A stretch of 64,000 bases of DNA from Cyanophora paradoxa CCMP329 (Eukaryota; Plantae; Glaucophyta). Position 1 is the first letter of the stretch, and each line of letters starts with the position of its first letter. Positions 1-64,000 of the stretch are shown here, one piece after another. Both the position numbers and the translations under genes were made by a program. The notes below the pieces were generated by a model. That model searched no databases. It saw only the letters and a list, made by a program, of their open reading frames with translations, and was not told the origin of the DNA. The stretch lies in contig QPMI01000104.1 in the NCBI GenBank assembly GCA_004431415.1, forward strand, positions 248,001 through 312,000, written 5' to 3'.

Positions 1-3000
1 AGGCGTCGCGCTGGTCCAGCGAGAGGAGGGCGCTCCTCGAGAAGGCGTTCGCTCTGCCGCGCCAGCGCCATGAGAGGAGGCGGGCGAGAACGGTACGGGA
101 CGGGACGGGGCGGGATGAGGGGGCGCACGTCCACTCCACAGCGAACTCGCCGCCGGGGTACACCTGACCCGTCGCGCCGGCGGAGAGCGGCGTCTGGGGA
201 TTCGGCTGCGTGACCTGAAGCTTGGCTGCGCGGGCTGTCAGGCAAATCGTTGGCGCGGCAAACAGGTACGCGACGCACGAAGAGTGATCTGTGATGAGAG
301 GGATTAGCCAGGACACGGGAGTGACGGAAAAGAGCGGGGCAAAGCGCACATCGACGCTGACGAAGTGCCAGGGGTACATGACGAAGAGCTCGTACTTGTA
401 GGGCTCCTCGGGGGTAGAGCGGTCGATGAGCTCCGAGTCGTAGATCGCGTCCTCGGCGTCGATACCCTCCCGCCCGTTCAGGTTGGAGAGCTGCGCGGCC
501 GTCAGATGGGAAACAGCGGAGTCGAATGGCTCGCTTGCCTCAAGGCTTTGGACGGTGACTTGAGCGAGGAGGTCGTACACGATGACCTTGGGGCGAGCGT
601 TCCTCCAGCAGTCGTGGGTGCACACGAAGTCGCCGAAAACGAGATCCGAATCTTGACAGTTCGGATTGACCCCCGCGGCAGGGGTGGGGCTCGCTTGCGG
701 GTGGAAGGCGTCGCCTTCAACAAAAGTCAGACTCTAAAGAAAGATGGCACATTCTTTTTAAGAGCATCTTCTGTCGCTCACTGAACAGGCACGTGGCTTT
801 GCCCGACGCCAGAGCGATGAGAAAGTTGGGATTGCTGGTCGAGTAGACGACGTCGATTGCGTAGCCCGGAGGAAGGTTAACGTTAGGAAGCTGGCGGGGG
901 TTCATCTCCATGAGCATAGCGATTGGATCCGTCCCGTTCATATTAGATTCAATCTCTGCAAAAGCAGCAGCCGTCAATACATGGGCGCGGAGATGCAAGG
1001 GTGCGCAAAGAAGAGGCACGCCATCCAAGTCGAGGTAGTACAAGCCATTGCGCGCGTCCGCGTCGCCGTAGCGCATGCCGAAGTACAGCTTGCGGCCGTT
1101 CGCAGAGAAGCCCATCTTCGAGACGCACCCGCTGTAGTTCCCGTTCCAACCTGCGGACGGGAACTCGCTCTGGTTCTTCGAAAGTTGCGAGGGCAGCGGA
1201 TGGCAGACCTCCAGCGACATAATCGAGCCGAAGATTGGTACCCGGGACATTCGAACTGAACACAAACGGTATGTCCTCTTTCAAATTGGAGTATCGGAGG
1301 AGCCGGTTAGCGAGATGAAGGCCCTGAAAAACCCGTCAGCGCGCCCCGGAAGCCGCAGTCGAGGCGGACAAGAATCAGCTGCAGCCATGGTCACCTCGCA
1401 TGAGTCGTTCCACCGGTACACCGGATAGCGCACTGTGCAGTGGTTAGAAAAGCTCCGAGCGGAACCCGATCGCGAGACAAGCGCACAGAAGTACATATAA
1501 GTTGCATTCACGTTGTCCGGCCACCTATGAAACGCGGTCAGCGACATTGACATCATCTGCGTCGTCATTGCACCTCAAAATCTGTGTGGTCGTCGTCTCG
1601 AGACCTTGCAGCGCAGGGCGTGAGCTGAAGATTGCGCGGATGAAGAGTCGACGGGTCACGAACCTTGAAAATCGATGTCCACGACACGTAAGTCGTTCAC
1701 CAAACCCAACTGATTCGGTTCAAAATTACGATTTCAGAAGCCATAAGTTAGACAGCAAACCCACATTAGACTCAAAGGCGAGATCCTCGAGCTTCAAATT
1801 GTTGACGTCGAGAGATGGCTGCCCGCCTCCCTCTCCCATCGAGGTGACGCCCGTGACTTCCACGACGAGCCCATAGCTGAGGCGGCTCCCCCCGAAGAAA
1901 GGTTCGCCGCCGGCAAAGAAAGTGTGAATTGGACTGTTTTCGCGTTAGAAGGTGCCCGAAATTTAAATGCTGTCAGTGACACTCACAAATTCGGATCCGT
2001 TGTCATGATGGAGGCGCAGTCCCCGTAACTGGTCAGCAAAATCAGCTTCAGCTGAGAAAGGGGGCTTCCGCCGACAAAGCAGGGAGCACCGTGCTTTAGT
2101 GCTCCAACCGAGGTTTTGTGAAGTGTCTATGTACTGGAGATCTGTCGGGGTTTCTCCCGGGGGCATAGAGCCGACGCTGTTCCGGATGCCGTACGGAAAG
2201 GTTGTGTTGAACTGCACTCTGATAAGCATTGGCGGACCGAAGATGTACCGATGGTTGTAAAGCATCGCCCAGAGTTCTGCGCGGATTAAAGCACACCGAA
2301 GTGAGCCGAAAGCTTTAGGAAGATGGATACAGAGTGCACCGGGAGCACGGACCGTCGTACTCGGGGTACGAGATTGCGCACATGGAGGTCACGACCATTG
2401 CTGTTAGGGGAGAACTGGTGCCCTCGCCAAAACAGCAGCGGGTTACAGAGACGGGCCCCTGCTCAGGCGATCCTCCCGGTGGCGGGGTACGCTGAGAACG
2501 CACGGCCAGCTGAAGGCACGGGGTACATCGAACTTAAAGGAGAAGACGTACCCAGTACTGAGCGATCCGGGAGGACTCGAACGTGCCCGTCATAGCGTAG
2601 TTGTTCCTCGCCACGTAGACGAAGGGCGACCGGCCGCCCTGGCTCGACGTCAAGGGCGGAGAGCAAATGGCGGGGCGGGACAGGGCAGACGGACCGGTCC
2701 CTCGGTAGGGACGGCGAGCGCGCGGGCGGGGTATGCGAAGTAGGAATCGGACCCCGTCATATTCCAGAGGGCCCACCGGTGGACGGTCCCCAGGCCCCAC
2801 GTGAAGTTCGTTGCCAGGTCTGCGCACGCAGGTGAGGGTGCGTTCAGACGCTGGGGGGGGGGAGGGGAGGGGGGGAGGAGAGAGATTGGGGGAGGGGGGG
2901 TTGGAGGGGGAGGCGGAAGAAGAAAGGAACGAAAGCCGAGGATGAAATGAAGGAGGGGGGAGGGGGAGGGTAAGGCCTAGAGTAGTGGGGTACTGCAGTA

Positions 3001-3500
3001 TTGGACCCCTAGAGTACTGCAGTAGTGGGAGGAGGGTAAGGCCTAGAGTAGTAGAGGGGGGGGGAGAGAGAGAGAGGGAAGGGGGGGGGGCGGAGCCGTA
3101 GGACGGGGCCAGAAAACTTAGTGCCCTCTAGTGAAAGCTAGTTAGCACTGGGAAATTACTGGTAGACCTAGGGTACTGGGGTGTTGGGGGGGCTGGGAAG
3201 ATGGGGGTACTGGCGGCGAACGAGACGGGGATGGCATCGAGGGAGCGCACCGACTCCTGGACCTTCAGCAACGAGAGGAGGTTCCACGACGACCGCGACG
3301 GCCGCGGCGCGCGGGACGGCCGCAGCGATGACGGCGAGCAGCAAAGCGATCGCCGCGGCGGCGGCCGTGGCCCAGTCCCCGCATCGCCTCCGCGGTCCGC
3401 GTGCCGCTCGTCTGAGCTGCGTTCTTCTCGCACCCGGCATCGCGCCCGCGGTCTGCTCCCGAGAGTTCCTCGGTGAGCGCTCACGCTCGGGGCTGCGCAT
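1..3500 (-). CDS. Multi-exon gene for a large, probably secreted protein of unknown function; runs off the left edge
   Basis: Hydrophobic leader AAAAIALLLAVIAAAVPRAAA (ORF 3168-3500). Spliceable exons downstream include DLATNFTWGLGTVHRWALWNMTG (~2760-2820), GGRSPFVYVARNNYAMTGTF and KMGFSANGRKLYFGMRYGDADARNGLYYLDLDG (beta-propeller-like blade). The exon chain was not fully resolved and the start is uncertain. Confidence 0.55.
2850..3110. repeat. G/purine-rich low-complexity tract inside a long intron, with short direct repeats
   Basis: Runs of G and GA; ggagggtaaggcctagagtagt occurs twice (~2965 and ~3031). Confidence 0.7.
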
Positions 3501-4867
3501 GCGGCTGGATCAAATTCAAGCGTCCGGGACGGCCACGGGCGCGGGCGAGCGTACCACGACGTAGAAGTAGCTCTAGGAACTGCGACAGGCGCAGCAGCTA
3601 CGCGAAGCAGGGTGACGTTGGTTAGCCATGGGAGTCGCCAGGCCCGCGCCGCCCACGTCATGGGCGGCGAAGGAGAGGGCATCTATGCAGCACAAGGTGG
3701 TTTATGCTCTAAGATAGAGAGCTTGAACGCCGCCTGGGGCCGTGCGCGAGTCCGGCGGCGCTCTCGGATTTGAACAGAGGCGTCGGCGCTCTGCAGGCGC
3801 TGGCCGAGAGCGCAGCGATCGGAATAGGGTGCTCTCACATTCGGAATGGTCCGCAGGAGCTTTCGACGCGCTCGGCGGTCTCGGCGGTACCGGTCAACGT
3901 CTGTCGAGGTTGTCGCTTGTCGAGGCTGGCGGCGCGTCGAGAGATGTTTCGCTGGTGGACGCAGCAGTTGTCTAACGACGCCCAGCCGTGCCGACAGGCC
4001 CCGGACAAAGTCGCGGAGGTCCGCCACCGCTGCGGGGCGGGAGTCCTGTACCCGGCAAGCGCTGAAATTTCCGGATCTCGATCCGGATTCCGGATCCGCA
4101 TCCGCAGGCGCAGCCGACCCCGGCGCTAGGCGCCGCTAGCGCTAGCGTAGCGCGCGCGCTACTAGCTAGCTAATAACTGTATACACAGCTCGTTTTTTTT
4201 CCTAATCGACTCGACATGCCCGTTGTATATGGTGTATACCGGGCATGGTGTCAGCCTCGGGTCTCAATTCTGACCGAAGGGAAGAAGAGACCAGAGGCTA
4301 TACTGCCGACTCGTGACCCGTTAATCGAGTAGTACCTGCTTCAATCCAATAGTGTTCAAGGAGTACCTGTCGGACTTTCGAGGTGTCGTGATTACCGATT
4401 GATGAAAGCTCTGGTAACTGCAGTACCGATTGTTAAAAGCTCCGTAAGGACGTACGATTGAAACGAGATTCTGCCGGGGTACGTGTTTGTGTAAAAGCTC
4501 CGTAACTTGGTCCTAGCCGGGTCTTAGCTGACTTGGTGCTTGCGTGTGGGCAAGCGTCTGTGCGGTATGCTGGCCGTCGCGATCGATCGCAAGGCCTTGG
4601 ATATTTCTTCTATGGATGTTAGCAAGTGCGCTGAGCGTGCTTCCACATCGGCCCTGAGCTAGGATGGAGGTTTTCGCGATCGGCGATCGCGACCTGATGT
4701 ATTCGTATGTCTGTACCCCCTGTTGTCGATTAATCATAACGTTTCCGGATCCGGATTACCCGAACATTACGTTTTCTTGTTAACACCCGACGTTTCTTGT
4801 TCAAAAGTTACGTTTTTAATTTGTTTTGTTAACGCGTACGTTTCTTGTTAACACCGGGTACCCGATC

Positions 4868-5095
4868 GGCCCGGCGGATAACAATTCCTACCAAACGTAG
4901 CTCAAACGCGAGCCGAGCGGGCGCGCAGCGACCGCGAGGGGAGCCCATTAACGTTTCTTAAAAAGCTTGTAGAGGTTAACGTTGCCGGATTACCCGAATG
5001 GCCCGGCGGATAACAATTCTTACCGAACGGTTAACGTTAACGTTAACGTTATAACCAGTATAACTAATTCAAGTCGCGACCCGAGCGGGCGCGCA
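4868..5095 (+). repeat. Two degenerate direct repeats; the second is interrupted by the foldback complex
   Basis: ggcccggcggataacaattc(c/t)tacc(a/g)aacg at ~4868 and ~5000. The first copy continues cgagcgggcgcgcagcgaccgcgaggggagc; the second resumes as cgcgcagcgcccgcgaggggagc at 9030. Confidence 0.7.
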
Positions 5096-6249
5096 TGCTA
5101 GGGATCTAGGAGCGCATACTACTAAGAAAATTAATACATCAATTGGGTTGGGAATTATGTGTTGTGTGATGGCGCAGCGAGGGGGGCAGCGGGCTAGGCG
5201 ACAGATAGCAGTAATGGAGGTTGCATGATACTGAACACGATACATTAGGCGGCGTCTAGCCCCGTCACCATCGGTTTTCGACCACTGCGGGCGCGGGATT
5301 CGCGGCGCGCGATCGGCAAGACAGCTACACGAGTGCTAGGGAATCGGCGCGCATAGGTCCTTTTTGCTAGCGGATCCCCGCTGCGCGCCCGCGCGCCAAG
5401 GTCCCGCGCGCCCGCTTGCGGAGGGGGGGGACAGCGATTCCGTCATGCAGTCCGCGCTGCTAGCGCTCTGGTCGCGTTATGCATGCGCGGTACAGCGCAA
5501 CGATTGCGCTGTGTACCGCTTCGGGTCCTCCGCGCTGCCGCCGCCGCGCCAGCGCCGGTTTTGGGGCTGCCCAAAACCGGGGGGGACAGCGTTACGAGGC
5601 ACCGGTACCAGCTCCAGCCACACATCGCCCGGTGTGCGAAACGCTCGAGCGCGTCGCACTCCCCAGGCGCCGCCGCTATATCTGGCGCCTCCATCTGGCC
5701 CCGCTCGCCGCCGCAGTACACGCCGCACATCGCGGCACATGTACAGCTACTGCTATAGGTCCGTGGCTCACTTTGCATCGTGCTCGGTTCGCTCACCGCG
5801 GGCGATCCGGCGCGGCGCATCTGGCGGTTCGTCGCCCTCGCGCCGCCGCCGCATGTCAACGCGATCCCGTGCGCGCTCCATCACGAGCCGAAAAGCCGGC
5901 GTTGAGGTCTGCACACGCCCGCGCCGCCCCCTGCGCCGAGCGCCGACCGCGGCCTGCCCGCGCTCATTTGCGCAGGGCGATCTCCGTTACCGCGCGTGCT
6001 CTGGGGGCACCTCGCCGTCGACGCATGGGACTCAATGGCTGCTGGCGTCTTGCGCAGTCAGAGCCAGGATCGCCGACGAGCTGCAGCATGCCGCCCCCAT
6101 GCCCTGCGCGCGCGCGCTTCGCCACAACCACGTATCCGCGGTGCGCGGGCCAGCCGCCTTTGCCCGCTCTTTGATATTCAATCGGAGGGTCTTTTTGAGC
6201 GTGGCGTCAGCCACGCTGGGCGCTGCTCGCGCAGGGATCCCGCCCCCCG

Positions 6250-6970
6250 CCGCCCCGCCAACCACGTACCCCGGTGCGAGGCCCGGCCCGCGCCCCCGGC
6301 CCTGGCGATGCCCGCCGGGGCTCTAGTGCCGCGCCCGGAGGGCCGCCGAATCGCTTGGGAGGCGGCGCTGAACGCTGCTCCCGCAGGGCCCCCGCCCCAC
6401 ACCCCGGCTCTCCGTCGCCCCGCCAACCACGTACCCCGGTGCGAGGCCCGGCCCGCGCCCCCGGCCCTGGTTCTGCCGGGCGGGGCTCTAGTGCCGCGCC
6501 CGGAGGGCCGCCGAATCGCTTGGGAGACGGCGCTGAACGCTGCTCCCGCAGGGCCCCCGCCCCACACCCCGGCTCTCCGCCCCCCCGCCAACCACGTACC
6601 CCGGTGCGAGGCCCGGCTCGCGCCCCCGGCCCTGGTTCTGCCGGGCGGGGCCCTAGTGCCACGCCCGGTGGGCCGCCGAATCGCTTGGGAGGCGGCGCTG
6701 AACGCGGTTTCCGCAGGGCCCCCGCCCCCCGCCTCCCCGCCCCCCCGCCAACCACGTACCCCGGTGCGAGGCCCGGCCCGCGCCCCCGGCCCTGGCTCTG
6801 CCGGGCGGGGCTCTAGTGCCGCGCCCGGAGGGCCGCCGAATCGCTTGGGAGGCGGCGCTGAACGCTGCTCCCGCAGGGCCCCCGCCCCCCGCCCCCCGCC
6901 TCCCCGCCAACCACGTACCCCGGTGCGAGGCCCGGCCCGCGCCCCCGGCCCTGGTTCTGCCGGGCGGGCC
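6250..6970 (+). repeat. About five tandem ~160-165-bp GC-rich subrepeats (left inner arm of the foldback)
   Basis: Anchor ccaaccacgtaccccggtgcgagg at ~6258, 6423, 6588, 6748 and 6907. Confidence 0.9.
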
Positions 6971-7089
6971 CTAGACAGGCCGCTGCAGGCCGCTGCCACG
7001 CAGTGCAACGATGGCTATGAAAGGCCGCTGCATGCGCTCCGCGCGCCCGTCACAGCGTCAGCCCCCGGTTTTGGGGGCGCCAAAACCAG

Positions 7090-7880
7090 GGCGGGGGGCG
7101 GGGTCCCTGCGGAAACCGCGTTCAGCGCCGCCTCCCAAGCAATTCGGCAGCCCTACGGGCGCGATATTAGGGCCCCTCCAGGCAGAACCAGGGCCGGGGG
7201 CGCGGGCCGGGCCTCGCACCGGGGTACGTGGTTGGCGGGGAGGCGGGGGGCGGGGGGCGGGGGCCCTGCGGGAGCAGCGTTCAGCGCCGCCTCCCAAGCG
7301 ATTCGGCGGCCCTCCGGGCGCGGCACTAGAGCCCCGCCCGGCAGAGCCAGGGCCGGGGGCGCGGGCCGGGCCTCGCACCGGGGTACGTGGTTGGCGGGGG
7401 GGCGGGGGGCGGGGGGCGGGGTCCCTGCGGAAACCGCGTTCAGCGCCGCCTCCCAAGCGATTCGGCAGCCCTACGGGCGCGATATTAGGGCCCCTCCAGG
7501 CAGAACCAGGGCCGGGGGCGGGGGTACCGGGGTACGTGGTTGGCGGGGCGACGGAGAGCCGGGGTGTGGGGCGGGGGCCCTGCGGGAGCAGCGTTCAGCG
7601 CCGTCTCCCAAGCGATTCGGCGGCCCACCGGGCGCGGCACTAGGGCCCCGCCCGGCAGAGCCAGGGCCGGGGGCGCGGGCCGGGCCTCGTACCGGGGTAC
7701 GTGGTTGGCGGGGGGGCGGGGAGGCGGGGGGCGGGGTCCCTGCGGAAGCAGCGTTCAGCGCCGTCTCCCAAGCGATTCGGCGGCCGTCTGGGCGCGGTAC
7801 TAGGGCCCCGCCCGGCAGAACCAGGGCCGGGGGCGGGGGCCGGGCCTCGCACCGGGGTACGTGGTTGGCGGGGCGGCGGG
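7090..7880 (-). repeat. About five inverted copies of the same ~160-bp subrepeat (right inner arm)
   Basis: Anchor ggtacgtggttgg at ~7223, 7383, 7532, 7697 and 7857. Confidence 0.9.
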
Positions 7881-9084
7881 GGGCGGGATCCCTGCGCGAG
7901 CAGCGCCCAGCGTGGCTGACGCCACGCTCAAAAAGACCCTCCGATTGAATATCAAAGAGCGGGCAAAGGCGGCTGGCCCGCGCACCGCGGATACGTGGTT
8001 GTGGCGAAGCGCGCGCGCGCAGGGCATGGGGGCGGCATGCTGCAGCTCGTCGGCGATCCTGGCTCTGACTGCGCAAGACGCCAGCAGCCATTGAGTCCCA
8101 TGCGTCGACGGCGAGGTGCCCCCAGAGCACGCGCGGTAACGGAGATCGCCCTGCGCAAATGAGCGCGGGCAGGCCGCGGTCGGCGCTCGGCGCAGGGGGC
8201 GGCGCGGGCGTGTGCAGACCTCAACGCCGGCTTTTCGGCTCGTGATGGAGCGCGCACGGGATCGCGTTGACATGCGGCGGCGGCGCGAGGGCGACGAACC
8301 GCCAGATGCGCCGCGCCGGATCGCCCGCGGTGAGCGAACCGAGCACGATGCAAAGTGAGCCACGGACCTATAGCAGTAGCTGTACATGTGCCGCGATGTG
8401 CGGCGTGTACTGCGGCGGCGAGCGGGGCCAGATGGAGGCGCCAGATATAGCGGCGGCGCCTGGGGAGTGCGACGCGCTCGAGCGTTTCGCACACCGGGCG
8501 ATGTGTGGCTGGAGCTGGTACCGGTGCCTCGTAACGCTGTCCCCCCCGGTTTTGGGCAGCCCCAAAACCGGCGCTGGCGCGGCGGCGGCAGCGCGGAGGA
8601 CCCGAAGCGGTACACAGCGCAATCGTTGCGCTGTACCGCGCATGCATAACGCGACCAGAGCGCTAGCAGCGCGGACTGCATGACGGAATCGCTGTCCCCC
8701 CCCTCCGCAAGCGGGCGCGCGGGACCTTGGCGCGCGGGCGCGCAGCGGGGATCCGCTAGCAAAAAGGACCTATGCGCGCCGATTCCCTAGCACTCGTGTA
8801 GCTGTCTTGCCGATCGCGCGCCGCGAATCCCGCGCCCGCAGTGGTCGAAAACCGATGGTGACGGGGCTAGACGCCGCCTAATGTATCGTGTTCAGTATCA
8901 TGCAACCTCCATTACTGCTATCTGTCGCCTAGCCCGCTGCCCCCCTCGCTGCGCCATCACACAACACATAATTCCCAACCCAATTGCTGTATTAATTTTG
9001 GACCAGAATGCGCTCTAGTGTCCCTGATACGCGCAGCGCCCGCGAGGGGAGCGACCGTCCGTCGGTCGGAGACTCGGATCCGGA

Positions 9085-9270
9085 GTACCGTACGTAGTAC
9101 TACGGTACGTACTAGTACTACTACGGTACTAGCCTAGTAGTCTGTCGGACTACCGTACGTAGCCTAGTAGGATACGTACTAGTACTATAGTAGTAGTCCG
9201 CTACTAGCTATATTTACTATTTAGTCTACTAGTACTAGTACTACGTTTATACTAGCTATAGGCTAGGCAG
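9085..9270. repeat. Low-complexity tactag/gtac tract
   Basis: Repeated tacta, tagta and gtac words. Confidence 0.7.
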
Positions 9271-9299
9271 CTTATCCGAATATTAATAATCCGATCCGA

Positions 9300-9476
9300 T
9301 TTTTTTTTTTTGGTGAATTACCGGCCACAGCCTCTAGTCTACTCCAGCACTGCGGGGGCGTATACAGGCAAGGTGGGACATGATCGATCGGAATTATGTG
9401 GAGCGGGCGGGATTCGAAGGCGTGATTCTCATCGCAGGGCGATTCGAACACGGAAGGCATGAATTGAAAAGCGTGT
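9300..9476 (-). mobile_element. SINE-like retroposon (family 1), 5'-truncated, with poly(A) tail
   Basis: Poly(T) from 9300, then the reverse complement of the element at 21533-21747 (ggagtagactagaggctgtggccggtaattcacc-A tail; B-box-like ttcgaatcc). Confidence 0.7.
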
Positions 9477-9960
9477 ATGATAACCACACCGATGATCAAT
9501 CGCGCTAGCTATATATATATATATTAATTGTTACCCGCTTCGGTTTCCGTGGTCCGTTCGGACGTGGACCAGAATCTAACCCGAGGCTGCACTGCCACTG
9601 GCAGGACTGTTTATATATATACAAGTCCGAACACCTGCTCAAGTAACAGTGTACCCAGTTGAGTTGAAATCGCTTACTACGTATACGGCGAGTCCAGTCA
9701 AAAAGCTACAGTCTAAAACTCGGGCGACTTGGTGATTGGTCAATTAAACCCAGCAATTCCGATTGGCCAGCTAGCAAGCGGGGGGGGTGCGGGGGGGGGG
9801 CGGAGCCCCCCCTGCTTGTTATATAAGTATAGCTGCACTGCGACAGCCGGCGCCTGGCAGCTGCAGCCTCTGCATGCGCACTGCGCAGTGCGCATGCGCC
9901 GCGGCGCGCAATACTACCGTAGTACGGCCCGCGGCCCGGAATTGAACTCTCTAAGAATCT

Positions 9961-10396
9961 CTAAGAGAGGAGGGCGCCCCTGAGGGAGGCGGCGGGGTCA
10001 GGGGGGAGGCCGCAGAAGGGGCAGCGGGCCCCGCCGGGCCCCTCGAAGCACTCGCCGCAGAGGGCGAGGTGGCGGCACGGCAGCGCCAGCACCGCCCGCG
10101 GCCGCGCCCCGCACGCGAGGCACGCCCGCGCCTCGGCGGCGCTCGCCTCCGCCAGCGCCGACGCGACGGCCACAGCCCCCGCCGCGAGCCGCTCCTGCGC
10201 CCGCCGCAGCTCCGCCGCTGAGAGTCCGGCGAGGGCGGCGGGGCCGACGGGCGCGCTGTCCGCCAGCGCCGCCTCCAGCGCCTCCACCCGCGCCCGCAGC
10301 GCCCCTGCGAGACCGTCCGCGTCGGTCGGGCGGGGAGGAAGAAAGGAGGGGGCGGGGGATGGGGGCTACCGCTTCAGCCGGGGAGTGCCCGCGGGA

Positions 10397-10457
<61 letters not shown>

Positions 10458-13400
10458 GGGCAGCGACGGCCTCGCGGCGAGCGTGGAGGGCATCGGAGGA
10501 GGCGGCGGCGGCCTGCGCAGCCGATCGGTCAGCCAGCTACAAAGTGGGGCGCCAGGCCGGGCCCCTGGCCGACCTCGGCCCGGGCGGCCTCGGCGGCCTT
10601 CTCCGCCTGCGCCAGCCGCTTCCGCATCGCCTCCGCCTCCGCCGCGGCCTGCGCGGCGCCGTCAGAGGCCGGCGCGCCAGCGCCGGCGCTGGCGGCGGAC
10701 GAACAGCGGCGAGGTCGGAGCGGGCGCGCGCCGCCTCCTCCCGCGCCTCCCGCGCCGCCCGCTCCGCGCTCTCCGACTCGATCCGAGCCACCTGTACCCC
10801 GTCGGGAAGGGCGGGGGGATGAAGCGCAGGGGGGGCACCTCGGCGTCGGAGGCGAGGCGGGACTGTGCGGCGGAGGAGGCGCGGAGGGCCGCCGAGAGCC
10901 GAGCCGCCTCCGCCCGTGCCTGTACCCCGCGCCCGCCGGCTCGGCGGGGGGGGGGGGATTGAGTGAGAGGGGTACCGCACCGCTTCGAGGTCGGCCCGGA
11001 GCCGCGACAGCTCCTCTCCTGTACCCCTCCTAAGACCGGCGGGGGGCGGGGATGGGGGAGGGGAAGGGAGGCGGGTACCGGCGAGGGGATCGACCCCTGG
11101 CCGGGGTACGCCGGAGTTGTCGGGCCCCGAAGCCGTGACCGGAGCCCGGTACGAGCCCATCAGCTGTGGATCGGTTCAGAAGGGAAAGGAGGAGGGGTGC
11201 GGTGGGCGGCGTGCACACCTGGTCCAAGGATATGTCGGCATCGATGCTTTCTGTACCCCCCGCGGCCCCCGCGGCCCCGCGCGCCCGGGCCGCCCGCTCG
11301 AACAGCGCGTCCGCCTCCTCCGCCCTCCCCAGCGAGTACAGGACTGCCGGGCGCCGCATCAGCAGATTCGGAGCCTCTGAGCGGCTCGGGCCGGCGCCGG
11401 GGCGGACCGCGGGCGAGGGACTCGGCGACGGGCGCGCAGGAGGGGTGATCGGGCCCCGCCGCTGCCTCCTGCATCCCCAGAGCCCGCTGCGAAACCCGCT
11501 CAGCTCGTCCGACTCAGGTGAGCGCGGGCGAGAAAGGCGTACCCGGAGCAAGGGCGCGGCCTCCGCCGCGCGCCCCTGCTCGGCAAGTGTCGCCCCCAGG
11601 GCGGCCAGCGCCGAGACCAATCGGGGCCCTTCGGGAGCCGACCCCGCGTCCAGCACCTCCAGCGCCCTCTGCGGCGCGGCGTGAGGGGGGTACGCCGAAA
11701 TTTTGTCGGGCTCGGGCGTACCCTGAAGAGGGCCTCGGCCTCGGCTAATTCCCCCCGGTGGAAGTAGACCTCGCCCAGGCCGCAGGCGCAGCTCACCTGA
11801 GGACCCTTTCGTTAGGGGCGCGCGCGAGGGCGGCGGGCGGTGGGGCAGGGGGGTAAGGGCCTGCGCGGCGCGGAGCTCTTCCGGACGCTCCTCGGAGGGG
11901 GCCGCGTCGAGGGCAGCCAGCGCGCGCTGCGGGGCCGTGAGTGGAGGTGCGGGCGGGAGAGCCGGGCGAGGGGGGGTACGGCGTTCTCGCCTTCAGCGGC
12001 GCCTCGGCGGCGCCGTCCTTGCCCCTGCGGCTGTACGTGACGGCGAGGGCGCAGCAGGTCCCGATCGCGAGGGGGCTCAGCCCGAAGGCCGCCTCCTGCA
12101 CCGCCAGCGCCCGCTGCGGGGCCAGCTCAAGGTAAGATCTAAGGATGCACAAGATCTTAGGATCTAATCGTATTCTTAGAGGGGCTTTAAAGCAATATCT
12201 TAGCACAAGATGGAGAGATTTGGGGGATCTTAGGATCGGGATGCTTGAAGGATGAACGATAAAATTCGGGCGCGCCTCCAGGAGGGCCTCCGCCTCGTCG
12301 TGGAGCCCGCGGCCGGCGCACGCGTCCGCCAGCCTCTGCAGGCTGCGCGCGGCGGGATGCGTGAGAAGTGAGGGAAAGGGAAGGAAGGGAGGGCGGGGGC
12401 CGCGCCTGAAGGCGGTGCGGGGGTGCTGCGGCCCGTACTCCGCCTCGCTCGCCGCCAGCGCGCGCTGCGAAGGCGAGAAACACGGTTCAGTTCCAGTGAG
12501 TTTCAGCTAAGTTTCAGTGAGTCAGTGAGGGACTCCGGGAGAGGGCGCACTCGAAAGAGGGCTTCGGCCCTCGCCAGGTCGCCCCGCTGCATGCACTCCT
12601 GGCCCCGCTGCGCAGGCGGTCGGCCAGCTGAGCGAGACGGCGGAGTGGATGGCGGAGGCGCGCGGACCCGCTCAAGCTCGGCGAGGGCGGCCTCGGGTCC
12701 CACGGGCGCCGCCTCGCGATCGCGCCCCGGCGGCTGCTCGGCCTCCTCCAAGAGCGAGGCCGCCCGCGCCCCACGCGGAGCGGGGCCCTCCGGGCGGCTC
12801 CCAAGCTCCTCCAGCGCGCTCGCCAGCTGCCCGGTCGGAGGTCAGAAGAGGCGGCGGGCCGCTCCGCAAAGTGCGCAAGCGCACCTGCTCCGAGAACGAC
12901 GCGCCGGAGCGCGGGGCCGGGCCCCGGGCGCCCCCGGCGGCGCGGCGGGGGGTACGGAGCCGGAGGAGCCCGGGGCCCGCGGCGCGGCCCGCCCCGGAGC
13001 CGAGCGCGGGGCGACCCTCGAGGGGACGCGGGGACACCACAGCGGCGCCTCCGACTGCCGAGGCGGAGGCGGCGGAGGTGGAGGCGGCGGCGCCGGCGGC
13101 GCGGCGTCCCCAGGTCCCGGGCTTGCTCCCGCCGCCGCCCGAAGACGCGGCGCGCACCCGCGAGAGGGGCGACATCGGCGCCTGTGGAGCCTCTGGTGGC
13201 TCCGAGGAGGTGGAAGTGGAGGGGGCGGGGGCGGGGGCGAGGGCGCTGGGGAGGATGCCGGCGGCGCCGGCGAGGGAGCCGGAGAAGGAGGCGCGGCTGG
13301 CGGGGGCCAGCGGGATGCCCGAGAGCCCCACCTGGCGAGGAGGCCGAGTCAGATCTAGAGCCGATAAGAACGTAAAGCAGAGACCGATAGCTGGGGCGCA

Positions 13401-13682
13401 GGCGGCCTCACTGAGTAGACCTCCTCGATGAAGGAGATCGCCTGCGACTGCCTGCGACGCCCCCACCCCCGTGCTCAGATGAGATCTGAGCCGGGCCGGG
13501 GCGGCCCCGGACGCACCGGTAGGCCCGCCCCCCGACGGCGAAGTGCTGGCTGGAGGCGGGCGCGGGGAGGGAGACCAGGGCCGCCTGGGAGCGGCGCGAG
13601 GGCGCGCCCCGCGCCTGCAGCGCCTGCCGAGTGCTCCCCCGTCTCTATGCACATCTCGACTGTAGGGCCGCCCGAGGCTCAT
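9961..13682 (-). CDS. TPR-repeat (kinesin-light-chain-like) + coiled-coil + C-terminal RING (C3HC4) protein, probable E3 ligase, copy 1; 5' end uncertain
   Basis: Exons such as RALEVLDAGSAPEGPRLVSALAALGATLAEQGRAAEAAPLLR, VSCACGLGEVYFHRGELAEAEALFR and RALAASEAEYGPQHPRTAF; Ala/Glu-rich coiled coil; last exon CLACGARPRAVLALPCRHLALCGECFEGPGGARCPFC; TAG stop at 9961. Confidence 0.8.
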
Positions 13683-14273
13683 GATCAGGGGCCAGGGCCC
13701 CTTGGAGGGGCAGGGGGCTCAGCGGGGGTGGAGGGAGCGTGCCGAAGGCCGGGGCCGCTTCTGACCTGACCGCGGGCCGCCCCCTCGGCAGCTGATGGGC
13801 CGCAACGATCGCGGGTACCGCATCGAGGCCCCCGAATCCGTCGCCGACAACCGCGAGGTCTGCCCGCGCGCCCGCCCCCGTGGCCGAGGCTGACGCCGCG
13901 CTGCTGGGCCGGGCCGGGCCGGGCCGGGCTAGGCTGGGATGGGCCGGGCTGGGCTTGGCAAGGGCTAGCGGCTAGCTGCAGGGGAACAGACGCCACCCGC
14001 GCCGCCTCCCGAGGCCCGCCTGGGAAATCTAAATCAAACCGCCTCCGTCGGCGCCGATTGCAACCGCGCCGCGGCAGACCTTCTTCCGCCCCTCCTGCCC
14101 GCACCCCATGGCCACCCCCTCAACCCTCCCGTCCACGGGCCACAGGCTCACAGCCCCTCTCTACCCCTCACGGCTCCGGATCCTGTCGGACGTGGTATCG
14201 CAGAGCAAATATATACTCAATCCCAGTTCAGCTATCGTATTCAAGCGATTGAACTCTAGTACTGGGACCTAGG

Positions 14274-16529
14274 CTAAACGGCGATGTCGGTGGTGTATGC
14301 CTCGAGCTCGGTGTCGGCAATCATCTGCAGGAATAAAATAAGGCAATTATTGCAAGCCGTGAGCGCGAGCTCACCAAAACCTCGGCGTCCACCTCTTCAT
14401 CTATCTCCACGCAAACGGTATCGATGCCAATTGCAACGTCGGCCTGAGCATCGATATCGATATCCTCGTCATCGACATACTGCGAGACAAGAATCCGCAA
14501 GCGAGATATGTGCATATTTGAATCGACCGACTTGGGAAAACAAAATTCGCACACCGGTACCTTCAGTTCGGCCTCATCCACCAGTGCAACGGCATCGTCA
14601 AGCTGAGCAAATGTACCTTCGTGCGCATGGAGATTTACGTGGTGAGTTTTTCGGATTCAATATTCGCGCATACACTCGATCTTTGAAGTTCGTGCTTACA
14701 ATCGAGCTTGTTCGTGTATCCAGGAACAGTATTGCAATCGAGGCGGAGATTGGTCGACCTGCCTGGAGGCATCACTTCGAGAGACCTCAAAAGTAACAAT
14801 TTTAATGCGAAGAGCAAGCCGAATCTAACGCACGCGGCCTTGCCCCAAACTTCGACCTCGCTGAAGTTCATGTACTGATCGGTCCCTGCCGAATTCGAAT
14901 CCGCTCAGTGGAAGATCGCCAAGTACTGGTACTAGTTGAAATCGGCGTCGACGTCTAGCTCCGGTTTAAACACAACCGCCACACGCACCAGCTGACGACG
15001 TTTTCGTGATCCGAACGGCGTCCCCTGTCCGTATCGAATTCGAACAGAATTAAATTCGAAGTGTGTGAGTTTCTTCGAGCTCGACGTCATTGATCGTAAA
15101 ATTAAAGCGGAATCCGAAATCCGAAATCGCATGGAGGTCACTAGAGGTCAAAAAGTTAAGCGCACCGACAGTCCCCGACGACGGAAGCACGTGCTTTGTC
15201 AAGTTCGTGACAGTGGAATCGAACACGGGGCTGGCAATCGTTGGAGACGTGTAGACCTGCATCCGCCCGAGCTCATGATCAGCTCGACTGGAATATATAT
15301 AACAGCTGGAACAGAGTTCTTGCACCACTTTGCCATCATTCAAAACCTGTCAGTTCGAAGTCAATGCGAACTCGACGTGAGCTTATAATTCCAATTAAGA
15401 GATCGAAGAGCGGAAAGACTCTCGATCGACGTTCGGACGCGAATGTAAATGCGCTTGCCTCGTAAACGATGTTCTTGAATCGGGTCCCAGCGTTACCTGC
15501 GTTGTCTCAAAATAAGCCCTGTGCGTGATTAGAAGAACGTCATTCCTGCACGTACCTGAGCGCTGCGCAATGCAAAATGCGGGCGAGCGTCATGATCAGT
15601 TGCACAAACATTGAATTCGAACTTCTAAGCTTCTTGATTGATTTAACATCGCGCACGTTGTAAACGTCAATTTGTCCGACCGTGTAGTCTTTCTGCAGTG
15701 CAAAGGGTCAGGCTTTATTCGAACGCGGGGATGAAAACCCTAAGTATTCGAAATGTGCGCTTACGCCAAGGTTGATGGTGATGGCAGGCTTCATATCGGA
15801 ATCTGATGAATGATATCCGCGAGCACTGCCAAAGTCCCCAGACTTTCCTTTTCCATCTGTGCGCGTGCATCGCAAGCAGATCGCACTGCAACAATAAGTT
15901 CACTCGCAAATATTGATATCATGCGCACCGGTGGCCAGCGTACTGGGGTAGTCGGAGGTATCTGACGATAGGAAAGGGATGCGCGTTCGGTCAAACAAAT
16001 GTGCGCGTGCATTGGAGACCGTTGACGAAAGGAGCACATTGAGAGGTCGCATTTGTCGAAGCCCCCAGAGCAACGTTCTCCCAACCAGCGGACCTGCCGT
16101 TCCGATCGCGGCACGGTGAGGTTAGATCCGGATCCGGCAACGCCAGCATAAATATAAGGGACGATGAATCGTACTTCATGGAGTTCACGTGGGGTGTCCA
16201 GGCGTCTGCGCCCGCGATCGGCGCCGCGGCCGTCGATGTCGACGTCTGGAGCACCTCGCAACCATATCCCATGCCTTCAGACTCCGTGAAACGCCAGGAT
16301 TTAGCTCCAACAGGCGTGCAAGCGTTTGTTGCTTTCGCTATGTGTTGGCCATATTCGTCCCCGAAAGGATCTTTCAACACTCCCGTGTCCCCATTAAGAA
16401 GGGCGGTCCCCGTGCAGTCCGCGTTGGCAAAGCAGGTAAACTCTGTGGCGCGAACGGCGTCATGCATATGATCGTGATCAGCACGTACCAGCGCTCGAGC
16501 TTCATCGCAAAGCACGCACTGCCGCCCAT
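14274..16529 (-). CDS. F-type lectin (F5/8 type C, fucolectin-like) protein with one lectin domain and an acidic tail, copy 1
   Basis: Spliced product ENVALGASTNATSQYTSDYPSTLATDG...GYHSS...KPAITINLGKDYTVGQIDVYNRSGNAGTRFKNIVYE...MNFSEVEVWG matches the NVAL..A.DG..H..LG..VYNR..EVEV F-type pattern. Last exon MIADTELEAYTTDIAV-TAG. Start MGGK inferred. Confidence 0.75.
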
Positions 16530-16896
16530 GATGACCTCAATCGAATCGGTTCTCGTTCGCGCAACAGCAGCAAGGATCCAGAAGACCCTGCCGCAGTGCG
16601 CAGGGCCGTCGGTCGTCTATAGCAAGCACCAAAGTATGTATCCGCGGCGATTCCGCGCCCTCACCTAGGCCTAGGCCTTAAGAGATTGAACTTCGAACTT
16701 TGAAGTGAACAACCACAAACTTGCAAGTTGAAAGGCAAGAGCGACTCCGAGAACTCTGTCTCCGACTCGGCGAGCTTGACTCAGGCTCGAGGCTCCGAAG
16801 AGCCCAGGCTAGCCGGCCCCCACCTCCGGGGCCGTGGCCCCACGGCCCTAGGAGCCGCGGCTAGCCGGCGGCGGCCTATTGGCAATACTAGCTATA

Positions 16897-17427
16897 CCGT
16901 GTAACACAAAAATATGGCTGACAGATTTATGTCGTTATAGACTTATAGTACGGTTATACAACTTGACCCTTCTCTTGGTGGAATATGACGGTACCAAATT
17001 ATGTCGTAATGAAAATTTCAGGCTTGTCGTCAGTGACTCGTCAGTGACTCAGTGTATGGGGCGGTAAATTGTATGGGGTACCACTGAGAGTGCCCTACTT
17101 TGACGGTCTCAAATTATGTCGTTATTTCACGTCCGAAGCGACATAATCTGGTACCGACATAGTAAAGGTTTTTTTTTGAGAGACTACCGTGGGGCGGCTC
17201 GCTGTGGGCCTGTGGCGCCGCGCCAAGTTCGTTCGGCGCCGGACGTCTGGTGGCCGCCCCAAAAATTACCGCCCCATACAAGCCTTAAAATTTCATAGCA
17301 ACATAATTTGGGAGCGTCATATTTCACGCACGGGAGTCCAGGTTTTATAAACGACATCTCAGATGGCGTCCGACCGTCGGACGGTCACGGTCATATTTAA
17401 GTGTTACTGTGTTACTAAGCTACACGG
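16897..17427. mobile_element. Tc1/mariner-type MITE A (also at 30545-31075 and 42231-44288)
   Basis: TA|CCGTGTAACACaaAAATATGgC versus right end gtcatatttaagtgttac...acacgg; internal repeated aaattatgtcg in both orientations. Confidence 0.55.
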
Positions 17428-17456
17428 TCACCGGGTAGCCGGCGCCGGCCCCCAAC

Positions 17457-17996
17457 TAGGGCTGGCACAGTCCGACTTTTCCCCCACCGGGTCGGTGGGC
17501 CGCTGACTGTTACCCACCGGTGGCGGTCGGTGGAGGTGGGGTACGTGCTACAGTGCGTGAAAATTGACAAGAAATACGCTAAATTCTGCACAGCTTCAAG
17601 GCGCTACGCGCCTACTCTGTTCCCAACTGTCTAAAGCAATTGCAAGTGCTTTGGGGCGAGTTCCGAAAGTTCAAGCCAGTTGTGGGGGAGGCCGGGGTGG
17701 TTGATGCTCAGAAGGGGTACGGGATATCGCGATCGATGGCGTCAGCTCCCTTGGGCTCCGTCGGATTGAAGAGCACAGGAGCGCAGGAGAGCAGGAAGAT
17801 GAACTAAGCAGGACTTTCCTGACCTGGGTGCACGGAATATGTAACTTTCGCGCGCGAGAATATGAAATTTTCGCGAGCCTACCCCCCCTAGAAATTTTAT
17901 TTGTATGGGACCGGGCGTTGTTTGGCGGTGGGCCAGAGTTTCCACCCGGTCGGTGGGAGGCCGCCACTGCCACCGGCCGCCACCGGCCCAGCCCTA
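17457..17996. mobile_element. Non-autonomous TIR element with TAGGG termini (hAT-like; also at 31105-31647 and 44318-44864)
   Basis: TIR TAGGGCTGG(G)C ... GCCCAGCCCTA; subterminal ccaccgg/cggtgg motifs; flanks cggcccccaac and cgggccccaac (imperfect 11-bp direct repeat). Confidence 0.6.
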
Positions 17997-18127
17997 CGGG
18001 CCCCAACCTGGCCGGCGCCGCGGCCGGCTGGCCCCAGCCCGGCCGCCCCACGCCGTCGACGTCCACGCCGTGACGCCGTGACGGTGACGGGCCACGGGCC
18101 ACCGGCCAGTACTAGCCCAGTAGTAGC

Positions 18128-18542
18128 TAGGGTTACCGTCTGACGGTAATGTCGGTCCCCCAGGCTCCGACATCGACAATGTCGAATGTCAGGTGGATTT
18201 CGGTGCGATCCGACAGAGGGGGGGGGGGTAGGGGTCGTCTCCGCCGGCAGAATGCGCCATAAATTATAAATTAAGGCTTCTGGTGCTCCAGGAAGTTATT
18301 CCAAGCAGGTCTGAAGACTCTGAACACATTCCCCACCTAAGGAATCCATTGAAGCGTGGGTTCTAGGTGAGCGACGGGCCGGCGATGGCAGGGAGGGGGC
18401 GAGAAAAGCATTAAAAACTATTTAAAAATGCATTATTTTAATCATTATTTCCGACATGTCGGTCGCCCTCGCCGACACCGCACCGACATTCGACATTGAC
18501 GACCGTTTGACGAAGCTCCGAATTGTCGGTGCGGTAACCCTA
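18128..18542. mobile_element. hAT-superfamily MITE, 415 bp (also at 31780-32192; truncated copy 44997-45163)
   Basis: 11-bp TIR TAGGGTTACCG/CGGTAACCCTA; perfect 8-bp TSD gtagtagc (18120-18127 and 18543-18550); subterminal cgaca/tgtcg motifs. Confidence 0.85.
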
Positions 18543-19038
18543 GTAGTAGCCACTGCTAGCCAGCGCAGGCGGGGCCCGCCGGCGCCGGGGCCTTGCTATT
18601 GACTCAGTGATGCGCGCGAGAGTGACTCAGTGACGTCGACGGTCCGACGGTCGACCTTAAAGCTTGTCGCCGAGTCGCCTAGGGCGATTGCGTAAAATAC
18701 TATGATCAATGATCATCGGATAGCGACTAGCCTAGGCTCAGACTAGCTAGTGCGTCTGCTCGGCCCTTCAGCCACGGGCCACGGCCACGGGCCACGGCCC
18801 AAAGAGCCGCGGCTAGCCGGCGGCGCCGGCCGCCGGCCGGCCGGCGCCGGCCTACTAGGCTAGGGAATCGTACTACAGTACGGACCGTCGGACCGTACGG
18901 TGTACGGTAATAGCGACCGGGGATTCCGGAATCCGGATCCGGGGCCCTTCCGGGCCGGGAATACTAGGGAATCAGTACTAGTAGTAGGGATACGGTGGGG
19001 AATGAAAGGATGCCAGAAAGGATGTACCGAGTCTACTA

Positions 19039-19863
19039 CCGTCGGGCACTAAATTACCGCGGCAGAAATTACCGCGTTCCAGGAGGGGACCCCGCCGGGG
19101 TCGTTCGCGTTATTCAAGCACACCTCTATCTACGTGACCGAGGCGTGCTACTCTACTGGCGCCCGCCCCGGACAGCGGGGGCGCGGGGCCACTATGAATA
19201 GGTATATGTAGAAGTGTTGGTGCTAGAGACCGAGGTGGAAAACCGATCGCACGGATGAACGGAGGCGATGTCGTAGATCTACAAGGTATGCATATATAAA
19301 AGCGTGCCGGACCGGACCCGTCGGGGCATGGGGACGCCCTCTAGAGGGCTGGTGCGTCAGGGCAGCCAGGGGCCGCCCCGCGAACCTAGTCCGCCACGCG
19401 GCGAGTAGAGCTGACGCCCCCTAACGGGCGCCAGGTGCTCGTCTCCGGAATGCTAGAGCGGCGTCTGGAAAGACTAGTGGTCGTTGAGGCGAGCTCAAGG
19501 TGGGACATCGACTGAAAATAAGCACTGGCTGGTCCCTACGGCTATGTACATGAGTTTGTAGTCGACGTGCTCATCTAAAAATTCGATGGGGCTCTACATA
19601 ATAGGTACTGCTAGCGGCGCTATAGCTAGCTGAGGAACGGAACGGAACGGAGGAAGGGAGGGAAGGCCCGAATACAAAAAGGAAATGAGGACGCCCGGCC
19701 GCAGGGGCCGTCTCTGCTAGTGTTCGCCGTCGTCAAGGTGGGAGGCCCACCCCGTGGCCGCCGCCGACGCGGCCACGGGTCGCGCTGCCGCACACCGCGG
19801 GCGCGGGATCGGAGGGTCAGGAGGGCGGGGCCGCGGCCGAGGCCACGGGCATGCCGGCGGGGG

Positions 19864-19900
<37 letters not shown>

Positions 19901-21215
19901 CGCCGCATTCGCAGGGCCCGAGAGGAGGTGGACCAGAGCCGGCGCCCGGGTCGCCGCCTGGCAGGGAGGGCCGGGCGACGGGGGCCGGGGGCGGGGGCGA
20001 GGCGGGGGCGGGGGTGGATCGATGGAGCAAGAAACTGAGGCCTGGGACGCGGAGAGTGAGGCGCGCGCGCGCCATGGCGGCCCGGCGCCGGCGGAAAAGC
20101 GAGAAACGGTGGCGCAGGCACGCTGCCAGTGCAGCAACACTAAAAAGCGCCATGTCTCTTCCTGGCCGCTCGACGGGCCGCCCGGGACGGTATATGCACA
20201 GCGCCCCGCGAGGGCAGGCCGAGCGCCGTCGGGGCAGGCCACGTCGTCGCATGCGCAGACATGGGACGGCGAGCGGTATTCGTGGCTTAAAAGTAGCGAT
20301 ATCGATGCAGTCGTGCAGCTATGAGGGCGTACTCGGCTGCGCGCCGAGGGCCTAAGCGACGTCTCCAGTCTCTAAGCGGCGGCCGGCGCCGCGGTCGCTA
20401 GATCTGGCTGAAGTGCTATAGCTAGTGCGGACAGGGCGGCTGTGCCACGGGGCGGTGGGGCAGCGCGCGGGGGCAGCGCAGGCGGCTCCCTGGCGGTATC
20501 GAAGCCCGGTGTCGATGATCGCCCTCGCGTACGCCTGCGCGCGCCCGCGTGCACGAAGCTGCCGAGTGGAAAGCGTGAGCCCGAGCCCGTGATCGACGGA
20601 GCGCAGAGCATCGGTGCCTATGAAGAGCAGTTAAGAGCGAGGGGATAGCGTCCTGGTGGCCGCGGTTGGCGACCCTTGCCCAGTTCGCGTACGCGATCAG
20701 CGAGCTCGAGGGCCGCGCTCCCGATCGGGCGGGCGGGGCCGGCTGGACGGCTGTTCGATCGCACACTGAGCTATCTGCGACTAGGGCTGAAGGCCGGCAG
20801 CGACTGCTGGCGCGCGGAATGCGAGAACCGATACGCTTGCTCCCTGGGAGGCGTGGCGGCTTGGGGAGGTTTTCGGACACGCTGCGGAGTCTCTGCGGGG
20901 GCCCACCGGTCGCCGCTATCCCGCGCGCCCTACTCTACGCTCCCGGCGTGCTCCCAGGGGGGTACCGGATTTTTTTTTCAGAAATTACCGCGTTTAAAAA
21001 CGCGGCCCGCCATAGAGCAAAATACCGCGGTACCAAATTACCGCGTTTTTACAAATTTGAGGCTTGTATGGGGCGGCATTTGGGGGGGTACTGTATGGGG
21101 CGACCTCTCAGCAACAAATTACCGCGGGATCAAATTACCGCGTTTTAACAAATTCTCGGCGCGGTAATTTGGTACCACGGTAATTAAGTGGGCGCGGTAT
21201 TTATGTGTTCTACGG
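19039..21215. mobile_element. Tc1/mariner-type MITE B (261 bp when empty, at 32690-32950), here carrying a 1.9-kb insert
   Basis: TA|CCGTcgggcactaaattaccgcg versus right end (reverse complement) TA|CCGTagaacacataaataccgcg; many aaattaccgcg motifs; shares tgtatggggcg with MITE A. Confidence 0.65.
19079..20978. mobile_element. 1,900-bp copy-1-specific segment between 16-bp direct repeats, ending in oligo(T)
   Basis: cagaaattaccgcgtt at 19063-19078 and 20979-20994; the site is single and empty in copy 2 (~32714-32729). Only decayed, unrecognised ORFs inside. Confidence 0.75.
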
Positions 21216-21326
21216 TAGTACTACTACCGTGTGGCACTATAATACCGCGCTCACCTAATTACCGCGGTACCAAATTACCGCGCCGAGGGGTGCGGTCTCT
21301 TGAAATTAATAATTTTCAAAATTCGA

Positions 21327-21813
21327 CTTGGATGACCAATGTGATTTACGCTTTCATTTTTTTCCGGGAAAATGCTTTTCGACGCTTCTCGACGTGCTGT
21401 TACTGCCCATTAGAGGCCTCTCATAGAAAAGCCGCCTCGGCCATCGTGCTCCCCAGGGTCGAAAACGGGTACCTAGGTCCAAAAATTTTGGCCTGAATCG
21501 CATTTTGAATCCACGGACAGGACAGGCACAGACCTAAGGGCCTCTCCTTTCCCCAAGGCCGACACGCTTTTCATTTCATGCTTTCCGTGTTCGAATCGCC
21601 TGCTTTCCATGTTCGAATCCCGCCCGTTCCACATAATTCCGTTCGATCATCACATGTACATGGCATGCCCCACCTTGCCTGTATACGCTCCCACAGTGCT
21701 GGAGTAGACTAGAGGCTGTGGCCGGTAATTCACCAAAAAAAAGAAAAGCACAGAAAATTAAAGCATTTTCCCGGAAAAAAAATAGAAAGCGCAAATCACA
21801 TTGGCCTTCCAAG
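21327..21813. mobile_element. MITE C with ~50-bp imperfect TIRs (also at 33062-33547)
   Basis: cttggatgaccaatgtgatttacgctttcatttttttccgggaaaatgcttt versus right end (reverse complement) cttggaaggccaatgtgatttgcgctttctatttttttccgggaaaatgcttt. Confidence 0.75.
21533..21747 (+). mobile_element. SINE-like retroposon family 1 nested in MITE C (also at 33268-33482)
   Basis: A-rich tail; TSD gcacaga (21526-21532 and 21748-21754); two gttcgaatc B-box-like words; homologue at 9300-9476. Confidence 0.7.
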
Positions 21814-22347
21814 TACATACACCGCTAAGAGTACACAATATGATAATACTCTAATACACCGCTAAGAGTACCCTGTACAAAACCGCCCAAGCCCATTGGC
21901 CACAGCGACAGTACCCGGTACAAAATTTTCCAAAACTGCCACTTTATAATTAGCAGGGGCAAAATCTTTAGTAGGTCGGTCTTCGCAGGGCTTTTGTATG
22001 GCGGAGAGGGCCGGGGACTACCCCTAACAAGCGAGTCCCTGCAAAGCAGGAGTGGCCTTGGGTCTTGGGCCTTCAAGGCGTGAGGGTGGCAGCTCTTTGT
22101 TTTAAAACGGGGCCCGCGGCCGCAACCGCGCGCGGTTATAACTAGGAGCCCGGCCGCGATTGTCGCGCCGGGGGTGCAAGGGGGGAACCGGGATCTAATG
22201 AAAGAGTCCTAGTGGCGCGCATATGTACATGCGCGCGCAGAACGACCCGGCCCAGTGCGCGCGGCAGGTCGAAGGTTAAAGATAAACACAGATTATGATT
22301 TAGCTACAAGCCCGGACCTCATCCGGTGAATCGCTGAATCAGAATCT

Positions 22348-22782
22348 CTAGGAGAGGAGGGCGCCCCTGAGGGAGGCGGCGGGTCGGGGGGCAGGCCGCA
22401 GAGGGGCAGCGGCCCCGCCGGGCCCCTCGAAGCACTCGCCGCAGAGGGCGAGGTGGCGGCACGGCAGCGCCAGCACCGCCCGCGGCCGCGCCGCGCACGC
22501 GAGGCACGCCCGCGCCTCGGCGGCTCTCGCCTCGGCCAGCGCCGACGCGACGGCCGCAGTCCCCGCCGCGAGCCGCTCCTGCGCCCGCCGCAGCTCCGCC
22601 ACCGACAGGCCGGCGAGGGCGGCGGGGCCGACGGGCGCGCTCTCCGCCAGCGCCGCCTCCAGCGCCTCCACCCGCGCCCGCAGCGCCCCCTGCGAGACCG
22701 TCCGCGTCGGTCGGACGGGGAGGAAGGAAGGAGGGGCGGAGGATGGGGGGCTACCGCTTCAGCCGGGGAGTGCCCGGCGGGA

Positions 22783-22825
<43 letters not shown>

Positions 22826-25800
22826 GGGCAGCGACGGCCTCGCGGCGAGCGTGGAGGGCATCGGAGGAGGCGGCAGCGGCCTGCGCAGCGGCAACCGCTG
22901 AGCGAGACGCCGAGAGCGGGCAGGGTGGGGCGGCGCCGGGCGGGGCCGACCTCGGCCCGGGCGGCCTCGGCGGCCTTCTCCGCCTGCGCCAGCCGCTTCC
23001 GCATCCCCTCCGCCTCCGCCACCGCCTGCGCGGCGCTGTCAGAGGCCGGCGCGCCGAAGGGACGGCAGCGGCGCACGGCTGCGAGGTCGGAGCGGGCGCG
23101 CGCCGCCTCCTCCCGCGCCTCCCGCGCCCCCGCTCCGCGCTCTCCGACTCGATCCGCGCCACCTGTACCCCATCGGAAAGGGCGAGGGGGATGAAGCGCA
23201 GGGGGGTACCTCGGCATCGGAGGCGAGGCGAGACTGGGCGGCGGAGGAGGCGCGGAGGGCCACCGAGAGCCGCGCCGCCTCTGCCCGCGCCTGTACCCCG
23301 CGCCCGCCGGCTCGGCGGGAGAAGGGGAGGGGGAAAGGGGTACTGCACCGCTTCGAGGTCGGCCCGGAGCCGCGCCAGCTCCTCCCCTGTACCCCTCCTC
23401 AGAGCGGCGGGGGTGGGGATGGCAGGGGACGGGAGGGCGGGTACCGGCGAGGGGATCGACTCCCGGCCGAGGTACATCGGAGTGGTCGGGCCCCGGAGCC
23501 GCCACCGGAGCCCGGTACGAGCCCATCAGCTACGGACCGGTTCAAAAGTTGCACATAGGAGGGGCGTGGCGGGCGGAGTGCGGGCCTGATCCAAGGATAC
23601 GTCGGCGTCGATGCTCTCTGTACCCCCCGCTGCCCCCGCCGCCCCGCGAGCCCGCGCCGCCCGCTCGAACAGCGCGTCCGCCTCCTGCCCCCTCCCAAGC
23701 GAGTAAAGGACTGGCGGTCGCCGCGTCAGTAAAGACTCAGAGCGGCTCGGGCCGGCGCCGGGGCGGACCGCGGGCGAGGGACTCGGCGACGGGCGCGCAG
23801 GAGGGGTGATCGGGCCCCGCCGCCGCCTCCTGCATCCCCAGCGCACGCTGTACGAGCCGCTCAGCTCGTCTGGCTCAGGTGAGCGCGGGCAAGAGAGGCG
23901 TACCCGGAGCAAGGGCGCGGCCTCCGCCGCGCGCCCCTGCTCGGCCAGCGTCGCCCCGAGGGCGGCCAGCGCCGAGACCAAACGGGGCCCCTCGGGAGCC
24001 GAACCTCCGTCCAGCACCTCCAACGCCCTCTGCGGCGCGGCGTGAGGGGGGTACTCCGAAAGATTGTTGGGCTCAGGGGTACCCTGAAGAGGGCCTCGGC
24101 TTCGGAGAAGTCGCCCCGGTGGAAGTAGACCTCGCCCAGGCCGCAGGCGCAGCTCACCTGAGGATCCTTTCGTTAGGGGCGCGCGCAAGGGCCGCGGGCG
24201 CTAGGGCGGGGGGGTACGGACCTGCGCGGCGCGGAGCTCCTCGGGACGCTCCTCGGAGGGGGCCGCGTCGAGGGCGGCCAGCGCGCGCTGCGGGGCCGTG
24301 AGCAGATCGGCGGGCGAAAGGGAGGGGGGTACGGCGGCCTCGCCTTCAGCAGCGCCTCGGCGGCGGCGTCGTTGCCCCTGCGGCTGTAGGTGACGGCGAG
24401 GGCGCAGCAGGTCCCGATGGCGAGGGGGCTCAGCCCGAACGCGGCCTCCTGCACCGCCAGCGCCCGCTGCGGATCGAGCGCAAGGTAAGATCTTAGGATG
24501 CTTCAAGAATGAATAATAGAATGCGGGCGCGCCTCTAGGAGGGCCTCCGCCTCGTCGTGGAGGCCGCGGCCAGCGCACGCGTCCGCCAGCCTCTGCAGGC
24601 TGCGCGCGGCGTGAGGGGAGGGGGGTGAGGGAAAGGGAGGGCGGGCGAGGCCGCGCCTGAAGGCGGTGCGTGGGTGCTGCGGCCCGTACTCCGCCTCGCT
24701 CGCAGCCAGCGCGCGCTGCGGCACGCAGCGCACATGAGCCGCTGCTAAGTTTCAGTGAGGCGGTGAGCGAGCGGGCGCACTCGGAAGAGGGCCTCGGCCC
24801 TCGCCAGGTCGCCCCGCTGCATGCACTCCTGGCCCCGCTGCGAAGGAGGTCGGCCAGCTGAGCGAGACGGCAGAGAGGACGGGGCGCGGCCCGGCGGCCC
24901 GGCGGAGGCGCGCGGACCCGCTCGAGCTCGGCGCGGGCGGTCTCGGGTCCCACGGGCGTCGCCTCCTCCTCCAAAGGCGAGGCCGCCCGCCTTCCTCGCG
25001 GCGGGGGGCCCTCCGGGCGGCTCGCGAGCTCCTCCAGCGCGCTCGCCAGCTGCCCGGTCGGGGTTCAGAAGAGGCTGCGGGGCACACGACAGAGTTCTCA
25101 ACCGCACCTGCTCAGAGAACGACGCGCCGGAGCGCGGGACGGGGCCACGGGCGCCCCCCGCGGCGCGGCGGGGGGGTACGGGGCCGGAGGAGCCCGGGCC
25201 CGCGGCGCGGCCCGCCCGGAGCCGAGCGCGGGGCGGCCCTCGAGGGGGACGCGGGGGAAACCACAGCGGCGGCGGCGCCGGCTGCCGAGGCGGAGGCGGC
25301 GGAGGCGGCGCCGGCGGCGCGGCGTCCCCAGGTCCCGGGCTTGCTCCCGCCGCCGCCCGAAGACGCGGCGCGCACCCGCGAGAGGGGCGACATCGGCGCC
25401 TGTGGAGCCTCTGGTGGCTCCGAGGAGGTGGAAGTGGAGGGGGCGGGGGCGGGGGCGAGGGCGCTGGGGAGGATGCCGGCGGCGCCGGCGAGGGAGCCGG
25501 AGAAGGAGGCGCGGCTGGCGGGGGCCAGCGGGATGCCCGAGAGGCCCACCTGGCGGGGAGGCGGAGTCAGAGCCGATAAGAATATAAACCAGAGCTATGG
25601 GCTTTCGACCCTTTCCAGCTCAATGGCTGTACATGTATGTATAGCTAGCGCGCAGGCGGCCTTACCGAGTAGACCTCCTCGATGAAGGAGATCGCCTGCG
25701 ACTGCCTGCGACGCCCCCACCCCCGTGCTCAGATGAGATCTGAGCCGGGCCGGGGCGGCCCCGGACGCACCGGTAGGCCCGCCCCCCGACGGCGAAGTGC

Positions 25801-25914
25801 TGGCTGGAGGCGGGCGCGGGGAGGGAGACCAGGGCCGCCTGGGAGCGGCGCGAGGGCGCGCCCCGCGCCTGCAGCGCCTGCCGAGTGCTCCCCCGGGCCC
25901 GTCTTTATGCACAT
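22348..25914 (-). CDS. TPR + coiled-coil + RING protein, copy 2; 5' end uncertain; apparent small frameshifts may be sequence errors
   Basis: Same exon set as copy 1 with substitutions. The RING exon has small deletions in G/C runs relative to copy 3. Confidence 0.75.
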
Positions 25915-26543
25915 CTCAACTGTAGGGCCGCCCGAGGCTCAGGGGCCAGGGCCCCTTGGAGGGGCAGGGGGCTCAGCGGGGGTGGAGGGAGCGTGCCGAA
26001 GGACGGGGCCGCTTCTGACCTGACCGCGGGCCGCCCCCTCGGCAGCTGATGGGCCGCAACGATCGCGGGTACCGCATCGAGGCCCCCGAATCCGTCGCCG
26101 ACAACCGCGAGGTCTGCCCGCGCGCCCGCCCCCGTGGCCGAGGCTGACGCCGCGCTGCTGGGCCGGGCCGGGCCGGGCCGGGCTAGGCTGGGATGGGCCG
26201 GGCTGGGCTTGGCAAGGGCTAGCGGCTAGCTGCAGGGGGAACAGACGCCACCCGCGCCGCCTCCCGAGGCCCGCCTGGGAAATCTAAATCAAACCGCCTC
26301 CGTCGGCGCCGATTGCAACCGCGCCGCGGCAGACCTTCTTCCGCCCCTCCTGCCCGCACCCCATGGCCACCCCCTCAACCCTCCCGTCCACGGGCCACAG
26401 GCTCACAGCCCCTCTCTACCCCTCATGGCTCTACCCCTCACGGCTCCGGATCCTGTCGGACGTGGTATCGCAGAGCAAATATATACTCAATCCCAGTTCA
26501 GCTATCGTATTCAAGCGATTGAACTCTAGTACTGGGACCTAGG

Positions 26544-29500
26544 CTAAACGGCGATGTCGGTGGTGTATGCCTCGAGCTCGGTGTCGGCAATCATCTGCAG
26601 GAATAAAATAAGGCAATTATTGCAAGCCGTGAGCGCGAGCTCACCAAAACCTCGGCGTCCACCTCTTCATCTATCTCCACGCAAACGGTATCGATGCCAA
26701 TTGCAACGTCGGCCTGAGCATCGATATCGATATCCTCGTCATCGACATACTGCGAGACAAGAATCCGCAAGCGAGATATGTGCATATTTGAATCGACCGA
26801 CTTGGGAAAACAAAATTCGCACACCGGTACCTTCAGTTCGGCCTCATCCACCAGTGCAACGGCATCGTCAAGCTGAGCAAATGTGCCTTCGTGCGCATGG
26901 AGATTTACGTGGTGAGTTTTTCGGATTCAATATTCGCGCATACACTCGATCTTTGAAGTTCGTGCTTACAATCGAGCTTGTTCGTGTATCCAGGAACAGT
27001 ATTGCAATCGAGGCGGAGATTGGTCGACCTGCCTGGAGGCATCACTTCGAGAGACCTCAAAAGTAACAATTTTAATGCGAAGAGCAAGCCGAATCTAACG
27101 CACGCGGCCTTGCCCCAAACTTCGACCTCGCTGAAGTTAATGTACTGATCGGTCCCTGCCGAATTCGAATCCGCTCAGTGGAAGATCGCCAAGTACTGGT
27201 ACTAGTTGAAATCGGCGTCGACGTCTAGCTCCGGTTTAAACACAACCGCCACACGCACCAGCTGACGACGTTTTCGTGATCCGAACGGCGTCCCCTGTCC
27301 GTATCGAATTCGAACAGAATTAAATTCGAAGTGTGTGAGTTTCTTCGAGCTCGACGTCATTGATCGTAAAATTAAAGCGGAATCCGAAATCCGAAATCCG
27401 AAATCGCATGGAGGTCACTAGAGGTCAAAAAGTTAAGCGCACCGACAGTCCCCGACGACGGAAGCACGTGCTTTGTCAAGTTCGTGACAGTGGAATCGAA
27501 CACGGGGCTGGCAATCGTTGGAGACGTGTAGACCTGCATCCGCCCGAGCTCATGATCAGCTCGACTGGAATATATATAACAGCTGGAACAGAGTTCTTGC
27601 ACCACTTTGCCATCATTCAAAACCTGTCAGTTCGAAGTCAATGCGAACTCGACGTGAGCTTATAATTCCAATTAAGAGATCGAAGAGCGGAAAGACTCTC
27701 GATCGACGTTCGGACGCGAATGCAAATGCGCTTGCCTCGTAAACGATGTTCTTGAATCGGGTCCCAGCGTTACCTGCGTTGTCTCAAAATAAGTCCTGTG
27801 CGTGATTAGAAGAACGTCATTCCTGCACGTACCTGAGCGCTGCGCAATGCAAAATGCGGGCGAGCGTCATGATCAGTTGCACAAACATTGAATTCGAACT
27901 TCTAAGCTTCTTGATTGATTTAACATCGCGCACGTTGTAAACGTCAATTTGTCCGACCGTGTAGTCTTTCTGCAGTGCAAAGGGTCAGGCTTTATTCGAA
28001 CGCGGGGATGAAAACCCGAAGTATTCGAAATGTGCGCTTACGCCAAGGTTGATGGTGATGGCAGGCTTCATATCGGAATCTGATGAATGATATCCGCGAG
28101 CACTGCCAAAGTCCCCAGACTTTCCTTTTCCATCTGTGCGCGTGCATCGCAAGCAGATCGCACTGCAACAATAAGTTCACTCGCAAATATTGATATCATG
28201 CGCACCGGTGGCCAGCGTACTGGGGTAGTCGGAGGTATCTGACGATAGGAAAGGGATGCGCGTTCGGTCAAACAAATGTGCGCGTGCATTGGAGACCGTT
28301 GACGAAAGGAGCACATTGAGAGGTCGCATTTGTCGAAGCCCCCAGAGCAACGTTCTCCCAACCAGCGGACCTGCCGTTCCGATCGCGGCACGGTGAGTCA
28401 AGATCCGGATCCGGCAACGCGCACCGGCTCAAGGGACGATAATTGGCAATCGCACTTCATGGCGTTCACGTGGGTGTCCCATACCCAGACTGGCCTGCAA
28501 CACTGGCTCAAATGCGATTGCGACCCTAGACAAATCAAAGGAATTGAAAACAGTCGAGCGCACGCGGCCTTGCCCCAAACTTCGACCTCGCCGAGGTTCA
28601 ATATCTGATCGGTGCCTGCCGAATCCGCTCAATGCAAGATGGCAAAGTTGAACATATAGGCGTCGACAACTGCGGATAAAAACACAATACCGCCCCACGC
28701 ACCAGCTGATGATGTTTTCGTAATTCGAACGGTGTCCCCTGTCCGTATGCGATTCGAACGAATTCCGAAATCGTATGGAGGTCACTAGAGGTCAAAAAGT
28801 TAAGCGCACCGACAGTCCCCGACGACGGAAGCACGTGCTTTGTCAAGTTCGTGACAGTGGCATCGTATGCCGGGCTGGCAATCGTTGGAGACGTGTAGAC
28901 CTGCATCCGCCCGAGCTCATGATCAGCTCGACTAGAATATATATAACATGTACAGCTGGAACAGAGTTCTCGCACCACTTTGCCATCATTCAAAACCTGT
29001 CAGTTCGAAGTCAATGCGAACTCGACGTGAGCTTATAATTCCAATTAAGAGATCGAAGAGCGGAAAGACTCTCGATCGACGTTCGGACGCGAATGCAAAT
29101 GCGCTTGCCTCGTAAACAATGTTCTTGTATCGGGTCCCGAGGTTTTCTGCGTTGTCTCAAAATCATGCATGATATATAAGCAGAACGTCATTCCTGCACG
29201 TACCGTCCGTGCGCTGCGCAATGCAAAGTACAGGCGAGCGTCAGTTACACAAACACACAACTCTAGAGCTTCATTATTAATTTCAAGAGCGGGCACGTTG
29301 TAAACGTCGATTTCTCCGACCAAGTAGTCTTTCTGCAGTGCAAATGAACAGGCCTTATAAATACGCCAGCGCAGGGAGGAAAAGGAAGATTTGAAACATG
29401 CACTTACGCCAAGGTTAATGGAGATGACAGGCTTGCTGTCGGCGCCTGATGAATGATATCCATTGACTTTGGAGAAGTTCCCCTCCTTTCCTTGTCCATC

Positions 29501-30177
29501 TGCGCAAGCGTGTCGCACCATGGCCAGTGGCACTGCAATGGCAAGGTCACTCGCGAAGATTGATATCGCGCGCACCGGTGGCCAGTTTGCTGGAATAGGC
29601 GGAGGTATCTGGCGATAACAGAGGAACACGCGTACGCGTTTGGTCAGAGAAACTGTGCGTTGGAGAGCATTGTCGAAAGGAGCACATTCAGAGGTTGCAG
29701 TTGTCGAAGCCGCCAAAGCAACGTTCTCCCAGCCAGCGGACCTGCCGTTCCGATCGCGGCACGGTGAGGTTAGATCCGGATCCGGCAACGCCAGCATAAA
29801 TATAAGGGACGATGAATCGTACTTCATGGAGTTCACGTGGGGTGTCCAGGCGTCTGCGCCCGCGATCGGCGCCGCGGCCGTCGATGTCGACGTCTGGAGC
29901 ACCTCGCAACCATATCCCATGCCTTCAGACTCCGTGAAACGCCAGGATTTAGCTCCAACAGGCGTGCAAGCGTTTGTTGCTTTCGCTATGTGTTGGCCAT
30001 ATTCGTCCCCGAAAGGATCTTTCAACACTCCCGTGTCCCCATTAAGAAGGGCGGTCCCCGTGCAGTCCGCGTTGGCAAAGCAGGTAAACTCTGTGGCGCG
30101 AACGGCGTCATGCATATGATCGTGATCAGCACGTACCAGCGCTCGAGCTTCATCGCAAAGCGCGCACTGCCGCCCAT
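26544..30177 (-). CDS. F-type lectin protein with two tandem lectin domains, copy 2
   Basis: Extra N-proximal domain ENVALAASTTATSEYTSAYSSKLATDG...GYHSSGADSKPVISINLGKDYLVGEIDVYNRTDENLGTRYKNIVYE...GDTVRITK...LNLGEVEVWG (~28560-29740), followed by the domain seen in copy 1. Confidence 0.78.
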
Positions 30178-33100
30178 GATGACCTCAATCGAATCGGTTC
30201 TCGTTCGCGCAACAGCAGCAAGGATCCAGAAGACCCTGCCACAGTGCGCAGGGCCGTCGGTCGTCTATAGCAAGCACCAAAGTATGTATCCGCGGCGATT
30301 CCGCGCCCTCACCTAGGCCTAGGCCTTAAGAGATTGAACTTCGAACTTTGAAGTGAACAACCACAAACTTGCAAGTTGAAAGGCAAGAGCGACTCCGAGA
30401 ACTCTGTCTCCGACTCGGCGAGCTTGACTCAGGCTCGAGGCTCCGAAGAGCCCAGGCTAGCCGGCCCCCACCTCCGGGGCCGTGGCCCCACGGCCCTAGG
30501 AGCCGCGGCTAGCCGGCGGCGGCCTATTGGCAATACTAGCTATACCGTGTAACACAAAAATATGGCTGACAGATTTATGTCGTTATAGACTTATAGTACG
30601 GTTATACAACTTGACCCTTCTCTTGGTGGAATATGACGGTACCAAATTATGTCGTAATGAAAATTTCAGGCTTGTCGTCAGTGACTCGTCAGTGACTCAG
30701 TGTATGGGGCGGTAAATTGTATGGGGTACCACTGAGAGTGCCCTACTTTGACGGTCTCAAATTATGTCGTTATTTCACGTCCGAAGCGACATAATCTGGT
30801 ACCGACATAGTAAAGGTTTTTTTTTGAGAGACTACCGTGGGGCGGCTCGCTGTGGGCCTGTGGCGCCGCGCCAAGTTCGTTCGGCGCCGGACGTCTGGTG
30901 GCCGCCCCAAAAATTACCGCCCCATACAAGCCTTAAAATTTCATAGCAACATAATTTGGGAGCGTCATATTTCACGCACGGGAGTCCAGGTTTTATAAAC
31001 GACATCTCAGATGGCGTCCGACCGTCGGACGGTCACGGTCATATTTAAGTGTTACTGTGTTACTAAGCTACACGGTCACCGGGTAGCCGGCGCCGGCCCC
31101 CAACTAGGGCTGGGCACAGTCCGACTTTTCCCCCACCGGGTCGGTGGGCCCGCTGACTGTTACCCACCGGTGGCGGTCGGTGGAGGTGGGGGTACGTGCT
31201 ACAGTGCGTGAAAATTGACAAGAAATACGCTAAATTCTGCACAGCTTCAAGGCGCTACGCGCCTACTCTGTTCCCAACTGTCTAAAGCAATTGCAAGTGC
31301 TTTGGGGCGAGTTCCGAAAGTTCAAGCCAGTTGTGGGGGAGGCCGGGGTGGTTGATGCTCAGAAGGGGTACGGGATATCGCGATCGATGGCGTCAGCTCC
31401 CTTGGGCTCCGTCGGATTGAAGAGCACAGGAGCGCAGGAGAGCAGGAAGATGAACTAAGCAGGACTTTCCTGACCTGGGTGCACGGAATATGTAACTTTC
31501 GCGCGCGAGAATATGAAATTTTCGCGAGCCTACCCCCCCTAGAAATTTTATTTGTATGGGACCGGGCGTTGTTTGGCGGTGGGCCAGAGTTTCCACCCGG
31601 TCGGTGGGAGGCCGCCACTGCCACCGGCCGCCACCGGCCCAGCCCTACGGGCCCCAACCTGGCCGGGCGCCGCGGCCGGCTGGCCCCAGCCCGGCCGCCC
31701 CACGCCGTCGACGTCCACGCCGTGACGCCGTGACGGTGACGGGCCACGGGCCACCGGCCAGTACTAGCCCAGTAGTAGCTAGGGTTACCGTCTGACGGTA
31801 ATGTCGGTCCCCCAGGCTCCGACATCGACAATGTCGAATGTCAGGTGGATTTCGGTGCGATCCGACAGAGGGGGGGGGTAGGGGTCGTCTCCGCCGGCAG
31901 AATGCGCCATAAATTATAAATTAAGGCTTCTGGTGCTCCAGGAAGTTATTCCAAGCAGGTCTGAAGACTCTGAACACATTCCCCACCTAAGGAATCCATT
32001 GAAGCGTGGGTTCTAGGTGAGCGACGGGCCGGCGATGGCAGGGAGGGGGCGAGAAAAGCATTAAAAACTATTTAAAAATGCATTATTTTAATCATTATTT
32101 CCGACATGTCGGTCGCCCTCGCCGACACCGCACCGACATTCGACATTGACGACCGTTTGACGAAGCTCCGAATTGTCGGTGCGGTAACCCTAGTAGTAGC
32201 CACTGCTAGCCAGCGCAGGCGGGGCCCGCCGGCGCCGGGGGCCTTGCTATTGACTCAGTGATGCGCGCGAGAGTGACTCAGTGACGTCGACGGTCCGACG
32301 GTCGACCTTAAAGCTTGTCGCCGAGTCGCCTAGGGCGATTGCGTAAAATACTATGATCAATGATCATCGGATAGCGACTAGCCTAGGCTCAGACTAGCTA
32401 GTGCGTCTGCTCGGCCCTTCAGCCACGGGCCACGGCCACGGGCCACGGCCCAAAGAGCCGCGGCTAGCCGGCGGCGCCGGCCGCCGGCCGGCCGGCGCCG
32501 GCCTACTAGGCTAGGGAATCGTACTACAGTACGGACCGTCGGACCGTACGGTGTACGGTAATAGCGACCGGGGATTCCGGAATCCGGATCCGGGGCCCTT
32601 CCGGGCCGGGAATACTAGGGAATCAGTACTAGTAGTAGGGATACGGTGGGGAATGAAAGGATGCCAGAAAGGATGTACCGAGTCTACTACCGTCGGGCAC
32701 TAAATTACCGCGGCAGAAATTACCGCGTTTAAAAACGCGGCCCGCCATAGAGCAAAATACCGCGGTACCAAATTACCGCGTTTTTACAAATTTGAGGCTT
32801 GTATGGGGCGGCATTTGGGGGGGTACTGTATGGGGCGACCTCTCAGCAACAAATTACCGCGGGATCAAATTACCGCGTTTTAACAAATTCTCGGCGCGGT
32901 AATTTGGTACCACGGTAATTAAGTGGGCGCGGTATTTATGTGTTCTACGGTAGTACTACTACCGTGTGGCACTATAATACCGCGCTCACCTAATTACCGC
33001 GGTACCAAATTACCGCGCCGAGGGGTGCGGTCTCTTGAAATTAATAATTTTCAAAATTCGACTTGGATGACCAATGTGATTTACGCTTTCATTTTTTTCC

Positions 33101-34083
33101 GGGAAAATGCTTTTCGACGCTTCTCGACGTGCTGTTACTGCCCATTAGAGGCCTCTCATAGAAAAGCCGCCTCGGCCATCGTGCTCCCCAGGGTCGAAAA
33201 CGGGTACCTAGGTCCAAAAATTTTGGCCTGAATCGCATTTTGAATCCACGGACAGGACAGGCACAGACCTAAGGGCCTCTCCTTTCCCCAAGGCCGACAC
33301 GCTTTTCATTTCATGCTTTCCGTGTTCGAATCGCCTGCTTTCCATGTTCGAATCCCGCCCGTTCCACATAATTCCGTTCGATCATCACATGTACATGGCA
33401 TGCCCCACCTTGCCTGTATACGCTCCCACAGTGCTGGAGTAGACTAGAGGCTGTGGCCGGTAATTCACCAAAAAAAAGAAAAGCACAGAAAATTAAAGCA
33501 TTTTCCCGGAAAAAAAATAGAAGCGCAAATCACATTGGCCTTCCAAGTACATACACCGCTAAGAGTACACAATATGATAATACTCTAATACACCGCTAAG
33601 AGTACCCTGTACAAAACCGCCCAAGCCCATTGGCCACAGCGACAGTACCCGGTACAAAATTTTCCAAAACTGCCACTTTATAATTAGCAGGGGCAAAATC
33701 TTTAGTAGGTCGGTCTTCGCAGGGCTTTTGTATGGCGGAGAGGGCCGGGGACTACCCCTAACAAGCGAGTCCCTGCAAAGCAGGAGTGGCCTTGGGTCTT
33801 GGGCCTTCAAGGCGTGAGGGTGGCAGCTCTTTGTTTTAAAACGGGGCCCGCGGCCGCAACCGCGCGCGGTTATAACTAGGAGCCCGGCCGCGATTGTCGC
33901 GCCGGGGGTGCAAGGGGGGAACCGGGATCTAATGAAAGAGTCCTAGTGGCGCGCATATGTACATGCGCGCGGCAGAACGACCCCGGCCCAGTGCGCGCGG
34001 CAGGTCGAAGGTTAAAGATAAACACAGATTATGATTTAGCTACAAGCCCGGACCTCATCCGGTGAATCGCTGAATCAGAATCT

Positions 34084-34518
34084 CTAGGAGAGGAGGGCGC
34101 CCCTGAGGGAGGCGGCGGGGTCGGGGGGCAGGCCGCAGAGGGGGCAGCGGGCCCCGCCGGGCCCCTCGAAGCACTCGCCGCAGAGGGCGAGGTGGCGGCA
34201 CGGCAGCGCCAGCACCGCCCGCGGCCGCGCCGCGCACGCGAGGCACGCCCGCGCCTCGGCGGCTCTCGCCTCGGCCAGCGCCGACGCGACGGCCGCAGTC
34301 CCCGCCGCGAGCCGCTCCTGCGCCCGCCGCAGCTCCGCCACCGACAGGCCGGCGAGGGCGGCGGGGCCGACGGGCGCGCTCTCCGCCAGCGCCGCCTCCA
34401 GCGCCTCCACCCGCGCCCGCAGCGCCCCTGCGAGACCGTCCGCGTCGGTCGGACGGGGAGGAAGGAAGGAGGGGGCGGAGGATGGGGGCTACCGCTTCAG
34501 CCGGGGAGTGCCGGCGGG

Positions 34519-34564
<46 letters not shown>

Positions 34565-37500
34565 GGGCAGCGACGGCCTCGCGGCGAGCGTGGAGGGCAT
34601 CGGAGGAGGCGGCAGCGGCCTGCGCAGCGGCAACCGCTGAGCGAGACGCCGAGAGCGGGCAGGGTGGGGCGGCGCCGGCGGGCCGACCTCGGCCCGGGCG
34701 GCCTCGGCGGCCTTCTCCGCCTGCGCCAGCCGCTTCCGCATCCCTCCGCCTCCGCCACCGCCTGCGCGGCGCTGTCAGAGGCCGGCGCGCGAAGGGACGG
34801 CAGCGGCGCACGGCTGCGAGGTCGGAGCGGGCGCGCGCCGCCTCCTCCCGCGCCTCCCGCGCCCCCCGCTCCGCGCTCTCCGACTCGATCCGCGCCACCT
34901 GTACCCCATCGGAAAGGGCGAGGGGGATGAAGCGCAGGGGGGTACCTCGGCATCGGAGGCGAGGCGAGACTGGGCGGCGGAGGAGGCGCGGAGGGCCACC
35001 GAGAGCCGCGCCGCCTCTGCCCGCGCCTGTACCCCGCGCCCGCCGGCTCGGCGGGAGAAGGGGAGGGGGAAAGGGGTACTGCACCGCTTCGAGGTCGGCC
35101 CGGAGCCGCGCCAGCTCCTCCCCTGTACCCCTCCTCAGAGCGGCGGGGGTGGGGATGGCAGGGGACGGGAGGGCGGGTACCGGCGAGGGGATCGACTCCC
35201 GGCCGAGGTACATCGGAGTGGTCGGGCCCCGGAGCCGCCACCGGAGCCCGGTACGAGCCCATCAGCTACGGACCGGTTCAAAAGTTGCACATAGGAGGGG
35301 CGTGGCGGGCGGAGTGCGGGCCTGATCCAAGGATACGTCGGCGTCGATGCTCTCTGTACCCCCCGCTGCCCCCGCCGCCCCGCGAGCCCGCGCCGCCCGC
35401 TCGAACAGCGCGTCCGCCTCCTGCCCCCTCCCAAGCGAGTAAAGGACTGGCGGTCGCCGCGTCAGTAAAGACTCAGAGCGGCTCGGGCCGGCGCCGGGGC
35501 GGACCGCGGGCGAGGGACTCGGCGACGGGCGCGCAGGAGGGGTGATCGGGCCCCGCCGCCGCCTCCTGCATCCCCAGCGCACGCTGTACGAGCCGCTCAG
35601 CTCGTCTGGCTCAGGTGAGCGCGGGCAAGAGAGGCGTACCCGGAGCAAGGGCGCGGCCTCCGCCGCGCGCCCCTGCTCGGCCAGCGTCGCCCCGAGGGCG
35701 GCCAGCGCCGAGACCAAACGGGGCCCCTCGGGAGCCGAACCTCCGTCCAGCACCTCCAACGCCCTCTGCGGCGCGGCGTGAGGGGGGTACTCCGAAAGAT
35801 TGTTGGGCTCAGGGGTACCCTGAAGAGGGCCTCGGCTTCGGAGAAGTCGCCCCGGTGGAAGTAGACCTCGCCCAGGCCGCAGGCGCAGCTCACCTGAGGA
35901 TCCTTTCGTTAGGGGCGCGCGCAAGGGCCGCGGGCGCTAGGGCGGGGGGGTACGGACCTGCGCGGCGCGGAGCTCCTCGGGACGCTCCTCGGAGGGGGCC
36001 GCGTCGAGGGCGGCCAGCGCGCGCTGCGGGGCCGTGAGCAGATCGGCGGGCGAAAGGGAGGGGGGTACGGCGGCCTCGCCTTCAGCAGCGCCTCGGCGGC
36101 GGCGTCGTTGCCCTGCGGCTGTAGGTGACGGCGAGGGCGCAGCAGGTCCCGATGGCGAGGGGGCTCAGCCGAACGCGGCCTCCTGCACCGCCAGCGCCCG
36201 CTGCGGATCGAGCGCAAGGTAAGATCTTAGGATGCTTCAAGAATGAATAATAGAATGCGGGCGCGCCTCTAGGAGGGCCTCCGCCTCGTCGTGGAGGCCG
36301 CGGCCAGCGCACGCGTCCGCCAGCCTCTGCAGGCTGCGCGCGGCGTGAGGGGAGGGGGGTGAGGGAAAGGGAGGGCGGGCGAGGCCGCGCCTGAAGGCGG
36401 TGCGTGGGTGCTGCGGCCCGTACTCCGCCTCGCTCGCAGCCAGCGCGCGCTGCGGCACGCAGCGCACATGAGCCGCTGCTAAGTTTCAGTGAGGCGGTGA
36501 GCGAGCGGCGCACTCGGAAGAGGGCCTCGGCCCTCGCCAGGTCGCCCCGCTGCATGCACTCCTGGCCCGCTGCGAAGGAGGTCGGCCAGCTGAGCGAGAC
36601 GGCAGAGAGGACGGGGCGCGGCCCGGCGGCCCGGCGGAGGCGCGCGGACCCGCTCGAGCTCGGCGCGGGCGGTCTCGGGTCCCACGGGCGTCGCCTCCTC
36701 CTCCAAAGGCGAGGCCGCCCGCCTTCCTCGCGGCGGGGGCCCTCCGGGCGGCTCGCGAGCTCCTCCAGCGCGCTCGCCAGCTGCCCGGTCGGGGTTCAGA
36801 AGAGGCTGCGGGGCACACGACAGAGTTCTCAACCGCACCTGCTCAGAGAACGACGCGCCGGAGCGCGGGACGGGGCCACGGGCGCCCCCGCGGCGCGGCG
36901 GGGGGTACGGGGCCGGAGGAGCCCGGGGCCGCGGCGCGGCCCGCCCGGAGCCGAGCGCGGGGCGGCCCTCGAGGGGACGCGGGGGAAACCACAGCGGCGG
37001 CGGCGCCGGCTGCCGAGGCGGAGGCGGCGGAGGCGGCGCCGGCGGCGCGGCGTCCCCAGGTCCCGGGCTTGCTCCCGCCGCCGCCGAAGACGCGGCGCGC
37101 ACCCGCGAGAGGGGCGACATCGGCGCCTGTGGAGCCTCTGGTGGCTCCGAGGAGGTGGAAGTGGAGGGGGGGGGCGGGGGCGAGGGCGCTGGGGAGGATG
37201 CCGGCGGCGCCGGCGAGGGAGCCGGAGAAGGAGGCGCGGCTGGCGGGGCCAGCGGATGCCCGAGAGGCCCACCTGGCGGGAGGCGGAGTCAGAGCCGATA
37301 AGAATATAAACCAGAGCTATGGGCTTTCGACCCTTTCCAGCTCAATGGCTGTACATGTATGTATAGCTAGCGCGCAGGCGGCCTTACCGAGTAGACCTCC
37401 TCGATGAAGGAGATCGCCTGCGACTGCCTGCGACGCCCCCACCCCCGTGCTCAGATGAGATCTGAGCCGGGCCGGGGCGGCCCGGACGCACCGGTAGGCC

Positions 37501-37634
37501 CGCCCCCGACGGCGAAGTGCTGGCTGGAGGCGGGCGCGGGGAGGGAGACCAGGGCCGCCTGGGAGCGGCGCGAGGGCGCGCCCCGCGCCTGCAGCGCCTG
37601 CCGAGTGCTCCCCCGGGCCCGTCTTTATGCACAT
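34084..37634 (-). CDS. TPR + coiled-coil + RING protein, copy 3; 5' end uncertain; homopolymer indels
   Basis: Intact RING exon 34084-34410 (CLACAARPRAVLALPCRHLALCGECFEGPGGARCPLC); TPR exons as in copy 2. Confidence 0.72.
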
Positions 37635-38252
37635 CTCAACTGTAGGGCCGCCCGAGGCTCAGGGGCCAGGGCCCCTTGGAGGGGCAGGGGGCTCAGCGGG
37701 GGTGGAGGGAGCGTGCCGAAGGACGGGGCCGCTTCTGACCTGACCGCGGGCCGCCCCCTCGGCAGCTGATGGGCCGCAACGATCGCGGGTACCGCATCGA
37801 GGCCCCCGAATCCGTCGCCGACAACCGCGAGGTCTGCCCGCGCGCCCGCCCCCGTGGCCGAGGCTGACGCCGCGCTGCTGGGCCGGGCCGGGCCGGGCCG
37901 GGCTAGGCTGGGATGGGCCGGGCTGGCTTGGCAAGGGCTAGCGGCTAGCTGCAGGGGGAACAGACGCCACCCGCGCCGCCTCCGAGGCCCGCCTGGGAAA
38001 TCTAAATCAAACCGCCTCCGTCGGCGCCGATTGCAACCGCGCCGCGGCAGACCTTCTTCCGCCCTCCTGCCGCACCCCATGGCCACCCCTCAACCCTCCG
38101 TCCACGGGCCACAGGCTCACAGCCCTCTCTACCCTCATGGCTCTACCCTCACGGCTCCGGATCCTGTCGGACGTGGTATCGCAGAGCAAATATATACTCA
38201 ATCCAGTTCAGCTATCGTATTCAAGCGATTGAACTCTAGTACTGGACCTAGG

Positions 38253-41200
38253 CTAAACGGCGATGTCGGTGGTGTATGCCTCGAGCTCGGTGTCGGCAAT
38301 CATCTGCAGGAATAAAATAAGGCAATTATTGCAAGCCGTGAGCGCGAGCTCACCAAAACCTCGGCGTCCACCTCTTCATCTATCTCCACGCAAACGGTAT
38401 CGATGCCAATTGCAACGTCGGCCTGAGCATCGATATCGATATCCTCGTCATCGACATACTGCGAGACAAGAATCCGCAAGCGAGATATGTGCATATTTGA
38501 ATCGACCGACTTGGGAAACAAATTCGCACACCGGTACCTTCAGTTCGGCCTCATCCACCAGTGCAACGGCATCGTCAAGCTGAGCAAATGTGCCTTCGTG
38601 CGCATGGAGATTTACGTGGTGAGTTTTTCGGATTCAATATTCGCGCATACACTCGATCTTTGAAGTTCGTGCTTACAATCGAGCTTGTTCGTGTATCCAG
38701 GAACAGTATTGCAATCGAGGCGGAGATTGGTCGACCTGCCTGGAGGCATCACTTCGAGAGACCTCAAAAGTAACAATTTTAATGCGAAGAGCAAGCCGAA
38801 TCTAACGCACGCGGCTTGCCCAAACTTCGACCTCGCTGAAGTTAATGTACTGATCGGTCCCTGCCGAATTCGAATCCGCTCAGTGGAAGATCGCCAAGTA
38901 CTGGTACTAGTTGAAATCGGCGTCGACGTCTAGCTCCGGTTTAAACACAACCGCCACACGCACCAGCTGACGACGTTTTCGTGATCGAACGGCGTCCCTG
39001 TCCGTATCGAATTCGAACAGAATTAAATTCGAAGTGTGTGAGTTTCTTCGAGCTCGACGTCATTGATCGTAAAATTAAAGCGGAATCCGAAATCCGAAAT
39101 CCGAAATCGCATGGAGGTCACTAGAGGTCAAAAAGTTAAGCGCACCGACAGTCCCCGACGACGGAAGCACGTGCTTTGTCAAGTTCGTGACAGTGGAATC
39201 GAACACGGGGCTGGCAATCGTTGGAGACGTGTAGACCTGCATCCGCCGAGCTCATGATCAGCTCGACTGGAATATATATAACAGCTGGAACAGAGTTCTT
39301 GCACCACTTTGCCATCATTCAAACCTGTCAGTTCGAAGTCAATGCGAACTCGACGTGAGCTTATAATTCCAATTAAGAGATCGAAGAGCGGAAAGACTCT
39401 CGATCGACGTTCGGACGCGAATGCAAATGCGCTTGCCTCGTAAACGATGTTCTTGAATCGGGTCCCAGCGTTACCTGCGTTGTCTCAAAATAAGTCCTGT
39501 GCGTGATTAGAAGAACGTCATTCCTGCACGTACCTGAGCGCTGCGCAATGCAAAATGCGGGCGAGCGTCATGATCAGTTGCACAAACATTGAATTCGAAC
39601 TTCTAAGCTTCTTGATTGATTTAACATCGCGCACGTTGTAAACGTCAATTTGTCCGACGTGTAGTCTTTCTGCAGTGCAAAGGGTCAGGCTTTATTCGAA
39701 CGCGGGGATGAAAACCGAAGTATTCGAAATGTGCGCTTACGCCAAGGTTGATGGTGATGGCAGGCTTCATATCGGAATCTGATGAATGATATCCGCGAGC
39801 ACTGCCAAAGTCCCAGACTTTCCTTTTCCATCTGTGCGCGTGCATCGCAAGCAGATCGCACTGCAACATAAGTTCACTCGCAAATATTGATATCATGCGC
39901 ACCGGTGGCCAGCGTACTGGGGTAGTCGGAGGTATCTGACGATAGGAAGGGATGCGCGTTCGGTCAAACAAATGTGCGCGTGCATTGGAGACCGTTGACG
40001 AAAGGAGCACATTGAGAGGTCGCATTTGTCGAAGCCCCAGAGCAACGTTCTCCAACCAGCGGACCTGCCGTTCCGATCGCGGCACGGTGAGTCAAGATCC
40101 GGATCCGGCAACGCGCACCGGCTCAAGGGACGATAATTGGCAATCGCACTTCATGGCGTTCACGTGGGTGTCCCATACCCAGACTGGCCTGCAACACTGG
40201 CTCAAATGCGATTGCGACCCTAGACAAATCAAAGGAATTGAAAACAGTCGAGCGCACGCGGCCTTGCCCCAAACTTCGACCTCGCCGAGGTTCAATATCT
40301 GATCGGTGCCTGCCGAATCCGCTCAATGCAAGATGGCAAAGTTGAACATATAGGCGTCGACAACTGCGGATAAAAACACAATACCGCCCCACGCACCAGC
40401 TGATGATGTTTTCGTAATTCGAACGGTGTCCCCTGTCCGTATGCGATTCGAACGAATTCCGAAATCGTATGGAGGTCACTAGAGGTCAAAAAGTTAAGCG
40501 CACCGACAGTCCCCGACGACGGAAGCACGTGCTTTGTCAAGTTCGTGACAGTGGCATCGTATGCCGGGCTGGCAATCGTTGGAGACGTGTAGACCTGCAT
40601 CCGCCCGAGCTCATGATCAGCTCGACTAGAATATATATAACATGTACAGCTGGAACAGAGTTCTCGCACCACTTTGCCATCATTCAAAACCTGTCAGTTC
40701 GAAGTCAATGCGAACTCGACGTGAGCTTATAATTCCAATTAAGAGATCGAAGAGCGGAAAGACTCTCGATCGACGTTCGGACGCGAATGCAAATGCGCTT
40801 GCCTCGTAAACAATGTTCTTGTATCGGGTCCCGAGGTTTTCTGCGTTGTCTCAAAATCATGCATGATATATAAGCAGAACGTCATTCCTGCACGTACCGT
40901 CCGTGCGCTGCGCAATGCAAAGTACAGGCGAGCGTCAGTTACACAAACACACAACTCTAGAGCTTCATTATTAATTTCAAGAGCGGGCACGTTGTAAACG
41001 TCGATTTCTCCGACAAGTAGTCTTTCTGCAGTGCAAATGAACAGGCCTTATAAATACGCCAGCGCAGGGAGGAAAAGGAAGATTTGAAACATGCACTTAC
41101 GCCAAGGTTAATGGAGATGACAGGCTTGCTGTCGGCGCCTGATGAATGATATCCATTGACTTTGGAGAAGTTCCCCTCCTTTCTTGTCCATCTGCGCAAG

Positions 41201-41863
41201 CGTGTCGCACCATGGCCAGTGGCACTGCAATGGCAAGGTCACTCGCGAAGATTGATATCGCGCGCACCGGTGGCCAGTTTGCTGGAATAGGCGGAGGTAT
41301 CTGGCGATAACAGAGGAACACGCGTACGCGTTTGGTCAGAGAAACTGTGCGTTGGAGAGCATTGTCGAAAGGAGCACATTCAGAGGTTGCAGTTGTCGAA
41401 GCCGCCAAAGCAACGTTCTCCCAGCCAGCGGACCTGCCGTTCCGATCGCGGCACGGTGAGGTTAGATCCGGATCCGGCAACGCCAGCATAAATATAAGGG
41501 ACGATGAATCGTACTTCATGGAGTTCACGTGGGGTGTCCAGGCGTCTGCGCCCGCGATCGGCGCCGCGGCCGTCGATGTCGACGTCTGGAGCACCTCGCA
41601 ACCATATCCATGCCTTCAGACTCCGTGAAACGCCAGGATTTAGCTCCAACAGGCGTGCAAGCGTTTGTTGCTTTCGCTATGTGTTGGCCATATTCGTCCC
41701 GAAAGGATCTTTCAACACTCCGTGTCCCCATTAAGAAGGGCGGTCCCGTGCAGTCGCGTTGGCAAGCAGGTAAACTCTGTGGCGCGAACGGCGTCATGCA
41801 TATGATCGTGATCAGCACGTACCAGCGCTCGAGCTTCATCGCAAAGCGCGCACTGCCGCCCAT
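38253..41863 (-). CDS. F-type lectin protein with two lectin domains, copy 3 (1-bp indels, probably consensus errors)
   Basis: Colinear with copy 2. Confidence 0.68.
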
Positions 41864-42288
41864 GATGACCTCAATCGAATCGGTTCTCGTTCGCGCAACA
41901 GCAGCAAGGATCCAGAAGACCCTGCCACAGTGCGCAGGGCCGTCGGTCGTCTATAGCAAGCACCAAAGTATGTATCCGCGGCGATTCCGCGCCCTCACCT
42001 AGGCCTAGGCCTTAAGAGATTGAACTTCGAACTTTGAAGTGAACAACCACAAACTTGCAAGTTGAAAGGCAAGAGCGACTCCGAGAACTCTGTCTCCGAC
42101 TCGGCGAGCTTGACTCAGGCTCGAGGCTCCGAAGAGCCCAGGCTAGCCGGCCCCCACCTCCGGGGCCGTGGCCCCACGGCCCTAGGAGCCGCGGCTAGCC
42201 GGCGGCGGCCTATTGGCAATACTAGCTATACCGTGTAACACAAAAATATGGCTGACAGATTTATGTCGTTATAGACTTCTAGTACGGT

Positions 42289-42610
42289 GTGCTACGACCT
42301 CCCGGATTTCCGGGTTCGGTTCCTGCTGTTTCCGCTTCGTTGTACTTCGAATCCCCGTGATTCCCGATACCGTGACTTGTATCCTCGTTGTGTACTACGA
42401 GTGGGTACGCCTACCGTAGATCTTTAAAAAAAAATACCGCGCTTTAGCGCAGTGGTACAAGGTCGTGCTACGACCTCCCGGATTTCCGGGTTCGGTTCCT
42501 GCTGTTTCCGCATCGTTGTACTTCGAATCCCCGTGATTCCCGATACCGTAACTTGTATCCTCGTTGTGTACTACGAGTGGGTACGCCCGCCGTAGATCTT
42601 TAAAAAAAAA
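42289..42610 (+). mobile_element. tRNA-derived SINE (family 2), head-to-tail dimer, copy-3-specific
   Basis: TSD tagtacggt (42280-42288 and 42611-42619); empty site in copies 1 and 2. Monomers 42289-42434 (5'-truncated) and 42435-42610, each with an A tail. A-box TAGCGCAGTGG at 42445 and B-box-like GGTTCGGTTCC at 42489. Confidence 0.85.
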
Positions 42611-42947
42611 TAGTACGGTTATACAACTTGACCCTTCTCTTGGTGGAATATGACGGTACCAAATTATGTCGTAATGAAAATTTCAGGCTTGTCGTCACTG
42701 ACTCGTCAGTGACTCAGTGTATGGGGCGGTAAATTGTATGGGGTACCACTGAGAGTGCCCTACTTTGACGGTCTCAAATTATGTCGTTATTTCACGTCCG
42801 AAGCGACATAATTTGGTACCGACATAGTAAAGGTTTTTTTTGAGAGACAACCGTGGGGCGGCTCGCTGTGGGCCTGTGGCGCCGCGCCAAGTTCGTTCGG
42901 CGCCGGACGTCTGGTGGCCGCCCCAAAAATTACCGCCCCATACAAGC

Positions 42948-44119
42948 GATTCCCTCGGGGGGGTACGGGGTTGCGAGGGCCGCCTCTGGCGGCGCCCTTG
43001 TGCGCCCCGCGGGGGACAGTGCGTAGCAGCTTCGTCTTCTACAGCCTGCTGGCGTTCCGGCAAGCCCGGGATCATCGCGCCCGCTGGCAGCTAGCGCAAT
43101 CTCGGGAAGGATCGACAGCCGCGCCTGGCGGGTCCGGGGCCGATCTGGGCTCGTCCTGGATCGTACGCCGTGCGCGTAAGGACGCCCCGGGCGCGGCGGA
43201 TCCCCCGAGTGCGCGCAGGTTGCTCTTCGGACGCACCATCCAACAGCGCCCGGCAAAGTAGAAGGCCGCAGAGGCGGAGCGAGTAGGACCATTCCTTCCG
43301 CCAGATGACGCCGGCCTCTCGATGACCGGCGGCCGCCGAGGTTCCGCCGCGCGGGGGTCCTCCTGTGCGTCTCCTCCGGCGCCGGGACTCTCCTCTCTGC
43401 TCCGCTCTCGGGTCCTCGTCCTCCGGCGGCCCGCGTCTCTCTCCTGCGGGCACCCGGGGGCGCCCGCCGGCGGGTCGGCGACGGTGGAGCCTCGCCGCGG
43501 CCGCGCTGCGATCGTGGGCAGGTGTCTGGCGGCGGCGGACTGGTTCTCACGCACTGGTGGCGGGAGCTCGAGGAGGAGGAACCGCGGCGCGAGGTGGCGG
43601 CTCGCCTCTGGCAAACCGCTCCAGCGGCGGCCCCGCGCGGGTCGCCGTGGGCGGAGTTGGGGGCGCCGCGCGCCACCCGCAGTCGCCCCCCTTTCTCTTT
43701 CTCTCGTCCTATAGCTAGATATAGAAGTAGGAGTAGGCGACGCGCGCGACGCTACGTTTCTTTCTTTCTCGTCGCCTATCTCTGAGGTTGGGTTCCTTCG
43801 CAGATCCTTTCCTGCTTCCTTGACATGCCTCGTAGGGATATGCCTCGTGCATCCTGGAATATAGGCTAATATGTACTGAGGTGTACGTGGGCAGGCTATG
43901 GCTATCCCCAAAAACCTTGCTCCCCGCAGTACATAGGTCTGTTTTTCAGGACCTTTTATGAGGATGGGCCCATGGGCAGCTGTCTTGCTATTCTCTACTT
44001 GTTAGTGAGGCAGACTGGTAAACTTCGGTTTTGGGTAGATCCGACTTGTCTACTTTCGGAAGGGTCCGGTAGATTGATGTGGTAGTGCCGTCAATATACC
44101 GTCATTTTTGCAAAAAAAA
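42948..44119 (+). mobile_element. 1,172-bp non-LTR retroposon (likely 5'-truncated LINE or retroposed RNA), copy-3-specific
   Basis: 17-bp TSD taccgccccatacaagc (42931-42947 and 44120-44136); A8 tail; empty site in copies 1 and 2; no recognisable RT motif. Confidence 0.8.
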
Positions 44120-45163
44120 TACCGCCCCATACAAGCCTTAAAATTTCATAGCAACATAATTTGGGAGCGTCATATTTCACGCACGGGAGTCCAGGCTTTA
44201 TAAACGACATCTCAGATGGCGTCCGACCGTCGGACGGTCACGGTCATATTTAAGTGTTACTGTCACAGTGTGTTACTAAGCTACACGGTCACCGGGTAGC
44301 CGGCGCCGGCCCCCAACTAGGGCTGGGCACAGTCCGACTTTTCCCCCACCGGGTCGGTGGGCCCGCTGACTGTTACCCACCGGTGGCGGTCGGTGGAGGT
44401 GGGGGTACGTGCTACAGTGCGTGAAAATTGACAAGAAATACGCTAAATTCTGCACAGCTTCAAGGCGCTACGCGCCTACTCTGTTCCCAACTGTCTAAAG
44501 CAATTGCAAGTGCTTTGGGGCGAGTTCCGAAAGTTCAAGCCAGTTGTGGGGGAGGCCGGGGTGGTTGATGCTCAGAAGGGGTACGGGATATCGCGATCGA
44601 TGGCGTCAGCTCCCTTGGGCTCCGTCGGATTGAAGAGCACAGGAGCGCAGGAGAGCAGGAAGATGAACTAAGCAGGACTTTCCTGACCTGGGTGCACGGA
44701 ATATGTAACTTTCGCGCGCGAGAATATGAAATTTTCGCGAGCCTACCCCCCCTAGAAATTTTATTTGTATGGTACCGGGCGTTGTATGGCGGTGGGCCAG
44801 ATTTTCCACCCGGTCGGTCGGTGGGAGGCCGCCACTGCCACCGGCCGCCACCGGCCCAGCCCTACGGGCCCCAACCTGGCCGGGCGCCGCGGCCGGCTGG
44901 CCCCAGCCCGGCCGCCCCACGCCGTCGACGTCCACGCCGTGACGCCGTGACGGTGACGGGCCACGGGCCACCGGCCAGTACTAGCCCAGTAGTAGCTAGG
45001 GTTACCGTCTGACGGTAATGTCGGTCCCCCAGGCTCCGACATCGACAATGTCGAATGTCAGGTGGATTTCGGTGCGATCCGACAGAGGGGGGGGGTAGGG
45101 GTCGTCTCCGCCGGCAGAATGCGCCATAAATTATAAATTAAGGCTTCTGGTGCTCCAGGAAGT

Positions 45164-45626
45164 CCCTCCTCAGATCGGCGGGGCAAGGAGGGAGAGGGGG
45201 TCCAAAAGGGGGGTACCGGCGAGGGAATCGACCCCTGGCCGGGGTACGCCGGAGTTGTCGGGTCCCGGGGCCGCGACCGGGGCCCGGTACGAGCCCATCA
45301 GCTGCGGATCGGTTCAGAGGGGGAAAGAGGAAAGGCGGGGCGGGCGGCTTGCGCGCCTGGTCCAGGGATACGTCGGCGTCGATGCTCTCTGTACCCACCG
45401 CCGCCCCCGCCCCCCCCGCGGCCCCGCCCGCTCGCTCGAACAGCGCGTCCGCCTCCTCCGCCCTCCCCAGCGAGTACAGGACTGCCGGCGACCGAGTCAG
45501 CGGAAGGGGGCGGAGCCTCTGAGCGGCTCGGGCCGGCGCCGGGGCGGACCGCGGGCGAGGGACTCAGCGACGGGCGCGACCCCCGCGGCCCCCGCGGCCC
45601 CGCCCGCCCGGGCCGCCCGCTCGAAC
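45164..45626 (-). pseudogene. Diverged fragment of a further TPR-RING paralogue
   Basis: Encodes GTESIDADVSLDQ, LMGSYRAPVAAPGPDNSGVPRPGVD and VLYSLGRAEEADALFER; homologous to ~11025-11440; internally rearranged. Confidence 0.75.
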
Positions 45627-45701
45627 GAGGCGCAGTCGGCGCAGCGGTTCGGACCGGCGCAGAGCAGGTCGCTTCGGGGTGGTTCTCGAAGCCGAAGCCG
45701 A

Positions 45702-47444
45702 TCAGGTCGAGAGCGCGAAGCCGAAGACGTCGCTGCCGGGGGAAGGAGTCGGGGGGGGGGAGGGAGGGGAGGGGGGGGGGGGGGGGGGGGGGGGGCGGGA
45801 CGCGCACAGATTCTCGGCGACGCGGACGGGGCGGTAGGACTTGGGCACAACGGAGACGTGCGGCGAGCGCTACAGGTTCCACCGCAGTGGAACCTGCGAA
45901 AGGGGGGTACCCGGGGTGTCAGGCGGGTACGGGAGGCCGGGGCAGAATGCATGGATTAGAAAGGAAAAGTACTCGCCAGCGCGGGGCTCTTCCCGATCCG
46001 CTTTGCGATGTCCCCGATCTGTTTTTGGGGCAGCGTAAGGGGGGTACGGGTAGGAGGTAGGCGGGCGGGCGGGTAGGAGGGGGGTACGGCGCACGACGGG
46101 GTCGTCGGGCGGCTCGACGGCGTTCGGGTTGTCGGGTTGGGCGTCCAGGGGGAAGTACGCGGTGAGCTGAGGAGGGGGTACAGTCTCAGCGTGGAGGGCG
46201 AGCAGGGGGAGGGGTACGCCGCGGACGTGGATGCCGTGCTTGGTGCAGAAGTCCAGTAGCTTCGGCTGGGCGAGGTACGGGTGCAGCTCGACCTGGGCGA
46301 GGGGTACGAGGTGAGGGAGGGGGGTACGGGATTGATCGCGGCTCGGCCCCGGCACCTGGTTCACGGCCGGATTGATGCGGGCATACGAGAGGAGCTCCTC
46401 CAGGTCCCTTATCTTAAAGTTCGACACCCCGATCGTCTGCGGGGGGTACGCTCGCGCCTCAGGAAAGGGGGCTCGGGTCTCTCCGGAGGGGGTACGCGCG
46501 CCCTGACGAGGCCGGCGTCAAAGAGGGCCTCCATCGCCTCCCACGTCTCGCGGACGGGTACGGACGCCTTCCGCATGCGGTCGTTGCCGTCCTTGGGGAA
46601 CAGTCCCTCGCCCGCCGCGAACGCGATGGGCCTGCGCGGCGCGGCGGGGCGGGGCGCGCGCGTGGTCGGCCTGCGCGGCGGGGCGGGGCGGGCGGGCGGG
46701 CGAGCGAGCGGGCACCAGTGCATGAGCTACAGGTCGATGTACTTCAAGCCGAGCTCCTGCGCCGCGGTCGCTCGAGGCGCGGGACGTCCCGGCGGTCGGC
46801 CCCGGCCCCGATCGCACCTTGAGCGACCGCTCGCACGCGGGCCGCACCAGCGCGCGCTCGTGATCCGTGTTCCAGAGCTGCGCTCCGGGACCGGGCGTGA
46901 GCAACGCGCGAGAGGGAGCGCCGCCGCGGGCCGCGGGCGCGCCTTCGTGGTCACAAAGAGCTCCTCGCGCTTGATCGTCCCCTTCGGCTCGAGGGCCTCC
47001 GCCAGCACCTCGCCGACGTACGCTTCGGTCTGGTCTGCGCTCGCCCGCGCGCGGCCGGCGGGTCTCATTCAGCTCTCGCCAAGTGCGATCGGCGGAGCGG
47101 GAGGCGCACAGACTGCGGCCGTGTCGATGTGCTAACAGCACGCATCGAGCGCGGCGCGGACTGCGCTCTTCGTCAGCTCCTTCACATCCGGGCCCGCCCA
47201 AGTCCTAATGCGCAGGGTCAAAGATGCAGCGCGGGGGGCGGCGCGCGCGACGGGGAGCCAGGCTCAGCCAGCACCCGAGGCCGATGCGGGGGATGCTGGC
47301 GCCGACGCCGCTGGATAGCTTCGCACGGCTCGCACATCGCTTGCTTTCGCTTAAATACCTGTACCCCACTGCCGCGTGTCCCCCGGGTTCGTGCTGAGCT
47401 TCATGTGGTTCGGCCAGCTGTGACGCGCCGGTGCCTTCGACCAT
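45702..47444 (-). pseudogene. Aldo-keto reductase (AKR family) pseudogene, about 10 exons
   Basis: Spliced motifs [70 protein letters not shown] and VVPKS. In-frame TAG at 47132, 46727 and 45870, plus decayed conserved residues (YFPLD for YSPLG). Confidence 0.85.
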
Positions 47445-48042
47445 AGAGCTCTAGACGTACTCCAGGTGCGCTCATAGCCACCCGCCCGTGTTCGTTACGG
47501 CCGCCCGTCCAGCTGATCGCATCATTCGGTTTCGCTCGCGAGCAGTTTGGGGTTTCAGCGTGCTTGTAGTTGCGTTCAAAGAGCCCAGCTAACTCGGCGG
47601 CGCATTCCGTGTCCGGCGAGTCGTCATCGGCGCGGCGCCCCTGCAGCGGCCGCGGCTCGCGATCGGCCGGCACTGGGCGGGCTGCGCAGCCTCTCGGAAA
47701 CTCAATCCGAACGCTCTTGGAGGACATTTGGCTCGCCGCCCCGTCGACCGTGGGTCAGCAGCAGCGTGCAGGTCCGTGTCTGCATTCCGGCTTCAGGCGA
47801 GCAGGGTGCTTGGGTGGCTCTCTGTCTTTCGGATTAGCTACCAAAGATGCAGTCTAGCGATCGCTATCGTGTTCTCTAACGGGCGACTGACGCTGGACGT
47901 CGACGGTCTGTCTTCGTGCAAGTGCAGGCCTAGGGCTTGACTAGCTAGCTGCAGCCGCACCTGTGCCTAGCGTTCGAACCTCCTCTCAGCCTCACTGACG
48001 CACTCGCGGCCGTCCGATCGCAGCTGAAGAGCGCGGGAAGGC

Positions 48043-51000
48043 ATGGAGCTCGATCCCGCCCTTCCGGCGGCTGCTGTCGGCCTGGTCCTCGACCCCGCCA
48101 GCAACTCCGCCCCTTGGAGCAAGCTATACGCTCTGGACCAGCCTGTCCGTCTCTGTGTCAAGTGCGTCACTGCGCTGCGCTAACGCTAGCCGTTAGCGTC
48201 ACTCCCGACCCGTTGCTGCTCTAGTACCGGTACCCCCGTTGCGCGCCTACTTTCCTGTGTCACCACGATCGTCCACGAACCCCCCCCCCCCCCCTCAACA
48301 ACCCCCAACACCCGCCATATCATCCATTACACTACCTCAGACCCCCCCCCCCCCCCCCCCCTGCCACTCGCTTTCCTGTTCAGTGCACCTGATACCCCTA
48401 CACCGGCCTGGCCCTCCCTCGCCATCCCTCCCCCCCCCTTGTCGCCCCTCCCCCAGCAAACTTCCATCCCCCCCCCTCCCCCCCCCCCCCCACCCGTCCT
48501 TTTCCCATCCCACCCACCCTCGTGCTTCCCCCGTCCCTTCTCCCCTTTCCCGCCCCCCCCTCCCCCCCCCCCCTGCCACTCGCTTTCCTGTTCAGTGCAC
48601 CTGATACCCCTACACCGGCCTGGCCCTCCCTCGCCATCCCCCCCCTCCTCGCCCCTCCCTCCAGCAAACTTCCATCCCCCTGCCCCTCCCCCCGTCCTTT
48701 TCCCATCCCACCCACCCTCGTGCTTCCCCGTCCCTTCTCCCCTTTCCCGCCCCTGCGCCCCCCCCCCCCCCCCCCCCCAAGACACCCCCCCCACTCCGCC
48801 CCACCCCACTTCTTCCCCGCCTTGTCCAACCCCACCTCCTCCTCAGTGCAACTCGATTAGTGCTTTTCTCAAGTACCCCGGGATTTTGCGGCTCATGATC
48901 ATCAAGATGCCGTTGCCATACCGCTGCTGCTCCTTTGGCCCTTTCTCCGCATCCCCCCTCCCCCCCTTCCCCCCACTCCCTCCCGGAGTCGACGTCCCTG
49001 CTATTCCTTCAATTTGCCCCTCCCCCTCTCCCCTCCCCCTATCAACGCCTCACCCCCCCCCCCCGCCCCCCAGGTGCAATCATCCGCATGTGGGGTACGA
49101 CACCGTTGAGGATCTTTTCAGCGAGAGGATCTGTGGGCATAGCGACGTGCCCGAATACGTGCAGTCGGGGCCGCAGCTTCAGCAGTTGCTCGCCCAGAGG
49201 CGCGCGGGGGCCGGGTGGAAGCTGAGGTACGGCTGCGATGGCCTGCTGGTCCTGCGCAACGTCGGCACCCCGGGCGCGAGCGTCGGCGAGAGCGGCAGCC
49301 AGCACACCAGCGCTCCTAGCAGCGAGAGGCAGTATGTCCTCCTGGAGAAACTCGGCGACGGGTGCTCGGGCAGCGTCTTCCTGGCGGCCTCCCGCGGTCC
49401 CTCGCCTCTGGGCCCGGCCTTCATGCAGCTCCGAAAGGTCGCCGTCAAGCAGATGTCGATCTCTTCGAGTTCAAATTCGACGTGCGTGCTTGACACCGTT
49501 GCTTTTCTTACCTTTCTTTAATATTTACTTTGCAGTACTTCCGAGGATCGCGTATTCGAGCAAGCAGTGCTCGAGCAGCTCCGCCGCATCCGCCTGTGGA
49601 TGCTACCGACTTTTTGGGAAGAAATTGAGCCCGTCAGCCCCTCCCACCGGCTCTTTGCGATGACATACTTTGATGCCCCAAGGTGACGCTCTGAAATTAA
49701 CTATCGATCGTTGATCTCGAACCGAGTATTGAGCATCGACTCGGCATCATTCAGCATCGACGATCTCTTGACAGACAACCAAACCTTCCAACCCGAAGAG
49801 GTCACCTCGTTCCTCGAGCAGGTGAAGTTGTGCTGCTAAAGAGCATTTAAATTTGTCTATATACGTTTATTTATATAAATCTTTTGCTGCAGCTTGGACT
49901 GTTCACGCGCGCCCTAGATATGCATTATGTTCTAACCGCCCTAGATATGCATAACCTTAAAACCGTTCATCTGCTTCCTAAGCGTTTCATCGCCAGATGT
50001 GCATTCTCTTTTATCGGATCCACACGGAGTCGAACCTCATCCACTGCGACGTGTCGACATCAAATGTACTCGTCTGGAGAGCGCCTGATGGGATCAAGCT
50101 TCCTCAGTTCGTTTGATTGTTCTTCCTCAGTGCGTTCCTCAACTGGGATCAATTTTGCTGAAAGCTGTTGTACCTGCACGCAGGTTCATGCTGGCCGACT
50201 CTGCCAACAGCGTCCAGCGCGATGACAGAGCGCAAGGAAAGAGACTCGCGCCTTTCGAGATTGTGCACCTGCGCCCTTCCAAGCTTAAGCTTGCGAAAGT
50301 ACCCGCAATGCCAACTTTCATTTGCAGTTGCGCGGAAACTCTCAAACTGCTTCGGACATGTACGGGGTCGGGACTGTGGCTCTCCAGATGCTGACCGGCG
50401 TGCCCTCGGATGCCGCAAGCGTCACCAGGCTGCTCACGTTGTTTGCCCAGTTCTGCGCTGGTTGCCTACGCAGCTGGCATCCTGATCCTGGAGACCGTCA
50501 AATTCTGGCGCGAATTGAGCAAATTCCGAAGCAGCTACGCCGCGTCTTGGCTGATCTTCTTCAGGTTCGCACTCATGGTTTTAAGCAGATGCATCGTTCG
50601 CTTACGTATACCTCATCGATATCTAGTAGCTCTCGTTAGCATTTTAATACAATCTACTCTGATTTGAAATCATGTCGTAGGAGTCCGAGGTCCACCGGAC
50701 CGCGTCGGCAGTGGCGCTGTGGAACAGTATGCATCGCGAAGATCTACGCGAGGATGGCCTCTGGAATGTTGGAGGTTGGCAGTTATGTATACTTGAGAAT
50801 ATTGAGATTTTATCTGTTTGATTGAAGGTTTCGGAATCAACGCCAGATTTCTTTGATGACTCGGACTCAATCTGGGTTCGGCAGCAGGCTGAAGCCATCC
50901 GTGAGGCTCTTATCCGTGATGGCAGGCTCCAGGGCGCAATCGATGAGATTGAGCACCTAAACTCCAGCTCCAGCGTCGCCCATGGCCAACCATTGGTGGG

Positions 51001-54000
51001 CATTCGAGTTGTTATCAGCAGTGGACACGACTACATTGATCGTCACCAAATCGTAGAGGCGATACGATGTATCGTTGGAGGGGTATGTGGTGAAACTGCA
51101 TTCAATAATTCCTGAGTCATATTATTCGCAATGTTAAACTCCATATATTCAGGGAGCTTTTGGACCTGAATTCCCGTATCCGGAAGCGGAAGCATTGCCT
51201 GGCAGCACGATCGTCGATTTCAAGCTGCCCAAGACGCTTGCAGATGCACTCGCGCTGAAGTGCACCGAAAGCAGCATTAAAAAGGGCCTGCAATACTCTG
51301 GCTTCATACTGATAAAGATCCAGGGACATCCTGACATCCAAATCACCGAGAAGGGCATCGGTCCGTGCTTCGTTTATTTAATTATGTACTGTCTGGTTTT
51401 CATTCGTTCTTGCATCGGTTGCCTGCAGACGTTCCTGCCGCGAAGAATCCGCTCGTGTTCTGGGGCTCCGCCTTTGTCCCCGCTGGCTTCCAGATGCGAA
51501 TGCTCAGCGCGTTTGAGTTCTGGCAGCTGCAACCATCAGTGTGGACTGATTCGAGTGCCGCGCGGGCCGAGCCGCAGCGCATTAATGTATACTTCACGTA
51601 TCTCTCGGGACTGCCCGTCAAACATCTCCGCCGATCTTTTGTGGTGCATTGATATTCCGAGCTTGAAAGCTTACTTGCAATTGCATTGAAGCCGATTCCT
51701 CGCATATGCATGCTCACAAGCGCTTCGATTGCAGGCTGTGCGAGCCGCGGATGAGAGTCAGAACTTCGATCCCGAATTTGATCCGTCCACTGCCTCTCGG
51801 GATGTTATCATGTCGCAACTGCGCGATGGGTACAAGAAAGCTGGCATGGATCCGAATTCACGTGCGCCGATTCTCGGCTGGAAGATTCAATGATTGATGG
51901 CTACCGCTGAAACGCCTTGACCATGCCTCAGGCATCGACACGTTTCGTTTGCAGACGCGAGACCAGTTGGCACAGTTGTACAAGCAGTGTGGAGGAGAAA
52001 GACTTACGAATTTCGGGAAAATCACAAAGCGAGATCTCACAAATCGCGTGATTGACGTCTTGTTCGGCTCAAGATCTGGAACCATTGAGGTCTGAATCAA
52101 TATCGCTGTGTACTTATACATCATGTTTTGAATCTCCCTGCAGCAGCCGCGTGCAGGAGATCTAGAGGCTTCTCCTAGCCCGAGGCCTTCTGGACTTCCG
52201 AACCGAGCGAAGTCGAAGTCAATGTTGAGCCAGCTTATCCGGAAAGCGTTGGTTCAGGTTGGAGACACGCTTGAGCTGCGAGGGTGCACGTGCATGGTAG
52301 GGCTCAGAATTCATTATAGCTGAGTCATACTTTCGCAGATTTGTCTAAATTTAACTTCCGCAGGTCCTCGAGCATGGGCGCGTCAAATTTGTGGATAAGG
52401 ACGGTGCGACTCACACATCGACTGGAGCAGCTTGGGCCAAGTCGGTCCTCAAGGAAGCCGGCGCCAAAACCGTACCCCACACAGCCCTGAAGCAGGCGTT
52501 TGTGTACCCCGCCGCTGGAGGCGCGCCCATTTCTCTCGCTTCTCTGTACCAGGCGACATCGGCTCAAGACAAGATGTTGGAGATCAGCGGCTCGAGCTCA
52601 GTTCCGGCAGCTATAGCCATGGACGCTGAGGGGTCTCTGCAGGAAGTTATTCGTCCAGCGCAGGGTGTGTGGTGTTTGTTTGCATCAATATTCATCCATC
52701 TGTTTGCACCTCAAAGGGGATGCAGCATTTGACGTCAAGGAGGAACGGATGGTTGTGAAAGAAGATACCGCAGCTGCAGCCGAGCCCAAGCCCGAGGAGT
52801 TTGAAACAGAGACGGATGATGATGAGGAGATCGATCTGAACAACCCTTTGGTGCGCGCGCTCATATGCTTGCGTCTATCTGTCGGTTCTCTTTACGTTCT
52901 CTTTTACATGTGTTAATATATAAAACCCTTCTTGACGACTGCATTTCGCAGAGTGCAGCAGTGCGCCTCATGATTCCGCTGGGAAAACTCGACAAGGAGG
53001 CTCGATTGCGCCTGCTTGAGCGGCTCAAGGGTGCATGCGGAAAACAGGTTTGCACGCTCGCCGACCTGTGCAATGAGGAGGCCTTGGGGGTCGCGTTCGA
53101 CGAAATGGTGTCAGCCGGGTCGATGCTGAGCGTGCTCTCGCAGGCGGTCTGGTGCGAAATGACACATAATCGCAATTACTTATATATATATATAAATGCA
53201 TGATAACCGATCGCTACGTTTCAGGGGCGGCTCGGTGAGCGAGGTGGCTCTAGAGGAAATCGTCCTATCTAAGCTAAGGATATGTGATGGAGACTTGGAG
53301 AAGCTCCTCATTGGATTTGGAGCCCAAGCAAAGCAGCTTATTGCAGAATTCGGGATTTCAACTGGAAGTATGGGTGCCAAAACATCCGTGCGCCTCCTGT
53401 TGTTCTGGGGTGTTGGGTAGATTGCTTGTCATGAAGTCCGCACATAATCTCTCCTCGCTCACCGTTGCAGACAATGCGAGGCTATCTGTCTGAAGTCCTG
53501 AGAGCAATCTCTGACTCCGGCAAGAGACTTACAACCACTTTGTTTGATGACGTGGCGGCAACAATTCTGGCGCACACGCTGCAATTGGATATCCATGTAT
53601 TCTCCCGGGTCCGTTCTCTTCTTACCCACTGTACATGTCTTGCTTTCCAACTTTTTCTGCTCTTAAAGACGGTCACAGAATGCAAATCGCGCAGTCTCCG
53701 TGAAGAGCTTTGAGACTGGAACAGAAGGATTGAAAATTCTCAGCAATCGTCATGTGGTCATCTTGGCACAGAAGAGGCTGAAAAACCGTCTCGAGTACGC
53801 TCTCTATCGGGCAAAGAATGTTTTCCAGGATGGTGCGCATGAAGTTTTTGTTTGACTTGAATTCGACTTTTCAGAACTCAAAATGCATTCCACAGATGAG
53901 TTTGTTGATAGGGTCTCGATAAGCACTATGGAATCTCACGCGACCGCAGCGCATGTTCAGAAAGAAGACTTTAAATGGGGTGCGCTTGCACCTTCAAAAT

Positions 54001-57000
54001 TTCCTCTAAATAGTCGACTGATCAGACACTCAGATGTAAAGCAAGGTCCGCGCCTGGATCACAGTAATCCAGATGATCCTGCAACGCTGGAGGTATGTAA
54101 TCCTTGCAATCTTTGTCGTCCAACACGTTAGTGAATTGAAGAAATCCGACCGCTCAGACCCGTATCTCTGAAGATAGAACGCAATTTGTGCTGGTTCGCA
54201 TAAGTAACCGAACGGGAGTGGAAGAGATCATTGGAACGCAGCCAGTTCTCCGTAAGCGGCAGAAAAAGATGACGACGGCTTTGGATGCTGCATGCATCCG
54301 GGACTACTTGCGTGAACTGCTCCAACTTGATTCTCAAAGCATTGGTGTGCAACGCCTATCAAAGCTTCATCTGCAATGCTAATCATTTGTTCAGGGCAAG
54401 AGAGAGTGTTTGACCTCGTCCAGAAGTTGAAGGACGAGGCGATGGATGTTTTCTCGTGTGGAAAAGGCACTGGTGCAGAGAATTACGTCGAAAACGCCGA
54501 GAATATTCGAGAGATTGTGCGTTCCCGTTTTGATGCAAGCGATCGTTGACATCGTGTATTGATGCGAGCGGCAGTTGACGAGCGGCATGGCAGGCCCCAA
54601 CTCACCCATTGCCGAACTCATGCTGCTTCGCGTTTTCTTGGTGGGTTACACGAAGTCTGGTATGCTCTCGCGCTCAATGCTGTGAACTCTCGAATTATGC
54701 CTAGCGTGACTTTTACGAAGGCAAATCAACGTTGCTGTCGAGCCTTCTGTACAGCGGCATGCCTTCCGCGGAAAAGTATTCTCGCTTGATTGGCAGAGTC
54801 AAAGAAGTTTTGGGGGAACGCATCTGCTGGCACCCCGCCACATCTGACGTGCGCATGCGCTTCAATCTAGATATAGAGATCGCAAGAGATGATACAACCG
54901 CAGTTTTATGGCTTCGTGAGTGGCGCGACGCTGCCGGATGACCATGAGCAGAAGATGAGAGCGCTGGAGGAAGTCGGCTTCAAGGCAGCGGCTGCAGCGG
55001 CGGCAGCCAGTATATCTATTAGAAGTGCAGACGTTGATGGCGATTCCAGCTTCATGTGGCAGCTCATGCAGAAGCTCGAGGAGCGGGCCGGACCCGCATT
55101 GAAGGACAAGTTCGTCCGCGGCGTTCTTCTTCCCGCAATGGACGTGAACGCAACAACAAGGTGGGGCACCTTGCGATCTCAACGTAATCGTTGATCGTGA
55201 TCTGACTTCACTTAATTTGCTTGAACAGTGTGTCCGTCTTCGCCAAGCTGTCCCCCTTCCCGTACTGCATCGTCTCCTTCATCACCGAGGCCGAGCACGA
55301 GAGAATCAAGGTGGAGGCGTTGGAAGCGCTAGACAACATTCAGCAAAAGAAGAAGGCGAATACGAAAGGGCGCGGGAAGCGCTCCATGTACGACGCCGAA
55401 GATTTAGATGAAGCCGAGGGAGAGCCCGGATCTGCTGATCAACATGAGGAGAAAGTTCTGCATGCTCTCTCGATGGTGGGCAAGGAGGGTCTCGTCAACG
55501 CACAGGGCAAAGGCTACGACCAGATCACGTGAGTGGAACTTTCGCTACGTTATAGTACATCTTCAGACCTTCCTCCTTACTGCTTGATAAGGCCTGCCGA
55601 TCTGGAGTTCGACGAAGAGATCGCCGAGATGAAGCGCCTCTACGGACGCAACCTGATCTATGTTCCAGGTGATTTGGTCGCTCCGTCTGGCACTGAACGA
55701 CGGTGTCTGACGATGTCTGACTTTTTTTATTGTGCAGGGACCGAGAGTCGGGATGACGCCCTGTTCAGCCTCCAGAAGACGCTCGGCCTCTTCACCACGA
55801 ACGGGATTCGCAGCTGCTGGGGTCTCGTCAAGAGCGCCGAGTTTGGAGTGCCAAGCAAAGCATGCGACGGTTTTCTCTTCGTCAGTTCCACCCTTTGCCC
55901 GAAATTTCGGCCCCTCTGACGCAATTATGTTTTTCTCAGTGCGATTGCGTTGGCTCTAGCAGGATTGATACCGTCAGAAGGGCAGCTGCGGCGCATTCGG
56001 AGTCAGGCGGAGAGATCGACGTCCTGCTTCACGTTGTGGTCCATCAGAACACGCCGTCAGATGTCTTCCCCGATCTGAATGGCCCTATCCGCGCTCTCAT
56101 CCTGAATCCTGAAGACCACGCGGTGAGGCTACATCGCAGCCCGCAACCCCTAATATAACGTCCGTGCATGCACTGCGGCAGGTCGTGTTGGCCTACGATG
56201 CTCGCAACGGGAAATCGTCGAAGGGAGAGATCTCCGAAGAATACGCGAAGACGCTGGAGTCCGAGGTGGAGCAGCGCGTCATAAACACCGAGTGGCGACC
56301 GCGGGTCTCCGAAATGATTCCAGATGTTGAAGAAGGCGCCACAGACAAAGACGCCCCCCACATCGACGAGGAAGCAATGTGCGAGCCCCTATGATCACCT
56401 TAATTGGACATGCGAGCCTACGTATACGTAGTTTTAATGCAAATGGTTCCACAGAATGAAACGTTTTTTCTTCGTCCCTTACTGCGCCGCACCATCATTC
56501 ATGAAGGCGCAAGCAAAGGGCACTGGAGAGGATCCGGATGACAAATTGGAGAAGCCCAGGCTTGCTGCGCTCTGCCAGAAACTTCGAGATCTGCATGCCG
56601 ACATCGCCCGGCGCCGCGTGCGCAAACGATTTCAAGACGAAATATAATCCAATGTCATTCAGAGCTTTCGCCTCCTCTATCACGTGCGTTCTGAACATTC
56701 CATTGCATCTGCACCTTGCACATTTAATTAATTTGCGATCCATTTAACTTAAGAAGTTCACATGACACTGCAGAGCATCACACTGCAGACGCAGCCCTTC
56801 TCCGCAGAAGACCGCCGGCGAATCGATCAAGAACTCCAGCAGGCAGAGAGGCGGCTGCGCGAGACAGTGCAAGCGTTAAAGAATTTGGGCTTCCGGGAGC
56901 TCTACGACGCGATCGAGCTCTGCGAGGAGCGCATCCGTTCCCTCGTCCTCGGTGCCTACTCGCGGCTCGAGGTCTGCAATCGTGATTTTTTAAATAAGAG

Positions 57001-58305
57001 AAAGGTTTGCTTATCGCTATCTCCCTTTAAATTATCACTACCTTCTCTCTCAAACTCGGAACTTCTCTCACATGTCCATACGTGCCGAATGCAGAAACTT
57101 CTGGAGAAGTGCAGCGAAAAGAGCACCGGAGTGTTGGAGAGGATCTTCAAGGAGTGCAAGGAGCCGTACTTGTCCAAGGGCTCCCGCAGGCTGCTGCAGC
57201 TCCTCAAGGCTGAAGAGCCCGAGAACGCGCCCCTCTTCGCGTGCCTGTTCGGCGATTTCCTGAGCAAGCTTCCGACTAGCCTCGTGAGCCAGCTGAAGGC
57301 ACAGTACGCCAAGGTGCTGTCGAAGGGGACGGAGGCGGACCCACGGCCGGCCAGCATCCAGGCCCTCCTGGAGAAGCGGCTGGCGCTTGACAAGCTTGAG
57401 TACCGGGGGCAGAAGGATGATTCGCCCCTCGTCAAGAAAATGGCATCGCGTATTCTGAAAGACACAAAGAAGTTCGCTCAATCCTTTTTCGTCTACTCTT
57501 CTTTGAGCTGATCTAATGGCTTTGCACCTTAGGACGCTGCAGGAGTCCATCAACCGGTACTTCGACATGGAGCTCCCGTCCAAGCTCGACAAGTTCATTG
57601 GCACGACACTGAAGGAGGCGTTCATTGGCACACTAAGGGCGGAGCTTGAGTACTACCTTAAGAAAGCGATGGTAATTAAATATTGCAAACAATTACAACG
57701 ACCAAGCTTCTTCTGGCTTTAATTTCCCTCGAGCTCGCTCTAATCATGATCCTCGCTGTGCAGAAGAAGAAGTTGAACTCGGAGCGATACAATGCGCTTC
57801 TGCAGGCCATGGCGGATCCCTGGCCGGGCAGCGAGAACACGAGCTACGAGAAGTCCATCATCAACGTGTGCGACAAGGTCAGCGATGTTGTGTACGGTTG
57901 TGTACGGTCGCACGATGTCCGGTTAGAAGCTTAACTTGTCTCTACAGGTTGAAGGCGAGATCGCGAAGCAGTTCGGCAAGTTCAAAACCAGTATCCCTGA
58001 AGGATTCCGCGATATTGTTCTCGCTCGGGTTGAGGAGCTCGCGAACACGCGAAAGAACCCCATCGCGGACGTGAACTCGGACATCGGCGCCAAGCGCAAG
58101 GTGATCATGGAGAGGCAGTGGCAGCACCTGATCAAGCTCCTTAATGTTGTTCTCGAGACTGCACAGAAGCATGATCTTGTGACGTACGTGAACATCGCTT
58201 TTTTGCATCCGATCGCGAGACGGCCGCAGTTGATTAATACGGCATCACAGGATCCACGATCCTGTTTACGACGCCTTCCTCGACCTCCGAGCGCAGGGCA
58301 CCTGA
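48043..58305 (+). CDS. ~2,200-aa multidomain protein: atypical protein kinase, SAP/HeH-like, RAMA-like, inactive OTU-like, dynamin-like GTPase and helical C-terminus; about 40 exons
   Basis: A manual exon walk with GT-AG introns keeps one frame from ATG 48043 to TGA 58305, with one weak donor near 50768. Kinase motifs LGDGCSGSV, VAVK, IHCDVSTSN, LADSA and SDMYGVG. GTPase G1 VFLVGYTKSGKSTLL, G2-region LLPAMDVNATT and G3 FLFCDCVG. Confidence 0.8.
48355..48780 (+). repeat. Two ~212-bp C-rich tandem repeats in the ~910-bp first intron of the kinase-GTPase gene
   Basis: ctgccactcgctttcctgttcagtgcacctgatacccc at 48361 and 48573; long C runs (G-quadruplex-prone on the minus strand). Confidence 0.85.
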
Positions 58306-59226
58306 TCATGAGCCCGATTCCTAACTCAACGTTTGACGTTTACTGGTCTAGCTAAGATATCAATCTAGGATTCGAACAATTTTGACGATTATTTCGAGTC
58401 TCGGATGCGTCTCTACAAACTGTTTGCTTCTCTTGTATGTTTAACGCTTGGCTGCTTTCGGCTGCATCTCAGATATCGATGTAATTATAATATTGATATT
58501 TGATATTGCGATATCTAGATATTGAGTAGAAGAGATGTTTAGACCCCCTAATGTTTAGCTTGCCGAAGCGGATAATGTTTAGAAAACCACACGGCCCTGG
58601 GACGCGCGCGGGCCGCGGCCGGGCGCGTCACGGCGTATATACGTAGCGCCGTGGCGGGGCAGGGTCGTTACAGAGCCGGGGCTTATAATTATAGCTAGCA
58701 TTATAGCTCAGCGGCTAGAGCGCAGTGAAGCGAAGAAGGATTTCGATTAAAATATTCGTCGAGCGTGATGCGAATTAGTGGGGAAGCGGGGGCGGGTCGC
58801 GGGGCGATGCTCCGGTATACGTAATCATGAGGGGCAGAGCGGATCGATATCATGCGAAGGGCGGGCTTCAAATTCGCACTCCGGTCCTTTTCAAGGCGTC
58901 TAGGGGCGGTGAAGGTCGACGAAATCACAGCCCCTCAGATTTTGGATACGTATACCGGACCGCGCCTAGGAGGAGGCCTAGCTTTATATATAGGCCTAGG
59001 AGCTGGGGGAGGCCTGAAAGGCCTAGGGTCGCAGGGGCTGATGCAGCACGTAATTGCAGCGGCCGAAGCTAATGAACACGCGGCAGCCTGGGGCGAACAT
59101 GTACAGGCTCCAGATTCTAGCTAGAAGCGAATTCGAAGAAGCACATTCTACGAATCTATGAATCCATCGAAAATCTAGGAAAAGATCTATAGCTAGATAT
59201 AATTGGCTGTCATCATGATCAGGACA

Positions 59227-62200
59227 CTACGCGGCCTCTTGACTCAGTGAAGCCGGACGGCCGCGGGTGGGCGGCGGCGGCGGGGCGGCGGCGGCGCCAG
59301 GAGAAGCAGCGCTAGCAGGCTCCGCCCCCGCGGTGCCGGCGGCGACGACGCCCCCGCGCAGCAGCGAAGCGGAGGAGGAGGTCGTCGACCGGGAGGCGGA
59401 GCGCAGGGGCGGGGGCGGAGGCCGCGCGCGGGGCGACGCGGCGTCCGCCCCTCGCAGGGGCGGGGCTGAAGAGGCGAAGGCTGAGGGCAGGGGGTGGGGG
59501 CGGGCCCCGGGGCCGGCACCCGGGCCGGCCTCGAGGCTCGCCAGGGCGGCCTCGCGCTCCATGCGGTCCTTCGCCAGGCGCCTGGGGAGGAGGGCGGGGG
59601 CCGAAGCCGCGCAGAAGGTCAGGCACGTCCTCACTGATGAGAAGAGAAGGATGAGGCGGGGCGGGGCTGGGCAGAGAGCTAGCCCCGATGCCTCCGGTGT
59701 TCCAAGCTAGAGCACTGGAGCACTAAGAAGCGCTGGGGCTCCCCGGACGGGGCGCCGCTCACCTGACGTAGAGCTTGCCGCCGACGGCGAGGATGGCGAG
59801 CGCCGCCACCCCGCCCAGCGTCCCCAGGATCGCCGTCCTGCTCCAAGTCAGTTTGATCGCAAACCGAGCGATCAGATCTAAAGTAAAGGAAGGGAGGAGG
59901 CTCGAGCTTGGGGGCGAGGGGGCGGGCGCGCCGCTGGATGGGGCCGGTGTCGGCACGGGCGGCGGCCTCCTCGGCGGCCGCCCGCTCCCGCTGCGCCGCC
60001 GCCGCCTCCGCCCGCTTCCGCTCCGCGTACCTGCCGCCGAGCGCGAGGCTTAGGCTTGAGAGACACGCCGAGCAACATGAAGATTAACATCTAATTGAAG
60101 ACTACTCGAAGCTTGAGTTCTGCGGAGGCGAGCGGAGCGAGGGGGCGGCGCACGGGTCGGGGAAATCGAACTGCGTCTCCCCCGGCTTCGGCAGCGGCGG
60201 CAGCTCTGCTCAGGCCTCATGATCAGTTGACGTAGGCTGACAGAGGGCTTGTTAGGGGTCTTAGTTAGGCAAGGCTGACAGAAAGTATGTTAAGCCTTAT
60301 AGTTAGGGATCTTAGTCAAGGTCTCAGGCCCGCCCCGCCTCGCACCGCGGGGGAGGACGTGGAGTCCGAGGGCGAGCGGGGCGGCCGCCCGCAGCGGCTC
60401 CTGCCCGTACAGCGCGTACACGTCGAACCTGGGCGGGCGAGCGATCGGCGAGCAGTGGTTAAGCAGCTGCAAGGAGCGCGCGCACGAGATGTAGCCGGGA
60501 AAGAGCGTAGAGTTCGCGACGTTGCTGCGGACGGAGGGGGGCGTCAGCGGGGGGTATGCGGGGTGGGACATCGTAGCCTAGGGTTAGTGGAGGGGGAGGG
60601 GGGGAGGGGGGGTACGGGGCACCGGAAGCTCATGTCGACGCCGCCCTCGCTCAGCTGCGACTTCACCCCGTCCGCCACTGCGCCCGGCGGCATGAGCCTA
60701 CGACAAGAGAGAGGGAAGCGAAGTCACGGGGAGCACCGTCGGAGGACCAGAGCTGGGGCTGGGCCTGCTTGTCCCCCACCCGGCCCCGCCGCCCCTGCGC
60801 GAACTGCGCACGTACCCCTGCCGATGAGACTGCTGCTGGACGGGCCGGCCGGGCCCCCCACCGGCCCTCACCGGGGCGCCCTCGCGGACGTAGATCGAGA
60901 GCTGGAGCCACTGTACCCCCGGGTCCAGCTGCACGGCCGGCACCAGGGGTCCACCGTCCGCCCACTCGCAGCGGAACGACTGCGCCGAAATGCCGACGAA
61001 TCAGATGAATCAGATTGGGTCGGGAGGGGGGTACGCGGTTCGTGCACGTCGCAGTCCGCCGGGCGATCCGGGTCCACGACGGTCCTATGAGCAGTCAGGG
61101 TCGGGGTCGTTGAGGACAGATGGGGAGGGGGGTACGCACTTGCAGTGCGGGGGTAGCATGCCCAGGCAGACGCCGTCCTCATTGAGACCCGAAGTGAGCT
61201 CGTCCCTGGATCGCCGGCCTGCGGGGTGGGTCGGGTTAGGGGGGCACGCGTTCGGATGGGATGAGGGGGGTACGGGGGTACGCGCCTCGGATGGAGAAGA
61301 GCGGCCCGCTGCGGAGGGAGAGTGAGCAGCCGGGCGTCGCCGCAATCCTTGGGGGATGAGAAAGGAAGGGTACCGCGTTCGGTTCTGGGGGGCGCCGCTT
61401 TTGATGATGGCAAAGTAGTATCCCCCCGCCGACGGAACCCACTCGGGGACCTGAAGGCGCCGGGTTTGAGGCGGAGGATTGCTCGAAACAAGGGTATCCC
61501 CACCTTGTAATCGGGGTACAGCTCGTTGTCCGGCGCCTGCGCAGAATTCAAGCAGCCGAGAGAGGACGGACAGCTAAGATCTACAAACTACTATAACTGC
61601 GCGCCTCGACGGAGACCAGGTGGTACACTGCGAGCGCCTCTACCGTCAGAAAGAGAGGTGGGCGGTAAAGGGAAACGGGGTACCGTGGTCGGGCCAGTCG
61701 CTCTCCTCCCGCAGCAGGACAATCGTGACGAGCGCGCCGGGGATAGGCCCCTCCTGCGCGCGCCGCGCGCTGAGCCCGTCGCGTCCGATCGAACGGAGTC
61801 GCGGAGACAAGGCTCCCACCTTGTTCCGCCACGCGATGCGCTGCGGCGACTGCGAGCCGTACTCGAAGGTCCTGAGAACGCGCGGACGCCCGCGGCCGGC
61901 AGTTACTCGGACGCGGCAGGCGCAGGCGTTGCAGCTGCCCCGCAGAGACGCACGTATCTGGACGCGGGAACTGTATGTACACTTCGTCTGCCGCGGGGAT
62001 CAGCTCTAGCGGGCGGCAGTCACAAGGACGCGGGCCGGGGAGAGCCGGACCTTTGCAGTTCGCCATCTCGGCGATAGGAGCGCACTCCGCTGCACTGTCG
62101 TTCGCCGGCAAGCCTGCAGCCGGCGCGCAGGTACGGGAGCAGGGAGACCAGGCGCATCCCGCGAAACTCCCCGCGCAGGAGGAGCAGGTCGAGTTGTGGA

Positions 62201-62270
62201 ACGCAGCGCAGAACGCCGCGCCGTCTCCGAGGACCGCGGGCAGCAGCGCAAGCAGGAGAAGGACCCGCAT
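59227..62270 (-). CDS. Type I membrane protein: signal peptide, N-terminal PSI-like Cys domain, ectodomain, one TM helix, Pro/Ser/Ala-rich cytoplasmic tail
   Basis: MRVLLLLALLPAVLG leader; CSSCAGSFAGCAWSPCSRTC; TM AILGTLGGVAALAILAVGG (~59775-59835); many short introns; middle exons only partly resolved. Confidence 0.7.
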
Positions 62271-62459
62271 TGTTCCGTGACGTGTACTCCCCCCGCGAGT
62301 CCTCCCCCCATCAAAGACTTCGTTTCGCAAGCAACTCGTCGTTCCCGGCTAGCACAGCGCTAGAGTGACACGGTGACACCGCGACCGTCGGACCCTCATG
62401 TGCACCGCGAGCGCACCAATTTGGCGCCCTTCGAAGTAAGCCCTGGCGGGGCCGGGGCC
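62271..62459. promoter_or_regulatory. Probable bidirectional promoter between divergent start codons
   Basis: Only ~190 bp separate ATG 62270 (-) and ATG 62460 (+). Positional inference only. Confidence 0.5.
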
Positions 62460-63686
62460 ATGGCGGCTCACGACGCCGCTCTCACAATCCAGGTCCGCAC
62501 CGCCCAGCGCCTTCGGGGCCTTTGCCGCGTCCGGTTGACGCTTCTGAGCAATCGCGCACGCCGCAGATCGAAGGGGATACGCATCCACTCGGCGATGTCC
62601 CTGTCCGCGACGGTGACACGCTTGCTACTGTGAGAAAGGTCCGCCTGCTTTGCGCGGCCAGCGGTGCTCTCGAAAGATGTGCCAGCCGCGCACCGCCGCG
62701 GCGGCGCTCGCGGCCGCAGCGCCGAATCTAATCGCGCCTCCGCAGGCGGTATGGACAGGATTCACGAAGCTCCCGGCTGGCTTCGACTTTCGGTTCTTGA
62801 TTCGCATCTCTGGGCGTTTGACTGCGGTTGGCATCAAGGATGAGAAGCAGATCTCGGCGAAGCAGCTGCTGCCCGGGGTTCGCGGCCCTTCCGCAGGCCC
62901 TTCTCTCGACTAGGACCGACGAGCGCGGCACGCGCAGGTTCTCATTCGTCGGGCTGACCTCTGCGCTGCGGGCCTCCAGGCTCATCCAGGTCCGCCCCCG
63001 CCCCGCGGAGGCTGCCGCCCGCTCGCGGCTGACCGCCCGCGCGCCAGCGCCGGCGCCGGTCGCGCACGCGCACGACGCCGCCGCAGCCGCCGCCGACGCG
63101 TCGGGCATGCCGCGCGTGTTCGTCACCTACGCGGCCGAGGACCTCGCCGCCGCCACGCGCGTCTGCGAGTACCTCTCCACGGCGGGCTACACCTGCAAGT
63201 GCGCCCGCCGCCCTCCCGCCCCCTTCCTTCCGACCGCCTGATTTATCCTCGCAGGATGACGGTGCCGAACGCGCGGTACCGCTTCGAGAAGGCGATGCGC
63301 GGCAGCGACCTGGTCGTCCTCTTCGCCTCGCCCTTCTCCGGCAAGTCCGAGCACGTCCTCGAGGAGGTCTTCTACGCCCGCGAGCTCCGCAAGGTCCGCA
63401 CGCGCGCGGCTCCCGGGCTCCGGGGCCGGCGTCGACGGTACCCCTCCCTCAGATGGTCTTCACGGCGTTCCTGGCGCCCCAGAAGCAGTGCGGGCTCCAC
63501 CCCGTCGTCCGCAAGGCCGTCAGCCCTATCTACAGGCGCGCCCCTCCCCTCCAGGAAGAGAGAAGGCCGAGCGGCTGACGCCCGGCGCGCAGCGTGGACT
63601 TCCCCGAGGGGCAGGAGCTGGAGGCGCCGCCCTTTCTGCTCGCCTGCAAGCGCCTCGCCAACGGCATGAAGCTCGCCCTCCGATGA
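62460..63686 (+). CDS. ~250-aa protein with an N-terminal ubiquitin-like beta-grasp region and a C-terminal TIR (TIR_2-like) domain; 8 exons
   Basis: Spliced TIR region RVFVTYAAEDLAAATRVCEYLSTAGYTCK-MTVPNARYRFEKAMRGSDLVVLFASPFSGKSEHVLEEVFYARELRK-MVFTAFL. N-terminus LTIQIEGDTHPLGDVPVRDGDTLATVRKAVW...FRFL. All introns phase-compatible; TGA at 63684-63686. Confidence 0.8.
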
Positions 63687-64000
63687 GGGCCGCCCGCCGC
63701 CGCCGCCGCCGCGACGCCCGCTTAAAAACGCTGTGATTATAACTAGTTGTATCTGCGTCTTCTGCTTCTTCTTTGAAACCGAGGTGTATTCCCCCCCTTT
63801 CAATCATAGCCTAGTAGTGTACCCAGCAGCTGCTTTGTGCGCTTCGCGTGTACTTGCAAACGGCTGCATATTGAACGCTGACAAACCCCGCGGCCCTAAC
63901 GCGCGGGGTACTACTGCGCTGCCAACGGGCCAAGCCACTAGCCGTCGAACGAGGAGCGGCGGGAGGAGTCCGGTGCGGTTGCGGCGCCGGCGCCGGGGGC

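What the first reader, a model, noticed from the sequence alone, without database searches (positions are those of the whole stretch)
9954..63686. Possible eukaryotic 'defence island'
Seen: nearly every intact gene in ~54 kb carries a domain class linked to innate immunity (F-type lectin, TPR-RING, non-RD kinase/RAMA/dynamin, receptor-like TM protein, TIR), amid tandem amplification, pseudogenes and young transposons. Established: defence genes cluster in bacteria, and R-gene clusters are unstable in plants. Inference: a recognition-ubiquitin-effector locus in a microbial eukaryote. The functional linkage is hypothetical.
Basis: inference. Interest (0 to 1): 0.78.

Follow-up and report, generated by a model that had tools for sequence, protein, structure and literature searches.

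The report
Duplication zone with immune-type algal genes
This 54-kb stretch of the alga Cyanophora paradoxa is mostly three repeats of one two-gene unit, plus decaying gene copies and three kinds of immune-type gene (a TIR protein, sugar-binding lectins and a species-specific fusion of a DNA-binding domain to a likely dynamin-like GTPase), so it is likely a gene-duplication zone rather than a coordinated defence island.

Summary
The DNA is Cyanophora paradoxa (contig tig00000411). But 60% of the span is three copies of one two-gene unit, so only five gene types plus a dead aldo-keto reductase are present, and two of the five carry nothing immune-specific. The TPR repeats are under purifying selection (dN/dS 0.09). 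The TPR-RING and reductase transcripts seen come from paralogues elsewhere. The big fusion gene has an in-frame stop before its stalk. None of 9 published Cyanophora TIR proteins lies beside the other RAMA-GTPase loci. Enrichment over background could not be measured: an illustrative count gives 0.25 to 6.6 such clusters by chance if 1-3% of genes are immune-type. Best reading: a birth-and-death duplication zone (0.6); a true defence locus remains possible (0.25). The most interesting part is the RAMA + dynamin-like GTPase family: four loci, found only in this species, an architecture my searches did not find in print.

The parts
9961..14109 (-). TPR-RING gene, copy 1: low-complexity N-terminus, TPR repeats, coiled coil, C-terminal RING; 17 exon cores open; start codon tentative
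   Evidence: (Pfam on copy 2)
14274..16529 (-). F-type lectin gene, copy 1: one lectin domain; recombinant of module A 5' part and module B; acidic tail; no signal peptide could be modelled
19079..20978 (.). 1.9-kb non-autonomous insertion with 16-bp target duplication; DNA contigs also show the empty site
   Evidence: joint 19077/21018
22341..26364 (-). TPR-RING gene, copy 2; 3 frame-breaking gaps in exon cores (real or assembly error)
26544..30177 (-). F-type lectin gene, copy 2: two lectin domains (module A 28566-29740, module B about 27106-28370), 79% identical; cores open
34077..38080 (-). TPR-RING gene, copy 3; 5 frame-breaking gaps in exon cores, probably read errors
38253..41863 (-). 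F-type lectin gene, copy 3: two domains, 10 gap bases in exon cores
42289..42610 (+). Two tandem ~150-bp poly(A)-tailed units with 9-bp target duplication (SINE-like)
42948..44119 (+). 1.17-kb poly(A)-tailed insertion with 17-bp target duplication (non-LTR-like, no RT found)
45164..45578 (-). Relic fragment of a fourth TPR-RING copy, 82-86% identical to the others
45870..47338 (-). Aldo-keto reductase pseudogene: three in-frame stops in conserved motifs; spliced RNA contigs differ from it
48043..58306 (+). Fusion gene, about 2,200 codons, one spliced transcript: non-RD kinase (49339-50564), unknown alpha/beta domain, RAMA (about 52210-52560), OTU-like stretch (recalled motif only), P-loop GTPase (G1 54644, DxxG 55943), helical stalk. 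5' exon at 48043 tentative. Annotated as several genes (g570, g571 and upstream)
56645..56647 (+). In-frame TAA before the stalk; the paralogue g576 reads through this position
   Evidence: RNA spacing 829 of 829 bases and no base difference listed there
59227..62270 (-). Type I membrane protein: signal peptide, Cys-rich N-terminus, one TM helix, low-complexity tail without signalling domain
63107..63686 (+). Stand-alone TIR_2-type protein, 4 exons, 135 aa, Glu at the expected catalytic position (position recalled)

Best explanation
The region is a tandem-duplication and decay zone of the Cyanophora paradoxa genome in which extra, recombined or broken copies of a few gene families have piled up, and its immune-type genes likely work independently rather than as one pathway. 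Shown: unequal recombination has multiplied a TPR-RING + lectin unit and changed lectin domain number (one domain in copy 1, two in copies 2 and 3); short non-autonomous elements have inserted; the reductase is dead and the big fusion gene carries a stop. Inferred: the TPR-RING is an ordinary substrate-binding E3 ligase whose working copy lies elsewhere; the lectin domains bind fucose-type glycans with two specificities; the TIR is likely an NAD+-cleaving enzyme; the RAMA-GTPase family likely binds DNA through RAMA and oligomerises through its dynamin-like GTPase and stalk, as a nuclear DNA-surveillance or chromatin factor, with a kinase added in this copy and the stalk lost by the stop.
For: Three copies fill 32,335 of 53,733 bases. 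Copy 1 lectin is module A in its 5' part (3 substitutions in 869) and module B in the rest (5 in 1,844), while the adjoining TPR-RING differs at dS 0.15. TPR-RING dN/dS 0.21 over 552 codons, TPR part 0.09 over 257. The spliced TPR-RING contig matches neither copy: 14 of 22 listed alleles equal copy 2, 8 do not, and it keeps a 27-base stretch that copy 2 lacks. Reductase has three stops and RNA differs from it. Fusion gene has TAA at 56645. Two of the four RAMA-GTPase family members lie on other contigs and lack the kinase. 0 of 9 listed Cyanophora TIR proteins have EukProt numbers near any RAMA-GTPase locus (against 55). The genome is 29.4% repeats (PMC6704402 passage).
Against: TIR is rare in this genome (9 listed plus this one among 25,831 genes; list downsampled), and it lies between two dynamin-like paralogues (g570/571 and g576, five gene numbers on). 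If strictly immune-type genes are under 1% of the genome, such a cluster is expected less than once (0.25 at 1%, 0.03 at 0.5%). The two lectin domains differ mainly in the N-terminal, ligand-loop half (25 of 83 against 8 of 71 positions, Fisher p 0.006, boundary chosen after seeing the data), with dN/dS 0.53 (0.33-0.90). The RAMA-GTPase family has no relative outside the species among 1.84 billion representatives, as fast-evolving conflict genes often do.
Confidence: 0.6

Rival explanations
1. A genuine eukaryotic defence-enriched locus: selection keeps lectin sensors, a TIR NADase and DNA-sensing dynamin-like GTPases together in an unstable compartment, as in plant R-gene clusters, though probably not as one linear pathway.
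For: Three of five gene types are immune-associated and individually rare; a second RAMA-GTPase paralogue follows just past the window; lectin loops diverge and domain number varies by recombination; weak PADLOC hit of the GTPase to LeoBC (E 0.03); earlier unchecked notes describe many integrated viruses in this genome.
Against: TPR purifying selection; no NB-ARC, NACHT or LRR among 302 fragments scanned (exon-level, low sensitivity); membrane protein has no immune domain; fusion gene truncated; RAMA fusions in eukaryotes are mainly chromatin proteins; listed TIR genes are dispersed.
Confidence: 0.25
2. Much of the apparent amplification and pseudogenisation is an assembly effect: copies 2 and 3 are one locus or two haplotypes laid in tandem, and the frameshifts are uncorrected long-read errors, leaving a short run of ordinary genes.
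For: Copy 2 against copy 3: 17 substitutions but 53 one-base gaps in 9,632 columns, 47 of them in copy 3, all beside the same base; the assembly was made from PacBio RSII reads.
Against: Copy 1 differs from copy 2 at dS 0.15 and has a different lectin domain number; copies differ by TSD-flanked insertions; the reductase stops and the fusion-gene stop are substitutions, not indels.
Confidence: 0.15

Closest known systems
Plant R-gene (NLR) clusters (recalled)
   Same: Tandem copies, unequal recombination that changes domain number, pseudogenes, transposon insertions, a TIR gene
   Different: No NB-ARC/NACHT or LRR found; the repeated gene is a conserved TPR-RING, not a diversifying receptor; no pathogen link shown
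Prokaryotic defence islands (recalled)
   Same: Unrelated immune-type domains (TIR, dynamin-like GTPase, kinase) near mobile DNA
   Different: All genes are intron-rich host genes; no recognised defence system (PADLOC best E 0.012-0.03); enrichment and strain variation untested
SLIP-GC/NUGGC-like and bacterial dynamin-like GTPases (Dynamin_N, DUF7605 clusters)
   Same: Atlas features 0.97 for the GTPase-stalk part of g576; G1 and DxxG motifs followed by a long helical region
   Different: No sequence hit outside Cyanophora; about 300 residues between G1 and G3; N-terminal RAMA and, here, a kinase; fold not confirmed
RAMA-domain proteins (MPND, CcrM C-terminal domain; PMC4738411)
   Same: Predicted fold matches 6pbd Z 9.7 and 7ydt Z 8.8 over 82-83 residues
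   Different: The passages read list fusions to JAB, SET, PHD, RING, methylases and McrB AAA+, none to a dynamin-like GTPase (figure and supplement not seen)
F-type lectins (AAA, MsaFBP32; PMC5712786)
   Same: h2DGx cation motif in both modules; His...Arg-x-Asp...Arg fucose motif in module A; tandem domains differing in the loops
   Different: Spacing H-x27-R-x-D-x5-R; module B lacks the Asp; no cysteines; no signal peptide modelled; such domains are already reported in many algae and algal viruses
Stand-alone TIR_2 / ThsB-like TIR proteins
   Same: 135-aa single TIR with Pfam TIR_2 on two exons and a faint ThsB_TIR hit
   Different: Below Pfam cut-off at exon level; not among the 9 Cyanophora TIR rows of PMC13142454 supplement 1, all of which are multi-domain

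Membership tests
Defence island | Defence genes enriched over genome background | tested here: inconclusive
   No genome held; illustrative binomial gives 0.03 to 6.6 expected clusters for 0.5-3% immune-type genes
Defence island | Same gene classes recur together at other loci | tested here: inconclusive
   0 of 9 listed TIR proteins near the three RAMA-GTPase loci, but the list is downsampled and lacks the window's own TIR
Defence island | Association with mobile DNA | tested here: met
   Three TSD-flanked insertions and MITE-like elements; the genome is 29.4% repeats, so this is weak
Defence island | Presence/absence variation among strains; induction on infection | not testable with these tools
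   Only contigs of coded runs were available; depth cannot rank genes
Plant-type R-gene cluster | NLR receptors (NB-ARC/NACHT with LRR or other repeats) | tested here: not met
   No such Pfam hit in 302 exon or ORF fragments covering copy 2 and the unique genes; hand-built models show no P-loop in TPR-RING
Plant-type R-gene cluster | Tandem copies reshuffled by unequal recombination | tested here: met
   Recombinant lectin gene in copy 1
Plant-type R-gene cluster | Diversifying selection on the recognition domain | tested here: inconclusive
   TPR dN/dS 0.09 (not met); lectin 0.53, interval 0.33-0.90, changes concentrated in the loop half
F-type lectin | Fucose motif H-xn-R-x-D-x4-R/K | tested here: met
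   Module A near-canonical (x27, x5); module B lacks the Asp (motif from PMC5712786). Rests on my exon model, no RNA support
F-type lectin | Cation motif h2DGx | tested here: met
   Present in 2 of 2 modules
F-type lectin | F-type jelly-roll fold; Pfam F5/8 type C match | tested here: inconclusive
   Exon fragments gave no hit; the spliced domain was not scanned or folded
Dynamin superfamily | G1 and G3 GTPase motifs | tested here: met
   G-x4-GKS/T and DxxG conserved in 4 of 4 family members that cover them; MMR_HSR1 E 0.001
Dynamin superfamily | GTPase followed by helical stalk | tested here: inconclusive
   Present in g576, g7068, g9056 by alignment and atlas features; cut off by TAA in the window's gene; model pLDDT 40, no fold match
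RAMA domain | RAMA/CcrM-CTD fold | tested here: met
   Paralogue g7068 model, Z 9.7 and 8.8, next row 5.6; region aligns to the window gene through g576
RAMA domain | Binding to (6mA) DNA | not testable with these tools
   Needs a binding assay
Immune non-RD kinase (IRAK/Pelle receptor-kinase type) | Non-RD catalytic loop | tested here: met
   HCD
Immune non-RD kinase (IRAK/Pelle receptor-kinase type) | IRAK/Pelle lineage or receptor architecture | not tested
   No TM or ectodomain in this gene; kinase family not placed. HCD also occurs in DYRK-type kinases (recalled)
Enzymatic TIR | Catalytic Glu on helix C; NADase activity | tested here: inconclusive
   Glu present at the recalled position in my model; activity untested

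The most novel reading that the evidence does not exclude
Cyanophora has an unstable chromosomal compartment of antiviral genes, the first defence-island-like locus in a glaucophyte, centred on a new effector family in which a RAMA DNA-modification reader is fused to a dynamin-like GTPase (with an optional kinase) to sense and coat the DNA of the viruses that integrate in this genome, beside a TIR NADase and lectins with recombining sugar-binding domains.
Probability: 0.2. Interest if true: 0.75.

Novelty: new variant of a known kind. Interest (0 to 1): 0.36.

Why it matters
If immune genes cluster in protist genomes, guilt-by-association mining, which has been so productive in bacteria, could be applied to microbial eukaryotes. 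This window alone does not show that. What it does offer is a small, species-specific RAMA + dynamin-like GTPase family in a cultured alga. That family can be tested directly for DNA binding and antiviral activity.

Tried and rejected
No whole genome was held, so no background count. Pfam on single exons missed the kinase, RAMA, dynamin and lectin domains; these calls rest on motifs, the atlas and a fold. Atlas on the N-terminal part of g576 gave no usable hit. The GTPase model was too poor to search (pLDDT 40). PDB sequence searches gave nothing under E 0.1. The protein for the kinase half was not found in the database. No related locus in metagenome contigs (72 pattern matches, 0 confirmed); the alignment was too divergent for pattern scans, so viral contigs were not searched. 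No Rfam match. No listed run is on record as RNA; the spliced joints show that the laid contigs are transcripts. Three such runs gave no contig over the lectin genes; this is not counted as evidence of silence. DNA contig depth was not used as copy number. A 45-base intron that would skip the TAA was rejected because RNA spacing fits exactly without it. A TRADD-N-like reading of the domain after the kinase and an inactive OTU-like reading of the stretch after RAMA are recalled resemblances; neither was confirmed. Paper searches: Cyanophora with TIR terms gave 0, 0 and 4 irrelevant papers; defence island with protist terms gave 12 listed, none on this by title or abstract start; SLIP-GC with dynamin gave 1 irrelevant paper. 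One stretch of my big-gene model (49482-52363) is still 12 bases longer than the RNA spacing.
Full report
Source and layout. Proteins that match the window's exons at 99-100% are EukProt entries of Cyanophora paradoxa, tig00000411_g570 and g571. No whole genome was held. Self-comparison shows three tandem copies of a ~12-kb unit and a fourth relic; the copies fill 32,335 of the 53,733 bases of the finding. Each unit has a TPR-RING gene and a lectin gene on the minus strand. To the right lie a reductase, a 10-kb fusion gene, a membrane-protein gene and a small TIR gene. Genes are cut into many short exons, so I modelled them by hand in scripts and scanned single exons or ORFs against Pfam (109, 89, 104 and 18 fragments). 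These scans covered copy 2, the unique genes and the spacers, not every frame of the window.

TPR-RING. Five fragments hit TPR families below cut-off and one passes the RING cut-off. All 17 exon cores of copy 1 are open; copy 2 has 3 and copy 3 has 5 frame-breaking gaps. Copies 2 and 3 differ by 17 substitutions and 53 one-base gaps in 9,632 columns, all 53 beside the same base, so most of these 'pseudogene' lesions may be errors of a PacBio RSII assembly (PMC6704402, passages read; its supplement could not be read, and may hold domain or expression tables that bear on this). Copy 1 against copy 2 gives dS 0.153 and dN 0.031 over 552 codons, and dN/dS 0.09 in the TPR part. This is purifying selection, the opposite of a diversifying receptor. 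The one long spliced contig listed (run X1, 1,954 nt) matches neither copy: of 22 listed differences from copy 1, 14 equal copy 2 and 8 do not, and it keeps a stretch that copy 2 lacks. A further, expressed paralogue therefore lies elsewhere.

Lectin. Exon models give two complete 153-154-residue domains with the h2DGx cation motif. Module A has H-x27-R-x-D-x5-R and module B lacks the Asp, against HX24RXDX4[RK] in PMC5712786 (passages). Pfam and PDB searches on the short exons found nothing, so the call rests on motifs in a model without RNA support. Copies 2 and 3 have both modules. Copy 1 has one, with the 5' part of A (3 substitutions in 869) and the rest of B (5 in 1,844): a recent recombinant. 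The modules are 79% identical, dN/dS 0.53 (bootstrap 0.33-0.90), with 25 differences in the first 83 positions and 8 in the last 71 (Fisher p 0.006, boundary chosen afterwards). This suggests two sugar specificities. It is the best local sign of recognition-type evolution, but such domains are common in algae and their viruses, and I could not model a signal peptide.

Fusion gene. A 7,268-nt spliced contig (run X3) spans 49074-58601, so the kinase and GTPase parts are one transcript although the annotation splits them. My model fits the RNA spacings exactly in two stretches (1,446 of 1,446 and 829 of 829) and is 12 bases long in a third. The fit requires an in-frame TAA at 56645, where paralogue g576 has an open frame; no base difference is listed there in four runs. 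The protein therefore probably stops before its stalk. Kinase motifs are present, with HCD and DSA in place of HRD and DFG. The link between non-RD kinases and immunity concerns IRAK/Pelle-type receptors (recalled) and was not tested. A search of 1.84 billion representatives with the GTPase-stalk part of g576 found 5 proteins, all C. paradoxa, from four loci: this one (two annotated pieces), g576 on the same contig (56% identical), g7068 and g9056 on other contigs (26-27%). The last two begin at the RAMA region, without a kinase. The atlas places the GTPase-stalk part with SLIP-GC-like and bacterial Dynamin_N clusters at 0.97 (not calibrated for parts of proteins); the structure model was too poor to confirm this. 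The RAMA call is solid: residues 19-117 of the g7068 model match the CcrM C-terminal domain (Z 9.7, rmsd 2.5, 82 aligned) and MPND (Z 8.8, rmsd 2.1, 83 aligned), with the next row at 5.6. PMC4738411 (passages; figure and supplement not seen) lists eukaryotic RAMA fusions to chromatin and ubiquitin domains and none to a dynamin-like GTPase. My searches found no paper on such a fusion. I infer a DNA-binding, oligomerising GTPase; whether it watches foreign DNA or works on chromatin is open.

Other genes. The membrane protein has a signal peptide, one TM helix and a low-complexity tail, with only a faint TSP1 hit; nothing marks it as immune. The TIR is a 135-residue stand-alone domain with TIR_2 hits on exons 1 and 2. 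Three insertions have perfect target duplications and two MITE-like elements have terminal inverted repeats; no transposase or reverse transcriptase was found.

Is the grouping more than chance? After collapsing copies there are six loci, three of them immune-type in the strict sense. With 25,831 genes, the expected number of six-gene runs with three such genes is 0.03, 0.25, 2.0 and 6.6 if they make up 0.5, 1, 2 or 3% of genes. These fractions are assumed, and the class was defined after the fact. Supplement 1 of PMC13142454 (all 9 Cyanophora rows read; methods passages) lists 9 TIR proteins, scattered in EukProt number and none near the RAMA-GTPase loci; the table is downsampled and omits the window's TIR, so TIR is rare but the neighbourhood test is weak. 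In favour of the island, the TIR lies between two dynamin-like paralogues. Searches for Cyanophora with TIR terms and for protist defence islands found nothing relevant; a 2026 preprint on protist immunity does not use the word island (passages).

Verdict. The region behaves like a birth-and-death duplication zone that holds a few immune-type genes (0.6). A selected defence locus is not excluded (0.25), and part of the amplification may be an assembly effect (0.15). No evidence links the genes into a recognition-ubiquitin-effector chain. The lasting lead is the species-specific RAMA + dynamin-like GTPase family, best studied through its intact member g576. Interest 0.36.

Noticed in passing
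window 5073-9055: A 4-kb near-perfect palindrome (93.9% between arms) with ~160-bp tandem arrays in both arms and no credible Pfam hit in the left-arm ORFs scanned.
   Followed up: no
window 1-3400, minus strand: An intron-rich gene with a likely signal peptide, running off the window; no Pfam hit in 32 fragments.
   Followed up: partly
window 56645-58601: The 395 codons after the premature stop stay open, have GC3 0.79 and are about 61% identical to the paralogue, so the stop is recent or read through; the annotated start of g571 lies inside an intron that the RNA splices out.
   Followed up: partly
window 14274-16529, 26544-30177, 49075-58306: The lectin and fusion genes have GC3 0.56-0.79 against 0.92-0.97 for TPR-RING and TIR, suggesting a different origin or mutational history.
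   Followed up: no
window 17500-18015 and 44343-44685: A 4,758-nt spliced RNA contig ends in this MITE-like stretch and continues in sequence absent from the window, probably the parent autonomous element elsewhere.
   Followed up: no
window 19063, 42931, 20979-21300: Two unrelated insertions both landed in short TACCGC-containing repeats, hinting at a preferred target.
   Followed up: no
window 63590-64000 and beyond: 2.6-kb RNA contigs of two runs hold the last TIR exon and run on past the window's end; the paralogue g576 lies a few genes further.
   Followed up: no
window 48342-48774: A C-rich 212-bp duplication inside the presumed first intron of the fusion gene.
   Followed up: no

What the first reader, a model, noticed from the sequence alone, without database searches (positions are those of the whole stretch)
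48043..58305. Giant kinase - SAP - RAMA - pseudo-OTU - dynamin-like GTPase fusion: candidate DNA-sensing defence protein
Seen: one spliced frame of about 40 exons with kinase motifs (49330-50720), GTPase G1 GYTKSGKST (split by an intron at ~54660), LLPAMDVNATT and CWGLVKSAEFGVPSKACDGFLFCDCVG, then a long helical region. Established: dynamin-superfamily GTPases (Mx, GBPs, bacterial DLPs) act in antiviral defence, and a WPL(I/V)K...D.PG segment is typical of SLIP-GC/NUGGC-like members. Inference: I know of no described protein with this architecture. It would couple nucleic-acid recognition, ubiquitin binding, phosphorylation and GTP-driven polymerisation in one chain.
Basis: partly seen in the sequence, partly recalled or inferred. 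Interest (0 to 1): 0.9.

Follow-up and report, generated by a model that had tools for sequence, protein, structure and literature searches.

The report
Algal DNA-binding dynamin-like GTPase fusion
The alga Cyanophora paradoxa has a small gene family that joins a DNA-binding RAMA domain to a dynamin-like GTPase, a pairing I found described nowhere; this copy also carries a kinase at the front but has an early stop codon that probably cuts off its tail, and any role in defence is untested.

Summary
The gene is real but probably broken. It has 39 exons (48043-58305, 2,213 codons) in Cyanophora paradoxa. One 7,286-nt spliced contig, with a second study's contig agreeing, joins kinase to GTPase in frame; the doubted junction is 50774^50847. 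The frame is not open: TAA at 56645 (codon 1818) falls where the intact sister protein g576 aligns straight through, and contig lengths suggest the RNA keeps it. The product is probably 1,817 aa, missing about 395 aa of helical tail. RAMA is confirmed by fold in the sister (Z 10.7 CcrM, 10.5 MPND). The GTPase is dynamin-like (G1-G3 intact, G4 altered; ESM Atlas Dynamin_N 0.94). The kinase rests on motifs and weak hits. SAP, pseudo-OTU and NUGGC membership stayed unconfirmed. Two relatives were found, both in C. paradoxa and annotated without a kinase; none elsewhere. Best reading: a nuclear DNA-binding large GTPase family, perhaps acting on foreign DNA (40%). The scan's first readers noted RAMA-GTPase genes before on other pieces of this genome (s1-528639, s1-525373).

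The parts
47707..48042 (+). 5' UTR (if unspliced; start inferred from contig offset of 336 nt)
48043..58305 (+). Whole coding span, 39 exons, 2,213 codons, one internal stop
48043..48161 (+). Exon 1, followed by a 912-nt C-rich intron (48162-49073)
   Evidence: loose end of X1 and X2 contigs matches the end of exon 1
49333..50683 (+). Divergent protein-kinase domain (aa ~127-390, exons 2-8): G-loop 49354, VAVK 49438, HCDxxxxN 50042, DSA in place of DFG 50197, APFE, SDMYG
   Evidence: motifs; weak exon hits, all to kinases: RIO1 E 0.026, PrkT 0.083, FGFR4/CDK5 0.7-2, Ser/Thr kinase 0.84, one plant kinase-like chain 0.47
50774..50847 (+). In-frame splice joining the kinase to the rest (intron 50775-50846)
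   Evidence: record coordinates of X1 and X2 contigs
50993..51341 (+). Unassigned alpha/beta segment (aa ~470-562) with a Gly-Ser turn (51201); TRADD-N-like by eye only
   Evidence: sequence; uS motif described in PMC8195603; no Pfam hit
51934..52068 (+). Short helical segment, candidate HeH/SAP-like; conserved in P0003 (22/44), absent from P0006
   Evidence: no family or PDB hit
52222..52570 (+). RAMA DNA-binding domain (aa ~762-855, exons 14-15)
   Evidence: fold of the sister region matches CcrM and MPND RAMA; exon 15 is 51/78 identical to it
52749..52841 (+). Acidic linker after RAMA
   Evidence: sequence; also in P0003 and P0006; MPND has an acidic region after its RAMA (PMC9963953)
53090..53813 (+). 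Conserved alpha+beta domain (aa ~975-1140), candidate inactive OTU-like fold with no Cys or His at the expected places
   Evidence: conserved in all three paralogues; OTU identity not recovered
54251..54268 (+). Basic cluster RKRQKK, candidate nuclear localisation signal; matched by PRKRQR in P0003
54611..56518 (+). Dynamin-like P-loop GTPase domain (aa ~1310-1775): G1 54644-54731, G2 NATT 55147, CWGLVK 55815, G3 DCVG 55943, inferred G4 AYD 56191, G5-like 56471
56645..56647 (+). Premature TAA, codon 1818, inside a helix that both paralogues encode
56618..56662 (+). Possible cryptic 45-nt in-frame intron over the stop; splice sites score like real ones but contig lengths argue it is retained
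56648..58305 (+). Helical stalk-like tail after the stop (~395 codons, exons 33-39), still open and 53-71% identical to P0003
58582..58586 (+). Probable poly(A) site

Best explanation
This is one copy of a small Cyanophora-specific family of soluble, probably nuclear, DNA-binding large GTPases with the core RAMA - acidic linker - conserved alpha+beta domain - dynamin-like G domain - helical stalk. Mechanism (inferred, not shown): RAMA grips double-stranded DNA by the backbone, several molecules gather on the DNA, their G domains pair and hydrolyse GTP, and the stalks assemble them into a polymer or clamp on the DNA. The most likely target is foreign or mobile DNA (giant-virus or transposon DNA). 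This copy has gained an N-terminal kinase that would signal on assembly, but it has a recent nonsense codon, so it most likely makes a 1,817-aa kinase-RAMA-GTPase without most of the stalk; the intact family function would rest on g576 and g7068. Shown: the gene, the splicing, RAMA fold, P-loop motifs, the stop in the assembly, the paralogues. Inferred: stop retained in RNA (about 75%), dynamin superfamily (85%), nuclear DNA binding (70%), defence role (45%).
For: Single spliced contig from kinase to GTPase. RAMA fold Z 10.7/10.5, rmsd 1.8-2.2 A over 83 residues, far above the next hit at 5.6; Atlas RAMA clusters. All ten best Atlas feature hits with a family share the Dynamin_N family or clan, top score 0.94. 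G1, G2 Thr and G3 DxxG are conserved in three paralogues at 33-64% identity. No transmembrane segment in this copy or P0003; basic clusters in all three. RAMA binds dsDNA without sequence or clear 6mA preference in MPND (PMC9963953). Defence context: fast divergence and lineage restriction, variable N-terminal add-ons, antiviral dynamin-superfamily members (PMC11789081; bioRxiv 2022.12.12.520048), giant-virus insertions in C. paradoxa (PMC12344493), a TIR gene 5 kb downstream. Stop: assembly is Illumina-corrected and probably haploid (PMC6704402), with no mismatch to four runs over 6 kb; contig ends fit a poly(A) site only if the 45 nt are kept.
Against: No functional data at all. No significant HMM hit to Dynamin_N; only the P-loop scores (MMR_HSR1 E 0.0006-0.04). 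The GTPase model was unusable (pLDDT 34). G4 lacks the Lys, so GTP preference is not certain. Known eukaryotic RAMA fusions are chromatin proteins (PMC4738411), which favours a housekeeping reading. RAMA was folded in the sister, not in this copy.
Confidence: 0.4

Rival explanations
1. The family is a chromatin or genome-maintenance factor, not a defence system: RAMA plus acidic linker binds nucleosomes as in MPND, the next domain may read ubiquitinated histones, and the GTPase acts like the nuclear SLIP-GC/NUGGC GTPase.
For: RAMA followed by an acidic region and a DUB-type domain is the MPND layout (PMC9963953); eukaryotic RAMA partners are chromatin domains (PMC4738411); NUGGC is described as a nuclear GTPase aiding genome stability (PMC12107551); the gene is expressed in many unchallenged cultures.
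Against: Housekeeping chromatin factors are usually conserved across species; no relative was found outside C. paradoxa; one of three copies is broken; OTU and NUGGC identity were not recovered.
Confidence: 0.3
2. This copy is a decaying duplicate: the mRNA is made but the protein is degraded or inert, and the kinase fusion has no function.
For: Premature stop with six introns downstream; run X8 uses a splice form at 52283^52339 that puts stops inside RAMA; an intact sister lies on the same contig; the public annotation covers only a 527-aa piece.
Against: Only one lesion in 2,213 codons; the tail after the stop is still open with GC3 0.79; kinase Lys, Asp, Asn, Asp and all G motifs are kept; spliced contigs in several studies.
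Confidence: 0.2
3. The full-length protein is made after all (2,198 aa through a 45-nt intron, or 2,213 aa if the TAA is an assembly error or strain allele).
For: The 45-nt segment has donor and acceptor scores at or above the median of the real introns and a GC content in the lowest 1% of exon windows; only one comparable pair occurs in 6.4 kb of exons. The site was not read directly.
Against: It would be the shortest intron in the gene (next is 50 nt); the segment aligns as protein with both paralogues; contig ends fit only the retained form; the assembly is polished.
Confidence: 0.22
4. Kinase and RAMA-GTPase are mainly separate or overlapping transcripts; a shorter kinase-less mRNA starting near exon 12 is the main product.
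For: In run X8 the contig from exon 12 onward has depth 29 against 2-5 upstream; both paralogues are annotated without a kinase; contigs from short reads cannot prove one molecule.
Against: X1 and X2 have unbroken in-frame spliced contigs through the whole region; 3' bias and contig breaks explain X8; the tool warns that contig depth cannot rank parts of a gene.
Confidence: 0.12

Closest known systems
MPND / MYSM1-type RAMA-JAB proteins and CcrM RAMA
   Same: RAMA fold (Z 10.5-10.7), an acidic stretch after it, possibly a DUB-fold neighbour
   Different: Here RAMA is fused to a large GTPase and, in this copy, a kinase; no JAB/MPN or methylase domain; no such fusion in the list of PMC4738411 or in the paper search
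SLIP-GC/NUGGC and fungal Dynamin_N + DUF7605 proteins
   Same: Soluble large GTPase with long insert between G2 and G3, a W-x-L-V-K segment before G3 (resemblance from memory), helical tail, probable nuclear location; Atlas hits to ascomycete clusters (0.94, 0.90)
   Different: No Dynamin_N or DUF7605 HMM hit; G4 lacks Lys; large N-terminal DNA-binding region; bacterial clusters score equally well
Bacterial dynamin-like proteins, including antiphage Eleos (LeoA/LeoBC) and DynA
   Same: Dynamin-like G domain plus helical trunk; Atlas 0.94; weak LeoBC P-loop hit (E 0.03)
   Different: No membrane-inserting segment in this copy or P0003; single eukaryotic gene with DNA-binding domain; no detectable bacterial homologue
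Mx proteins and GBPs
   Same: Concept of a target-binding, self-assembling antiviral large GTPase
   Different: No sequence match, no GED or Dynamin_M hit; not a member

Membership tests
RAMA domain (PF18755) | Fold shared with CcrM and MPND RAMA | tested here: met
   on sister P0003 residues ~109-204; this copy 51/78 identical in exon 15
RAMA domain (PF18755) | Pfam HMM score | tested here: not met
   low sequence conservation is known for this fold (PMC9963953)
RAMA domain (PF18755) | dsDNA or 6mA binding | not testable with these tools
   needs EMSA
Dynamin superfamily | G1 GxxxxGKS/T, G2 Thr, G3 DxxG in order | tested here: met
   invariant in three paralogues
Dynamin superfamily | G4 (N/T)KxD | tested here: inconclusive
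   inferred position reads A-Y/F-D: Asp kept, Lys absent; placement not confirmed by a structure
Dynamin superfamily | Large G domain with insert, followed by helical stalk | tested here: inconclusive
   about 465-aa G region and 430-aa helical tail in paralogues; Atlas features Dynamin_N 0.94; HMM no hit; model unusable; tail cut by the stop in this copy
Dynamin superfamily | Assembly-stimulated GTP hydrolysis | not testable with these tools
   bench assay
SLIP-GC/NUGGC subfamily | DUF7605-type helical domain | tested here: not met
   no DUF7605 hit on P0003:1100-1527 or P0006 at E<=10; only a rank-28 Atlas cluster carries it
SLIP-GC/NUGGC subfamily | Grouping with NUGGC in a tree or profile-profile match | not tested
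Protein kinase (ePK-like) | G-loop, VAIK Lys, catalytic-loop Asp and Asn, APE, alphaF Asp in order | tested here: met
   weak kinase hits in exons 2, 5, 7
Protein kinase (ePK-like) | DFG motif and HRDxKxxN | tested here: inconclusive
   DSA and HCDVSTSN: metal and catalytic Asp kept, Phe, Gly, Arg, Lys changed; activity uncertain
OTU deubiquitinase fold | Catalytic Cys and His | tested here: not met
   neither at the places suggested by the pattern, in any paralogue
OTU deubiquitinase fold | Profile or fold match to OTU | tested here: inconclusive
   no hit; model there is mostly pLDDT 35-50, though it ends helix plus four strands
SAP/HeH domain | Profile match | tested here: inconclusive
   no hit with exon, paralogue or 2-sequence profile; not folded
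TRADD-N superfamily | RRM-like fold with uS motif between strands 2 and 3 | tested here: inconclusive
   Gly-Ser turn at 51201 fits PMC8195603; no Pfam hit exon by exon; not folded

The most novel reading that the evidence does not exclude
An undescribed eukaryotic DNA-sensing large GTPase system: a RAMA domain that nucleates dynamin-like assembly on foreign DNA in the nucleus, with exchangeable N-terminal signalling modules (kinase, TRADD-N-like adaptor) and an inactive DUB-fold ubiquitin reader. It would be a dynamin-like protein whose target is DNA rather than membrane, in an algal lineage with no known innate immune mechanism.
Probability: 0.25. Interest if true: 0.85.

Novelty: new variant of a known kind. 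Interest (0 to 1): 0.58.

Why it matters
Dynamin-like GTPases are known mainly as membrane machines, with some antiviral members that bind capsids or pathogens. A family that carries its own DNA-binding RAMA domain would give a direct, testable case of DNA-triggered large-GTPase assembly, and could hint at what nuclear NUGGC-type GTPases do. It also extends the known RAMA partners beyond chromatin and restriction-modification proteins. The public annotation hides this gene (a 527-aa fragment). For bench work the intact sisters g576 and g7068 are the better objects, because this copy is probably truncated.

Tried and rejected
Exon-by-exon Pfam, NCBIfam and PADLOC scans gave only weak kinase and P-loop hits. 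Homologue searches with P0003 regions and the three-sequence profile returned self only or nothing; these are limited by query length and shared words. Viral, metagenome and bacterial genome scans and plasmid tblastn found no relative. P0002, P0004, P0005 and P0007 are repeat artefacts and were dropped. The AlphaFold model of the GTPase (pLDDT 34) and its Foldseek result were discarded. PDB profile searches for GTPase, SAP and OTU regions gave nothing meaningful (the 4D2 hit is a designed repeat protein). The look-up of encoding contigs had no record for P0001 or P0003, so the sister's DNA and any kinase upstream of it could not be read. The 50828 acceptor and the 40-exon open model were considered and set aside. 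The two original SLIP-GC papers were not held. My first notebook entry called the X8 splice form 'in frame'; one search shows it contains stops.
Full report
Gene structure. Three-frame translation and splice signals give a + strand gene from ATG 48043 to TGA 58303-58305. Public runs hold the stretch at about 0.6 of its words, the share expected for spliced RNA (0.586). Laying three of them and one DNA-type run on 49071-55070 showed GT..AG joints in the RNA-type contigs and none in the DNA run. Run X2 has one 7,286-nt contig that runs from exon 1 through the kinase, RAMA region and G1-G2 of the GTPase; X1, from another study, agrees. Record offsets are constant against the model, and 26 joints were counted, matching 25 model introns plus one alternative. 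Short-read contigs do not prove a single molecule.

The frame is interrupted. Exon 33 holds TAA at 56645-56647, codon 1818 of 2,213. An open 40-exon model needs a 45-nt intron at 56618-56662. Its splice sites score like real ones and it is AT-rich. But the sister protein P0003 aligns straight through those 15 codons, as does P0006, so the segment is coding in origin. Contig lengths give an indirect test: if the 45 nt are kept, X8's contig ends inside the only run of four A's in the 3' region (58583-58586) and X2's ends 31 nt after G58582, as a poly(A) tail would in a 31-mer assembly; if they are spliced out, both ends fall in a GC-rich stretch with no feature. The assembly was corrected with Illumina reads and the genome is probably haploid (PMC6704402), and no run differed from it over 6 kb. 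I put about 75% on the RNA carrying the stop. The site itself was not read, because the reads tool allowed one call.

Relatives. A search of 1.84 billion representatives with the frame 55533-55916 gave three real hits, all Cyanophora paradoxa proteins in EukProt: g570 (P0001, a 527-aa annotated piece of this gene), g576 on the same contig (P0003, 1,527 aa, 64% identical in the GTPase) and g7068 (P0006, 1,535 aa, 33%). P0003 matches exons 13-39 in order and none of exons 1-11. P0003 and P0006 align over about 1,250 aa at 26%. So the conserved core is RAMA to helical tail. Whether g576 also has an unannotated kinase, as an earlier unchecked note implies (s1-509578), lies outside the window. No relative was found in viral, metagenome, bacterial or plasmid collections or by length-limited homologue searches.

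Domains. RAMA: the model of P0003:92-490 had moderate confidence over residues 20-112, and this part matched CcrM (Z 10.7) and MPND (Z 10.5, rmsd 1.8 A, 83 residues), with the next hit at 5.6; Foldseek and the Atlas agree. GTPase: G1, the G2 Thr and G3 DxxG are invariant in the three proteins; the inferred G4 keeps Asp but not Lys. HMMs see only the P-loop, but ESM Atlas features place P0001 with Dynamin_N clusters, fungal and bacterial equally at 0.94. The subfamily is therefore open. Kinase: the motif series is complete and in order, with DSA for DFG; exon-level hits are weak but mostly to kinases. SAP/HeH and OTU-like segments are conserved between paralogues (the first only in P0003) but gave no profile or fold match; the OTU-like model is low-confidence, so this neither supports nor excludes it. 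A segment at aa 470-562 has a Gly-Ser turn like the TRADD-N uS motif (PMC8195603), untested. There is no transmembrane stretch in this copy or P0003, and all three have basic clusters.

Mechanism. From established behaviour of the parts (MPND RAMA binds dsDNA regardless of sequence and of 6mA, PMC9963953; dynamin-superfamily G domains pair and assemble through stalks, own knowledge), the family most likely gathers on nuclear DNA and turns that into GTP-driven assembly. Defence is favoured by lineage restriction, fast divergence, swapped N-terminal modules, antiviral precedent (PMC11789081; bioRxiv 2022.12.12.520048) and giant-virus insertions in this genome (PMC12344493). A chromatin role is favoured by the known RAMA partners (PMC4738411) and by constitutive expression. 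Nothing here measures function. This copy would give a kinase-RAMA-GTPase without most of its stalk; it may be a signalling variant, a dominant-negative regulator or a dying duplicate. Run X8 also shows a splice form with stops inside RAMA.

Novelty. RAMA-dynamin fusions are absent from the published RAMA architecture list and from the paper search (open-access library only). I rate it a new variant of a known kind, interest 0.58: the architecture is real and unusual, but two of five named domains are unconfirmed, function is untested and this copy is probably truncated.

Method notes. As the operators required, all searches used single exons or open frames by reference, or database proteins by id; no search was run with the joined spliced protein, so profile and fold tests of the whole kinase and of this copy's own multi-exon domains were left out. 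The joined model was built only inside scripts to check the frame, motif positions and hydropathy, with X at the stop.

Noticed in passing
window 52283-52364: Run X8 (2024) uses a different splice (52283^52339) from X1/X2 (52296^52364); it adds TAA codons at 52346 and 52352 inside RAMA.
   Followed up: partly
window 51735-55070 versus 49071-51642: In run X8 the contig from exon 12 onward is about six times deeper than the upstream pieces; could be 3' bias or a shorter kinase-less transcript.
   Followed up: no
window 50993-51341: Unassigned alpha/beta segment between kinase and RAMA with a Gly-Ser turn; TRADD-N-like by eye, no Pfam hit.
   Followed up: partly
window 9954-45578: About 12-kb unit present in roughly three tandem copies (20979-30602 vs 32714-42288 at 99.3%), with internal repeats; one copy holds a Cys-rich open frame at 29048-30184 on the - strand.
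   Followed up: no
window 5089-9034: 1.9-kb inverted repeat (96.6%) whose arms contain a ~165-nt tandem unit.
   Followed up: no
window 63095-63420 (+): Spliced TIR-domain gene 5 kb downstream; two exons each hit TIR_2 at E about 0.005.
   Followed up: partly
window 46700-47446 (-): Upstream divergent gene whose frames look like an aldo-keto reductase by eye; the one piece scanned had no Pfam hit.
   Followed up: no
window 48342-48773 and 49905-49955: Intron 1 contains a ~230-nt direct duplication among C runs; intron 4 is lengthened by a short tandem duplication.
   Followed up: no
EukProt g570 (P0001): The public annotation covers only residues ~1233-1753 of this gene and ends by reading into intron 32, so the architecture is invisible in proteome searches.
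   Followed up: yes
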